Part shown: piece after piece, positions 1 to 37,268 of the stretch | Layout of the letters: each line of letters opens with the position of its first letter | Position numbering within the stretch: position 1 is the stretch's first letter | NCBI GenBank assembly: GCA_964600055.1 | Contig: CAZRID010000003.1 | Location: 1 to 37,268, forward strand | Source of the DNA: an uncultured Acidimicrobiaceae bacterium | GTDB taxonomy: Bacteria; Actinomycetota; Acidimicrobiia; Spongiisociales; ZC4RG35 | Reading direction: 5' to 3' | DNA: 37,268 bases | Notes under the pieces: model-generated | Told to the model about the DNA's origin: nothing | What the model saw: only the letters and a program-made list of their open reading frames with translations | The model's database searches: none | Position numbers and translations under genes: made by a program

Positions 1-379
1 GATAATGCCCATCGGGAAACAAGAGGATCGAGGAGAACATGGCTACCAGACCCACCGCGAAGACGCCGTCAGACAGCGTGACCAGATCCAAACCAACCGC
101 CTCGCCGTATTCACCAGTCGATACCCCGGCTCCTACCAGTGCCGGTCCAATGAGGAACAGCCAGCCGACAGGGTTGGACGGGATGCGCCTCGCCAGAAAG
201 GCACCCACCAGCGGAAAGGCCATGAACGAGAGGGCCCACAGCTTGTCGAGCGGGGTGGTCACTTCCTGAGACCACCTGTCGTAGATCACACCCGGCGCCC
301 ACGCCAGGAACACCACGGCGAGGAGGATCCACGGGAGCACCGACAGAACCAATGAGGAAACTCGAGATCGCGTGGTCAT
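1..379 (-). CDS. Polytopic membrane sensor-like protein, paralog 0. Only the N-terminal 126 codons are present; the 3' end lies beyond the left window edge.
   Basis: It is absent from the ORF track because it runs off the edge. My own minus-strand translation from ATG (379-377) is open down to nt 2: MTTRSRVSSLVLSVLPWILLAVVFLAWAPG...FLARRIPSNPVGWLFLIGP...SSILLFPDGHY. It shares the R-x-P-x-N-x-VG and (L/V)FP(D/S)G motifs with the four complete paralogs. Its start overlaps the stop of the upstream paralog (TGATG). Confidence 0.75.
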   Translation of the reverse strand, partial: MTTRSRVSSLVLSVLPWILLAVVFLAWAPGVIYDRWSQEVTTPLDKLWALSFMAFPLVGAFLARRIPSNPVGWLFLIGPALVGAGVSTGEYGEAVGLDLVTLSDGVFAVGLVAMFSSILLFPDGHY

Positions 380-1512
380 CAGCCCTCCCTCAACCAGACT
401 CCCACAGATGCCGGTTGCATGGTCTCTGACACCACACCCACCCAGCCGTCGACGACCTCCACGCTGTCGACCCGGTCCCGCAACGACCCGGCGAAACGGT
501 CCATCACCCGCTGGGCGTCATAACGGGAACGGTTGAACCGCCGATCCACCCAGACCTGGACCCGTCTCCGCACCGGGTTGAACAGGGCGGCCACGGCGAG
601 GGTCGACGCCGCAATCGCCAGATCACTCTCAGTCGGGAGGATCGAGCTGGCCGCCGTGACCACACCGAAGAAGACCGCTGCCAACAGACCGATCACCAGC
701 CCATATGCAACCGTTCGGGACAGGATCCGGTCGATCTCATAGAGTCTGTAGCGAAGCACGGCGAAGAGAATGGCAAGGGGGATCGAGGTCACGGCCACGG
801 CCACCACCCACCAAACCACCTCGTCCTCCGTGATTACCGCGGCGATGTAGGCCACAGCAAAGATCCCAGTCGCCGCCAGGAGCCACTTGATCTGCTGTCG
901 TTCGACGGATCCAGCAGCGCGGTAGCGCGCCACGACGGAGATGCTGGAAGCGACGGCAGACAGGTATCCGAGGATGAAGCCGGCGTCGACCAGAGCGTAT
1001 CCCGGCGACTCGTCCAAACGATCCATGGACACCAGCGTGTCGAGGGGAAGACCCCAGATGATGCCGGCGCCCACGATCGCGGATAACGCCCCGGTCACAG
1101 GAGCGATCAGACCTATACGCCACCACCCGATTGGCCTTCCGCTGGGAAACACGAGGATCAGGAGTGCCAGGCAGATCGGGAACAACGCACCCACCCAGCC
1201 CCCCAGCCAGCCGAAGAAATAGGCACCGGGATAATCGGTGCCGGTCGATCGGAGCGATGCGATGGCATAGCCGTTCCCGAACAAATAGATGACAAAGGCC
1301 GAGCCGGCAACCAGGGCGAGAGGACCGACCGAGTTCGATGGGTGCCTCAAGGTCAGGATGCCGCCCACCACAACCATGCACACCGCAGCCACCAGGAACC
1401 CAATGAAGGATGCGGAATCAGGGTTCGGTAGAGTCAGCCAGACGGCGCCGGCGAGAATCATCAGCAGGGTCCACACCGCAATTGCCCACCCCACGACGGC
1501 CCTTCTCATCAT
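379..1512 (-). CDS. Polytopic membrane sensor-like protein, paralog 1 (kinase-less, with the conserved C-terminal RYRLYEIDR...FNRSRYDAQRV module)
   Basis: ORF track gives 377 aa with about 8-10 hydrophobic helices. Motifs present: LRHPSNSVGPL, VFPSGRP, ARYRAAGSVERQQIKWLL, LRYRLYEIDRILSRTV, LFNPVRRRVQVWVDRRFNRSRYDAQRVMDRFAGSLRD. No H-box or ATPase motifs. Confidence 0.85.
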   Translation of the reverse strand: MMRRAVVGWAIAVWTLLMILAGAVWLTLPNPDSASFIGFLVAAVCMVVVGGILTLRHPSNSVGPLALVAGSAFVIYLFGNGYAIASLRSTGTDYPGAYFFGWLGGWVGALFPICLALLILVFPSGRPIGWWRIGLIAPVTGALSAIVGAGIIWGLPLDTLVSMDRLDESPGYALVDAGFILGYLSAVASSISVVARYRAAGSVERQQIKWLLAATGIFAVAYIAAVITEDEVVWWVVAVAVTSIPLAILFAVLRYRLYEIDRILSRTVAYGLVIGLLAAVFFGVVTAASSILPTESDLAIAASTLAVAALFNPVRRRVQVWVDRRFNRSRYDAQRVMDRFAGSLRDRVDSVEVVDGWVGVVSETMQPASVGVWLREG

Positions 1513-2645
1513 CCGTCCCTCACCCAGACCCCCACCGACGTCGGTTGCATGGTCTCGGACACGACCCCAACCCAGCCGTCAACGACCTCCTCGCTGTCAA
1601 CCCGATCCCGCAATGACCCGGCGAACCGATCCATGACCCTCTGGGCGTCATATCGGGAACGGTTGAACCGACGATCGACCCACAGCTGCACCCGCTTGCG
1701 CACCGGGTTGAAAAGACCCGCCACGGCCAGAGTCGACGCCGCAATCGCCAGGTCGCTTTCGGTCGAAAGCAGAGTGCTCACGGCCGTCACCACAACGAAG
1801 AAGATCGCTGCGAGCAAGCCGACGACCAACAGATAGCCAACGGTGCGCGAGATCAGGCGGTCGATGTCATAGAGGCGATAACGGAGCACCGCGATGCCGA
1901 TCGCTCCCGGGATGGCCGATCCTCCCAAGATCCAGAGAGAGTCAACGTTGCTGTCTTCAGGAACGAATTGACCGATGCTCATGATGAGCAGAAACGCCAC
2001 GGCGCCCATCAGCAGCCATTGATACTGGAGTCGCTCCACCCCAACACTGCGGCGCCATCTCGCCACGACGAGGACGATGGCGAACAAAACAAACGCGAGT
2101 AACACGAAAAACGATTGATCCGCTGTGATGGCGGACCCAACTTCCTGTAACGCCGGGACCGCCAGGGGACTCGGAAGCCCTGTTTCTTCCATCGGTGCCG
2201 GGTCGACGACGAACCCAATTGACACTATCAATCCGAACCCAATGAGGGATCTTCCGGTGACCCGTTCGGCCCCGCCTGCGTAGCCACCCGACGGATAGAC
2301 CAGCACGAGCCAGACGATGGCAATCCAAGGGAAGACTCCGAGAAGGACATTCGCCAGTTCGACCCAGGCTGCGCCAGGTCCCTTGGGCAGGATTGCGCTC
2401 AGAGCGAGAAACCCCATCCCCAGGCCCCAGCCCAGTCCAATGGCCAAAGCTGCACGGCCCACTCCGTTACCAGGACGCTTGATCAGGATCAGATAACCAA
2501 CGGGTGCCCAGAGCAGCCAAGCAAAGGGCCACATTCGGTCGCCACCCTCGAGGGCCGGTCCGAGTGCACCGGCAAGGATTCCCCCGGTGGCGATGGTCAG
2601 AGCAACAAAGAGCACTGCTTTTCTCACGATCTCCCTCGGACCCAT
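1509..2645 (-). CDS. Polytopic membrane sensor-like protein, paralog 2
   Basis: ORF track gives 378 aa with the same architecture and C-terminal module (LRYRLYDIDRLISRTV...WVDRRFNRSRYDAQRVMDRFAGSLRD). Its stop overlaps the paralog 1 start (ATGA). An alternative GTG start at 2627 would give a GTGA overlap with the paralog 3 stop. Confidence 0.85.
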   Translation of the reverse strand: MGPREIVRKAVLFVALTIATGGILAGALGPALEGGDRMWPFAWLLWAPVGYLILIKRPGNGVGRAALAIGLGWGLGMGFLALSAILPKGPGAAWVELANVLLGVFPWIAIVWLVLVYPSGGYAGGAERVTGRSLIGFGLIVSIGFVVDPAPMEETGLPSPLAVPALQEVGSAITADQSFFVLLAFVLFAIVLVVARWRRSVGVERLQYQWLLMGAVAFLLIMSIGQFVPEDSNVDSLWILGGSAIPGAIGIAVLRYRLYDIDRLISRTVGYLLVVGLLAAIFFVVVTAVSTLLSTESDLAIAASTLAVAGLFNPVRKRVQLWVDRRFNRSRYDAQRVMDRFAGSLRDRVDSEEVVDGWVGVVSETMQPTSVGVWVRDG

Positions 2646-3835
2646 ACCGCCACGGCGGTAGGTTGCATGGTCTCGGAGACGACGCCCACCCAGCCACGAA
2701 CGACTTCCTCGCTGTCGACCAGGTCCCGCAAGGAACCGGCGAACCGGTCCATCACACGTTGGGCGTCATAGCGCGACCGATTGAACCGGCGGTCGACCCA
2801 GCCCTGCACCCTTTTCCGGACCGGGTTGAACAGCGCCGCCACGGCCAGGGTCGACCCGGCCACAGCCAGTTGGCTCTCCGCCTGGAGCACCGAGGACAGA
2901 GCCGTCACCACGCCGAAGAAGAGCGCACCCAGTAGCCCGACCACGATCACATAGGTGACCGTGCGCGAGATGATCCGATCGATTTCGTAGAGGCGATAGC
3001 GGAGAACGGCGATGGCGACCGCCACCGGGATTCCGGCAAGCGACAGCCCGAAGAGGAGTTCCGGCACTCCCCCTTCCTCGAGCCCAATCCCGATGGCCGC
3101 GCTTGCGTAGACCAATCCGAACAACCCCACCGCATACAGAGGCCATTTGAGCTGCTCACGCTGCTCGGACGAGCCCCTGCGGAACCGGACGACGACTGCT
3201 GCGAGACAGGTCAATGTGAGGAGCAAGAGGGCGATACTCCACACCGAGTCGAATACCGCTCCCTCGTCGAAGAACTCTGTCGTCAGGGCCAACCCGATTG
3301 GGTTCGCCACCGACCAGACAGTCTCCTCGTCAACCATGAGCGAAAGCTCCGAGCCGAACCCGCTCAAACCCATCATGGTCGCCACCATCGCCCCCTCCAA
3401 CCAGACAACCCATCGCCAGCGCGGGGAAAGGAGTCTTCCGTTGGGAAAAGTCAGGAGCAGGTGGAACACCGGGAAGATGAGCAGCACCCACGCCCAGCTG
3501 GTGATCCACAATACAAGCCACAACCAGAGGTCGGCTCTCACGGGCGCAGGGTCGAGGTTGTGAAGCCAGACCGTGGCCAGCTCGGTGAGCGGAAGGCTGA
3601 GACCGGGGATGATCAGGAGCCAGCCGATGACATTTCGCGGTTGCCTGGAGACGATCATGGCTCCGCTCAGCACGAATGCACACAGGGCCAGGACTAGTGC
3701 GACTCCCGCCAGAGCACTGAGGACGGTCGAACCAAACTCACCGGCCTGATACAAGGACCACGTCATGACCCCGATCGCGACGAAGGCCAAGGATGCAACG
3801 GCCCAGACGAGCCTGGCCACGAATCGCTCAGACAC
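2624..3835 (-). CDS. Polytopic membrane sensor-like protein, paralog 3 (first gene of the minus-strand paralog operon)
   Basis: ORF track gives 403 aa. Motifs present: SRQPRNVIGWLL, TFPNGRLLSPRWRW, RFRRGSSEQREQLKW, LRYRLYEIDRIISRTV, WVDRRFNRSRYDAQRVMDRFAGSLRD. Confidence 0.85.
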   Translation of the reverse strand: MSERFVARLVWAVASLAFVAIGVMTWSLYQAGEFGSTVLSALAGVALVLALCAFVLSGAMIVSRQPRNVIGWLLIIPGLSLPLTELATVWLHNLDPAPVRADLWLWLVLWITSWAWVLLIFPVFHLLLTFPNGRLLSPRWRWVVWLEGAMVATMMGLSGFGSELSLMVDEETVWSVANPIGLALTTEFFDEGAVFDSVWSIALLLLTLTCLAAVVVRFRRGSSEQREQLKWPLYAVGLFGLVYASAAIGIGLEEGGVPELLFGLSLAGIPVAVAIAVLRYRLYEIDRIISRTVTYVIVVGLLGALFFGVVTALSSVLQAESQLAVAGSTLAVAALFNPVRKRVQGWVDRRFNRSRYDAQRVMDRFAGSLRDLVDSEEVVRGWVGVVSETMQPTAVAVWVRGRS

Positions 3836-4045
3836 TCCTGGAGCTCCTCACGTCTCCTGCTCGCAATTGGGCTCGTCGGTGCTCCCCTTATGTCGGATGG
3901 GGACCTGGCCGCGGCTCATCAATCTCCCACTGTGTCCACAACGCAATCATTCTCGAACCACGTTACGGAAGCGCAACGAGGTCCGCTGCTGACGATGACA
4001 GCCGTTCCGGTTCTTCCGGTTGGCACTAACCCGTAACGCAAGACT

Positions 4046-6820
4046 ATGTTGCCCACGCCAACGAGGGCCCCAAAAAGCCAAATGCTTTCAGTGAATCTGC
4101 TCGGACCACCCGAGGTGTCGATCGATGGGAAACCGATCGAGGTCGACACCAGGAAGGCGATCGCCCTACTTGCCTACCTCGTGGTCGAGAAATCTGCCAC
4201 CAGGGACACCCTGGCCGGGCTCCTGTGGGCCGATTCCTCACAGGAAAGGGCTCGAGCGACGCTGCGACGCACGCTCTCAGCATTGCGCGGGGCGACCGGC
4301 TCCGACCTGATCGAGGCGGATCGAAACATGGTTTCGCTGGTTGGGGACATCACGTCGGATCTGGATGTGCTCGCCGCCGAGCTGAACGCCACCACCGGTC
4401 ACGACCACGACCCTCACGACGTTTGCAGCCAATGCATCCCCCATCTCCGTCGGGCCACCGTCCTTTATCGAGGGGACTTCCTTCAGGGATTCTCGCTGCG
4501 GGCATCACCGGAATTCGATGACTGGGAGCGAACTGTCACCGAATCGATGCGGCTAAGGGTTGGTGGGGCCTTCAACCGTCTGGGGACGGCGCTAGCTGCC
4601 GCTGGTGACTACCCGGCCGCAATCGCTGCTGTCACGAAATGGCTCGATCTGGATCAGCTCCACGAGCCTGCTCACCGCTTCCTCATGCTCCTCAACGCTT
4701 GGGCCGGCGACCGGCCCGGAGGGATAGAGGCATACATGAAGTGCGTGGCCATCCTCGATCAGGAGCTCGGTGTCTCTCCGCTGGAGGAGACAACCGAACT
4801 CTACGGAGCGATCCTCGACGAGGACCTCCCGCCACCACCGGGGGCAAGACGACGGATCCGGGCTGATGTCCAGCCTCCCCGACACACGACGAGCGACCTG
4901 ATCGACCGCGAAGCAGAGCTTCGGATCCTCCGCAACGGGGTTCGCTCTGTCACCACCCGGGGCCAGCTCATAGTCATGACCGGTGCGGCCTGGATGGGCA
5001 AGACCCGTCTTCTCGAAGAGGCGACCGCGGAGGCTGCGGCCCAGGATCGGCGAGCACTGATCGGCCGTTCCTTTCGAATGGAGCAGACACTGCCCTACGG
5101 CGTGGCCACCCAGATCCTGCGCGGCGCCCTGCCCTTGATTGAGGCAAAACTCGCAGAGATCCCTGATTGGGCGCTGGCGGAGATCGGGCGACTGTTGCCC
5201 GAACTCGGCACTGACACATCCGACGGTACGGCAGACCGGTTCGGCGAATTGCGGCTTCTGGAGGGAATTCACACCGTGGTGTCGGCCCTCGCCGCCGCGC
5301 AGCCGCTCGTCGTCATCCTCGATGACGTGCAATGGGTGGACCCGGCCTCGGCTGGGGTGTTTTCTTATCTTGCCCGTCGCATCCCGGCGGTGCCGATGCT
5401 CATGATCGTTGCCGCTCGATCGGGGGACGATCTCCTCCCTTCGATGGCAGACCTGATCGGAAACGCTGATCAGTCGATGACAATCGGGCCCCTCACCAGC
5501 GGCGACCTCATCCCCTTGACGGGTGGTGAGGCCCAGGCCAAACGGCTCCAGAGGCAAACTGGCGGGGTTCCCCTTCTGGTGGTCGAGGCGCTTTCGTCGG
5601 AAGGAGCTCACCCGATCGAGACGCCGGGTGTCCTCCGGTACATGGAGTCGAGATTGCGCGAGGTCGGCGATCTGGGTCGTCAGATCCTCACTGCGGCCGC
5701 GGTCCTCAGTGGGATCTGTGACGCGGCGCTCCTCCGCGAGACAAGCGGAAGGAGTGACGAAGAGGTGGTCGAGGCGGTGGAGGAGTTGGTGGGAGCCGGG
5801 CTACTCCGAGAAATGCCCGAATCGGATGGGCTGAGCTTCACCCTCGACGCCCTGGAGAAAGTCGCCTACGACTCGACCTCGCTGGTCCGGAGGCGCCTGC
5901 TACACCGACGCGCCGCACGAGCCCTGGCAGAAAGAAGCCATTCCCGGACAGATCCCCGGCTCGCCGCCGCGGTCGCCGGCCAATACCAGGCTGCCGGTGA
6001 TCCCGAGGTTGCCGGCTGGTATCACCTGGCCGGAGACCTGGCTCGGGCCGTGTATGCCCACGACTCCGCCCGACACTTCTACGAGACGTCCCTGGCCTTC
6101 GACAACGCGGACGTGGCGCAGGTGCGGCTCGCCCTCGGCGAGCTGGCGATGACCGCCGGTGAATACGACCAGGCGCGCCGGGAGCTGACCACGGCCGCCT
6201 CACACGCCGGGCACGAATCGATTGGCCTGATCGAACATCGAATGGGTGAGGTCGAGCGCCTGCTGGGTCGATTCAACATCGCCGAGGAGCATTTCGGCCG
6301 GGCGATCGAGGATCATCCCGAACCTGCTGCAGTTCTTTCGGACTGGGCACTGCTTGCGCATCGCACCGGAGACACAAAGAAGGCAACGCAACTCGCCGAC
6401 AAGGCGAGACTGGCTGCCGAGCAGGTGGGCGACGTTGGTCAGTTATCGCGGGTGCACAACATCCTCGGAGTGGTCACGTCGGACAAGGACGACGCCCTGG
6501 GACATGTCAATCAGGCCATTCGGCTGGCAGGCGAGGACGATGTGCTCCGGATGGCAGCGCTCAACAACCGCGCCCTGCTCGTTGCTGAGAACGGGAACGC
6601 CGACGAGGCGGTCGAGTTGGTCGAAGAGGCGATCGCCATCGCTGAGCGCACCGGGCACCGGCACCGGGAGGCGGCACTGTGGAATCATCTGGCCGACCTC
6701 CACCATCGGGCCGGCCGCGAGAGTGACGCCCAGGACGCTCTCACCAGGGCGGTGTCCCTGTTCGCGGACATCGACGCCGGCGACATGGAACCCGAGTTGT
6801 GGCTGCTCGCCCGATGGTGA
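4046..6820 (+). CDS. SARP/AfsR-like transcriptional regulator: OmpR-type winged helix, BTAD, P-loop NTPase (NB-ARC/STAND-like), then TPR-like repeats
   Basis: ORF track gives 924 aa. Winged helix: LSVNLLGPPEVSIDGKPIEVDTRKAIALLAYLV. BTAD: LYRGDFLQGF...EPAHRFLMLLNAWAGDRPGGIEAY. Walker A is GAAWMGKT and Walker B is LVVILDDVQWVD. The C-terminal third is helical-repeat rich. ATG 4082 (MLSVNLLGPP) is an equally or more plausible start. Confidence 0.9.
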   Translation: MLPTPTRAPKSQMLSVNLLGPPEVSIDGKPIEVDTRKAIALLAYLVVEKSATRDTLAGLLWADSSQERARATLRRTLSALRGATGSDLIEADRNMVSLVGDITSDLDVLAAELNATTGHDHDPHDVCSQCIPHLRRATVLYRGDFLQGFSLRASPEFDDWERTVTESMRLRVGGAFNRLGTALAAAGDYPAAIAAVTKWLDLDQLHEPAHRFLMLLNAWAGDRPGGIEAYMKCVAILDQELGVSPLEETTELYGAILDEDLPPPPGARRRIRADVQPPRHTTSDLIDREAELRILRNGVRSVTTRGQLIVMTGAAWMGKTRLLEEATAEAAAQDRRALIGRSFRMEQTLPYGVATQILRGALPLIEAKLAEIPDWALAEIGRLLPELGTDTSDGTADRFGELRLLEGIHTVVSALAAAQPLVVILDDVQWVDPASAGVFSYLARRIPAVPMLMIVAARSGDDLLPSMADLIGNADQSMTIGPLTSGDLIPLTGGEAQAKRLQRQTGGVPLLVVEALSSEGAHPIETPGVLRYMESRLREVGDLGRQILTAAAVLSGICDAALLRETSGRSDEEVVEAVEELVGAGLLREMPESDGLSFTLDALEKVAYDSTSLVRRRLLHRRAARALAERSHSRTDPRLAAAVAGQYQAAGDPEVAGWYHLAGDLARAVYAHDSARHFYETSLAFDNADVAQVRLALGELAMTAGEYDQARRELTTAASHAGHESIGLIEHRMGEVERLLGRFNIAEEHFGRAIEDHPEPAAVLSDWALLAHRTGDTKKATQLADKARLAAEQVGDVGQLSRVHNILGVVTSDKDDALGHVNQAIRLAGEDDVLRMAALNNRALLVAENGNADEAVELVEEAIAIAERTGHRHREAALWNHLADLHHRAGRESDAQDALTRAVSLFADIDAGDMEPELWLLARW

Positions 6821-6823
6821 TTT

Positions 6824-6841
6824 CCGTAACGGGGCCGTAAC
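6824..6841 (+). promoter_or_regulatory. Direct repeat CCGTAAC-N4-CCGTAAC at 11-nt periodicity; candidate SARP box upstream of paralog 4
   Basis: Read directly: tttCCGTAACggggCCGTAACacc, in the 33-nt gap between the SARP stop (6820) and the next ORF. A third, imperfect copy CCGTACC lies at 6864-6870. Confidence 0.35.
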
Positions 6842-6853
6842 ACCAGCGATGCG

Positions 6854-8089
6854 ATGATGGAGGCCGTACCGGGACCATCGAAAGCGGCCATGACCAACAG
6901 CCACGAGAAACACACGCGGGCTGCGCGCGACAGAAACCAAGCCTTGTGGCTCCTTGTCCCGGTCTGGGCCTTGGTGGTTGGAGCCTCTGTATATGCCACC
7001 AGCCAGGTCGGGCCAACCGTCGAGCCAGTGGCCCATTTCGGGTGGACCATGCTTGGAGGCGCAATGGTCGTCACCGGGGTACTCATCCTTGCCAACCGCC
7101 CCCGCAACCTGGTTGGTCGACTGATCCTCGCCGCCGGTATCTCCTTCTCGATTGGAGACATGTTGCTCGTCGGCTCATACCTGATGTTCGAAAAGGGCAA
7201 TGTCAACGGCGCCGGGTTGGTGGAGGGTATTGCCTTCTCCGCTGAAACCCTTGGGATACCGCTGCTGATTGCGGCCCTCATCTTCTTCCCGGACGAAACA
7301 CTTCCCACGTCCCGATGGCGATGGGTTCAACCGGCGTTGTGGGCTACAGGAGCCCTGGCCGTTCTTGCCCCGCTGACCAACGGAGGATGGGGCGGAGAGG
7401 CCACGGAGGCAAGCATCGCCAACCCACTCCGGGATGTGTTGTCACCGCTCGCTGAGATCCTCGCCGCGGCGTTTGGCGTGGCCCTCGTCATCGTCTCGGT
7501 AACAGCGTGCCTGACGCTCATCGTCCGCTTCAGACGCTCCGAAGGCATCGCCAGGCAACAGATGAAATGGCTGGCGTTTGCGGCGCTTCTACTGATTATC
7601 TGGATCCCTTTCGACACGATTTCTGTCGATGTCGGGTGGGTGGCAGCGGTGGTAGCCCTTGGGCCGTTGGTCTTCAGCGTGGTCTTAATTTCAATCGCCC
7701 TGGCTGTCTTGCGCTACCGGTTGTACGAGATCGATCGAATCATCTCCCGCACCGTCTCCTACACACTGGTAGTTGCTCTGATCGCCGGGGTTTTCTTCGG
7801 CAGTGTGACTCTGCTCGGCTCGTTGTTGCCCACCGACTCACCGCTTGCGGTGGCCGGCTCGACCCTCGCCGTTGCCACAATGTTCAACCCGGCGCGAAGA
7901 AGGATCCAGAACTGGGTCGACCGCAGGTTCAACCGGAGTCGCTACCACGGCCAGCAGGTTGTGGATCGGTTCACCGCCGAGCTCAGGGACCAGACCGACG
8001 TCGACTCTCTGGCTTCAGGGCTGTGCATCCTCGTTCAGGAGACGCTGCACCCGGTTGGGCTCGGCATTTGGATCTCCGATCGAGGCTGA
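6854..8089 (+). CDS. Polytopic membrane sensor-like protein, paralog 4 (most divergent copy, plus strand)
   Basis: ORF track gives 411 aa. Motifs present: ANRPRNLVGRLIL, FFPDETLPTSRWRW, RFRRSEGIARQQMKWL, LRYRLYEIDRIISRTV, WVDRRFNRSRYHGQQVVDRFTAELRD. Alternative start at ATG 6890 (MTNSHEK). Confidence 0.85.
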   Translation: MMEAVPGPSKAAMTNSHEKHTRAARDRNQALWLLVPVWALVVGASVYATSQVGPTVEPVAHFGWTMLGGAMVVTGVLILANRPRNLVGRLILAAGISFSIGDMLLVGSYLMFEKGNVNGAGLVEGIAFSAETLGIPLLIAALIFFPDETLPTSRWRWVQPALWATGALAVLAPLTNGGWGGEATEASIANPLRDVLSPLAEILAAAFGVALVIVSVTACLTLIVRFRRSEGIARQQMKWLAFAALLLIIWIPFDTISVDVGWVAAVVALGPLVFSVVLISIALAVLRYRLYEIDRIISRTVSYTLVVALIAGVFFGSVTLLGSLLPTDSPLAVAGSTLAVATMFNPARRRIQNWVDRRFNRSRYHGQQVVDRFTAELRDQTDVDSLASGLCILVQETLHPVGLGIWISDRG

Positions 8090-8151
8090 GTCGTTCGGCC
8101 CATGCCGGCCCTCTAAAGGCTTGCGTCATCCCTGCCGAAGAATCCCGGGAT

Positions 8152-8424
8152 ATGACCGTTTCGACCATCACCACTCTCAACGAATGGGCAGTGCATCCAA
8201 TCGGCAAGGTGGCGCGGGTGGCGATCGCGGCCCTGGGTCTCATGTCGGCCACGTTGGTTCTCTTAGTGGCAACCATGAACAGCCAGGCCGCCTGGACCCT
8301 GGTCCTGCTCGGGGTGGCACTGGCTGCCACATCGGTGCGTGCAGCGGCCTGCCCCAGCTTGATCCGTCTCACCACGCTTGCCGCCGTCATGATCGCGGTG
8401 CCCTACGTCGGGCAAACCATCTAG
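8152..8424 (+). CDS. Small hypothetical membrane protein (90 aa, 2-3 predicted TM helices)
   Basis: This is the tail of track ORF 7507..8424, starting from ATG 8152: MTVSTITTLNEWAVHPIGKVARVAIAALGLMSATLVLLVATMNSQAAWTLVLLGVALAATSV...IAVPYVGQTI. It is followed by a terminator-like hairpin. No family was recognised. Confidence 0.45.
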   Translation: MTVSTITTLNEWAVHPIGKVARVAIAALGLMSATLVLLVATMNSQAAWTLVLLGVALAATSVRAAACPSLIRLTTLAAVMIAVPYVGQTI

Positions 8425-8465
8425 AAGTCAGCGAAGGGCCACAACGGCCCCGGCGCCCTGCACCC

Positions 8466-8500
8466 AACGGCCACCGGCTAACGGTGGCCGTTGTATTTTC
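8466..8500 (+). terminator. Intrinsic terminator-like hairpin
   Basis: aacggccaccg-gctaa-cggtggccgtt: a perfect 11-bp stem with a 5-nt loop, followed by gtattttc. Confidence 0.6.
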
Positions 8501-8675
8501 TGGAACCGGTAGGTGAATCTGACCAGGGCCGACTCGTTGGCTGGCTGGTAGCCAATCGGTGTAGATCGATCGCATGGGGGCAAACCCCCATAGCGCGATG
8601 CAAGTCAACATCCGATGATCGGGTATGCGGGGACTTCAGGGCATCACTCCGTCCCTCGAAGCGACAATGGGGACC

Positions 8676-8705
8676 ATCGGGGGACCGTCACGGCGGTCCC
8701 CCGAT
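8676..8705 (+). other. Perfect 12-bp GC-rich hairpin in the long untranslated region upstream of the histidine kinase
   Basis: atcgggggaccg-tcacgg-cggtcccccgat, read directly. There is no T-tract after it. A second hairpin, atggggg-caaa-cccccat, lies about 100 nt upstream. Confidence 0.4.
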
Positions 8706-8784
8706 TGATTGCGAGACCATCATCAGCCAGACCCGGACATCCCTCAGCACCAACGAGCCACGCGGGTCGCTAGCGTCCGGCTCC

Positions 8785-9900
8785 ATGTCCAGTTTCTCCA
8801 AGCGCGGCAGTGGAGAGCTCGAGTCCACTCTGCGTCGGATGGTGGTCGTATTTCGCTTCCTCGGCCTGATCTGGATGCTGATCCTGGTTGCGGTCACCTT
8901 GGTGGCCGACCCTCCGCCCCGGCTCTGGATCGTTTGGGGCGCCGTGGGGCTGGCCATCTTCTGGACGCTTCTCACCTGGTACGTGGCAACAGTCCAGCCG
9001 AAGTTCATGGCGGGGTGGTGGTGGTTCGGCCTGGACACGGTGGCGATGCTCGCCGTCGGCGGGGCCTCGATCGCCTCTGGGGCAGACGAGCTCTTCCACG
9101 GGGGCCTGCCCCTCTCATACGTCTTCACCGGCGCACTGCTCGGTGGGCTTCCGGGTTCGTTGTTGGCCGCCGTCCTGCTCGCCATGGAGCAGTTCGTGGT
9201 GCATGTGATCGCCGATCTGGGAGCCGTGCGTGCAGCGGGCAGTGTCATCTTCTTCGTGGTCGGGGCGATCGTCGGATGGACTTTCGACAAGCTGCGGGAT
9301 TATGACCTGGCGCGCCAGGCCGCCCAGGACGAGCTGGCGAGAGAGCAGGCGGCGGTTGTCCTCCACGAGGAGCGGGCCGCTCTGGCAGACCGACTCCACG
9401 ACTCCGTATTGCAAACGCTTCACGCGATCCGAATGGGAGCTGATGACCCGAGTCAGTCCAGGTACCTCGCCCGACGCCAAGAGAGGGAGTTGAGAAGAAA
9501 CATCGAGGAGTGGCGGTCGGAGTACCGGAACAGCTTTCGGGCCAGCCTTCTCGCAGTGCGCGACGAGGTCGAGGACACACACCGCGTCGAGATCGAAGCC
9601 GTGATCAGGGATGACGCTCAGATCAGCCCGAATCTGACCGCGGCCATCGAGGCGGCCCGTGAGGCAATGGCCAATGCGGCCAAGCACTCCGGCTCACACA
9701 ACATCACGCTCTACTCCGAGTTCGCCAATGGCGACGCCCGCATCCACGTGCGGGACGGTGGCTCCGGGTTTGCCGACGATTCACAGCGGAGCCGGGTCCA
9801 TGAACGTCTGGCCAAGAGGGTCGAAAGTGTCGGCGGCCTGGTGGAAATCGACACTGCTCCCGATTCGGGCACCGAGATCAAGATAACGGTTGGACGATGA
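8785..9900 (+). CDS. Sensor histidine kinase, NarL-type (HisKA_3) with a multi-TM N-terminal domain (DesK/LiaS-like layout)
   Basis: H-box ADRLHDSVLQTLHAI, N-box EAMANAAKHSG, G-box VRDGGSGF, plus 5-6 N-terminal hydrophobic helices. I moved the start from the track's 8491 to ATG 8785 (MSSFSKRGSG), because the upstream 98 codons are non-hydrophobic and span the hairpins. The stop overlaps the response regulator start (ATGA). Confidence 0.85.
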   Translation: MSSFSKRGSGELESTLRRMVVVFRFLGLIWMLILVAVTLVADPPPRLWIVWGAVGLAIFWTLLTWYVATVQPKFMAGWWWFGLDTVAMLAVGGASIASGADELFHGGLPLSYVFTGALLGGLPGSLLAAVLLAMEQFVVHVIADLGAVRAAGSVIFFVVGAIVGWTFDKLRDYDLARQAAQDELAREQAAVVLHEERAALADRLHDSVLQTLHAIRMGADDPSQSRYLARRQERELRRNIEEWRSEYRNSFRASLLAVRDEVEDTHRVEIEAVIRDDAQISPNLTAAIEAAREAMANAAKHSGSHNITLYSEFANGDARIHVRDGGSGFADDSQRSRVHERLAKRVESVGGLVEIDTAPDSGTEIKITVGR

Positions 9901-10550
9901 CCGACAGGCTCCGCATCATCCTCGTTGACGACCACGACGTGGTCCGGGCCGGGATGCGGGCGATCCTCGACAGCTCATTCGACATCGTCGGAGAAGCGGA
10001 CAATGTGGACAGCGCCATCGAGCTGATCAGGGAGCGGCTGCCCGACCTCGTGGTCCTCGACGTGAAGCTGCCTGGTGGCGGTGGGGCCACTGTGATCCCT
10101 GCGGTGCGACGGGATTTCCCCGACATCCGATTCATGGCCCTGACCGTGTCAACCTCCAAGGAAGACGTTGCCCGGCTACTCGACGCTGGTGTCGACGGAT
10201 ACATAACCAAGACCACACTGGGCGCCGACCTCCCCGATCTCATCCGCCAGACCTATGTCGGAGCCCGCCCGGTGTCACCTGACGTGGCCGCCTACCTGCT
10301 CGACATCGATGAGGAGATCTCGGCGGACACTCCGATCTCCCGCCTGACCCCCCGGGAGCGCGAGGTGGTCAATCTCATCGCGCGGGGATACACCTACCGG
10401 GAGAGCGCCGAGCGGCTCGGGATAACAGTGAAGACCCTCGAGAACCACATGGCCCACATCTTCGACAAGCTCAGTGTGGCCAGCCGTCACGAGCTCACGG
10501 CTCTCGCCTACGAAGAGGGATACGTCCGCCCCGACGACGAGAGAGGCTGA
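9897..10550 (+). CDS. Response regulator, NarL/LuxR family (REC domain plus LuxR-type HTH)
   Basis: ORF track gives 217 aa. Motifs present: ILVDDHDVVRAG, LVVLDVKLPGG, and LTPREREVVNLIARGYTYRESAERLGITVKTLENHMAHIFDKL. Confidence 0.95.
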   Translation: MTDRLRIILVDDHDVVRAGMRAILDSSFDIVGEADNVDSAIELIRERLPDLVVLDVKLPGGGGATVIPAVRRDFPDIRFMALTVSTSKEDVARLLDAGVDGYITKTTLGADLPDLIRQTYVGARPVSPDVAAYLLDIDEEISADTPISRLTPREREVVNLIARGYTYRESAERLGITVKTLENHMAHIFDKLSVASRHELTALAYEEGYVRPDDERG

Positions 10551-10554
10551 CTTT

Positions 10555-10660
10555 ATTGCGGGCCGACTTTGCCCGAGACCAACCCTCAGCTGGTTAACAG
10601 GTCTCCGGTTTCGCGCTTTCGCCGTCTCGGGCAAACAGACGCCGGTCGGCCCGAGCTTCC
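10555..10660 (-). repeat. REP/MITE-like hairpin-forming repeat, copy A (inverted relative to the copies at 19891-20118)
   Basis: The reverse complement reads cggaagctcgggccGACCGGCGTCTGTTTGCCCGAGACg...GCTGAGGGTTGGTCTCGGGCAAAGTCGGCCCGCAA. The 12-bp inverted repeat TTTGCCCGAGAC/GTCTCGGGCAAA is perfect. A degenerate half copy follows at about 10669-10715. Confidence 0.7.
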
Positions 10661-10848
10661 GCCCCGTCCGACCGGCGCCTGTTTCCGAACCACGCTCGGG
10701 AAAAGTCCGTCGCTAAGAACGTAGGGGTTTTCCCCTATTCACACCGGCCCTTGAGTTCGGTATCAATACGGTGGGTGGGCAAGAGGAGACCTTCCTCCCG
10801 GAGCCACATCCCGGAGGGGAGAAGTGCCACGGCTCTCCTGGGAGCTAG

Positions 10849-10876
10849 CAAGCCCCCGTCGCAAGACGGGGGCTTG
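10849..10876. terminator. 12-bp perfect hairpin with a GCAA tetraloop between convergent genes; a possible bidirectional terminator or the 3' end of a small RNA
   Basis: caagcccccgtc-gcaa-gacgggggcttg, followed on the plus strand by tcactttcc (a weak U-tract). Confidence 0.4.
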
Positions 10877-10955
10877 TCACTTTCCATCACCCAAATTGGG
10901 ATCCACAGGGGTCACATACGGACCTGTCGGTCCCAATTACGAAAGAGAGGGCGGG

Positions 10956-11954
10956 TCAGAACTGGACGGCAGCGGCCGCCCAGTGGAAGCCGGCGCCAAA
11001 CGCAGTGAGCACCACCAGATCACCCTCGCGGATGCGGCCATGCTCCACCCCTTCCCACAACGCGAAGGGGACGGTGGCTGAGCCGATGTTCCCGTACTCG
11101 TGGACATTCACGTAGACCCGATCCTCTTCGACGCCGAGCTTCTTGCGCACCGCTTCGATGATCCTGAGGTTCGCCTGATGCGGTATTACCAGGGCGACGT
11201 CCTCGACGGCTTTCCCGATCCGATGCAGCACGTCGGTGACAGCCTCGCTCATCCTGCCCACGGCCTCGGTGAAGACCCGACGCCCGTCCATGATGAGTCG
11301 GTTGTACTCGCCGGATTCGAGGGTCTTCTTGTTGAACGGATTGCGGGTGCCACCGGCGGCAAGGGTAAGGATCCCCGCAGCCGAGCCGTCGGTGCCCGAG
11401 ATCACCTCGAGCAGACGGGCCCGGCCAGGCTCGGGCCCGAGGACGACCGCTCCAGCGCCATCGCCAAAGAGGACCGCGGTCGCTCGGTCGGTCCAGTCGA
11501 TCATCCGGGTGATCAGCTCGACACCGATCACCAACACCTTCTTGGGCTCGAAGGCAATCCTCGACCTGGCCACATCCAGGGCTTGGACGAAGCCGGCGCA
11601 GCCGGACCCACCGAGGTCATAGGTAGGGATGTTCCGACAACCGAGCAGATCCTGTACCAGCGCTGCCGTGTCCGGGGTGTACATCTCGGGGGTGTCGGTC
11701 GCGAGGATGATCTCGTCGATGTCATCTGGAGAGAGACCGGCGTCCTTGATTGCCATGCTCGCCGCGTTGGCGGCAAGGGTGAGTGTGGTTTCGTCATCTG
11801 CCGCTACCCGTCTCCTCTTGATGCCGGTCCGCTGGGTGATCCACTCGTCGGTGGTGTCGATCAATGCCGCCCAATCGTCGTTGGTCATCACCTTCTCGGG
11901 CACATAGCCGCCGAATCCCAGGATGTATGCCATCAGGGGCGAGGTTAGAACCAC
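10956..11954 (-). CDS. 3-oxoacyl-ACP synthase III (KAS III/FabH-like) family protein
   Basis: ORF track gives 332 aa. Cys-His-Asn triad contexts are GGSGCAGF, IPHQAN and GNIGSATVP. The start is GTG 11954 or ATG 11933 (MAYILGFGGYVP). Confidence 0.88.
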   Translation of the reverse strand: MVLTSPLMAYILGFGGYVPEKVMTNDDWAALIDTTDEWITQRTGIKRRRVAADDETTLTLAANAASMAIKDAGLSPDDIDEIILATDTPEMYTPDTAALVQDLLGCRNIPTYDLGGSGCAGFVQALDVARSRIAFEPKKVLVIGVELITRMIDWTDRATAVLFGDGAGAVVLGPEPGRARLLEVISGTDGSAAGILTLAAGGTRNPFNKKTLESGEYNRLIMDGRRVFTEAVGRMSEAVTDVLHRIGKAVEDVALVIPHQANLRIIEAVRKKLGVEEDRVYVNVHEYGNIGSATVPFALWEGVEHGRIREGDLVVLTAFGAGFHWAAAAVQF

Positions 11955-11973
11955 CGTGATCCCATTGCCGCAG

Positions 11974-12321
11974 TCAGATGAGGCTCAAATCGCCTGTCTC
12001 GCAACCTGAAGGGCCGTAGAAGACAACCCACATCTCGGTCTCATCGCTGAAGTCGAAGAAACGATGCTCGACCCCGGCCGGGACGAAGAGGGCGTCACCC
12101 GGCCCGAACTGGGTCTCGACTCCATCGTTGAGGAGGTGGCCACTCCCCGAGACGACCATGTAGACCTCATCCTGCTCGTGTGGCCCTTGATGGTCGACAC
12201 CGACGGGTGAGTAGTAGCCCAGCTCCAGCGTCCCCCGCCGCAGGGCGACGGAGTAGGGCTCTTCCTGGTTGGCAGCGGCCCTGGCCGCCGCCTGACTCGA
12301 GGTGAATCTGGACTGATCCAC
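11974..12321 (-). CDS. Cupin domain protein
   Basis: ORF track gives 115 aa. Cupin_2-like motifs: HEQDEVYMVVSGSGHLL and GDALFVPAGVEHRF. Confidence 0.75.
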   Translation of the reverse strand: MDQSRFTSSQAAARAAANQEEPYSVALRRGTLELGYYSPVGVDHQGPHEQDEVYMVVSGSGHLLNDGVETQFGPGDALFVPAGVEHRFFDFSDETEMWVVFYGPSGCETGDLSLI

Positions 12322-12341
12322 GGGCTAGTGGCCCGTCGCCA

Positions 12342-13472
12342 CTAGGACACCGGGCTGCGGTGGTGGTTGACGATGTCGACCATCCGATCCAGGGGCAGTG
12401 CATAGGCGACCCTGCCCTCACGACCGGTCATGGTCTCGGCGGCACAGAGAGCGTTGAGGATGGACTCCTCGGTGGCGTCGGCCACGGCATGGAACAGGGG
12501 GTCGAGAGCCTCGTTGGGGACGGTGCGCACCTGCCGAGGAGCGGACACCTTCTCTTCGAGGTGGTTCGCCGTCGAGAAGGCGAGGAAGATGTCCCCACTC
12601 GAGTCGTGCCCGTAACCGCCCACCCGTGAGAGCCCCACGGTCGCCCTCTGCGCCAGACGCCGGCACTGGTCGGGCAACAGAGGTGCATCGGTCGCGATCA
12701 CGACGATAATCGAGCCACCGTTAGGGGCCTCATGCCACGGTGACGGCACCAGTTCGAAGCCAATCTGGCGGCCGACCGGGACGCCATCCACCCGGAGGTC
12801 GTGGCGCGCGCCGTAGTTCGCCTGGACCAAGACCCCAGCGGTGTAGCTCTCGCCTGCGGTGTCGACCACACGTGAGGAGGTGCCGATCCCACCCTTGAAC
12901 TCGTGGCAGATCATCCCGGTGCCACCACCAACAGAACCCTCGGTAACCGGCCCGGATGCGGCCGATCCCAGTGCGGCCGCCACCTCCGTCTCGGTCAGAG
13001 GGAACGACTCGGGGGTGCTGAGCCAGCCGTCCCAAGTTTCACCGACAACCGGCAGGTGAAATCCGTCGAAGACCCCCAGGCGATAAGACTCCTTCACCAA
13101 GTAGTCACGAACCAGGCCCACCTGCGCAGTGTTGGTTATCCCGATCGGGGAGCCGAGCATTCCCGACTCTTCGACCCATATCAGACCAGTCATCTCGCCG
13201 TTCCCGTTGAGGACGTGGCTGCCGGCGTACGAGTAGTCGGTCCAGATCCCGCCCTCGCGGGGGACGATCATCGTGACTCCGGTTCGGACCACCTCTGGCT
13301 CGTCACGGATCAACGTGGAATGCCCGACAAGGATACCGGGGACATCCGTGATGGCATTGACCAGGCCGGCCTCCAAAGTCCCGATGGCAATACCCAACTC
13401 ACGCAACGGAGCCCGGGGTGGCGCTGTGTCTGACATCGTCGGGACGGTAATTGGAGGCGTATCGTCCCGCAC
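12342..13472 (-). CDS. Peptidase S58 (DmpA/BapA-type aminopeptidase, Ntn hydrolase)
   Basis: ORF track gives 376 aa. Motifs present: GILVGHST, LNGNGEMTG, GGGTGMICHEFKGGIGTSS. GGSIIVVIATDAPL is a probable Gly|Ser self-cleavage site. Alternative start at ATG 13436 (MSDTAPP). Confidence 0.85.
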   Translation of the reverse strand: MRDDTPPITVPTMSDTAPPRAPLRELGIAIGTLEAGLVNAITDVPGILVGHSTLIRDEPEVVRTGVTMIVPREGGIWTDYSYAGSHVLNGNGEMTGLIWVEESGMLGSPIGITNTAQVGLVRDYLVKESYRLGVFDGFHLPVVGETWDGWLSTPESFPLTETEVAAALGSAASGPVTEGSVGGGTGMICHEFKGGIGTSSRVVDTAGESYTAGVLVQANYGARHDLRVDGVPVGRQIGFELVPSPWHEAPNGGSIIVVIATDAPLLPDQCRRLAQRATVGLSRVGGYGHDSSGDIFLAFSTANHLEEKVSAPRQVRTVPNEALDPLFHAVADATEESILNALCAAETMTGREGRVAYALPLDRMVDIVNHHRSPVS

Positions 13473-13511
13473 TCGTATGAGCGAGAACGCCTCGACACTC
13501 GAGATGCCGCG

Positions 13512-14822
13512 ATGAGCTCGGTGTTCTCACGCGGGCGGGTCGAGTTGCCGACCGCCGTGTCCGCCGACGGGGCGTGGATCACCGACGCAGCCGGCAAGAT
13601 GTATCTCGATGCTGCCGGTGGGGCAATCGTCGTCGGGATCGGTCATGGCGACAGCGAAGTGGCCGAAGCAATGTCATCTCAGGCATCGGCCCTCGATTGG
13701 GTCCATGCCTCGGCCTTCACGACCGAGCCGGTGGAGTCATACGCAACTGCCCTGGCGGAGCTGGTCCCGATGGACGACGCGCGTGTCTTTCCTGTCTCCG
13801 GCGGATCAGAAGCCATGGAGAGTGCCTTGAAGATGGCGAGGGCCTATCACCTGGCGCGTGGTGATGAGGCGAGAACGGTGGTCATCGCCCGTGGTCAGTC
13901 GTATCACGGGAACACCCGTGGGGCCCTCGACGTCTCGGGCCGCGAAGTGTTGCGCCAGCCCTACGAGCCGTGGTTAGGCCAGACGGTCAGGGTGCCCGGC
14001 GTCAACGAGTACCGATGCCCCAACCCTGCCCACCCCGAAGGCTGTGCCCTGTTCCATGCCGATCAGCTGGAGAAGGCGATCGTTGACACGGGGTCGGAAC
14101 GGGTGGCGGCATTCGTCGCCGAGCCGGTCGGTGGCGCCGCAAGCGGAGCGGCGGTCCCACCCGACGGCTATTGGCACGAGATCACGCAGGTGTGCCGGAG
14201 ACATGGTGTCCTCGTGATTGCAGATGAGGTGATGACCGGCTTCGGGCGAACCGGAGAGTGGTTCGCGTCAGACCATTTCGGTACCCGTCCCGACATCCTC
14301 ATCGCCGCCAAGGGGGCGTCGTCGGGCTACTGGCCCCTCGGGCTGGCCGTCACCACTGGTGAGGTGCACGATGTGATCATCGGTGGCGGTGGCCTGATCC
14401 ATGGGTTCACCTGGTCTCATCATCCCATCGGCGCCAGAGTCGGGCTCGCCGTGCTCGACAAGATCACACGACTTCGGTTGATCGACCGGGCGCGTACGCA
14501 GGGCGACCGTCTGGCCGAGGGTCTCCGATCGGCACTGGCCAACCATCCCCATGTAGGTGACCTGCGTGGAATCGGCCTGCTCTTGTGTATCGAGGTCGTC
14601 GAGGATCAAGAGACCAAGCGCCCGTTTCCTCGGGGCGCCCGCGTCACCGAGGGGGTCCTGGACCGGGCAATGGAACTGGGGCTGCTCCTTTACCCGTCCA
14701 CCGGCAACGTCGATGGCGTCAACGGCGACTATCTATTGCTCGGGCCACCGCTCACGATTCTCGACGACGAGGTCGACCTCATCGTTGACCGGACGGCCAT
14801 GGCCCTCGGGCCGATCGGATGA
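13512..14822 (+). CDS. Class III (omega-type) PLP-dependent aminotransferase
   Basis: ORF track gives 436 aa. Motifs present: GGSEAMESALKMAR, DEVMTGFGRTGEWFA, and the PLP-lysine context IAAKGASSGY. Confidence 0.9.
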   Translation: MSSVFSRGRVELPTAVSADGAWITDAAGKMYLDAAGGAIVVGIGHGDSEVAEAMSSQASALDWVHASAFTTEPVESYATALAELVPMDDARVFPVSGGSEAMESALKMARAYHLARGDEARTVVIARGQSYHGNTRGALDVSGREVLRQPYEPWLGQTVRVPGVNEYRCPNPAHPEGCALFHADQLEKAIVDTGSERVAAFVAEPVGGAASGAAVPPDGYWHEITQVCRRHGVLVIADEVMTGFGRTGEWFASDHFGTRPDILIAAKGASSGYWPLGLAVTTGEVHDVIIGGGGLIHGFTWSHHPIGARVGLAVLDKITRLRLIDRARTQGDRLAEGLRSALANHPHVGDLRGIGLLLCIEVVEDQETKRPFPRGARVTEGVLDRAMELGLLLYPSTGNVDGVNGDYLLLGPPLTILDDEVDLIVDRTAMALGPIG

Positions 14823-15874
14823 GTCTCGTCGCCGTCTGGTCCGACGGGTACCTGGCCCACGATGCGAATTGGCTGGTTTGGGCCGGGGTGCGTCTTCCCG
14901 GCGACGAGGAGGCTGATCGGGCGGAGATTCTCCGCGACGAGCTGAAACACGCCGGTGTTGAGATGGTGGAGGCCGAGGAGCACGACCGCTCGCTCCTGGA
15001 GGCAGTCCACGTCCCGGCGATGCTGGACTACCTGGAGACGGCCTACGAGCAATGGGTCGAGGCCGGCTACCCCGTCGAGCCCGGCTCCGATCGGGTGGTG
15101 GCCTACGCCTTCCCTCACCCGACGGCGTTCGCCCACTACCCACCGAGAGAGCCAAAGAGTCGCGCGGCCATGGCAGGGGTCTACTGCATGGACACCGCGA
15201 CGACCATCGGCCCCGGCACCTACCGGGGGGCCAGGGCTGCGGTCGACGGGGCACTGACCGCTGCCGCACTGGTCCGCAACGGCGCCCCGTCCGTTTACGC
15301 CCCGGTGCGACCACCGGGCCATCACGCCGGGACTTCATACTTCGGCGGATCGTGCTATCTGAACAACGTCGCCATCGCCGCCAACTGGCTGACCGGTGAG
15401 GGAGCCGGGCCGGTGGCAATCGTCGACATCGATGCCCACCATGGCAATGGCACCCAGCAGGTGTTCTACGACCGCGGAGACGTGCTCTACACGTCCATCC
15501 ACGTTGACCCCGGAGAGGGGTGGTTCCCTCATTGGTGCGGGTTTGCCGACGAGACGGGCGTAGGGGGCGGGGTTGGTGCCAATGCGAACTTCCCACTCGA
15601 GCCCGGGTGCGGAGATGATGTCTTTATCGCCGCCCTGGATCGGGTCTGCGACCAGGTAGGCGACTTCGGCGCCGGCACGCTGGTCGTGTCGCTAGGCGTG
15701 GACGCGGGTGCCTCTGACCCCGAAAGCCCGCTCCGTGTCACCAACGCCGGGTTCAGATCAGTGGGAGAACGGCTCCGCTCTCTCGACCTCCCTACGGTCC
15801 TGGTCCAGGAAGGTGGCTATGACCTCGGCGCTCTCGGACCAGACGTCTTGGCCGTGCTGGCCCCCTTTCTCTGA
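14819..15874 (+). CDS. Histone deacetylase-family amidohydrolase (acetylpolyamine/acetoin-utilisation type deacetylase)
   Basis: ORF track gives 351 aa. Motifs present: RPPGHHAG, VDIDAHHGNGTQQVFY, QEGGY. There is an ATGA overlap with the aminotransferase stop. Confidence 0.88.
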   Translation: MSLVAVWSDGYLAHDANWLVWAGVRLPGDEEADRAEILRDELKHAGVEMVEAEEHDRSLLEAVHVPAMLDYLETAYEQWVEAGYPVEPGSDRVVAYAFPHPTAFAHYPPREPKSRAAMAGVYCMDTATTIGPGTYRGARAAVDGALTAAALVRNGAPSVYAPVRPPGHHAGTSYFGGSCYLNNVAIAANWLTGEGAGPVAIVDIDAHHGNGTQQVFYDRGDVLYTSIHVDPGEGWFPHWCGFADETGVGGGVGANANFPLEPGCGDDVFIAALDRVCDQVGDFGAGTLVVSLGVDAGASDPESPLRVTNAGFRSVGERLRSLDLPTVLVQEGGYDLGALGPDVLAVLAPFL

Positions 15875-15944
15875 GCCGGATTCCCGACGTTGACCGCGCC
15901 ACCCGGGGCTATCTTGATCGGACTGTCCCTGGAGGTTCCCACTG

Positions 15945-17750
15945 GTGAGCAGGCCTGGTTGGCTTGGCAAAGACGAGATCGGCGGCGTGCCCAGCCAGGC
16001 GCGCCCGGACCGAAGCCCCCCGCCCCACTGGCGCATGGATTCGGTCTACGCCATCGCCCGGCCTCACCACCTTGCGGCCTCACCCGACGGATCGACCGTG
16101 GCCTTTGTGCTCGACATCGAAGGAGCCACCGACCTCTGGACGCTGGACGTCGAGTCGGGGTCCCTGACCCGTCTCACCACAGGTCGGAACCCGGTCACCT
16201 ACTGGGAGGACACCGCCCCGGTGTGGTCGCCCGACGGCAGCAGGCTTGCGTACAACGGCCAGGGATATGTCTGTGTGGTGCCGGCATCTGGCGGCCCTCC
16301 GACCCCGGTCATCCCCGGTTCGGCAGGGGTCTGGCTCGACGACAAGCGCATGGTGGTGGCAGTCGGGCGTGATCGCACCTCCCGCTTGGCGGTGCTGGAT
16401 ATCGACGAACCCTGGCCGGCCCCCTTCGGCCCGAAGGGAGGAGACGTGGGACGGGCTCGCATGCTGCCCGACGGTCGTGTGGCAGCGGTGTTCTGGCCAA
16501 AGGATGACCGCAGTCGAAGTGACATCGTTGTCGCCGACCCGGCCGGGGATTGGGTGACGCTCGTTGGGCATCCGGATCGGCGCGCCGACACACCGGTCGT
16601 CTCCGGGAACCAGATCTATTACACACTCGAGCAGGGGCAATGGTCAGGGGTGTTCACCTGTGATCTCGACGGGACGAACCATCGGCAGCTGGCATCCGGG
16701 GAGCACGACTTCTCCGACCTGACCTCCGACCCAACGCGGGACGGTGTGGTCGCCATCACCACGTCACGAGGAAGATCAGACTTGGTTCGGATAGGCATCG
16801 ATGGGCAGATCGAGATCGTGGCGGAAGGAGGCACGTGGCAGACTCCGGTGTCGGTCGGTGGCGGGATCGCGGCCGTCCACGAAGCAGCAGACGCCCCGCC
16901 GCGGGTGGTCCTGGTGGGTGACGACGCTTCCGAAACCACCCTGTTCGACGGCTCGCCCGCCCCGGTGAGGGCGGCCCCCCATTCGAAGCTGGAGAGGGTG
17001 AGCTATCAGTCACTGGACGGGCTGGAGATCGAGGGGTTCCTGCTGCGACCGGCAGATGTCACCCGACCGGTCCCTGCGATAGTCCACGCCCACGGGGGGC
17101 CCACCGCCCACTACGGAGACGAGTGGGACGGTCACGCCCAATACTTCGTTGACAAGGGCTACGCCTGGTTTGGCATCAACTTCCGGGGCTCCACCTCCTA
17201 CGGGCTGGAGTTCGAGCGTGCCAATCACGGCCAGTGGGCGATCGGAGACGTGGATGACTGCGTCGCCGCCGCCCACCATCTCGGCTCTCTCGGCTGGGTC
17301 GACGCCAACAGGATCGCTGTCTATGGCCCCAGCTATGGCTCCTACCTCGCGGTGGCCGCCCTGGTCCGCAAGGACAACCCCTTCGTCTGCGCTGTCGCCA
17401 GATCCGGCGACAGCGACCTACTCACCTCGTGGGCACAGGGGGAACGGGAGGGGACCGAAGACCTCGAGCGAATGATGGGTCACCCGTCCCTGAACCGAGA
17501 GGCCTACCTGAAAGGCTCGCCGATCCATGAGATCGGGCGAATCAACCGGCCGATCCTGGTTGTCCACGGGGAGAGGGACCCGGTGGTCCCGCCGTCGCAA
17601 TCCGAGCATCTGGTTGACGCCCTGGATCAAATCGGCGCCACATATGAGTACATCACGTACCCGCTCGAGGGACACGGGCTCCTGAGGCGCGACTCACATC
17701 TGCACTTCTATCGTCGGATGGAGCAATTCCTCGACTGGTACTTGATGTGA
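15945..17750 (+). CDS. S9 family serine peptidase (beta-propeller N-domain plus prolyl oligopeptidase-type alpha/beta hydrolase)
   Basis: ORF track gives 601 aa. It has repeated SPDGS/TolB-like blades, the nucleophile elbow YGPSYGSY, Asp in VHGERDPVVP and His in LEGHGL. The start is uncertain: GTG 15945 or ATG 16035 (MDSVYAIARP). Confidence 0.88.
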   Translation: MSRPGWLGKDEIGGVPSQARPDRSPPPHWRMDSVYAIARPHHLAASPDGSTVAFVLDIEGATDLWTLDVESGSLTRLTTGRNPVTYWEDTAPVWSPDGSRLAYNGQGYVCVVPASGGPPTPVIPGSAGVWLDDKRMVVAVGRDRTSRLAVLDIDEPWPAPFGPKGGDVGRARMLPDGRVAAVFWPKDDRSRSDIVVADPAGDWVTLVGHPDRRADTPVVSGNQIYYTLEQGQWSGVFTCDLDGTNHRQLASGEHDFSDLTSDPTRDGVVAITTSRGRSDLVRIGIDGQIEIVAEGGTWQTPVSVGGGIAAVHEAADAPPRVVLVGDDASETTLFDGSPAPVRAAPHSKLERVSYQSLDGLEIEGFLLRPADVTRPVPAIVHAHGGPTAHYGDEWDGHAQYFVDKGYAWFGINFRGSTSYGLEFERANHGQWAIGDVDDCVAAAHHLGSLGWVDANRIAVYGPSYGSYLAVAALVRKDNPFVCAVARSGDSDLLTSWAQGEREGTEDLERMMGHPSLNREAYLKGSPIHEIGRINRPILVVHGERDPVVPPSQSEHLVDALDQIGATYEYITYPLEGHGLLRRDSHLHFYRRMEQFLDWYLM

Positions 17751-17896
17751 GAAGGGCTGCGGTGCCCGTAGCCGTCTTGCTGGTGGCCGCATGCAGTGGG
17801 CTCTGTGCTCGAGGTGTCGACGACACGGGCCTATGCCTCTGACCTGACCTGCCGGCGCCAATCCTCAAGATTGCCCGGTCCGTTGCCGATTTTCCC

Positions 17897-19363
17897 ATGG
17901 TGAATCCGGAAAAATCCGCTTCGGCGCGCCGCCCCTCGAGTTGGTGGCTCGTGCTTGCCGGGATCTGTGCCGCGCTCACCGCGGCTGCCGCGATAGCAGC
18001 CATCGTCGTGCAACGAGACTCGGCGGTCCCGATAGGTGAAGGCGAGGTGTTCGTCGCCGACTCCACCCTTGCCGCCGGGGTCATCTCGACTACAGCAGAC
18101 CTCGACTCGGGGGTGAGACAGGTCCGCAACACCCTGGAGATCGAGGCGGTCTCCGTGCTGAACACGGAGGGCGTCATCGTCGCTTCGACGTCGGACCCGC
18201 TCGTCGGCGGGCCGGCTGAGAATCAGCTCATCGCCTTTGGGGCCAGTGATCGCCGTTTCATGGCTCTGGCCACCGCCATCGACGAGGACCTATGGCTAGA
18301 CGGGGTGGTCGAATGGCCGGCAGGAAGTGTCCTCTACCAGGTGGTTTCCCCACTGGAGGACAGTCCAAACTCGGTCATGCTCCACTACGACGTCTCACAA
18401 CTTCTAGGTCGCAGAACGCAGCCCGGTGCGATTCAGCCCGATGCAGTCCAATTGCTCGGCCTGGCCACAATCTTCGCCGTCTTCGGTGCAGCCATCCTCG
18501 TCGGGCATTCGAGAGTCGTCCGTCGGTATCGCGAGGTTGCATTGGAATCGAACTTCCTGCGCAGCCATTCAATGGAACTGGAGGCGGCCAACGAGAGCCT
18601 CGACCAGGCGCGGCATCAGGCCGAGGAAGCGCTCGTCCTCGCCGAGGAGAAGATCAGGATCCGGTCCGAGTTCGTGCTGATGATCAACCACGAGCTGAGA
18701 ACACCTCTCACCAGCGTGGTCACCGGAGCCGAACTGCTCCGTTCCACCGAGCTGTCAGACCCCGATCGTTCGGTGGTCCTCGACTCGATGGTCGCCGACG
18801 GCGCGAGATTGCAGGAAATCATCGACCAGATCCTCGCCGTGGCTCGCATCGAGAATCGCGGGCTGTCCTACGAGCTGACCGATGTCCCTCTCAACGAGGT
18901 TTGCGCGGCCGTGGCCTCGGCCCATCCCGCAGCTGCACCTATCGTGCCCGCCGGGCCCCATCCCGATCTGGCTGTGAAGACCGATGTGGGAGCACTGGGG
19001 CTCGTGGTCGCCTCTCTGGTCGACAATGCGCTCACCCACGGCGCCTCCTCGATCTCGGTGGGTTGTTCTGCGACAACCCAGATCGTGGCACAGCTCGAAG
19101 TCGGTCGGCGGCCCGAGGAGGCGGTGTTCATCACCATCACCGACGACGGCCCCGGCATCGACCGCACCTTCCTGCCCAGGATCTTCGAGAAGTTCGAGAA
19201 GTCCAGCTTCAGCTCGGGAACCGGGCTTGGCCTCTACATGGCGCGGATGATCATCGAGGCCTTAGAAGGGTCGCTCTCGGTGCAGACCTCCCCGGCCGGT
19301 TCGACCTTCCAGATATCGATCCCGGTCGTGACCGCACGTCAACCGGTGGGTGCCGGTACGTGA
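17897..19363 (+). CDS. Sensor histidine kinase (classical HisKA/HATPase_c, TM - extracytoplasmic domain - TM)
   Basis: ORF track gives 488 aa. H-box MINHELRTPLTSV, N-box LVDNALTHG, G1 DDGPGI, G2 GTGLGLYMAR. The two TM segments are WWLVLAGICAALTAAAAIAAIVV and LLGLATIFAVFGAAILVG. Confidence 0.92.
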   Translation: MVNPEKSASARRPSSWWLVLAGICAALTAAAAIAAIVVQRDSAVPIGEGEVFVADSTLAAGVISTTADLDSGVRQVRNTLEIEAVSVLNTEGVIVASTSDPLVGGPAENQLIAFGASDRRFMALATAIDEDLWLDGVVEWPAGSVLYQVVSPLEDSPNSVMLHYDVSQLLGRRTQPGAIQPDAVQLLGLATIFAVFGAAILVGHSRVVRRYREVALESNFLRSHSMELEAANESLDQARHQAEEALVLAEEKIRIRSEFVLMINHELRTPLTSVVTGAELLRSTELSDPDRSVVLDSMVADGARLQEIIDQILAVARIENRGLSYELTDVPLNEVCAAVASAHPAAAPIVPAGPHPDLAVKTDVGALGLVVASLVDNALTHGASSISVGCSATTQIVAQLEVGRRPEEAVFITITDDGPGIDRTFLPRIFEKFEKSSFSSGTGLGLYMARMIIEALEGSLSVQTSPAGSTFQISIPVVTARQPVGAGT

Positions 19364-19761
19364 GAACCGTCGACACTCCCGGTTCCCGGGCATGGCGCCG
19401 TCTGGCGACCGTGGCCCTGATCCTGATCGCGGCCTGCTCAACCCAGACAGCACCCGGCGCCGCCGACTATGTCCTGAGAGAGAGTGCGATAGACGGGCCG
19501 AGCAGTCTGACCGGTTCGAGTGAAACCACGCTTCATGTCAGCAACACCGGTGAGTACTCGCACACCCTGATCGTGACCGATGAGGACGGCGAGGTGATGG
19601 GTGCCACCGGTCTGGTGGAATCAGGCGATGAGACCACACTCGAGGTCGACCTCGAGGCCGGGACTTATGTCTTCAGCTGTCGCATCGTCGCCGAAGACGA
19701 CGAAGGCAACCTGAGAGACCACTACGAAGAGGGCATGCATCGCACGGTGGTAGTTGGGTAG
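19360..19761 (+). CDS. Cupredoxin-like lipoprotein (133 aa)
   Basis: This is the tail of track ORF 18292..19761, starting from GTG 19360, which overlaps the kinase stop (GTGA). Lipobox: ALILIAAC. Candidate His/Cys/His/Met ligand contexts: YSHTLIV, YVFSCRIV, DHYEEGMH. Confidence 0.65.
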   Translation: MRTVDTPGSRAWRRLATVALILIAACSTQTAPGAADYVLRESAIDGPSSLTGSSETTLHVSNTGEYSHTLIVTDEDGEVMGATGLVESGDETTLEVDLEAGTYVFSCRIVAEDDEGNLRDHYEEGMHRTVVVG

Positions 19762-19840
19762 TGGGCCTGGTCCTGGTCCCCCCCTCGACCGCACTTCGTT
19801 GGCGGTCGGTCCCCCCGCTTCGCAAGGGGACAAACTCATC

Positions 19841-19870
19841 GGCCGACCGGCGTCTGTCTGGCCGAGACCG
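19841..19870 (+). repeat. Partial (head-only) copy of the REP/MITE-like repeat
   Basis: ggccGACCGGCGTCTGTcTGgCCGAGACc matches the 5' arm of the full units. Confidence 0.55.
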
Positions 19871-19890
19871 AGCAGGGCCCCGCTGCGCGG

Positions 19891-19990
19891 CCGAAGCTCC
19901 GAGCGACCGGCGTCTGTTTGCCCGAGACTGCGCACACGCGTCACGTCAAACCCGTTGCGTGCTGAGGGTTGGTCTCGAGCAGAGTCCGCC
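19891..19990 (+). repeat. REP/MITE-like hairpin-forming repeat, copy B1
   Basis: ccgaagctccgagcGACCGGCGTCTGTTTGCCCGAGACtgcgcacacgcgtcacgtcaaacccgttgcgtGCTGAGGGTTGGTCTCGaGCAgAGTCcGCCgG. Confidence 0.7.
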
Positions 19991-20016
19991 GGTATCAAGG
20001 CATACGTCCAACGAGG

Positions 20017-20118
20017 CGGAAGCTCCAACCGGCGTCTGTTTGCCCGAGACTGTGCAACACGCGTCACGTTGAACCTTCGAGTGCTGAGGGCTGGTCTCGG
20101 GCAAAGTCGCCCGGCAAT
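20017..20118 (+). repeat. REP/MITE-like hairpin-forming repeat, copy B2
   Basis: cggaagctccaACCGGCGTCTGTTTGCCCGAGACtgtgcaacacgcgtcacgttgaaccttcgagtGCTGAGGGCTGGTCTCGGGCAAAGTCGCCCGGCAA. The 12-bp inverted repeat is perfect. The unit ends 3 nt before the SDR stop codon. Confidence 0.7.
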
Positions 20119-20120
20119 AT

Positions 20121-20909
20121 TCAGGCCCCGATCATGTTGTAGCCACCGTCGGCGATGAGGTAGTTGCCGATCATGTGGGCGGCTTCGTCGGTGGCTAGGA
20201 AGAGGGCGGCGGCGGCCAGGTCTTGCGGTGGTGGGATCCGGCCCGCCGGGGTGGCAGCGATCAGCTTCTCCCTGCGACCTGTGTTCCAGTCTTCTCGGGC
20301 CAGGGTTGCGGCCGTCTCCATAAACCCGGGGGCAAAGGCATTGACCCGCACCGTCGGAGCGAAGGCGTTGGCGTAGGACTTGGTCAGCCCGAGCACTCCG
20401 TACTTCCCGGCGGCGTACTGGGGAGCCCGGGGGCTGCCCCGCACGATCACAGTCGAGCCGATGTTGATGATCGAGCCCGACCCCTGTTCGAGCATGCGGG
20501 TCCCGAACTCGTGATGCATGTAGAGGGTGCCCTTGATGTCGACGTCAAGGACCCGGTCGATGATCTCCTGGGTGATGTCGCGCCACGACATCTGCTCGGT
20601 GGCCACGTCACCCACGTTGTTCACCAGGACGTCGAGACCGCCGAACTCATCGAAGACGCCATCGGCCATGGCCCGCACCGCATCCCATGAGCTGATGTCG
20701 GCCTGGAAGACGGTGGCCTCGCCGCCGATGCCTCTCACCCTGTCGGCGGTGGCCTCCGCCCCGGCCTGAGATCGGTTGTAGTGGACCCCGACCCGGGCTC
20801 CCTCCTGTGCGGCGCGAAAAGCAATCGCACTCCCAAAACCGGTCCCGGCCCCGCTGACAAGGACGCTCTTGCCCTCAAAACGCTTGTAGATGGGGGATTT
20901 CTCTGTCAT
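20121..20909 (-). CDS. Short-chain dehydrogenase/reductase (SDR, FabG-like)
   Basis: ORF track gives 262 aa. Motifs present: VSGAGTGFGSAIA, LVNNVG, and the catalytic YAAGK. Confidence 0.9.
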   Translation of the reverse strand: MTEKSPIYKRFEGKSVLVSGAGTGFGSAIAFRAAQEGARVGVHYNRSQAGAEATADRVRGIGGEATVFQADISSWDAVRAMADGVFDEFGGLDVLVNNVGDVATEQMSWRDITQEIIDRVLDVDIKGTLYMHHEFGTRMLEQGSGSIINIGSTVIVRGSPRAPQYAAGKYGVLGLTKSYANAFAPTVRVNAFAPGFMETAATLAREDWNTGRREKLIAATPAGRIPPPQDLAAAALFLATDEAAHMIGNYLIADGGYNMIGA

Positions 20910-20990
20910 TTACCCTTCTCCCGGTCAGACCCTGCCTCGGGGGTTTTTCGCGATTGTCACGAAATCCATCGATGCTGCTTGCGACGATAG

Positions 20991-21008
20991 TTGATCAATG
21001 ATAATTTC
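20991..21008 (+). promoter_or_regulatory. AT-rich promoter/operator element, site 1 (TTGATCAATGATAATTTC)
   Basis: It lies in the divergent gap between the SDR (minus) and the SBP gene (plus), 27 nt before the TTG start. It is identical over 18 nt to site 2. The core is ATCAATGATAA and it contains the -10-like hexamer GATAAT. Confidence 0.55.
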
Positions 21009-21034
21009 GAGCCGGATCGAGGAGGAGGTACATC

Positions 21035-22780
21035 TTGCGATCTGAACACCCCTCACGTTTGAGGGTGTTGGCGGTGTTGCTCTGTCTGGCAATGGTCGCG
21101 GCGGCGTGCACGTCGGGCGAGACCGTTGACAGCACGACGACGGCACCGACCGACGACAATGGAGCCACCACGACGGCCGCGCCAGAAGACGGGGAAGGCG
21201 ACGGGGAAGGCGAAGAGGTAACCCGTCTCGTCTTCGGGGTCCCACCACCACCTGACGGTGAGTCGAACAACCCGAATCGTGAGATCCAGCCCAACGACGA
21301 GTATCAGCTCAAGCCGATGTACGAGAACCTGGTCGGGGTCGATCCCGAGAACGCCCAGTGGATCCCGATGCTGGCGGAGAGCTGGGAGCTCAACGAAGCC
21401 GGCGACCAACTCACCTTCCATTTGCGACAGGGAGTCCAGTTCCACAACGACTTCGGTGAGATGACAGCCGAAGACGTCGTCTTCTCGCTGACCGATCTCA
21501 TCGACCCGCCCGGGGCCATCTCCGGGGTGGCCGAAGCAGTGAGGAACGCTGTCGAGGAGTTCGAGATCGTCGACGACTACACGGTGATCTTCCACATCAC
21601 CGAAGGCGGGCTCAGCTTCTCCTTCTTCGAAGGCATCAGCTACGGCGCCGCCGGCACCGCGATCAAGAGCGCAGCGGATTGGGAGTCACGGGGCGGTGGA
21701 TCGCCCGCCTCGCCAACCCTGGACGAGGCCCCGATCGCAGGCACCGGCCCCTATCAGTTCCTCGAGCGGACCCCGGGCCAGAACGTCGTGTTCGAACGGG
21801 TCCCCGACGAGCATTGGCGGCAGGACGCCCAGTTCCAGGAGCTCGAGTACCGGTACATCCCCGAGGAGGCCACGCGGCTCTCCGCCCTCCTGGCGGGTGA
21901 GATCCAAATGACCGATCTCGCCATCGAACTCGGCGACGAGGCCGAGTCCCAGGGGATGGCGGTGATCAAGTCCACCCTGCCGGGCCGTCGCTACGGTCTG
22001 GCCCTGGAGGGGTGCTACTACGTGGAGCCGCCCCAGCCGGGTGCGTTGGCTGCCGACGTGTTCGTCAGCGGAGAGCGAAAGTTCCCGGACAGCCCGTGGT
22101 GCAACGAGGACATCCGTCGTGCTGCCTCGAAGGCCATCGACCGTGACGCCCTGAACGAGGCGTTCTACGGAGGAGAGGCCGAGACCGCGTTCACGTGGTA
22201 TTGGCTGCCGGAGCAGACCGAGTCCTGGAACCCGGACTGGGAGACCAGGTACGCCGAGGAAATCGGGTACGACCCCGAAGGGGCGAGTGCTCTCCTCGAA
22301 GGCGTCGGCGGAGAGGTCAGCATCCAGGTCTTCGCCAAGAACGACCTGAGCGAGGCGGTGGCCGTGATGCTCGAAGACGTCGGCTTCACCGTCGAGTTGG
22401 TCTCCATGGACGACGGCCAGTTCTCATCACAGCGCGAAGCGCGAGAGTTCGACCGGATGGTCGAGTTCGACGACACTGCGAGCGAGAACATCACCGGGTT
22501 CGAGCCGGCCGGCTATGGCAACCAGGACTCTGGTCGTGCCATCGAAACGGTCGAATGGGATACCCAGTACGAGGGAGTGCTGGTCGAGCTGGAGCCGGAG
22601 GCGCAGTCGGCGTTGTGGCTCGAGTTTGGGAATGTCATCTATGACAACATCCCCCAAATCCCGCTGCTCCGCACCTACAGCGAGACCGTGGTCAACCCTG
22701 ACGTGGTCTGTGGCTACCTGAACCCGGGGGCAAACATGAGCGCTCCCTACTCCTTCACCGAGTACATCGAGTCCTGCTGA
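21035..22780 (+). CDS. ABC transporter substrate-binding lipoprotein, family 5 (peptide/opine/nickel type)
   Basis: ORF track gives 581 aa. TTG start with a GAGGAGGAGG RBS 6 nt upstream. Lipobox: LCLAMVAAAC. The SBP_bac_5 hallmark is FHLRQGVQFHNDFGEMTAEDVVFS. Confidence 0.9.
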   Translation: MRSEHPSRLRVLAVLLCLAMVAAACTSGETVDSTTTAPTDDNGATTTAAPEDGEGDGEGEEVTRLVFGVPPPPDGESNNPNREIQPNDEYQLKPMYENLVGVDPENAQWIPMLAESWELNEAGDQLTFHLRQGVQFHNDFGEMTAEDVVFSLTDLIDPPGAISGVAEAVRNAVEEFEIVDDYTVIFHITEGGLSFSFFEGISYGAAGTAIKSAADWESRGGGSPASPTLDEAPIAGTGPYQFLERTPGQNVVFERVPDEHWRQDAQFQELEYRYIPEEATRLSALLAGEIQMTDLAIELGDEAESQGMAVIKSTLPGRRYGLALEGCYYVEPPQPGALAADVFVSGERKFPDSPWCNEDIRRAASKAIDRDALNEAFYGGEAETAFTWYWLPEQTESWNPDWETRYAEEIGYDPEGASALLEGVGGEVSIQVFAKNDLSEAVAVMLEDVGFTVELVSMDDGQFSSQREAREFDRMVEFDDTASENITGFEPAGYGNQDSGRAIETVEWDTQYEGVLVELEPEAQSALWLEFGNVIYDNIPQIPLLRTYSETVVNPDVVCGYLNPGANMSAPYSFTEYIESC

Positions 22781-22785
22781 GCCCC

Positions 22786-22835
22786 GGAAGACCTGTCGGC
22801 GTTGTCATCCCCAAGACGAAGCCGGCAGGTCTTCC
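22786..22835 (+). terminator. Intercistronic stem-loop after the SBP gene; a partial terminator or mRNA-stabilising hairpin
   Basis: ggaagacctg(tcggc)...(gccgg)caggtcttcc: a perfect outer 10-bp stem, followed by tcttcccc. Confidence 0.45.
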
Positions 22836-22876
22836 TCTTCCCCAAACCCCTCAACGACACCAGGAGGTGATCCTCT

Positions 22877-24190
22877 TTGCCGTCCGAACAGCCGGAGTGG
22901 CGTAAGAGCCTGCGCAAGAGACCTGCTCCCCTTCTCGAAGAGCCGGTCGCCATCAACACCGAGTTCGTCGCCCACACCCGGGTCGAAGGCCGGGCCGACG
23001 GGATCCAGCTCCAGTTCCAGACCGTCGGCGATCATCACTATCTGTACGTCGGCCACATCTGGTCCGGCGGGGTGAGCATCCTCGATGTGACCAATCCCGC
23101 CGACCCCCAGGTCGCCGCCTTCATCCCGGCCCCCAACGAGAGCACCAAGCACACCAAGGTCCAGGTGGCCGACGGCATCGCCATGATCGGTTGTGAGGCC
23201 CCGATGTTCGACCCACGGCCCGACCCGACCAAGGCCTGGCTCGGGGTCAGATTCTTCGATGTTTCGGATCCGACCGATCCCAAGGACCTCTCGTTTTGGG
23301 CCTCGGACCGGCCCGGCTTCGGGGTTCACCGCTCGTGGTGGAACGGTGGTCGTTACGCCTTCCTCTCCCACGGCGTGGCGGCCGAGGGCTTCATGTACGC
23401 CGGGCGTCCCGACCGCACCCGGATCATGACCACGCTCGACATCTCCGACCCGGAGAATCCGAAGCGGGTCTCCGACTTCTGGCTCCCGGTGCAGCGTGGC
23501 GAGGGCCGTCAGCCGGGGCCGGGGGAGACATTCGGGGTCCACGAGCCGGTGATCCACGGCGACCGGGCATATATCGCATACGCCGACGGTGGGTTCGCCA
23601 TCGCCGACATCTCCGACATCGAGAACCCGACCCTTGTCACCCACCAGTGGATCTTCCCCGAGCTGACCGACGGTCAGACCCACACGTGTGTCCCCTGGCC
23701 GGATCGTGACCTCCTAGTGGTCTCGGACGAGGCCATGGCCACGTTCGGTCTTGAAGGCGAGAAGAACATCATGATGTGGGATATCGCCGAGGAGACCGAT
23801 CCCAAGCTGCTATCGATGCTACCGATCCCGACCCCGACCGAGGACGAGCCATACGAGAGCTACTTCCACAAGGGTGAGCGCTTCGGCCCCCACGGGCTTC
23901 ACGACAACCACCAGGGGACGGCTCAGATCACCGACAAGGTGTACAACGCATATATGAACGCCGGTCTCCGGGTGTGGGACGTGTCCGACCCTTCCAACCC
24001 TGAGGAAACCGCATCCTTTGTTCCGGCTGATCCCACCGAGCAGGTCGATCCGAGACCGTACAACCGGATCGCCGACCCGTTGCGCGGCGGAACCCGCAAG
24101 GCCTGCAACCAGGACGTGGTCGTCGATCCACGTGGGTACATCTACCTGAGCGGCTACAACGACGGGATCTGGATCGTCAAGGAGAGTTGA
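22877..24190 (+). CDS. LVIVD-repeat beta-propeller protein A (no signal peptide; function unknown)
   Basis: ORF track gives 437 aa. TTG start with an AGGAGG RBS 9 nt upstream. It has about seven repeats of the type h-h-h-D-(V/I)-(S/T)-D-P-x-x-P: VSILDVTNPADP, VRFFDVSDPTDP, TTLDISDPENP, AIADISDIENP, MMWDIAEETDP, RVWDVSDPSNP. Confidence 0.85.
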   Translation: MPSEQPEWRKSLRKRPAPLLEEPVAINTEFVAHTRVEGRADGIQLQFQTVGDHHYLYVGHIWSGGVSILDVTNPADPQVAAFIPAPNESTKHTKVQVADGIAMIGCEAPMFDPRPDPTKAWLGVRFFDVSDPTDPKDLSFWASDRPGFGVHRSWWNGGRYAFLSHGVAAEGFMYAGRPDRTRIMTTLDISDPENPKRVSDFWLPVQRGEGRQPGPGETFGVHEPVIHGDRAYIAYADGGFAIADISDIENPTLVTHQWIFPELTDGQTHTCVPWPDRDLLVVSDEAMATFGLEGEKNIMMWDIAEETDPKLLSMLPIPTPTEDEPYESYFHKGERFGPHGLHDNHQGTAQITDKVYNAYMNAGLRVWDVSDPSNPEETASFVPADPTEQVDPRPYNRIADPLRGGTRKACNQDVVVDPRGYIYLSGYNDGIWIVKES

Positions 24191-24198
24191 CTCCCGGG

Positions 24199-24972
24199 AT
24201 GAACCAGCATTCGCCGGCCGAGACTGGTGTAGTCCTGGTCACCGGGGCTAGGAGAGGGATTGGCCGGGCGGTGGCCGAGCGGTTCCTGGTCGAGGGGTGG
24301 CAGGTGGCACTCAACGATGTCGACGGCGATGGACTCGGCGCCACATTCGAATCTCTCCTCGGCGATGGGCCATTGGTGAGCGCCCATCAGGCCGACGTCG
24401 GCGACCGGGCACAGGTGGAGAGGATGATCGAGGAGGTTCTCGAGGAGCACGGGCGTCTCGATGTCCTGGTGAACAACGCCGGGGCGATCCGGTTCTCCCC
24501 CTTCACCGAATACACCACGGCGGATTTCGAGTTGTCGGTGCGGACCAACCTGTTGGGGACCTTTCACTGCACACAGGCGACATCAAACCGGTGGATCACG
24601 TTGGGTGCCCCCGGCAGCATCATCAACATCTCCTCGGTGTCGGGGCGTCAGGCGCGTCCGGGGCACGTGGCATATGGGGCGAGCAAGGCGGGTGTGGAGA
24701 TGTTGTCCAAGGTGGCAGCCATGGAATTGGCGCCCTATGGGATCAGGGTCAACTGCGTCGCGCCGGGTGGGCCGATCATGACCGAGTTCGTCCAGCCTCT
24801 AGCCGAGAGACCCGGATTTCAGGAGCGGGTCCGGGCCACGGTCCCGATGGGCAGGACCGGTGAGCCCGAAGAGGTGGCCGGGGTGGTGTTCTTCCTCGCC
24901 TCCAAGGAGGCGTCATACATGACGGGGGCCGTCGTGGTGGTCGATGGTGGCGTCACACTGGGCCGTCCATGA
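24199..24972 (+). CDS. Short-chain dehydrogenase/reductase (SDR)
   Basis: The track ORF begins at TTG 24187, overlapping the upstream stop. I prefer ATG 24199, which has an AGGAGA RBS 13 nt upstream. Motifs present: VTGARRGIGRAV, LVNNAG, and the catalytic YGASK. Confidence 0.9.
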   Translation: MNQHSPAETGVVLVTGARRGIGRAVAERFLVEGWQVALNDVDGDGLGATFESLLGDGPLVSAHQADVGDRAQVERMIEEVLEEHGRLDVLVNNAGAIRFSPFTEYTTADFELSVRTNLLGTFHCTQATSNRWITLGAPGSIINISSVSGRQARPGHVAYGASKAGVEMLSKVAAMELAPYGIRVNCVAPGGPIMTEFVQPLAERPGFQERVRATVPMGRTGEPEEVAGVVFFLASKEASYMTGAVVVVDGGVTLGRP

Positions 24973-25027
24973 CAAACCACTGCTTCTCGCGAGCCAGAAC
25001 GGATTCCGGAGTCGTTTGACCGCAAAC

Positions 25028-25045
25028 TTGATCAATGATAATTTC
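25028..25045 (+). promoter_or_regulatory. AT-rich promoter/operator element, site 2 (TTGATCAATGATAATTTC)
   Basis: It is identical over 18 nt to site 1 and ends 18 nt before the ATG of LVIVD protein B. Confidence 0.55.
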
Positions 25046-25062
25046 CAAATCCAAGGAGGGCA

Positions 25063-26421
25063 ATGGCTGAGAAGCAACCGGAGTGGAAGAGCTGGATACG
25101 GCGGCGAGCGGCCACTCCCCTCCTTGAGCCCGTCGCCACCAACGTCGACATCGTCGGTTTCACCGGCATGGAAGGGCGTCTGGACGGACAGCAGCTCCAG
25201 TTCCAGACCGTGGGCGATCATCACTATCTCTACGTCGGTCATCCGTGGTCAGGGGGTGTGAGCGTCATCGACGTCACATCGCCCAAGGACCCCCAGGTGG
25301 CCGCCTTCATCCCCGCTCCCAACGAGCACACCTGGCACATCAAGATCCAGGTGGCCGACAACATCCTCATGACCTCATGTGAGGTCGCATTCTTCAAGCC
25401 CGGAGTTGATGCCTCCCAGGCCTGGGCCGGTGTCCGATTCTTCGATGTATCGGATCCAACCCAGCCCCGGGAGCTGTCACATTGGTCGGGCTCCGAACCC
25501 ACCGACTACGGGGTGCACCGCAGTTGGTGGAACGGCGGCCGCTACGCCTACCTTTCCAACATGATCGATGCCCCGGGCGTGAGCTATCACTGGCGCAAGG
25601 GCAGGACCCGGGTGATGACCATCCTGGATGTGTCCGATCCGGAGAGCCCCAAGCGCGTCTCCGATTTCTGGCATCCGGTGCAACTCGGTGAGGAGCCCGC
25701 GGCCCTGCCCGATGAGACGTTCGGCGTTCACTTCCCTCTGGTGGAGGGCAACCGTGCCTATGTCGCGTACTCGGATGGCGGCTTTGGCATCGTGGATGTC
25801 TCGGATCCCGAACATGCCACCCTGATCAGTCACGTGCGGACCTTCCCGGATCTCACCGACGGGCAGACACACACCTGTGTCCCTCTCACCGACCGCGGAA
25901 TCCTGGTGGTCTGCGAGGAGCCGATGGCCAACTACGGTCTCGAGGGACCGAAGAACATCCGGCTCTGGGATATCTCCGACGAGACCAACCCCACCGAGAT
26001 TTCGACCCTCCCCATTCCCGACCCCACCGATCGGGAGCCCTATCCCAGCTACTACCACAAGGGCGAGAGGTTCGGCCCCCACAACATGCACGAGAACCAT
26101 CAGGGAACCAAGCAGATCACCGACAAGGTCTACAACGCATATTTCAACGCAGGATTGAGGGTTTTCGACATCTCAGACCCGGCCCGTCCCGTTGAGACCG
26201 CATCATTCGTCCCCCCGACGCCGACGGAGTGGGTGGACCCACGCCCGTTCATGAGGATCTTCGACGTGATCCACGGTGGCGTGCGCGATGTCTGCAGCCA
26301 GGACGTCTTGGTCGACCCTCGCGGCTACATCTACCTGAGCGGTCTCAACGACGGGATTTGGATACTCGAGGAGACGAACTCAGCCGCCAACAACCCTGCT
26401 GGCTCGTCGAATGACGGCTGA
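25063..26421 (+). CDS. LVIVD-repeat beta-propeller protein B (close paralog of A; no signal peptide)
   Basis: ORF track gives 452 aa. It is collinear with A from the N-terminus (M-x-E-x-QPEW...QLQFQTVGDHHYLYVGH) to the C-terminus (VDPRGYIYLSG-x-NDGIWI), and by eye about two thirds of residues are identical. Confidence 0.85.
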   Translation: MAEKQPEWKSWIRRRAATPLLEPVATNVDIVGFTGMEGRLDGQQLQFQTVGDHHYLYVGHPWSGGVSVIDVTSPKDPQVAAFIPAPNEHTWHIKIQVADNILMTSCEVAFFKPGVDASQAWAGVRFFDVSDPTQPRELSHWSGSEPTDYGVHRSWWNGGRYAYLSNMIDAPGVSYHWRKGRTRVMTILDVSDPESPKRVSDFWHPVQLGEEPAALPDETFGVHFPLVEGNRAYVAYSDGGFGIVDVSDPEHATLISHVRTFPDLTDGQTHTCVPLTDRGILVVCEEPMANYGLEGPKNIRLWDISDETNPTEISTLPIPDPTDREPYPSYYHKGERFGPHNMHENHQGTKQITDKVYNAYFNAGLRVFDISDPARPVETASFVPPTPTEWVDPRPFMRIFDVIHGGVRDVCSQDVLVDPRGYIYLSGLNDGIWILEETNSAANNPAGSSNDG

Positions 26422-26448
26422 TCCCGAACGCCCGGGAGTGGCGCTCGC

Positions 26449-28716
26449 ATGACCCAACTCGGGGCTCCTTTGCCCAGACTGGAGGATGGGCCGCTCGTCA
26501 CCGGAAAAGGCTCCTTCATCGCCGACCTCATCGATGAAGAGACCCTGCATTGTGCCTTTGTCAGGAGCCCGGTTGCCCACGGGACATTCGACCCTCCCCC
26601 GCTCGAGGACGCCATCGGTATGCCGGGGGTCGTGGCGGTCTTCAGCGCCGACACCCTCGATCTCCCCGACCTGCCATCCTCCCCGGGTCGGGGAGCACCG
26701 GAGGCCACCGGCATGGGCCAGCCGGCGTTGGCCCGTGGTCGGGTGCGCCATGTCGGTGACCCGATCGCCGTAGTCGTTGCCGAGACAGCACGACAGGCGG
26801 TCGATGCGGCCGACCAGATTTGGGTCGACATCGATCTCCTACCTGTGGTCGCCGACGTCGCCACTGCGTTGCAAGACGAGACGCTCCTGTTCCCGGAGGT
26901 CGGGACCAACCTGGTCCACGAGGCAACCGTGAGCAGCCCGGGCCCGGCCCCGAGCAGCACCCACGAAGCAGAGATCGAGGTCGATATCCCCCGGGTCTCC
27001 CCGGTCACCATCGAGCCCTTGGCGATCCTGGTGCGACCGAATGCGGACGGTCTCGATGTCTGGTGCGGGCACCAGGCGCCGCAGCGACTCCCCAATCTGC
27101 TGGGTGGGATCCTGGGCTTGCCCCCATCCATGATCAGGGCGCGAGTACCGGATGTGGGCGGGGCTTTCGGCACCAAGGGGCAGTTCTACGCCGAGTATCC
27201 GACCGTCACTATGGTCGCCCATCGCCTGGGCCGGCCGGTGGTCTGGATCCAGACACGACGCGAACAGCTCCTCTCCGGCACCCACGGCAGATCACAGCGG
27301 ATCCGGGTCCGGCTGGGCGGCGACTCCGACGGCCGGATCATGAGCGCCAAGATCGACATCGTCGGAGATGTCGGCGCCTATCCCAACACCGGCTCCAGAA
27401 TCCCCTTCTTCACCCAGTTCGTCGCCCAAGGTGCATACGACATCGGGCATCTCGAGGTTCACGCAGCTGCCTACGTGACCAACAAGGCACCCACCGGGCC
27501 GTATCGCGGCGCGGGCCGTCCCGAAGCCGCGATCGCAATCGAGAGAGCGGTCGACGCCTTCGCATTTGAGGTCGGGCTGAAGCCCGAAGCGGTAAGACGC
27601 AAGAATTTCGTCTCATCGTCCCAGATGCCGTTCACCTCCCAAACCGGGGCGGTGTATGACTCCGGTGACTACCTGGCAGCCATGGAGTTGGCCCTGGAGA
27701 CCGCAGACATCGAGCGTTGGCGGGCGGAACAGGCGGAGCGGCGGCGACGTGGTGAGAACCCTCTGGGCATCGGCATCGGCTCTTTCATCGAGCGGGCCGG
27801 CGGGGGAGGCGAATACGGGAAAGTCGAGCTGTTACGTGACGGCACCGTGGTGGTGAGGACAGGCTCCACCGCCGCCGGGCAGAGCCATCGCACCGTTTGG
27901 TCCCAGCTCGCAGCCAGCGTCTTCACGGTCCCCATCGACCGCGTCACCTTCTATGCCGGGGACACCTACGAGGTGGCAGGGGGCACCGGTAGCTTCGGCA
28001 GCCGGTCGACCCAGCTCGGGGCCTCGGCGATCTTCCGAACCGCTCACGAGGTCGTCGACCGGGCAAGGAAGGTGGCCGCGGAGGCACTGGAGGCGGCGGA
28101 AGCAGACCTGGAACTGGTCGACGGCTGCTTCAGGGTCGTCGGCTCCCCTGGTTCTGAGATCTCCCTGGCCGCTGTCGCCAAGCGGGCGGCAGAGTCCAAT
28201 ATCGATCTCACCGCCGAGGAGATGTTCGACCCGGATGCGATGACGTTTCCTTACGGCACTTACGTGGCGGTGGTCGAGGTCGAGATGGAGACCGGTGAGA
28301 TCAACCTGCTCGACCTGGTTGCCGTGGACGACTGTGGCAACGTCCTCAACTCGATGGTGGTCGAAGGCCAGCTGCACGGCTCGATCATGCAGGGGATCGG
28401 AACCTCCCTGCTCGAGGCCGTGGTCTACGACGAGGACGGGCAGCCGCTCACATCGAACCTGATGAGCTATCTGATCCCGACCTCGACCCAACCGTTCCCT
28501 CTTCAATCGAGACGTCTTGTCCACCCGGCGCCATCCAACCCGCTCGGGGCAAAGGGGACCGGTGAGGCCGGCTGCATCGGTGTCCCGCCCGCCATCCTCA
28601 ACGCCGTGCACGACGCCTTGCGGGAGCACGGGGTCACCTCGATCAGCTTTCCCCTCACCGCGGCCCGGGTGTGGGAGGCAATCCGCAGCGCACAACAAGG
28701 GGAAGCCAGCCAATGA
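26449..28716 (+). CDS. Xanthine dehydrogenase/CoxL-family molybdopterin-binding large subunit
   Basis: ORF track gives 755 aa. Motifs present: LPRLEDGPLVTGKG, VGGAFGTKG, GPYRGAGRPEA, GAKGTGEAG (catalytic Glu context). Confidence 0.92.
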   Translation: MTQLGAPLPRLEDGPLVTGKGSFIADLIDEETLHCAFVRSPVAHGTFDPPPLEDAIGMPGVVAVFSADTLDLPDLPSSPGRGAPEATGMGQPALARGRVRHVGDPIAVVVAETARQAVDAADQIWVDIDLLPVVADVATALQDETLLFPEVGTNLVHEATVSSPGPAPSSTHEAEIEVDIPRVSPVTIEPLAILVRPNADGLDVWCGHQAPQRLPNLLGGILGLPPSMIRARVPDVGGAFGTKGQFYAEYPTVTMVAHRLGRPVVWIQTRREQLLSGTHGRSQRIRVRLGGDSDGRIMSAKIDIVGDVGAYPNTGSRIPFFTQFVAQGAYDIGHLEVHAAAYVTNKAPTGPYRGAGRPEAAIAIERAVDAFAFEVGLKPEAVRRKNFVSSSQMPFTSQTGAVYDSGDYLAAMELALETADIERWRAEQAERRRRGENPLGIGIGSFIERAGGGGEYGKVELLRDGTVVVRTGSTAAGQSHRTVWSQLAASVFTVPIDRVTFYAGDTYEVAGGTGSFGSRSTQLGASAIFRTAHEVVDRARKVAAEALEAAEADLELVDGCFRVVGSPGSEISLAAVAKRAAESNIDLTAEEMFDPDAMTFPYGTYVAVVEVEMETGEINLLDLVAVDDCGNVLNSMVVEGQLHGSIMQGIGTSLLEAVVYDEDGQPLTSNLMSYLIPTSTQPFPLQSRRLVHPAPSNPLGAKGTGEAGCIGVPPAILNAVHDALREHGVTSISFPLTAARVWEAIRSAQQGEASQ

Positions 28717-29717
28717 CCTACGACGTCCACGCCCACATCGTGCCGGTTGAGCTGATGGAATTGCTGCGCTTCGACGGGCCCGGATTCGGGTTGGAGGTCT
28801 TCGAGACCTCAGACGGCAAGGAGAAGATCAAGATCGCAGGTCGACTCGAGATCGGGCCCTTTCCCGACAATCTCTTCGATCTCGATGCCAGATTTGCGGC
28901 CATGGACCAGGGCGGGGTCGAGGTCCAACTGGTTGGCCACCGCACCGAGCTCAGTGCATATGCCCTGGAAGGCGAGAGGGGTGCCGCCTATGCACGGGCC
29001 TTCAATCGAATCCTTGCCGACGAGGTTTCGAGGCAGCCGGACCGGTTGCTCGCCCTGGGGACTGTTCCGCTCCAGGATCCCAAGCGCGCCGCCGAGGAGC
29101 TGGCATATGCAGTGCAGGACCTGGGGATGGTCGGCGTGGAGATCGCGTCCAACATCGACGGTGTGCCACTGGACCAGGCGGGGTTGGATCCCTTCTGGGA
29201 GACGGCCAATGAGCTCCGCTGCTTCGTCTTGTTGCATCCCAACGATCCGCTGCGCGGAGTCGACCTGAGTCGCTACTTCATGGACAACATGGTGGGCCGG
29301 CCGGCGGAGTCGACGGTGGCCATCGCCTACCTCCTCTTCAGCGGCGTGTTGGAGCGATACCCGGACTTGGTGGTATCCATGGTGCACGGCGGTGGGTACA
29401 TGCCCTATCAGCTCGGTCGCTGGGAGAAGGCATACAGGGTCGTCCCCCACATCGCCGGGAAGAACATCACGATGCCTCCGATCGAATACGTGAAGCGCCT
29501 TTACTTCGACAGTCTGGTTCACATCCCCCAGACCCTCTCCTACCTGTTGGAGCTGGTGGGGCCATCCCAAGTGCTGGTGGGCACCGACTATCCCTACGAG
29601 ATGGCCGAACGCTCGCCGGTGGCTTTCATCGACTCGGTCCCCGGTCTCGGGGCAGACGATCGTCACGCCATCCTGGAGGGCAACATTCGCCGCATCATCG
29701 ACGGGATTCGTCGATGA
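28713..29717 (+). CDS. Amidohydrolase_2 (ACMSD/LigW/IDCase-type metal-dependent decarboxylase or hydrolase)
   Basis: I moved the start to ATG 28713 (MTYDVHAHIVP), which overlaps the Mo-subunit stop (ATGA). It has the HxH metal motif DVHAHI, plus HGGG and GTDYPYE. Confidence 0.85.
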   Translation: MTYDVHAHIVPVELMELLRFDGPGFGLEVFETSDGKEKIKIAGRLEIGPFPDNLFDLDARFAAMDQGGVEVQLVGHRTELSAYALEGERGAAYARAFNRILADEVSRQPDRLLALGTVPLQDPKRAAEELAYAVQDLGMVGVEIASNIDGVPLDQAGLDPFWETANELRCFVLLHPNDPLRGVDLSRYFMDNMVGRPAESTVAIAYLLFSGVLERYPDLVVSMVHGGGYMPYQLGRWEKAYRVVPHIAGKNITMPPIEYVKRLYFDSLVHIPQTLSYLLELVGPSQVLVGTDYPYEMAERSPVAFIDSVPGLGADDRHAILEGNIRRIIDGIRR

Positions 29718-30901
29718 CAGCCCGGCCCACAACCGAGACCGATGCCCATCGGATGACGGTTGTCGGCCATATCGACCTCGACGGCAAGGGCGACGGTATG
29801 CACGTGAACGTGGTCGACGGGGTGGCCTACATGGGTCACATGGGTTACAACGACTTGGGGACCTCGATCATCGACGTCTCCGACCCTGCCCGCCCCAGCC
29901 TCATCACGCAGATCCAGAGACCGGAGGGAACCCATTCCCACAAGGTGCAGGTGATCGGGGACATCCTGCTCGTCAACCACGAGCGGAACCGCTTCGAGAA
30001 GGAGCCCCCGGGGAGCTGGAGTGCCGGTCTTGCCGTCTACGACGTGTCCGACCCGGCACATCCCAACCAGATCGGCTTCTACCCCACTCCAGGCGTGGGA
30101 GTGCACCGGATGACCTGGTGGGACGGTCCGTTTGCGTACGTAGCCGGCACCGATGAAGGCTATCGGGGGCGCTTCCTCCACATCGTCGATCTCTCCGATC
30201 CGACCCAACCAACTGCGGTGGGGCGTTGGTGGTACCCGGGCCAGCATGTAGGCGGTGGAGAGGAGCCTTCATGGACCGTGGGCAAGGAGCCAGGTCCGGG
30301 GGACGAGGGGCGGGAGTACGCCCTGCACCACGCCCTTCCCTATGGCGACCGCCTCTACGCCGGGTACTGGGATGCAGGTCTCGTGATCCTCGACACAAGC
30401 GACAAAGCCAACCCCAAGCTGGTGAGTCGGCTCACCTTTGGTCCCGAGAGCCGTAACACCCACACCGCGTTTCGTCTCCCGGGAAGGGACATCGTCCTCG
30501 TCACCGACGAGCAACTGACCCGGTGGATCGGTGTCCAGCGTCACGTTTGGGTGGTCGACGTCTCCGATGAGGCCAACCCGCAGCTGATCTCCAGGCTTCC
30601 GGTCCCTCACGGGGAGCGACACGCCGAGGGCGTGCGCTGGGGCCCGCACAACCTCCACGAGATGAGACCGGGGTCATTCGCGGACCCCAACCTGGTCTTT
30701 CTCACCTATTTCGGTGGTGGTCTCCGCGCCTATGACCTGACCGACCCTGTCAACCCGGTCGAGGCCGCGTATTTGGTGCCCCCAGCCCCAACAGGGAGGG
30801 ATTCGATCCAGTTCAACGACGTGACTGCCACCAAGGACGGGCTGGTGTACGTCAGCGATCGTCACGGCAACGGTCTCTACATCGTGGACCCGGGCCTGTG
30901 A
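29714..30901 (+). CDS. LVIVD-repeat beta-propeller protein C (divergent paralog of A and B; no signal peptide)
   Basis: ORF track gives 395 aa. There is an ATGA overlap with the amidohydrolase stop. Repeats present: SIIDVSDPARP, AVYDVSDPAHP, HIVDLSDPTQP, VILDTSDKANP, WVVDVSDEANP, RAYDLTDPVNP. Confidence 0.85.
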   Translation: MTARPTTETDAHRMTVVGHIDLDGKGDGMHVNVVDGVAYMGHMGYNDLGTSIIDVSDPARPSLITQIQRPEGTHSHKVQVIGDILLVNHERNRFEKEPPGSWSAGLAVYDVSDPAHPNQIGFYPTPGVGVHRMTWWDGPFAYVAGTDEGYRGRFLHIVDLSDPTQPTAVGRWWYPGQHVGGGEEPSWTVGKEPGPGDEGREYALHHALPYGDRLYAGYWDAGLVILDTSDKANPKLVSRLTFGPESRNTHTAFRLPGRDIVLVTDEQLTRWIGVQRHVWVVDVSDEANPQLISRLPVPHGERHAEGVRWGPHNLHEMRPGSFADPNLVFLTYFGGGLRAYDLTDPVNPVEAAYLVPPAPTGRDSIQFNDVTATKDGLVYVSDRHGNGLYIVDPGL

Positions 30902-30933
30902 GGAGGCCACGACGCACAACGGAACGGGAATAG

Positions 30934-31869
30934 ATGGCCCGCTACATCCTGATCAACACGGTGCGAGGCCTGCTCACCCTGTTCGCGGTGTCGATACTGG
31001 TGTTCTTCCTGGCCCGTCTCACCGGGGATCCCCTCGATGTGTTGGCGCCCGTCGACATGAGCCGGGAGGACGAGGAAGCGCTGCGTGCGAAGTGGGGTCT
31101 CGATCAGCCGTTGCCGCAGCAGTACATCGCGTTCCTGGGCAACGCGATGCAAGGGGAGTTCGGCCCGTCGTTCAAGTACCCCACCGAGACCGCCGGATCG
31201 GTTGTCCTCGACCGGTTGCCCAATTCGATAAAGCTCGGCGCGGTGGCAACGATCCTGACGCTCGTGATCGGAGTCCCCTTGGGCATTCTGTCCGCAGTCA
31301 AACGAGGATCCCTGGTTGATCGCGTCGCCAGGGGATTTGCCCTCTTCGGGCAGTCGGTCCCCGAGTTCTGGCTGGCGATCATCCTCATCTGGTTTGTTGC
31401 GGTGCGTTGGCACGTCGTCCCCACCTCCGGGATCACCGGATGGAAGAGCTACATCCTGCCCAGCATCGTCATATCCATCTTCGGCATCGCCGCACTGCTC
31501 CGTCTCTTCCGATCGGCGATGCTCGAGACGATGGGTAGTGAGTATGTGAAGCTCGCCCGGCTCAAGGGTTTGTCCGAGTCCAAGGTCGTTTGGAAGCATG
31601 CCTTGAAGCCGGCCTCGATCGCCCCGCTCACCTTCTTCGGCGGGATCGTGGTCCGCATGATCACCGGGGCCACGGTGGTCGAGATCGTTTTCTCATGGCC
31701 GGGCGCCGGCCTGCTCGCCTACGAAGCCGCCAACGCCAGAGATTTCCCGGTGGTCCAGGCGCTGGCATTGTTCACCGCGGCGGCGATCGTCATCATGAAT
31801 CTGCTGATCGACATCACCTATGCCTACCTGGACCCTCGGGTTCGCCTCGGGCAAAAGGCAGTCAGTTGA
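30934..31869 (+). CDS. ABC transporter permease (DppB/OppB-like)
   Basis: ORF track gives 311 aa. N-terminus: MARYILINTVRGLLTLFAVSILVFFL. The EAA-loop region is EYVKLARLKGLSESKVVWKHALKPA. Confidence 0.9.
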   Translation: MARYILINTVRGLLTLFAVSILVFFLARLTGDPLDVLAPVDMSREDEEALRAKWGLDQPLPQQYIAFLGNAMQGEFGPSFKYPTETAGSVVLDRLPNSIKLGAVATILTLVIGVPLGILSAVKRGSLVDRVARGFALFGQSVPEFWLAIILIWFVAVRWHVVPTSGITGWKSYILPSIVISIFGIAALLRLFRSAMLETMGSEYVKLARLKGLSESKVVWKHALKPASIAPLTFFGGIVVRMITGATVVEIVFSWPGAGLLAYEAANARDFPVVQALALFTAAAIVIMNLLIDITYAYLDPRVRLGQKAVS

Positions 31870-32813
31870 TGTCGCTGCGCAACCCGCCACGACCCGCTGG
31901 CGACTTCACGGGGGCGAACGAGACCCAACTCGACGAGTTCGGCCAGCCGAAGCGGCGGAGCCCGTGGCGTTGGGGACGCCGATCGAATCGCCTCCCATGG
32001 GTGTCGATCTTCATCGTCGTGGTGGTTCTGATCCTGCCCGCACTTTTCGCCGACCTGATCACCAGTCACGACCCGTTGCGTGGTGTGCTGGCAGATCGTC
32101 TCATCCCCCCGGCGTGGTCAGACGGCGGATCGCTCACATATCCGCTGGGCACCGACAAGCAGGGCCGTGACATCCTGACCAGGATGATCTACGGGGCAAG
32201 GATCTCGCTCACGGTTTCGAGTCTGACCATCCTCATCGGGGCGGTTGTCGGTTCCACGCTCGGTCTGCTTGCCGGGTACTACGGGGGTTGGATCGACCGG
32301 ACCGTGAGCTGGCTCATCGACACGTTTCTCTCACTGCCGCACGTCCTTCTCGCTCTGGTCATCGTTGCCGCGATCGGCCCATCCTTCGTGACAATCATCG
32401 CAATCATCGCCGTCACCATCTGGGCAAGCTTCGCCCGGCAGGTTCGTGGGGAGACCCTCAGCGTCAGGGAGACCGAGTACGTGGCCAGGGCCAGGGTTGC
32501 AGGAGCATCGTCGTGGCGGATACTCCTGCGTCATGTCCTGCCCAACGTGGCCAACACTCTCATCGTCCTGGCCACGCTCCAGGTTGGGGTGGTGATCCTG
32601 GAGGAGTCGTCTCTGAGCTTCATCGGCGCCGGGATCCCACGGCCAAACCCGAGCTGGGGCGTCATGGTCGCCGACGGCCGGGATCAGATCCTCACCGCGT
32701 GGTGGATCTCCTTCTTCCCCGGACTGGCCATCCTGCTCGTTGTGCTGTCCCTGAACCTGATGGGTGATTGGCTGCGTGACTTCCTCGACCCCAAGATGAG
32801 ACAGAGGCAATGA
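31869..32813 (+). CDS. ABC transporter permease (DppC/OppC-like)
   Basis: This is in frame within track ORF 31590..32813. ATG 31869 overlaps the upstream TGA by 1 nt. Motifs present: PLGTDKQGRDILTRMIYGAR and EYVARARVAGASSWRILLRHVLPN. Confidence 0.88.
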   Translation: MSLRNPPRPAGDFTGANETQLDEFGQPKRRSPWRWGRRSNRLPWVSIFIVVVVLILPALFADLITSHDPLRGVLADRLIPPAWSDGGSLTYPLGTDKQGRDILTRMIYGARISLTVSSLTILIGAVVGSTLGLLAGYYGGWIDRTVSWLIDTFLSLPHVLLALVIVAAIGPSFVTIIAIIAVTIWASFARQVRGETLSVRETEYVARARVAGASSWRILLRHVLPNVANTLIVLATLQVGVVILEESSLSFIGAGIPRPNPSWGVMVADGRDQILTAWWISFFPGLAILLVVLSLNLMGDWLRDFLDPKMRQRQ

Positions 32814-33850
32814 CTTCCCCCACCATCGGCAAGGGACCGGCGACAGACTCGACGGCCAAGGCCTCACCGGTTCTCGAAGTCCGGAACCTGTCCACCTATT
32901 TGTTCACACGATGGGGGACCACCAAAGCGGTCGATGGCGTGTCGCTTCATCTCGACGCCGGCGAGACGCTGGGGATCGTCGGCGAGTCGGGAAGCGGGAA
33001 GAGCATGCTTGCACTCTCGATGGTCCGCCTCACCCCTGAGCCGGCGAGCCGGACCGTCGCGGGCCAGGTGATGCTCAATGGCCGTGACCTCCTGGCCCTG
33101 TCCGAGAAACAGATGCGCGCGGTCAGGGGCAAAGAGATCTCGATGATCCTCCAGGACCCACAGCAGTCGCTGAACCCTGTGTTCTCGGTCGGCAACCAGC
33201 TGGGCGAGGCAATACGGGTCCACGACCGCAGTTTGAGCGACAAGGAAGCCCTGAACCGCTCGGTGGAGGCTCTGAAAAGCGTGCAGGTCCCCGCACCCGA
33301 GAGGAGGCTTCGCAACTTCCCCCATCAGCTCAGCGGCGGCATGAAGCAACGCATCGTCGGAGCGATGGCGATGGCGTATCAGCCCCAGGTCCTGATCGCC
33401 GACGAGCCGACCACGGCTCTCGACGTGACGATCCAGGCGCAATATCTGCGGCTGCTCAAGGATCTTCAGGCTCGAACCGGAGTGGGGATCATCCTGATCA
33501 CACACGACTTCGGCGTGATTGCCGAGGCCTGCGACCGGGTGGCCGTCATGTACGCCGGGCGGATCGTCGAACAGGCCCCTGTCGCAGAGATATTCGATCG
33601 CCCGCAGCACCCTTACACCAGGGCCCTGCTCGACTCCCGTCCCCGATTCGACACCAAATCGACGCGGCTCAAGTCGATCGAGGGCCAACCACCGTCACTG
33701 AACGATCTCCCCGAAGGTTGCCGGTTCGCGGCCCGGTGCTCCTACGCAATCGATCGATGCGAGGACGAGTACCCGCCTACATTCCTGGCAAGCGAAGAGC
33801 ACGTCGCTGCCTGCTGGAGAAGCGAGGAGGCGCCGTGGGCAACCCATTGA
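32810..33850 (+). CDS. ABC transporter ATP-binding protein (DppD/OppD-like)
   Basis: ORF track gives 346 aa, with an ATGA overlap at the start. Walker A is GESGSGKS, the signature is LSGGMKQR, Walker B is LIADEPTTALD, and there is a C-terminal oligopeptide-type extension (HPYTRALL...CRFAARC). Confidence 0.93.
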   Translation: MTSPTIGKGPATDSTAKASPVLEVRNLSTYLFTRWGTTKAVDGVSLHLDAGETLGIVGESGSGKSMLALSMVRLTPEPASRTVAGQVMLNGRDLLALSEKQMRAVRGKEISMILQDPQQSLNPVFSVGNQLGEAIRVHDRSLSDKEALNRSVEALKSVQVPAPERRLRNFPHQLSGGMKQRIVGAMAMAYQPQVLIADEPTTALDVTIQAQYLRLLKDLQARTGVGIILITHDFGVIAEACDRVAVMYAGRIVEQAPVAEIFDRPQHPYTRALLDSRPRFDTKSTRLKSIEGQPPSLNDLPEGCRFAARCSYAIDRCEDEYPPTFLASEEHVAACWRSEEAPWATH

Positions 33851-34812
33851 TGGTGGTCGAGGGTCTCAGCAAGCACTACCCGGTATCCGAAGGACAGTAC
33901 GGCGGCAAGACGATCGGTCACGTTCGAGCGGTCGACGATGTCAGCTTCACCATCGACCGGGGCAAGACCCTGGCCCTGGTCGGTGAGTCCGGTTGTGGCA
34001 AGACCACCACCGCCCGCCTCGTCCTCCGGCTTCGAACTCCGACGGCAGGCATTGTCACCCTCGATGACAGGGACGTGCACCAGCTCAGTGGGGCGGATCT
34101 GAAATGGTTCCGCACCTGTGTCCAGGCGGTATTTCAGGATCCATGGGCCTCCCTGAGCCCGCGGATGCGGGTGCGAGACATCGTGGCCGAGCCCCTGGTG
34201 GTCAATCGGAGGATCTCAAAGGACGAGGTCCGTGAGAGGGTGGGCGCCACCCTGGAGAAGGTCGGCATGCAGCGATGGCAGGGCGATCTCTTCCCACACG
34301 AATTCAGCGGTGGCCAGCGACAGCGAGTGGCTCTCGCCAGCGCATTGATCACAGAGCCCCGTCTCCTCGTTCTCGACGAGCCGGTATCGGCGCTCGACGT
34401 CTCGGTCCAGGCACAGGTGATGAATCTTCTCAAGGACATACAGGCCGACCTCGGGACCGCGTTCCTACTGATATCCCATGACCTGGCGACCGTGCGATAT
34501 GTAGCCGATCAGGTTGCCGTGATGTATATGGGCAGCATCGTCGAGATCGGCGATGTGGAACAGATATTCGAGGCCCCGAGACACCCCTATACCCGGGGGC
34601 TCTTCGAATCTGCACTCCCGATGCATCCCCGGGACCGACAACCCGAGTTGAAGATCCATGGCGAGACACCCAGCCCACTCGACCCACCGTCGGGGTGCCG
34701 ATTCCGCACACGCTGCCAACACGCCATGGAGATATGTGCCCAGACCCCGCCGGTCACCGAGGTCGATCCGGGGCATATGGTTTCGTGTCATCTGTACCCG
34801 GAGGCCGGTTGA
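33835..34812 (+). CDS. ABC transporter ATP-binding protein (DppF/OppF-like)
   Basis: This is in frame within track ORF 33718..34812. GTG 33835 lies just after a GAGGAGG RBS, and ATG 33850 is an alternative start. Walker A is GESGCGKT, the signature is FSGGQRQR, and Walker B is [11 protein letters not shown]. Confidence 0.9.
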
Positions 34813-34850
34813 AACGGGTCCTACGACCAGAGGTCGATAGGGATGACGGA

Positions 34851-34869
34851 TGTTATCATTGATATTTGC
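34851..34869 (+). promoter_or_regulatory. AT-rich promoter/operator element, site 3 (TGTTATCATTGATATTTGC; core inverted relative to sites 1 and 2)
   Basis: It contains TTATCATTGAT, the reverse complement of the ATCAATGATAA core of sites 1 and 2. The pseudo-palindrome is TATCA-T-TGATA. It ends 22 nt before ATG 34891. Confidence 0.5.
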
Positions 34870-34890
34870 TAGCGATTGAGGGGATCCTCC

Positions 34891-36093
34891 ATGCTGGACC
34901 ACGACCAGGTGTGGACCGGAGACATAAACAAGGTTGCAGCCGACGACGCCCTGCGGCGCAGCGTCGGCATCTACGACACGACATTGCGCGACGGTGAGCA
35001 AACCGTGGGTGTCGCCCTCGATCCCGAGGCCAAGCTCGAGATCGCGCTGGCTCTGGACAGACTCGGTGTGCAGCGAATCGAGGCCGGTTTTCCACGGGTT
35101 TCCGCCGATGATGTCCGGGCATTCGAGTTGATCATGGCCGCCGGGCTCGACGCCGAGATCTGGGGTTTCTCGCGGGCAGTGCCCGCCGACGTCGAGCAAC
35201 TCGTGAGTCTCGGTGTCGGTGCCGCAGTGATCGAAGCGCCGGTGAGCGACGGCAAGCTGTCCGCATACGGCTTGAACCGGGAGGTGGTCACCGAACGGGT
35301 GGTCAACGCCGTCAGGTACGCCGTGGACAACGGGATCACCGTGTGTTTCTTCGGCGTAGATGGCAGCCGGGCCGACATCGCCTTCCTCGAACAGATCTAC
35401 ACGGCCGCCGTCGAGGCCGGGGCCAAGGAGATCGCGCTGGTCGACACTCTGGGGATCGCAGCCCCGGAGGCGGTGGCGAACCTGGTCAGGACAGCTCGAA
35501 CCTGGGTCGGTGACGAGCATCCGATTCATTGGCACGGGCACGACGACTTCGGATTGGCGACGGCGGGTTCCATCGAAGCCGTCCGCGCCGGCGCCGATTG
35601 GGTTCAAGGGACGATCAACGGCATGGGTGAGCGGGCCGGCAACACCGATCTGGCCGAGTTCGCCATTGCCATCGAAGCGATCTACGGCGCCGAGACGTCG
35701 CTCCGTCTCGAGCTGATCACAGAGGTGGCAAATACAGTTCAGCGTCTCTCCGGATACGATCTCGCGCCGTGGAAGCCGGTCACCGGGCGCAATCTCTTCA
35801 TACGTGAGAGCGGGGCGGTGGCGGCTCAATTCCACGATCCGATGGCGATCGAGCCCTATTCGTCCACCCTGGTCGGTGCCCGGCGCGGTCTGGTGCTCGG
35901 CAAGAAGAGCGGGCTACCCAGCATCAAGATCAAGAGCGACGAGTTGGGCCTCGACCTTCCCGAGAAGTTCCACGCCGGTCTTCTCCAACAGGTGAAGGAT
36001 CGGGCCATTCGCAATGGAGGGCTGGTTTCCGATGAGCAGTTCGTGGAGATGGCGACCCAGGTCGCTTCCTCGGTGGACGGGGCCGGCTCCTGA
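34891..36093 (+). CDS. DRE-TIM metallolyase of the 2-isopropylmalate/homocitrate/citramalate synthase family (short form)
   Basis: The track ORF starts at TTG 34876. I prefer ATG 34891, which has a GAGGGGA RBS 6 nt upstream. Motifs present: YDTTLRDGEQ, IEAGFP, HWHGHDDFGLATA, NGMGERAGN. Confidence 0.88.
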   Translation: MLDHDQVWTGDINKVAADDALRRSVGIYDTTLRDGEQTVGVALDPEAKLEIALALDRLGVQRIEAGFPRVSADDVRAFELIMAAGLDAEIWGFSRAVPADVEQLVSLGVGAAVIEAPVSDGKLSAYGLNREVVTERVVNAVRYAVDNGITVCFFGVDGSRADIAFLEQIYTAAVEAGAKEIALVDTLGIAAPEAVANLVRTARTWVGDEHPIHWHGHDDFGLATAGSIEAVRAGADWVQGTINGMGERAGNTDLAEFAIAIEAIYGAETSLRLELITEVANTVQRLSGYDLAPWKPVTGRNLFIRESGAVAAQFHDPMAIEPYSSTLVGARRGLVLGKKSGLPSIKIKSDELGLDLPEKFHAGLLQQVKDRAIRNGGLVSDEQFVEMATQVASSVDGAGS

Positions 36094-36271
36094 CCAGGAC
36101 AACCGGAGACCGTGGCGCTTCCAGCCCGGGTCCCGGGATGTGCGCCCCCTATCATGACGGAGTCCCGAATGGTGTGCACTCTCGGGGTCTCCGTTGGCAC
36201 ATCCTCGGGCCGGTACACATGCCTATCGCGGTTTTGCCACGCGAGCACCGCCAACGAACGAGGAGAGTCTG

Positions 36272-36982
36272 ATGCCTTTGCGCCCCGGTGACGGCGCCCG
36301 CACTCTGGCCGACGTCGCCCTCGCCGAGCTTCGCGAGGCAATCGTCTCCGGCGAGATACCGCCCGGGTCGCCAATCAGGCTTCAGGAGTACGTCGACCGG
36401 CTGTCGATGAGCACGGTGCCGATTCGAGAGGCATTGCGCTTTCTCGAGCAGAAGGGGCTCATCGAACGCCGACCTCATCGTGGTGTCATTGTTTGCGAGA
36501 TGTCTGCAACCGATCTCGAAGACACCTACAAGATCCGGCTCGATCTCGAGTCGATGGCCGTTCGCATGGCTGTCCCCCGCATCAAGGAGAAGGACCGGAT
36601 CTTCCTGCTGGGGCTTGTCGACGAGTATGAAGCTGCCCTTCGGGCCGACAACGGCAGCGCTCCCGACGTGCACACCAAGCTCCACATGTCGATCTATGAG
36701 TACGCCGACTCGCGCTGGCTCCGTCTCCTCCTTCCCTCTCTGTGGGACAACAGCGAGCGCTACCGGCGGCTTCAGATCCCGGTCCGGGGCACCATCGAGC
36801 AAAGGGTCGAGGAGCATCGGCTGCTGGTCGAGGCTTGCGCTTCAGGTGATTCCGACGTTGCCGCCAAGGAGCTCCAGGCCCATCTCAGCCGGACCATGGT
36901 CGGCGCCATCGCCCTGCTTCGTGAGCAGGAGGGAACCATGGCCCTGGCAGCCGACACCGCGGCAAAGGCCACCGGCAGTTAG
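36272..36982 (+). CDS. GntR-family transcriptional regulator, FadR/FCD subfamily
   Basis: I moved the start to ATG 36272, which has an AGGAGA RBS. The wHTH is LADVALAELREAIVSGEIPPGSPIRLQEYVDRLSMSTVPIREALRFLEQKGLI, and the C-terminal domain is all-helical and FCD-like. Confidence 0.88.
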   Translation: MPLRPGDGARTLADVALAELREAIVSGEIPPGSPIRLQEYVDRLSMSTVPIREALRFLEQKGLIERRPHRGVIVCEMSATDLEDTYKIRLDLESMAVRMAVPRIKEKDRIFLLGLVDEYEAALRADNGSAPDVHTKLHMSIYEYADSRWLRLLLPSLWDNSERYRRLQIPVRGTIEQRVEEHRLLVEACASGDSDVAAKELQAHLSRTMVGAIALLREQEGTMALAADTAAKATGS

Positions 36983-37061
36983 CCGACGGCAGACCAGGCT
37001 CCCACCCGATTCTGCTACGTTTGATCAAAGCTCAAATCTTTCAGGTCTGTGGAGGAAAGCC

Positions 37062-37268
37062 ATGAAATTGGTCACGTTCGACGGAGGCAAGGTCGGTCAC
37101 ATCGAGGACGACTTGATCGTCGAGTACGACGTCCCCAGCATGCGCACCTATTTCGAGCGTGGGGCCGATGTGGGGCGCACCGGGCAGACGTACTCGCTGG
37201 CCGATGTGAAGCTCGAGGCGCCGATCATCCCCAAGAAGTTTTTCCACACCGCCGGCAACTACAAGGAG
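37062..37268 (+). CDS. Fumarylacetoacetate hydrolase (FAH) family protein, N-terminal fragment (continues past the right window edge)
   Basis: It is not in the ORF track because the end is open. My translation from ATG 37062 (GGAGGA RBS) is MKLVTFDGGKVGHIEDDLIVEYDVPSMRTYFERGADVGRTGQTYSLADVKLEAPIIPKKFFHTAGNYKE. The P-x-K-x-F-x-x-x-GNY context is typical of FAH-family N-terminal regions. Confidence 0.75.
   Translation, partial: MKLVTFDGGKVGHIEDDLIVEYDVPSMRTYFERGADVGRTGQTYSLADVKLEAPIIPKKFFHTAGNYKE

Follow-up and report, generated by a model that had tools for sequence, protein, structure and literature searches.

Within the window, the 37,268-nt stretch of DNA analysed here, we examined the 17 kb from position 20121 to the end. 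Pfam and NCBIfam searches confirmed every gene named in the initial annotation, and the gene order, stop-start overlaps, stem-loop and repeated AT-rich element that it had described are all present. The genes and the stem-loop are as follows.

20121..20909, minus strand: SDR1, an SDR-family oxidoreductase, divergent from the SBP gene (Pfam adh_short_C2, E=1e-47)
21035..22780, plus strand: SBP, a family-5 (Dpp/Opp-type) solute-binding lipoprotein (Pfam SBP_bac_5, E=6e-52)
22786..22835, plus strand: stem-loop 3´ of the SBP gene (inverted repeat, 21-nt arms, 8-nt loop, 86% complementary)
22877..24190, plus strand: LVIVD-A, a long-subfamily propeller (Pfam LVIVD, 49 bits against a cutoff of 20)
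24187..24972, plus strand: SDR2, an SDR-family oxidoreductase whose start overlaps the LVIVD-A stop (Pfam, E=3e-67)
25063..26421, plus strand: LVIVD-B, a long-subfamily propeller (Pfam LVIVD, 64 bits)
26449..28716, plus strand: Mo-hydroxylase large subunit (Pfam Ald_Xan_dh_C, MoCoBD_1, MoCoBD_2)
28713..29717, plus strand: ACMSD-clade amidohydrolase_2 (Pfam Amidohydro_2; match to human ACMSD, E=1e-53)
29714..30901, plus strand: LVIVD-C, a short-subfamily propeller (Pfam LVIVD, 82 bits)
30934..34812, plus strand: Dpp/Opp-type ABC importer, two permeases and two ATPases (Pfam BPD_transp_1, ABC_tran, oligo_HPY)
30934-31869 and 31869-32813, plus strand: the importer permeases (Pfam)
32810-33850 and 33850-34812, plus strand: the importer ATPases, Opp/Dpp-type (Pfam)
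34891 (or 34876)..36093, plus strand: DRE-TIM enzyme, HMGL-like/LeuA-like, resembling homocitrate and isopropylmalate synthases (Pfam HMGL-like, E=9e-63)
36272..36982, plus strand: GntR/FCD-family transcription factor (Pfam GntR and FCD)
37064..37268, plus strand: FAH-family enzyme, N-terminal 68 codons, cut by the window end (translation and L004 orthologue)

Stop-start overlaps of the ATGA or TGATG type occur at 28713, 29714, 31869, 32810 and 33850, with a further one (TTGA) at 24187; the amidohydrolase_2 gene is translationally coupled to LVIVD-C. The stem-loop may tune the level of the SBP mRNA relative to the downstream genes. The SBP N-terminus carries a hydrophobic signal and a Cys lipobox, and a search for a close characterised relative of this protein found none. 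Peptides, opines or oligosaccharides are the usual cargo of Dpp-type binding proteins. The closest PDB relatives of SDR1 are generic FabG-like enzymes and that of SDR2 is likewise generic, with SDR2 falling in the broad NCBIfam 'glucose 1-dehydrogenase' subfamily (231 bits, cutoff 215). This cargo class, the missing close relative and the generic SDR similarities run counter to the carbohydrate-derived substrate considered below. The DRE-TIM gene likely starts at the ATG at 34891, which has a GAGGGGA ribosome-binding site ahead of it, rather than at 34876; the protein has no regulatory domain and matches homocitrate synthase in the PDB (E=1e-49). The 68-aa fragment at the window end had no Pfam match, and was assigned to the FAH family because of its own sequence and a full-length orthologue at the same position in a related locus, L004, whose best PDB match is L-2,4-diketo-3-deoxyrhamnonate hydrolase (E=8e-43), an LRA6-like enzyme of the L-rhamnose pathway. 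In the cluster, Pfam detected neither a dehydratase of the enolase-superfamily, IlvD/EDD or UxaA type nor a canonical lactonase, and all NCBIfam enzyme matches that would name a specific reaction were far under their curated cutoffs.

The AT-rich element TTGATCAATGATAATTTC has two exact copies, at 20991 and 25028, a related copy at 34852 and a degenerate one at 37021.

20991..21008, no strand assigned: motif copy 1, TTGATCAATGATAATTTC with core ATCAATGAT, in the SDR1/SBP divergent intergenic region; its position is conserved in L004 and L007
25028..25045, no strand assigned: motif copy 2, upstream of LVIVD-B (motif scan)
34852..34869, no strand assigned: motif copy 3, core ATCATTGAT, upstream of the HMGL-like gene (motif scan)
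37021..37038, no strand assigned: motif copy 4, degenerate, upstream of the FAH gene; the orthologous L004 site is a full match

The palindromic core ATCAWTGAT has three copies in the window, where 0.21 would be expected, each a short distance ahead of a ribosome-binding site, and the motif is found in the window only ahead of four transcription units. It recurs at orthologous sites in L004 (four copies) and L007 (three), with a single match in 1.27 Mb of other loci. Since the motif precedes four units here and stands at orthologous sites in related Acidimicrobiia contigs, the cluster constitutes a regulon, with the importer and eleven enzyme or regulator genes lying in at least four transcription units, each preceded by the same palindrome. 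The GntR/FCD protein is a candidate for the regulator that binds it.

Several Acidimicrobiia MAGs (L004, L007, L008 and L009) and the metagenome locus L006 share the cluster in syntenic form, and it is rearranged in Phytohabitans kaempferiae (L001). SDR1 orthologues, found in L001, L004 and L006-L009, are 67-87% identical across all cluster variants, while the DRE-TIM gene is confined to the Acidimicrobiia versions. LVIVD, CoxL-like, amidohydrolase_2 and Dpp-type transporter genes show synteny in other genomes, the comparison that had been suggested as a check on the cluster. The stretch had also been called an island; for horizontal transfer, however, we found no sign, as its GC content matches that of the flanks, the window has no tRNA genes, and Pfam scans of its larger ORFs detected no mobility genes. 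Together, these data establish a conserved, co-regulated uptake-and-breakdown gene set.

The Mo-hydroxylase subunit is of the form-II CoxL/quinoline oxidoreductase/glyceraldehyde dehydrogenase-like type, with the motif YRGAGR, not AYxCSFR. Its PDB relatives are CoxL, Qor and Kdh, and its best NCBIfam match, glyceraldehyde dehydrogenase alpha (E=4e-157), is under the cutoff. Neither an FAD (M) nor an Fe-S (S) partner is encoded in the window, leaving the large subunit an orphan, whereas L001 and L006 carry both CoxM and CoxS. The subunit is equally close to hydroxylases of quinoline and nicotine pathways and to aldehyde oxidoreductases, an observation counter to a carbohydrate substrate. The amidohydrolase_2 matches human ACMSD over its full length (E=1e-53) and keeps the metal ligands, the catalytic His and R235. 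Two substrate-binding residues are missing, R47 aligning with Gly and W191 with Asn; the enzyme is ACMSD-like, not an authentic ACMSD. Other relatives are aromatic-acid decarboxylases (LigW, γ-resorcylate decarboxylase clade), LigY and LigJ, and no match to the sugar-lactonase clade was found at E<1e-3. By these similarities the protein is a probable metal-dependent decarboxylase or hydratase of the ACMSD clade, a clade typical of aromatic or heteroaromatic acids and in that respect also at odds with a carbohydrate substrate.

The three propellers form two subfamilies, LVIVD-A and LVIVD-B being 65% identical to each other and ~33% identical to LVIVD-C. All three have a high-confidence prediction as seven-bladed propellers (AF2 pLDDT 83.7 for LVIVD-B and 90.6 for LVIVD-C, which has no Cys residues). 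As had been noted, they lack signal peptides, with no upstream start codon and no hydrophobic N-terminus in any of them, and they are probably cytoplasmic. The claim that LVIVD proteins have no assigned biochemical function holds only in part, as a distant characterised homologue exists in Sb-PTE (5HRM), a binuclear-Mn phosphotriesterase whose sole Pfam match is a sub-threshold one to LVIVD. Sb-PTE was detected in the PDB with the LVIVD-C profile (hmmsearch, E=4e-14), was aligned to LVIVD-C by hhalign (probability 99.65%, E=4e-24), and was the top Foldseek match of both LVIVD-C (E=7e-16) and LVIVD-B (E=2e-16), other propellers reaching ~1e-8 to 1e-9 at best against ~1e-16 for Sb-PTE in both subfamilies. 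It is the only specific structural and sequence relative of the three proteins.

Among 77 homologues at 36-100% identity, H42, E90, H131, R132, H205, H250, E266, H312, R338 and D369 show little or no variation, each being kept in at least 75 sequences, and LVIVD-A keeps all invariant site residues. Most Sb-PTE metal-ligand positions coincide with family-invariant His or Glu residues: H131, H250 and H315 align with the ligands H258, H389 and H475, and E266 lies at most one residue from E407. The bridging ligand E201, by contrast, is Thr or Ser in the LVIVD family, and H317 and H205 are not paired by the HMM methods; the LVIVD site may therefore not share the metal number and chemistry of Sb-PTE. 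Judged from this constellation of His, Glu, Asp and Arg residues, the propellers are probably metal enzymes, and the catalytic role first proposed for them appears the most likely one.

For the substrate, we turned to the gene neighbourhoods of the wider family, bearing in mind that these relatives are 35-58% identical and that their contexts may not carry over to this cluster. Relatives of amidohydrolase_2 and LVIVD-C are direct neighbours on the same strand in 30 of 39 loci, with either gene first, and LVIVD-B is always followed by the Mo-enzyme gene, an order of long-subfamily propeller and Mo subunit seen in ~10 metagenome loci. Neighbours of the long clade include a GarL/HpaI-type aldolase, a CoA ligase and a CUT2 sugar ABC transporter, with no known dehydratase; those of the LVIVD-C clade include LacI, MFS, GFO, Zn-ADH, NAD_binding_2, DHDPS, galactarate/altronate dehydratase and FAH genes; and a Shinella homologue lies near a sugar ABC transporter, an MR/MLE enzyme and a GntR gene. 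Instead of the N-heterocycle degradation originally suggested, these contexts point to sugar-acid or lactone-type metabolism. The rhamnose-pathway match of the FAH orthologue and the lack of a known dehydratase or canonical lactonase in the cluster speak for the same reading.

Degradation of an N-heteroaromatic or aromatic acid is an unlikely explanation. The Mo enzyme would hydroxylate the ring and a propeller would open it, possibly at an axial His-rich Fe(II)/Mn site like that of carotenoid-cleavage oxygenases; the ACMSD-like enzyme would then decarboxylate the carboxylated product of ring fission, much as in the HAO/ACMSD pair, and the FAH and DRE-TIM enzymes would finish a meta-cleavage-like lower pathway. 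Consistent with this are the ACMSD match and the aromatic-acid relatives of amidohydrolase_2, the proximity of the Mo subunit to quinoline 2-oxidoreductase and 6-hydroxypseudooxynicotine dehydrogenase, the complete CoxLMS, IclR and CMD genes in L001 and L006, and the additional resemblance of the FAH protein to HpcE/HpaG decarboxylase-isomerases. The cluster encodes no canonical ring-cleavage enzyme, so that this step could fall to the propellers, and five invariant His lie on successive inner strands. However, the LVIVD/amidohydrolase_2 pair is accompanied by no conserved oxygenase, Rieske protein or flavin monooxygenase, the family contexts are mostly sugar-type regulators, transporters, aldolases and sugar-acid dehydratases, the sole characterised propeller homologue is a hydrolase, R47 and W191 of ACMSD are not kept, and the DRE-TIM enzyme is nearer to homocitrate/isopropylmalate synthases than to DmpG-type aldolases.

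We consider it very improbable that the propellers act on sulfur compounds, as SBP56/methanethiol oxidase-like thiol or sulfide oxidases or as sulfate or sulfonate ester hydrolases, in a cluster for an organosulfur compound: weak NCBIfam matches to MtoX, precomputed PF05694 (SBP56) matches on some homologues, a Rhizobium plasmid homologue flanked by ABC transporter and SfnB sulfur-acquisition oxidoreductase genes and lying a few kb from a PhnD/SsuA-family binding protein, TauE-family exporters near the cluster in L004 and nine LVIVD-C loci, and a 2-phosphosulfolactate phosphatase gene near a Rahnella homologue all fit, but the MtoX matches are marginal (E 1e-4 to 1e-5, 24-56 residues), the SBP56 structure 2ECE is a far more distant PDB match than Sb-PTE, Pfam detected no desulfonating or sulfur-oxidising enzyme in the cluster, and TauE is missing from the window and most orthologous clusters. 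Just as improbable is a non-catalytic role as cytoplasmic ligand-binding, scaffolding or chaperone subunits for the orphan Mo subunit, amidohydrolase_2 or other enzymes; most propellers in the PDB match lists are interaction modules, and both the tight translational coupling and the unpartnered Mo subunit would fit complex formation, yet the invariant inner-strand residues overlap Sb-PTE metal ligands across 36-100% identity, the propellers are kept even where CoxM and CoxS are present, and long-clade loci with an aldolase, CoA ligase and transporter only form a minimal pathway needing one more enzyme.

The context speaks more for a pathway acting on a carbohydrate-derived acid or lactone than for breakdown of an N-heterocycle. 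No comparable system is described in the literature searched, in keeping with its having been called undescribed. We tentatively propose that the 17-kb stretch is an Acidimicrobiia-type uptake-plus-catabolism regulon for a polar organic acid, with a carbohydrate-derived acid, lactone or conjugate as the most likely candidate. The propellers would be metal-dependent enzymes that open or dehydrate this carboxylated substrate, as lactone/ester hydrolases or β-eliminating dehydratases. The ACMSD-like enzyme would decarboxylate or hydrate their product, the SDRs and the FAH-family and DRE-TIM enzymes would process the resulting 2-oxo, 2,4-dioxo or 4-hydroxy-2-oxo acids, and the Mo enzyme would oxidise an aldehyde or hydroxylate an intermediate. 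The GntR/FCD protein would keep the regulon repressed by way of the TTATCA-N-TGATAA-like operator and release it when an intermediate binds.

The gene order given in the initial annotation was borne out by an ORF listing together with Pfam and NCBIfam scans, on which the following assignments are based, except for the GntR/FCD regulator (Pfam) and the FAH-family enzyme (its own sequence and an orthologue).

Genes of the cluster at 20121-37268
20121-20909 (-), short-chain dehydrogenase SDR1
21035-22780, family-5 solute-binding lipoprotein (SBP)
22877-24190, LVIVD-A
24187-24972, short-chain dehydrogenase SDR2
25063-26421, LVIVD-B
26449-28716, molybdenum-hydroxylase large (L) subunit
28713-29717, Amidohydro_2 protein
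29714-30901, LVIVD-C
30934-34812, two permeases and two Opp/Dpp-type ATPases
ending at 36093, HMGL-like (homocitrate/isopropylmalate-synthase-like) enzyme
36272-36982 (+), GntR/FCD regulator
from 37064, FAH-family enzyme, first 68 codons

The 68-codon FAH fragment had no match of its own in the Pfam scan and is named from its sequence and from its counterpart in the related Acidimicrobiia locus L004, a full-length FAA_hydrolase orthologue that occupies the same position. The stop-start overlaps (ATGA and TGATG) are present in the sequence, as is the stem-loop 3´ of the binding-protein gene, which has 21-nt arms (inverted repeat I17). For none of the cluster enzymes did an NCBIfam equivalog score above its cutoff, the amidohydrolase_2 protein being without any match, and PDB searches with the binding protein, SDR1 and SDR2 returned distant or generic relatives only. 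Rfam gave no match within the window, and a scan for sigma-70 promoters and terminators was at or below chance level.

The initial annotation called the cluster a candidate catabolic island. An island in the sense of horizontal acquisition was not supported: GC content is 0.61-0.67 across the whole window, the same as in the flanks, no tRNA genes were found in the window, and Pfam scans of the larger ORFs revealed no integrase, transposase or other mobility genes. Given this ordinary composition and the lack of tRNA and mobility genes, "island" is better read as "gene cluster". The AT-rich element reported to recur in the cluster proved to be a palindromic, conserved motif. The 18-mer TTGATCAATGATAATTTC is found exactly at 20991 and 25028, with a related copy at 34852 and a degenerate copy at 37021 (repeat family D11), and every copy precedes a first gene (SBP, LVIVD-B, the HMGL-like enzyme and FAH, respectively), at 15-45 nt from its ribosome-binding site. 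Its palindromic core, ATCAWTGAT, occurs 3 times in 37 kb compared with 0.21 expected, and 0/100 shuffles gave three. Among the orthologous clusters, the motif occupies the same four positions in L004 and three in L007; the remaining fetched loci, 1.27 Mb in total, have 1 occurrence. The placement and conservation of the motif indicate, at the level of sequence, that the cluster is a regulon with four or more transcription units. Both the GntR winged-helix and the FCD domain were confirmed by Pfam in the protein encoded at 36272-36982, and this resident protein is the obvious candidate for a regulator acting via the motif, which is without the classic GT-N-AC core.

In the remainder of the window, a gene for a BTAD/AAA/TPR (AfsR/SARP-like) regulator (4046-6820, +) is surrounded by four paralogues of 377-411 aa that are 36-66% identical (379-1512, 1509-2645 and 2624-3835, all -, and 6854-8089, +). 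These have no Pfam match, and their hydrophobic N-terminal halves suggest multiple membrane spans. The AT skew of the + strand over 1-4000 is unusually high (0.24-0.34). The paralogues are followed at 8491-10550 by a 469-aa protein without Pfam match and a LuxR-type response regulator. The genes at 12342-17750 form a separate run that may serve the catabolism of beta-peptides or polyamine-type compounds; they encode a DmpA-like peptidase S58 (-), a class-III aminotransferase, a histone-deacetylase-family amidohydrolase and an S9 prolyl-oligopeptidase-family protein. Downstream of a histidine kinase (17897-19363), the product of a short ORF at ~19370-19762 (+), which ends ...GTYVFSCRIVAEDDEGNLRDHYEEGMHRTVVVG, looks like a small secreted cupredoxin-like protein. 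Between the stop of this gene (~19762) and the 3´ end of SDR1, positions 19846-20114 hold three 29-nt units (ACCGGCGTCTGTTTGCCCGAGACTG.GCA) and two copies of a 41-nt unit, with a spacing of 60 and 122 nt, which are perhaps REP- or MITE-like; Tandem Repeats Finder scored nothing among the 19.3-20.3 kb repeats.

The three propeller paralogues matched the Pfam LVIVD family (PF08309) with 49.3 (A), 63.7 (B) and 82.4 (C) bits against a gathering threshold of 20.2. As first annotated, they are without signal peptides, since no upstream start can be reached for any of the ORFs and all three lack a hydrophobic N-terminus. We therefore rejected a secreted or surface LVIVD protein; unlike the propellers, the binding protein has a clear lipoprotein signal. 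With a profile of LVIVD-C relatives, only one family in the PDB fell below E=0.1, the haloalkylphosphorus hydrolase Sb-PTE of Sphingobium sp. TCM1 (5HRM, 5IOJ), which was matched over the whole length at E=4e-14 (hmmsearch). Alignment of 77 family members with Sb-PTE by hhalign gave a probability of 99.65% and E=3.7e-24, with 24% identity over 340 columns. The AlphaFold models of LVIVD-C (pLDDT 90.6) and LVIVD-B (pLDDT 83.7) show the seven-bladed propeller fold, their strands falling into seven sets of four, and for both the top Foldseek match was 5HRM (E=7e-16 for C and 2e-16 for B), compared with ~1e-8 to 1e-9 for other propellers. The sole Pfam match of Sb-PTE is LVIVD, at 16 bits, and because this is below the threshold the link has been left unannotated.

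The active site of Sb-PTE, as Mabanglo et al. reportedly described it in 2016, is a binuclear Mn center with E201 (bridging), H389, H475 and E407 as well as H258 and H317 as ligands. In the PDB sequence, the residues at these ligand numbers and four disulfide cysteines that we checked were as expected. In the sequence alignment, H131, H250 and H315 of the propellers (propeller-family numbering) align with the Sb-PTE ligands H258, H389 and H475, and the invariant E266 is one residue off E407. H317 has no His partner in the HMM alignments; a plausible match is H205, which is invariant and opens the inner strand in the blade equivalent to that of H317. The bridging E201 corresponds to Thr/Ser at family position 73. 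H42, E90, H131, R132, H205, H250, E266, H312, R338 and D369 are each present in at least 75 of the 77 members (36-100% identity), and in the strand pattern of the model D27, H76, H131, H205, H250, H312 and D369 are distributed one per blade on the innermost strand, with D27 immediately before it. All three window paralogues retain the conserved site. Together with the homology to Sb-PTE, this suggests that the propellers probably belong to the Sb-PTE lineage as metal-dependent enzymes of the cytoplasm, with a predicted active site that is related but not identical. We are confident that they are catalytic metalloproteins within a catabolic regulon.

Sb-PTE has the same seven-bladed fold and is the sole specific relative of the window propellers in both sequence and structure, but identity is low (17-24%), and the window proteins are cytoplasmic and ~100-190 residues shorter (we take the length of Sb-PTE to be 583 residues; its deposited PDB chains have 504 and 591). 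LVIVD-C is without Cys, whereas Sb-PTE has three disulfides. H42, E90, R132, H312, R338 and D369 are extra invariant residues on the LVIVD-family side, and the LVIVD genes are located in catabolic operons, not among genes for phosphorus scavenging. The canonical LVIVD surface proteins share the PF08309 repeat signature, and giant multi-repeat proteins were found in the same profile search. However, the canonical proteins, from Methanosarcina and others, are very large and secreted or on the surface, with many tandem repeats (PMC2447325), while the window proteins are single cytoplasmic propellers of 390-450 residues with a conserved polar hub. The literature searched for the LVIVD repeat (PF08309 / COG5276 / IPR013211) gave the original description of the repeat and incidental mentions, with no function.

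A comparison of gene neighborhoods, proposed in the initial annotation, showed the cluster to be syntenic, nearly gene for gene, in the Acidimicrobiia loci L004, L007, L008 and L009. A rearranged version is present in L001, from the cultured strain Phytohabitans kaempferiae, and in the metagenome contig L006, with the FAD and 2Fe-2S subunits of the Mo enzyme, two SDRs, one or two FAH enzymes, a CMD-family protein and IclR as extra genes. LVIVD-A and LVIVD-B (long subfamily) are 65% identical and LVIVD-C (short subfamily) is ~33% identical to both; Phytohabitans has both subfamilies. The homologues of LVIVD-C number >2,500, all ~390 aa and all labelled "hypothetical" or "LVIVD repeat-containing". 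Searching 1.84 billion representatives with the profile gave 37,430 proteins at E<=1e-3 and 1,834 at E<=1e-30 (~1,800 family clusters, counted at 50% identity), comprising both single propellers of ~400 aa and giant surface proteins with multiple repeats.

The amidohydrolase_2 protein (Pfam E=4e-37) aligned over its full length with human ACMSD at E=1e-53, with a single one-residue gap, and keeps the ACMSD metal ligands (HxH, H6 and H8, as well as H174 and D291), the catalytic H224 and Arg235. Of the residues that bind the substrate in ACMSD (Arg47, Arg235* and Trp191, human numbering), Arg47 aligns with Gly48 and Trp191 with Asn. Other PDB relatives are LigW, the gamma-resorcylate, 2,3-dihydroxybenzoate, salicylate and uracil-5-carboxylate decarboxylases, LigY and LigJ; the sugar-lactonase clade (LigI and fuconolactonase-type structures) gave no match at E<1e-3 in the PDB. 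Given these relatives and the altered substrate residues, the protein is probably a decarboxylase or hydratase of the ACMSD clade that acts on another substrate. Its homologues carry automatic source names, either "aminocarboxymuconate-semialdehyde decarboxylase" or "amidohydrolase family protein". We rejected a true ACMSD and the kynurenine pathway because of the missing substrate residues and partner genes, with 3-hydroxyanthranilate dioxygenase (HAO) and aminomuconate-semialdehyde dehydrogenase both absent from the window and the 85 related loci examined.

A homologue of this gene was found within 10 kb of the LVIVD-C homologue in 39/85 loci, and in 30 of these 39 it was directly adjacent to and co-directional with the LVIVD gene, upstream in window-type clusters and downstream in a second LVIVD-C clade (~45% identity). 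The adjacency argues that LVIVD-C and the amidohydrolase_2 protein form a conserved functional pair. Such tight pairing with an upstream or downstream partner gene is also seen for ACMSD with HAO in the kynurenine and 2-nitrobenzoate pathways, but here the partner is a propeller and not a cupin, and the dioxygenase, the semialdehyde dehydrogenase and the deaminase are all missing nearby.

The active-site loop of the Mo-hydroxylase large subunit is PYRGAGR (form-II YRGAGR), as opposed to AYxCSFR in form I CoxL. Because of this loop we rejected a form I aerobic CO dehydrogenase, for which the NCBIfam models also scored below cutoff. The best NCBIfam match, likewise below cutoff, was glyceraldehyde dehydrogenase alpha, with hydroxylases of the quinoline and nicotine pathways equally near. 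By Pfam, the FAD-binding M subunit and the 2x[2Fe-2S] S subunit are both absent from the 37-kb window; in L001 and L006, they are encoded beside the L-subunit orthologue. For the FAH enzymes of the cluster, the closest PDB match was L-2,4-diketo-3-deoxyrhamnonate hydrolase (LRA6-type; 8gsr, E=8e-43), and with the LRA6 NCBIfam equivalog they scored 164-187 bits, far under the cutoff of 500.

Relatives of the propellers are found in a range of other gene contexts. In the second LVIVD-C clade, the neighbors include LacI, MFS, alpha/beta-hydrolase, Zn-ADH, creatininase-family hydrolase, M24, GFO/IDH/MocA, NAD_binding_2, 2-hydroxyacid dehydrogenase, FAH, DHDPS-family, galactarate/altronate dehydratase and CMD genes, to which Mycolicibacterium loci add a non-orthologous IorAB-type Mo enzyme. 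In loci of Mycolicibacterium agri (L039), an uncultured Mycobacteriaceae MAG (L055) and M. stellerae (L064), tandem LVIVD genes follow an NMT1/SsuA-like ABC transporter and adjoin an IorB-type Mo subunit, a 2Fe-2S subunit, a CMD-family protein and an amine-oxidase-like flavoprotein; the association of propeller and Mo enzyme thus recurs with a non-orthologous Mo enzyme. Relatives of the long subfamily, 46-58% identical and with one in a Nitrososphaerales archaeon, belong to a compact module of XRE-cupin regulator, LVIVD, GarL/HpaI/RhmA-type 2-keto-3-deoxy-acid aldolase, acyl-/acetyl-CoA ligase and CUT2 sugar ABC transporter, with no known dehydratase or lactonase in the loci examined. This module occurs in archaea and bacteria (the Nitrososphaerales archaeon L092, with the propeller at 9504-10802, L093 and L111-L119); the XRE-cupin regulator is confined to the bacterial loci and absent from L092, and a 97-aa small protein with a weak DUF3764 match often comes right after the propeller. 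Among homologues on proteobacterial plasmids (~38% identity), those of Erwinia and Rahnella are beside sugar-binding proteins and an oxidoreductase. The Shinella homologue is beside a sugar ABC transporter, an MR/MLE enzyme and GntR. On plasmid pRspNXC24a of Rhizobium sp. NXC24, a 39%-identical propeller (L088, 11977-13224) lies between an ABC transporter and an SfnB-family sulfur-acquisition oxidoreductase, with a 2OG/Fe oxygenase, a PLP transsulfuration-type enzyme and a PhnD/SsuA-family binding protein nearby. The L088 neighbors hint at a sulfur-scavenging role for one branch of the family.

A theme across these contexts is the presence of enzymes that make or consume 2-oxo, 4-hydroxy-2-oxo and 2,4-dioxo acids (GarL/HpaI aldolases, DRE-TIM, DHDPS and FAH), which co-occur with sugar-type transporters and regulators, while canonical lactonases and dehydratases are often absent. 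The most economical reading of this combination is catabolism of a carbohydrate acid or lactone. We tentatively propose, at a little under even chances, that the cluster breaks down a carbohydrate-derived acid, lactone or conjugate by an oxidative, non-phosphorylative route. The propellers would open a lactone or ester ring or carry out a beta-eliminative dehydration, and the ACMSD-like enzyme would decarboxylate or hydrate their product. SDR1, SDR2 and FAH would constitute a dehydrogenase and diketo-hydrolase branch and the HMGL-like DRE-TIM enzyme an aldolase-type branch, with the Mo enzyme oxidizing a released aldehyde.

The enzyme classes of the cluster match those of known non-phosphorylative sugar pathways (LRA1-6, Weimberg/Dahms, archaeal branched Entner-Doudoroff and GarD-GarL-GarR), with SDRs, amidohydrolase_2, FAH, a class-II aldolase-type enzyme and a Mo aldehyde-oxidoreductase-like subunit in common, and propeller relatives lie beside GarL/HpaI-type aldolases, GarR-like reductases and GarD/UxaA-type dehydratases. 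The cluster differs from these pathways in that its amidohydrolase_2 belongs to a decarboxylase clade, its transporter is Dpp-type and every specific NCBIfam score is below cutoff. By Pfam, canonical lactonases (SMP30, 6PGL-type or COG3618) and sugar-acid dehydratases (enolase superfamily, IlvD/EDD or UxaA) are both absent from 20121-37268. Known phosphotriesterase families are thought to descend from lactonases. Such ancestry makes a hydrolase or lyase role plausible for the LVIVD propellers, as does the combination of lactonase and phosphotriesterase activities in several other propeller hydrolases (PMC9843451, on a propeller lactonase of the unrelated six-bladed SMP30 family). The six-bladed propeller enzymes (PON1, SMP30, XylC, DFPase and Rpa3624) and the seven-bladed PL22 oligogalacturonate lyase have a catalytic metal atop the central channel. 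PL22, a cytoplasmic enzyme, catalyzes beta-elimination next to a carboxylate and provides a mechanistic precedent for propellers acting as dehydratases or lyases. However, the PON1/SMP30-type enzymes and PL22 are members of other Pfam families, we detected no sequence relationship, and their Foldseek scores against the window propellers were no better than those of generic WD40 propellers.

The initial annotation pointed to enzyme classes typical of N-heterocycle or aromatic-acid degradation. A heteroaromatic or aromatic-acid pathway, with the propeller as ring-opening enzyme by analogy with HAO-ACMSD, draws genuine support from the clade of the amidohydrolase_2, the relatives of the Mo enzyme and the IclR and CMD genes, but with no conserved oxygenase and a poor fit to the wider family contexts we consider it unlikely. 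An organosulfur role, in line with marginal MtoX/SBP56 similarity and the few TauE, SfnB and SsuA neighbors, strikes us as highly improbable. We give equally little credence to the propellers being a non-catalytic scaffold, against which the conserved polar hub speaks.

Catabolic regulons and Sb-PTE are already known. In the literature searched, we found no description of a large cytoplasmic LVIVD propeller branch in catabolic operons, of the conserved pairing of LVIVD and ACMSD-like enzymes, or of the link between LVIVD propellers and Sb-PTE. A broader possibility, doubtful when all of its parts are taken jointly, is that single-domain cytoplasmic LVIVD propellers are a large, unrecognised metalloenzyme superfamily of Actinomycetota, Chloroflexota, Pseudomonadota and Nitrososphaerales that supplies a missing lactonase/dehydratase (or other ring-opening) step where acid sugars and lactones are catabolized by non-phosphorylative routes, often as an obligate pair with an ACMSD-like decarboxylase, and whose members are the natural ancestors of the xenobiotic phosphotriesterase Sb-PTE.

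Experimental entry points are provided by the propeller/ACMSD-like pair, by the module of propeller, GarL-type aldolase, CoA ligase and sugar transporter, and by the version of the cluster in the cultured Phytohabitans kaempferiae. If the propellers are enzymes, a family of ~1,800 clusters (50% identity, E<=1e-30), with many more distant members, is without a known natural reaction, its members now being labelled "hypothetical" or "LVIVD repeat-containing" or by default taken for surface proteins. Finding this reaction would close gaps in models of carbon flux through the abundant uncultured Acidimicrobiia and Chloroflexota of soils and the sea, could account for pathways that seemingly have no lactonase or dehydratase, and would show the natural origin of a phosphotriesterase for man-made flame retardants.

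What the first reader, a model, noticed from the sequence alone, without database searches (positions are those of the whole stretch)
22877..24190. A set of histidines conserved across all three LVIVD propellers suggests a metal centre
Seen: A (22877-24190) and B (25063-26421) are close paralogs. C (29714-30901) is much more divergent, by eye about one third identical.

The same His-containing motifs survive in all three, in the same order:
- H-x-K-(V/I)-QV: TKHTKVQV, TWHIKIQV, HSHKVQV.
- GVHR-x-x-WW-x-G: GVHRSWWNGG, GVHRSWWNGG, GVHRMTWWDG.
- THT: QTHTCVP, QTHTCVP, NTHTAFR.
- GPH-x-(L/M)H(D/E): GPHGLHD, GPHNMHE, GPHNLHE.

Established knowledge: several beta-propeller enzymes place catalytic metals on histidines at the propeller hub. 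Examples are the nitrous-oxide reductase CuZ domain and selenium-binding-protein/methanethiol-oxidase-type propellers.

Inference: these proteins are metalloenzymes rather than structural repeat proteins. The H(R/H)S-x-WN-like motif loosely recalls the SBP56 family, but I cannot establish homology by eye.
Basis: partly seen in the sequence, partly recalled or inferred. Interest (0 to 1): 0.7.

Follow-up and report, generated by a model that had tools for sequence, protein, structure and literature searches.

The report
Propeller enzymes with a histidine metal site
Three genes annotated only as "LVIVD repeat" proteins are most likely cytoplasmic metal-dependent enzymes, because the few residues that never vary in their large uncharacterised family match the manganese ligands of the one solved relative, the Sphingobium phosphotriesterase Sb-PTE.

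Summary
The three ORFs and all the quoted motifs are present. A and B are 66% identical and C is about 35% identical to them.

Among the three paralogues alone, histidine conservation is no better than chance (P=0.16). Wider alignments make it significant. In 65 diverse relatives only six columns are invariant: H222, H269, E285, H339, P195 and G363. H151 is kept in 64 of 65.

Both AlphaFold models are confident seven-bladed propellers. The conserved residues sit at the top-face ends of the inner strands of blades 3 to 6.

The only solved relative is Sb-PTE, a phosphotriesterase (5HRM; profile E=1.6e-24; Foldseek E about 1e-17). Its binuclear Mn ligands His258, His317, His389, Glu407 and His475 align with the invariant set. 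The bridging Glu201 has only a candidate counterpart, E88.

SBP56/MtoX and NosZ are not specific relatives.

The proteins lack signal peptides. They sit in a translationally coupled catabolic operon that is conserved in related genomes. Across phyla the recurring partner is a short-chain dehydrogenase (SDR).

The metal-centre idea is supported. Substrate, metal and number of metals are unknown. I could not measure 3D distances.

The parts
22877..24190 (+). Paralogue A, 437 aa, a single seven-bladed LVIVD propeller with a TTG start and no signal peptide
   Evidence: ORF. Pfam LVIVD 49.3 bits against a cut-off of 20.2. AF2 pLDDT 93, pTM 0.93, 7 blades. Foldseek top hit 5HRM, E=2e-17.
25063..26421 (+). 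Paralogue B, 452 aa, 66% identical to A
   Evidence: LVIVD 63.7 bits. Carries the same residue set: H152, H223, H270, E286, H340, H343.
29714..30901 (+). Paralogue C, 395 aa, about 35% identical to A and B
   Evidence: LVIVD 82.4 bits. AF2 pLDDT 93.2. Foldseek top hit 5HRM, E=4.5e-17, TM 0.70. Residues H131, H205, H250, E266, H312, H315.
23327..23329 (+). Codon for H151 of A (GVHR; B H152 at 25516-25518; C H131 at 30104-30106). Proposed beta-metal ligand, equivalent to Sb-PTE His258.
   Evidence: His in 69/69, 116/117 and 64/65 homologues. Aligned to His258. Third residue of strand A of blade 3.
23540..23542 (+). Codon for H222 of A (B H223 at 25729-25731; C H205 at 30326-30328). Proposed beta-metal ligand, equivalent to Sb-PTE His317.
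   Evidence: Invariant in all alignments. hhalign pairs it with His317. Lies immediately before strand A of blade 4.
23681..23683 (+). Codon for H269 of A (THT; B H270 at 25870-25872; C H250 at 30461-30463). Proposed alpha-metal ligand, equivalent to Sb-PTE His389.
   Evidence: Invariant. Aligned to His389 in every alignment. Second residue of strand A of blade 5.
23729..23731 (+). Codon for E285 of A (B E286 at 25918-25920; C E266 at 30509-30511). Proposed alpha-metal carboxylate, equivalent to Sb-PTE Glu407.
   Evidence: Invariant: 69/69, 116/117, 65/65. First residue after strand B of blade 5. Alignments place Glu407 within 1-3 positions of it. Exact pairing needs a 2-residue loop gap, which is my inference.
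23891..23902 (+). Codons H339-G-L-H342 of A (GPHxxH; B H340/H343 at 26080-26091; C H312/H315 at 30647-30658). Blade-6 ligand, equivalent to Sb-PTE His475.
   Evidence: H339 is invariant. H342 is 59/69, 109/117 and 37/65. HMMER with the diverse profile pairs H339 with His475. hhalign and the shallower profile pair H342 with His475. Unresolved.
23054..23056 (+). Codon for H60 of A (VGH; B H60 at 25240-25242; C H42 at 29837-29839). Subfamily-level extra hub His at the end of strand B of blade 1.
   Evidence: 65/69, 103/117 and 40/65. Aligns with Thr in Sb-PTE.
23138..23152 (+). Blade-2 loop E88-S-T-K-H92 of A (B 25324-25338; C E71...S75 at 29924-29938). E88 is a candidate counterpart of the bridging Glu201.
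   Evidence: Glu201 aligns to position 89 or 90. An acidic residue two before T90 is present in A, B, C and 70/117 close homologues, but only 13/65 diverse ones. H92 is not conserved.
23195..23197 (+). Codon for E107 of A (B 25381-25383; C E90 at 29981-29983). Semi-conserved carboxylate at the end of strand B of blade 2.
   Evidence: 67/69, 107/117 and 37/65. Position taken from DSSP.
20121..20909 (-). Divergent SDR oxidoreductase
   Evidence: Pfam adh_short_C2, E=1e-47. Conserved in syntenic clusters.
21035..22780 (+). ABC substrate-binding protein, family 5 (peptide/opine/nickel type)
   Evidence: Pfam SBP_bac_5, E=6e-52. Closest solved proteins are DppA, AccA and AgaA, E<=1e-12.
24187..24972 (+). 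SDR oxidoreductase whose start overlaps the stop of A (TTGA)
   Evidence: Pfam E=3e-67. NCBIfam 'glucose 1-dehydrogenase' subfamily, 231 bits against a cut-off of 215. Overlap shown.
26449..28716 (+). Xanthine-dehydrogenase/CODH-family molybdopterin large subunit, with no partner subunits nearby
   Evidence: Pfam MoCoBD_1/2 and Ald_Xan_dh_C. NCBIfam hits are all below cut-off.
28713..29717 (+). ACMSD-like Amidohydro_2 decarboxylase. ATGA overlaps with the Mo subunit upstream and with C downstream.
   Evidence: Pfam. E=1e-53 to human ACMSD 4IGN over the full length. Overlaps shown.
30934..34812 (+). Two ABC permeases (30934-31869 and about 31869-32813) and two oligo_HPY ATPases (32810-33850 and about 33850-34812)
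   Evidence: Pfam. Junction sequences.
34876..36093 (+). HMGL-like (isopropylmalate/citramalate/homocitrate-synthase-like) enzyme
   Evidence: Pfam HMGL-like, E=9e-63. NCBIfam hits are below cut-offs.
36194..36982 (+). GntR/FCD transcriptional regulator closing the cluster
   Evidence: Pfam GntR + FCD. Found in the same position in L001.

Best explanation
A, B and C are cytoplasmic, single-domain, seven-bladed beta-propeller metalloenzymes. They are distant homologues (about 18% identity) of Sb-PTE, the Sphingobium sp. TCM1 phosphotriesterase (haloalkylphosphorus hydrolase, PDB 5HRM).

Proposed site (inferred):
- A metal site sits at the top of the central channel.
- It is built from one residue at the start of the innermost strand of each of blades 3, 4, 5 and 6 (H151, H222, H269, H339 in A).
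- It also uses a glutamate at the end of strand B of blade 5 (E285).
- In this subfamily the site is supplemented by H342, H60, E107 and possibly E88.

Proposed mechanism (inferred by homology): the site binds one or two divalent cations (Mn2+ in Sb-PTE). These polarise a substrate carbonyl or phosphoryl group and activate water or hydroxide for hydrolysis of an ester, lactone, amide or similar bond in a small molecule.

Proposed role (inferred from context): the substrate or its precursor is imported by the adjacent ABC transporter. It is processed together with short-chain dehydrogenases (SDRs), an ACMSD-like decarboxylase, a molybdenum hydroxylase subunit and an HMGL-like enzyme.

Shown:
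- the fold;
- homology to Sb-PTE;
- conservation of the residue set;
- its topological placement;
- the operon context.

Inferred:
- metal binding;
- number and identity of metals;
- hydrolytic chemistry;
- substrate.
For: 1. Conservation.
- H151, H222, H269, H339 and E285 are kept in 69/69 homologues and 116/117 from 87 genomes of many phyla.
- They are kept in 64-65 of 65 diverse cluster representatives, where only 6 columns are invariant at all. The enrichment has P=6e-4 to 3e-5.

2. Homology to a known metalloenzyme.
- The profile against PDB finds only Sb-PTE: E=6.6e-17 and 1.6e-24 with the more diverse profile, covering the whole domain.
- hhalign gives probability 98.5-99.3%, E=1e-15 to 4e-20.
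- Foldseek gives 5HRM first for both A and C (E about 1e-17, TM 0.65-0.70). The next hits are generic WD40 propellers at about 1e-9.

3. Ligand mapping.
- H151 pairs with His258, H222 with His317, H269 with His389, E285 with Glu407, and H339 or H342 with His475.
- The Sb-PTE ligand list comes from my recollection of the abstract of Mabanglo et al., Biochemistry 2016, 55:3963.
- The recollection was cross-checked. All six recalled ligand numbers and five recalled disulfide cysteines fall on the right residue types in 5IOJ numbering.

4. Geometry by topology.
- In both AF2 models (pLDDT 93) the four His are at residues 0-3 of strand A of blades 3-6.
- E285, E107 and H60 are at the ends of B strands.
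- In any propeller these ends lie on the top face next to the axis.

5. Not a property of the repeat itself.
- In 705 repeat matches from 45 giant LVIVD proteins, the H151 position is His in 14% and the H60 position never.
- Those matches hardly ever reach blades 5-6.

6. Enzyme-like context.
- There is no signal peptide.
- 4-nt start/stop overlaps link A to an SDR and link the Mo subunit, the ACMSD-like gene and C.
- The whole cluster is conserved in related genomes.
- An SDR gene lies within the flanks of about half of 87 loci, usually directly adjacent to the propeller gene.
- Enterobacterial homologues close a sugar-type ABC operon beside an SDR and an Fe-ADH.
- An LVIVD protein (cadB1) is listed among the enzymes of the chloranilic-acid degradation cluster (PMC13191619).
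Against: - No coordinates were available, so His-His distances were not measured. The clustering is inferred.
- The bridging carboxylate of Sb-PTE (Glu201) is not conserved at its aligned position. E88 is only a candidate, one or two residues out of register, and is absent from most diverse relatives. A strictly Sb-PTE-like binuclear site is therefore uncertain.
- The blade-6 ligand assignment differs between alignment methods (against 74).
- E285 to Glu407 needs a small manual gap adjustment.
- Identity to Sb-PTE is only 17-18%. The disulfide cysteines and the secretion signal of Sb-PTE are absent.
- No biochemical data exist for any member. Four His plus one carboxylate could equally hold a redox-active Fe or Cu.
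- The gene context does not identify the reaction.
Confidence: 0.72

Rival explanations
1. Mononuclear redox metalloenzyme. The four invariant His (with E285 in the first or second shell) hold a single Fe(II) or Cu at the propeller axis. The enzyme then acts as an oxygenase or oxidase, as in the 4-His Fe(II) centre of carotenoid/stilbene cleavage oxygenases, and not as a hydrolase.
For: - The universally conserved core is exactly 4 His + 1 Glu, while the Sb-PTE bridging carboxylate is not conserved.
- Some relatives lie beside LigB extradiol dioxygenase, cupins, UbiD and DHDPS genes, and beside an FAD monooxygenase in the cad cluster.
- The window cluster contains an ACMSD-like decarboxylase and a Mo hydroxylase subunit, both typical of aromatic or N-heterocycle catabolism.
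- That carotenoid cleavage oxygenases are seven-bladed propellers with an axial 4-His iron is established knowledge, from my memory.
Against: - The only demonstrable homologue is a hydrolase with a binuclear Mn site.
- There is no Pfam RPE65 hit at E<=1.
- No cleavage oxygenase appears in the Foldseek top 50 for A or C.
- A, B and C themselves keep extra hub residues (H60, H342, E88, E107), which fit more than one metal.
Confidence: 0.15
2. SBP56/MtoX-type enzyme (methanethiol oxidase or selenium-binding-protein family), or a NosZ CuZ-like copper propeller.
For: - Weak sub-threshold hits: Pfam SBP56 E=0.017-0.038, NCBIfam MtoX E=8e-6 to 0.03.
- The SBP56 structure 2ECE appears in the Foldseek list for C (rank 36, E=1.7e-7).
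Against: - Scores are far below the curated cut-offs: 13-14 against 34 bits, and 13-25 against 650 bits. They cover only one repeat of 20-55 residues.
- Profile searches of PDB at E<=10 find no SBP56, MtoX or NosZ.
- 2ECE scores ten orders of magnitude worse than Sb-PTE and level with WD40 proteins. It is not in the top 50 for A.
Confidence: 0.03
3. Non-catalytic LVIVD repeat protein (binding, scaffold or adhesion), as the current annotation and the literature on LVIVD repeats imply. On this view the conserved His and Glu are structural.
For: - The only family above threshold is the LVIVD repeat.
- The literature treats LVIVD as a cell-surface repeat (PMC2447325; bioRxiv 10.1101/2022.05.06.490989).
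- Thousands of giant multi-repeat LVIVD proteins match the profile.
Against: - There is no signal peptide or anchor.
- The architecture is a single closed propeller.
- The invariant residues are polar metal-ligand types placed at the hub, and they coincide with catalytic ligands of Sb-PTE.
- Giant LVIVD proteins lack them.
- The genes are translationally coupled inside a catabolic operon.
Confidence: 0.05
4. True orthologues of Sb-PTE, that is, organophosphate triesterases used for phosphorus acquisition or xenobiotic degradation.
For: - Best and only solved homologue, with most ligands conserved.
- The cluster regulator's best NCBIfam hit is a phosphonate-utilisation regulator, but at 95 bits against a cut-off of 271.
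Against: - Identity is 17-18%.
- There is no signal peptide, whereas Sb-PTE is a 583-aa protein with disulfide bonds (bioRxiv 10.64898/2026.02.02.703255).
- The disulfide cysteines are not conserved.
- Glu201 is not conserved in register.
- There are three paralogues in a carbon-catabolic operon with no phosphatase or diesterase genes.
- The family is present in at least 569 species genomes across many phyla. Sb-PTE-type phosphotriesterases are reported only from Sphingomonadaceae (PMC13611039).
Confidence: 0.05

Closest known systems
Sb-PTE / haloalkylphosphorus hydrolase of Sphingobium sp. TCM1 (PDB 5HRM, 5IOJ)
   Same: - Seven-bladed beta-propeller.
- Homologous over the whole domain: profile E=1.6e-24, hhalign probability 99.3%, Foldseek E about 1e-17 with TM 0.65-0.70.
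- The family-invariant H151, H222, H269, E285 and H339 (or H342) align with Mn ligands His258, His317, His389, Glu407 and His475.
- The LVIVD-type C-D strand motif (xLRVxDxSDPxxP) is shared.
   Different: - Only 17-18% identical.
- The window proteins are about 150 residues shorter and have no signal peptide.
- The Sb-PTE disulfide cysteines are not conserved.
- The bridging Glu201 is not conserved in register; E88 is only a candidate.
- Extra conserved hub residues are present (a second blade-6 His, H60, E107).
- The genomic setting is carbon catabolism with SDRs and ABC uptake, not organophosphate utilisation.
- The taxonomic range is very wide, against Sphingomonadaceae only for Sb-PTE.
LVIVD repeat proteins (Pfam PF08309) as originally described: cell-surface multi-repeat proteins of archaea and bacteria
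   Same: Above-threshold LVIVD repeats (49-82 bits). The same blade motif is present.
   Different: - Single closed propeller of about 400-450 aa, cytoplasmic, in operons with enzymes.
- Carries an invariant His4-Glu set that the giant repeat proteins lack.
SBP56 / methanethiol oxidase MtoX (Pfam PF05694; PDB 2ECE)
   Same: Seven-bladed propeller. Weak similarity limited to one blade motif.
   Different: - Far below the family cut-offs.
- 2ECE scores no better than WD40 propellers.
- No ligand correspondence was shown.
Carotenoid/stilbene cleavage oxygenases (RPE65 family): seven-bladed propellers with an axial 4-His Fe(II). The description is from my own knowledge.
   Same: Architectural analogy: four invariant His, one per blade, at the top of the propeller axis, with conserved Glu nearby.
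   Different: - No detectable sequence or preferential structural similarity.
- The His come from consecutive blades 3-6 here.
- The demonstrable homologue is a hydrolase.
Six-bladed Ca2+/Zn2+ propeller lactonases and phosphotriesterases (PON1, SMP30/gluconolactonase, DFPase). The description is from my own knowledge.
   Same: - Hub metal on the top face of a propeller that activates water.
- Lactonase and phosphotriesterase activities are linked in these enzymes.
- They pair with sugar dehydrogenases in oxidative sugar pathways. This resembles the SDR adjacency seen here.
   Different: Six blades, carboxylate/Asn-rich Ca2+ sites and not His-rich sites, and no homology detected here.

Membership tests
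LVIVD repeat (Pfam PF08309) | Score above Pfam's gathering cut-off (20.2 bits) | tested here: met
   A 49.3, B 63.7, C 82.4 bits.
LVIVD repeat (Pfam PF08309) | Cell-surface, multi-repeat architecture as in the original description | tested here: not met
   No hydrophobic N-terminal leader in A, B or C. Single closed seven-bladed propeller. The genes sit in an operon with cytoplasmic enzymes.
Sb-PTE-type propeller metallohydrolase (5HRM) | Seven-bladed beta-propeller fold | tested here: met
   AF2 models of A and C: pLDDT 93, 7 x 4 strands. Foldseek top hit 5HRM, E=2e-17 and 4.5e-17, TM 0.65-0.70.
Sb-PTE-type propeller metallohydrolase (5HRM) | Significant sequence homology across the whole catalytic domain | tested here: met
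   hmmsearch E=6.6e-17 and 1.6e-24, profile positions 17-404 of 406. hhalign probability 98.5-99.3%.
Sb-PTE-type propeller metallohydrolase (5HRM) | Non-bridging metal ligands His258, His317 (beta) and His389, Glu407, His475 (alpha) | tested here: met
   They align with H151, H222, H269, E285 and H339/H342, which are invariant or near-invariant in the family. The blade-6 register (H339 or H342) and the exact E285 register are ambiguous. The ligand list is from memory and was cross-checked against the sequence.
Sb-PTE-type propeller metallohydrolase (5HRM) | Bridging carboxylate Glu201 | tested here: inconclusive
   The aligned position is S89 or T90 in A, and N/G/H in the family. E88 lies one or two residues away in A, B, C and 70/117 close homologues, but only 13/65 diverse ones.
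Sb-PTE-type propeller metallohydrolase (5HRM) | Secreted protein with three disulfide bonds | tested here: not met
   No signal peptide. Cys242, 411, 443 and 559 align with non-Cys residues. Only Cys542 aligns with C410, which has no partner.
Sb-PTE-type propeller metallohydrolase (5HRM) | Bound Mn2+ pair and organophosphate triesterase activity | not testable with these tools
   Needs ICP-MS and enzyme assays.
SBP56 / methanethiol oxidase | Pfam PF05694 at or above 34 bits, or NCBIfam MtoX at or above 650 bits | tested here: not met
   13.2-14.4 bits and 12.9-24.5 bits, on short single-blade stretches.
SBP56 / methanethiol oxidase | Preferential structural similarity to an SBP56 structure | tested here: not met
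   2ECE is absent from the top 50 for A. It ranks 36th, E=1.7e-7, for C, among WD40 hits. It is not found by profile search at E<=10.
NosZ CuZ-domain propeller | Detectable sequence or structural relationship to NosZ | tested here: not met
   No NosZ in the PDB profile search at E<=10 or in the Foldseek top 50 for A or C.
Carotenoid cleavage oxygenase (RPE65, PF03055) | Family HMM match or preferential structural match | tested here: not met
   No Pfam hit at E<=1. None in the Foldseek top 50. Functional analogy is not excluded.

The most novel reading that the evidence does not exclude
The ~400-aa LVIVD propellers are a very large, essentially unstudied family of cytoplasmic metalloenzymes, with thousands of 50%-identity clusters in at least 569 species genomes from Actinomycetota to Proteobacteria, Chloroflexota, Nitrospinota and Thaumarchaeota. 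Their conserved His4-Glu hub site may carry out a reaction not yet assigned to any propeller, for example ring hydrolysis or oxygenation of an N-heterocyclic, aromatic or sugar-derived intermediate made by the partner SDR. They would then be the natural stock from which the xenobiotic-degrading Sb-PTE was recently recruited. Loss of the bridging carboxylate would mean that the ancestral site is not the classical binuclear hydrolase centre.
Probability: 0.25. Interest if true: 0.7.

Novelty: new variant of a known kind. Interest (0 to 1): 0.5.

Why it matters
- It re-labels a widespread "LVIVD repeat / hypothetical" family, usually read as surface or adhesion repeats, as probable metalloenzymes. 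Members include the Klebsiella pneumoniae gene VK055_1911 and plasmid genes of Rahnella, Erwinia and Sinorhizobium.
- It names the residues to mutate.
- It gives Sb-PTE an evolutionary hinterland. Sb-PTE has so far been reported only from Sphingomonadaceae (PMC13611039).
- The conserved partnership with SDRs, ABC importers and ACMSD-like or Mo enzymes points to catabolic steps that are not yet annotated.
- The substrate-binding protein and the GntR/FCD regulator in the window are practical handles for finding the substrate.
- The work is incremental and not categorical. The fold and the type of site are already known from one solved enzyme.

Tried and rejected
- **Measuring His-His distances.** The model coordinates are not exposed to the sandbox. 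I used DSSP strand positions and homology instead.
- **Finding the Sb-PTE structure paper in the library.** It is not held. The ligand list is from memory, cross-checked by residue numbering.
- **SBP56/MtoX and NosZ leads.** Rejected.
- **Statistics on the three paralogues alone.** Not significant.
- **Motif 1 (H-x-K-V-Q-V) as a ligand motif.** Rejected for the His. Q96 of that motif is fairly conserved.
- **Exact function from neighbours.** NCBIfam gives only sub-threshold or generic names: glucose-1-dehydrogenase-like SDR, glyceraldehyde-DH-like Mo subunit, IPMS-like HMGL. Neighbour-family counts give SDR, PF04199 cyclase/formamidase-like, ABC, Mo enzyme and GntR. No single pathway emerges. 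The crude longest-ORF gene calling used for those counts is noisy in high-GC DNA.
- **Testing whether cadB1 of the chloranilic-acid cluster is in this exact family.** Its sequence was not retrievable.
- **Plasmid search.** It gave cultured-organism homologues but no functional annotation.


Full report
**1. Observation**

The three ORFs are as stated: A 22877-24190 (437 aa), B 25063-26421 (452 aa) and C 29714-30901 (395 aa), all on the + strand. A and B are 66% identical. C is 36% identical to A and 34% to B. All quoted motif strings are present.

Histidines invariant among the three (A numbering) are H60, H151, H222, H269, H339 and H342. H92 of motif 1 aligns with Ser in C, which has His one position either side.

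With only three sequences this is not more than chance. Six of 15 His are invariant against 113 of 437 columns overall, P=0.16.

**2. Wider family**

A protein search found 958 relatives at E<=1e-5. All are unnamed or called "LVIVD repeat-containing". The closest (94%) is from an Acidimicrobiia MAG.

| Alignment | H151, H222, H269, H339 | E285 | H60 | H342 | H92 |
|---|---|---|---|---|---|
| 69 homologues | 69/69 each | 69/69 | 65/69 | 59/69 | 38/69 |
| 117 sequences from 87 genomic loci, many phyla | 116/117 each | 116/117 | 103/117 | 109/117 | 28/117 |
| 65 diverse 50%-cluster representatives (26-41% identical to A) | H151 64/65; other three 65/65 | 65/65 | 40/65 | 37/65 | 4/65 |

In the diverse set only six columns are invariant: P195, H222, H269, E285, H339 and G363. 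The His enrichment has P=0.005 in the 69-sequence set, and 6e-4 to 3e-5 in the diverse set.

The real conserved core is therefore His4-Glu.

**3. Structure**

AlphaFold2 models of A (pLDDT 93.0, pTM 0.93) and C (pLDDT 93.2, pTM 0.92) are seven-bladed propellers. DSSP places the residues as follows.

| Residue (A) | Position |
|---|---|
| H151 | residue 3 of strand A, blade 3 |
| H222 | immediately before strand A, blade 4 |
| H269 | residue 2 of strand A, blade 5 |
| H339 | residue 3 of strand A, blade 6 |
| E285 | first residue after strand B, blade 5 |
| E107 | last residue of strand B, blade 2 |
| H60 | last residue of strand B, blade 1 |

C shows the same pattern (H131, H205, H250, H312, E266).

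In propellers the start of strand A and the end of strand B are on the top face next to the axis. This is established fold knowledge. The set is therefore expected to ring the mouth of the central channel.

I could not measure distances, because the coordinates are not exposed.

**4. Relatives with solved structures**

By sequence:
- phmmer already hinted at 5HRM/5IOJ, "haloalkylphosphorus hydrolase", which is Sb-PTE.
- Family profiles give E=6.6e-17 and 1.6e-24 over the whole domain.
- Nothing else relevant appears up to E=10. There is no SBP56, MtoX or NosZ.
- hhalign gives 98.5-99.3% probability.

By structure:
- Foldseek puts 5HRM first for A (E=2e-17, TM 0.65) and for C (E=4.5e-17, TM 0.70).
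- The next hits are generic WD40 and designed propellers at about 1e-9.
- The SBP56 structure 2ECE appears only for C, at rank 36, E=1.7e-7.
- Pfam SBP56 and NCBIfam MtoX scores are far below their cut-offs.

**5. Ligand mapping**

The ligand list for Sb-PTE comes from my recollection of the abstract of Mabanglo et al. 2016 (Biochemistry 55:3963):
- Sb-PTE has a binuclear Mn centre at the top of the propeller core.
- Glu201 and a water bridge the two ions.
- His389, His475 and Glu407 bind the alpha ion.
- His317 and His258 bind the beta ion.

The paper is not in the library. However, all six numbers, and the five recalled disulfide cysteines within range, fall on the correct residue types in 5IOJ numbering.

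| Window residue (A) | Sb-PTE ligand | Support |
|---|---|---|
| H151 | His258 | |
| H222 | His317 | hhalign; supported by HE...(G)DRxY flanks |
| H269 | His389 | all alignments |
| E285 | Glu407 | within 1-3 residues; exact pairing needs a 2-residue loop gap (my inference from strand register) |
| H339 | His475 | HMMER with the diverse profile, |
| H342 | His475 | alternative pairing, |
| position 89 or 90 | Glu201 | N/G/H/S in the family |

A, B and C have E88 (E71 in C) one or two residues before the position aligned with Glu201. So do 70 of 117 close homologues, but only 13 of 65 diverse ones.

Five of the six ligands are therefore the family's invariant residues. The bridge is uncertain.

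**6. The set is not a property of the LVIVD repeat itself**

The profile also hits 41,715 cluster representatives at E<=1e-3, including giant multi-repeat proteins.

In 705 repeat matches from 45 such giants:
- the H151 position is His in 14%;
- the H60 position is never His;
- the matches almost never extend into blades 5-6.

**7. Context**

A, B and C have no signal peptide, although some relatives do. The cluster reads as follows.

| Gene | Strand | Note |
|---|---|---|
| SDR | - | divergent |
| family-5 substrate-binding protein (SBP) | + | closest solved: DppA, AccA, AgaA |
| A | + | |
| SDR | + | glucose-1-dehydrogenase-like subfamily |
| B | + | |
| Mo-hydroxylase large subunit | + | no partner subunits nearby |
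| ACMSD-like decarboxylase | + | E=1e-53 to human ACMSD |
| C | + | |
| two permeases | + | |
| two ATPases | + | |
| HMGL-like enzyme | + | |
| GntR/FCD regulator | + | |

Four-nucleotide start/stop overlaps join A to the SDR, the Mo subunit to the decarboxylase, the decarboxylase to C, and the second permease to the first ATPase.

Conservation of the context:
- The whole cluster recurs in related Acidimicrobiia and Actinomycetota genomes.
- Across 87 loci from many phyla the recurrent partner is an SDR, found in about 43 loci and usually directly adjacent.
- 24 loci carry at least two paralogues.
- Other frequent neighbours are PF04199 cyclase/formamidase-like proteins, ABC or MFS transporters, Mo enzymes, GntR regulators, Amidohydro_2 and HpcH/DHDPS-type aldolases.
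- In Klebsiella pneumoniae, Rahnella and Erwinia the homologue (37-39% identical to C, all core residues kept) closes a sugar-type ABC operon. In K. pneumoniae that operon is divergent from an SDR and an Fe-ADH (PMC5566837).
- An LVIVD protein, cadB1, is listed among the enzymes of the chloranilic-acid degradation cluster, next to a pyrone-dicarboxylate hydrolase and a DHDPS-family protein. Its function is uncharacterised (PMC13191619).

**8. Interpretation**

The best reading is a cytoplasmic propeller metalloenzyme with an Sb-PTE-type hub site. By homology it most probably acts as a hydrolase on a small catabolic intermediate linked to SDR chemistry, such as a lactone, ester or amide.

My confidence in a metal site is high, about 0.8. 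My confidence in hydrolytic binuclear chemistry is moderate, about 0.5. The substrate is unknown.

The main rival is a mononuclear His4 redox centre, analogous to carotenoid cleavage oxygenases. It is favoured by the missing bridge and by the aromatic or N-heterocycle flavour of some contexts. It has no homology support.

SBP56/MtoX, NosZ, true phosphotriesterase orthology and a purely structural role are each disfavoured.

**9. Novelty**

The fold and the site type are known from one enzyme. In the literature held here, no paper links the LVIVD single-propeller family to that site. Sb-PTE-type enzymes are described as confined to Sphingomonadaceae (PMC13611039).

I rate this a new variant of a known kind, of moderate interest.

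Noticed in passing
window 379-3835 (- strand): Three tandem paralogous multi-pass membrane proteins (377, 378 and 403 aa) have no Pfam match. They share a nearly identical C-terminal ~130 aa (…LRYRLYEIDRxISRTV…FNPVRKRVQxWVDRRFNRSRYDAQRVMDRFAGSLRD…SETMQP…). The region has an unusually strong AT skew (0.24-0.32). A BTAD-AAA-TPR regulator follows at 4046-6820.
   Followed up: no
window 26449-28716: A xanthine-dehydrogenase/CODH-family molybdopterin large subunit stands alone. No FAD-binding or 2Fe-2S subunit gene was identified among the cluster genes scanned. This arrangement is conserved in the syntenic clusters. Its best NCBIfam model is glyceraldehyde dehydrogenase alpha, at 525 bits against a cut-off of 790.
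   Followed up: partly
window 24187, 28713, 29714, 32810: There are four-nucleotide start/stop overlaps: TTGA at the A/SDR junction, and ATGA at the Mo-subunit/decarboxylase, decarboxylase/C and permease/ATPase junctions. These indicate translational coupling. The Amidohydro_2 gene most likely starts at ATG 28713 and not at the GTG at 28671 listed by the ORF finder.
   Followed up: yes
window 28713-29717: The Amidohydro_2 protein is a close full-length relative of 2-amino-3-carboxymuconate-6-semialdehyde decarboxylase (E=1e-53 to human ACMSD 4IGN). No other kynurenine or 3-hydroxyanthranilate pathway gene was identified among the window genes scanned.
   Followed up: partly
L007, L026, L029, L033, L035, L036, L038, L040, L041, L048, L049, L054 (around 6200-10000 in most of these loci): A second, very conserved layout recurs in Nitrospinota and several unclassified MAGs. 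It reads SDR(+), SDR(-), LVIVD(+). In L007 a PF04199 'putative cyclase' (kynurenine-formamidase-like) gene follows, and PF04199 was the most common downstream neighbour overall (10 of 74). A third layout, LVIVD(+), small ORF(-), SDR(-), occurs in Deltaproteobacteria, Binatia and Verrucomicrobiia.
   Followed up: partly
L089 9001-10242 (Klebsiella pneumoniae, WP_002894038.1 / VK055_1911); L088 8983-10230 (Rahnella aceris): Cultured enterobacteria carry a homologue that keeps every core residue. It is the last gene of a sugar-type ABC operon. In K. pneumoniae the operon is divergent from an SDR and an Fe-ADH-type oxidoreductase. This gives a tractable genetic system for the family.
   Followed up: partly
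proteins P0124, P0130, P0135, P0139, P0153, P0160, P0176, P0179, P0186, P0187 and others: A subset of the ~450-aa family members have hydrophobic N-terminal leaders that look like signal peptides. The family therefore has both exported and cytoplasmic branches. Sb-PTE belongs with the exported kind.
   Followed up: no
window 12342-17750: Upstream of the cluster lies a separate group of amine/peptide-processing genes: peptidase S58 (DmpA-like), a class-III aminotransferase, a histone-deacetylase-family amidohydrolase and an S9 prolyl-oligopeptidase-family protein. Any link to the propeller cluster was not examined.
   Followed up: no
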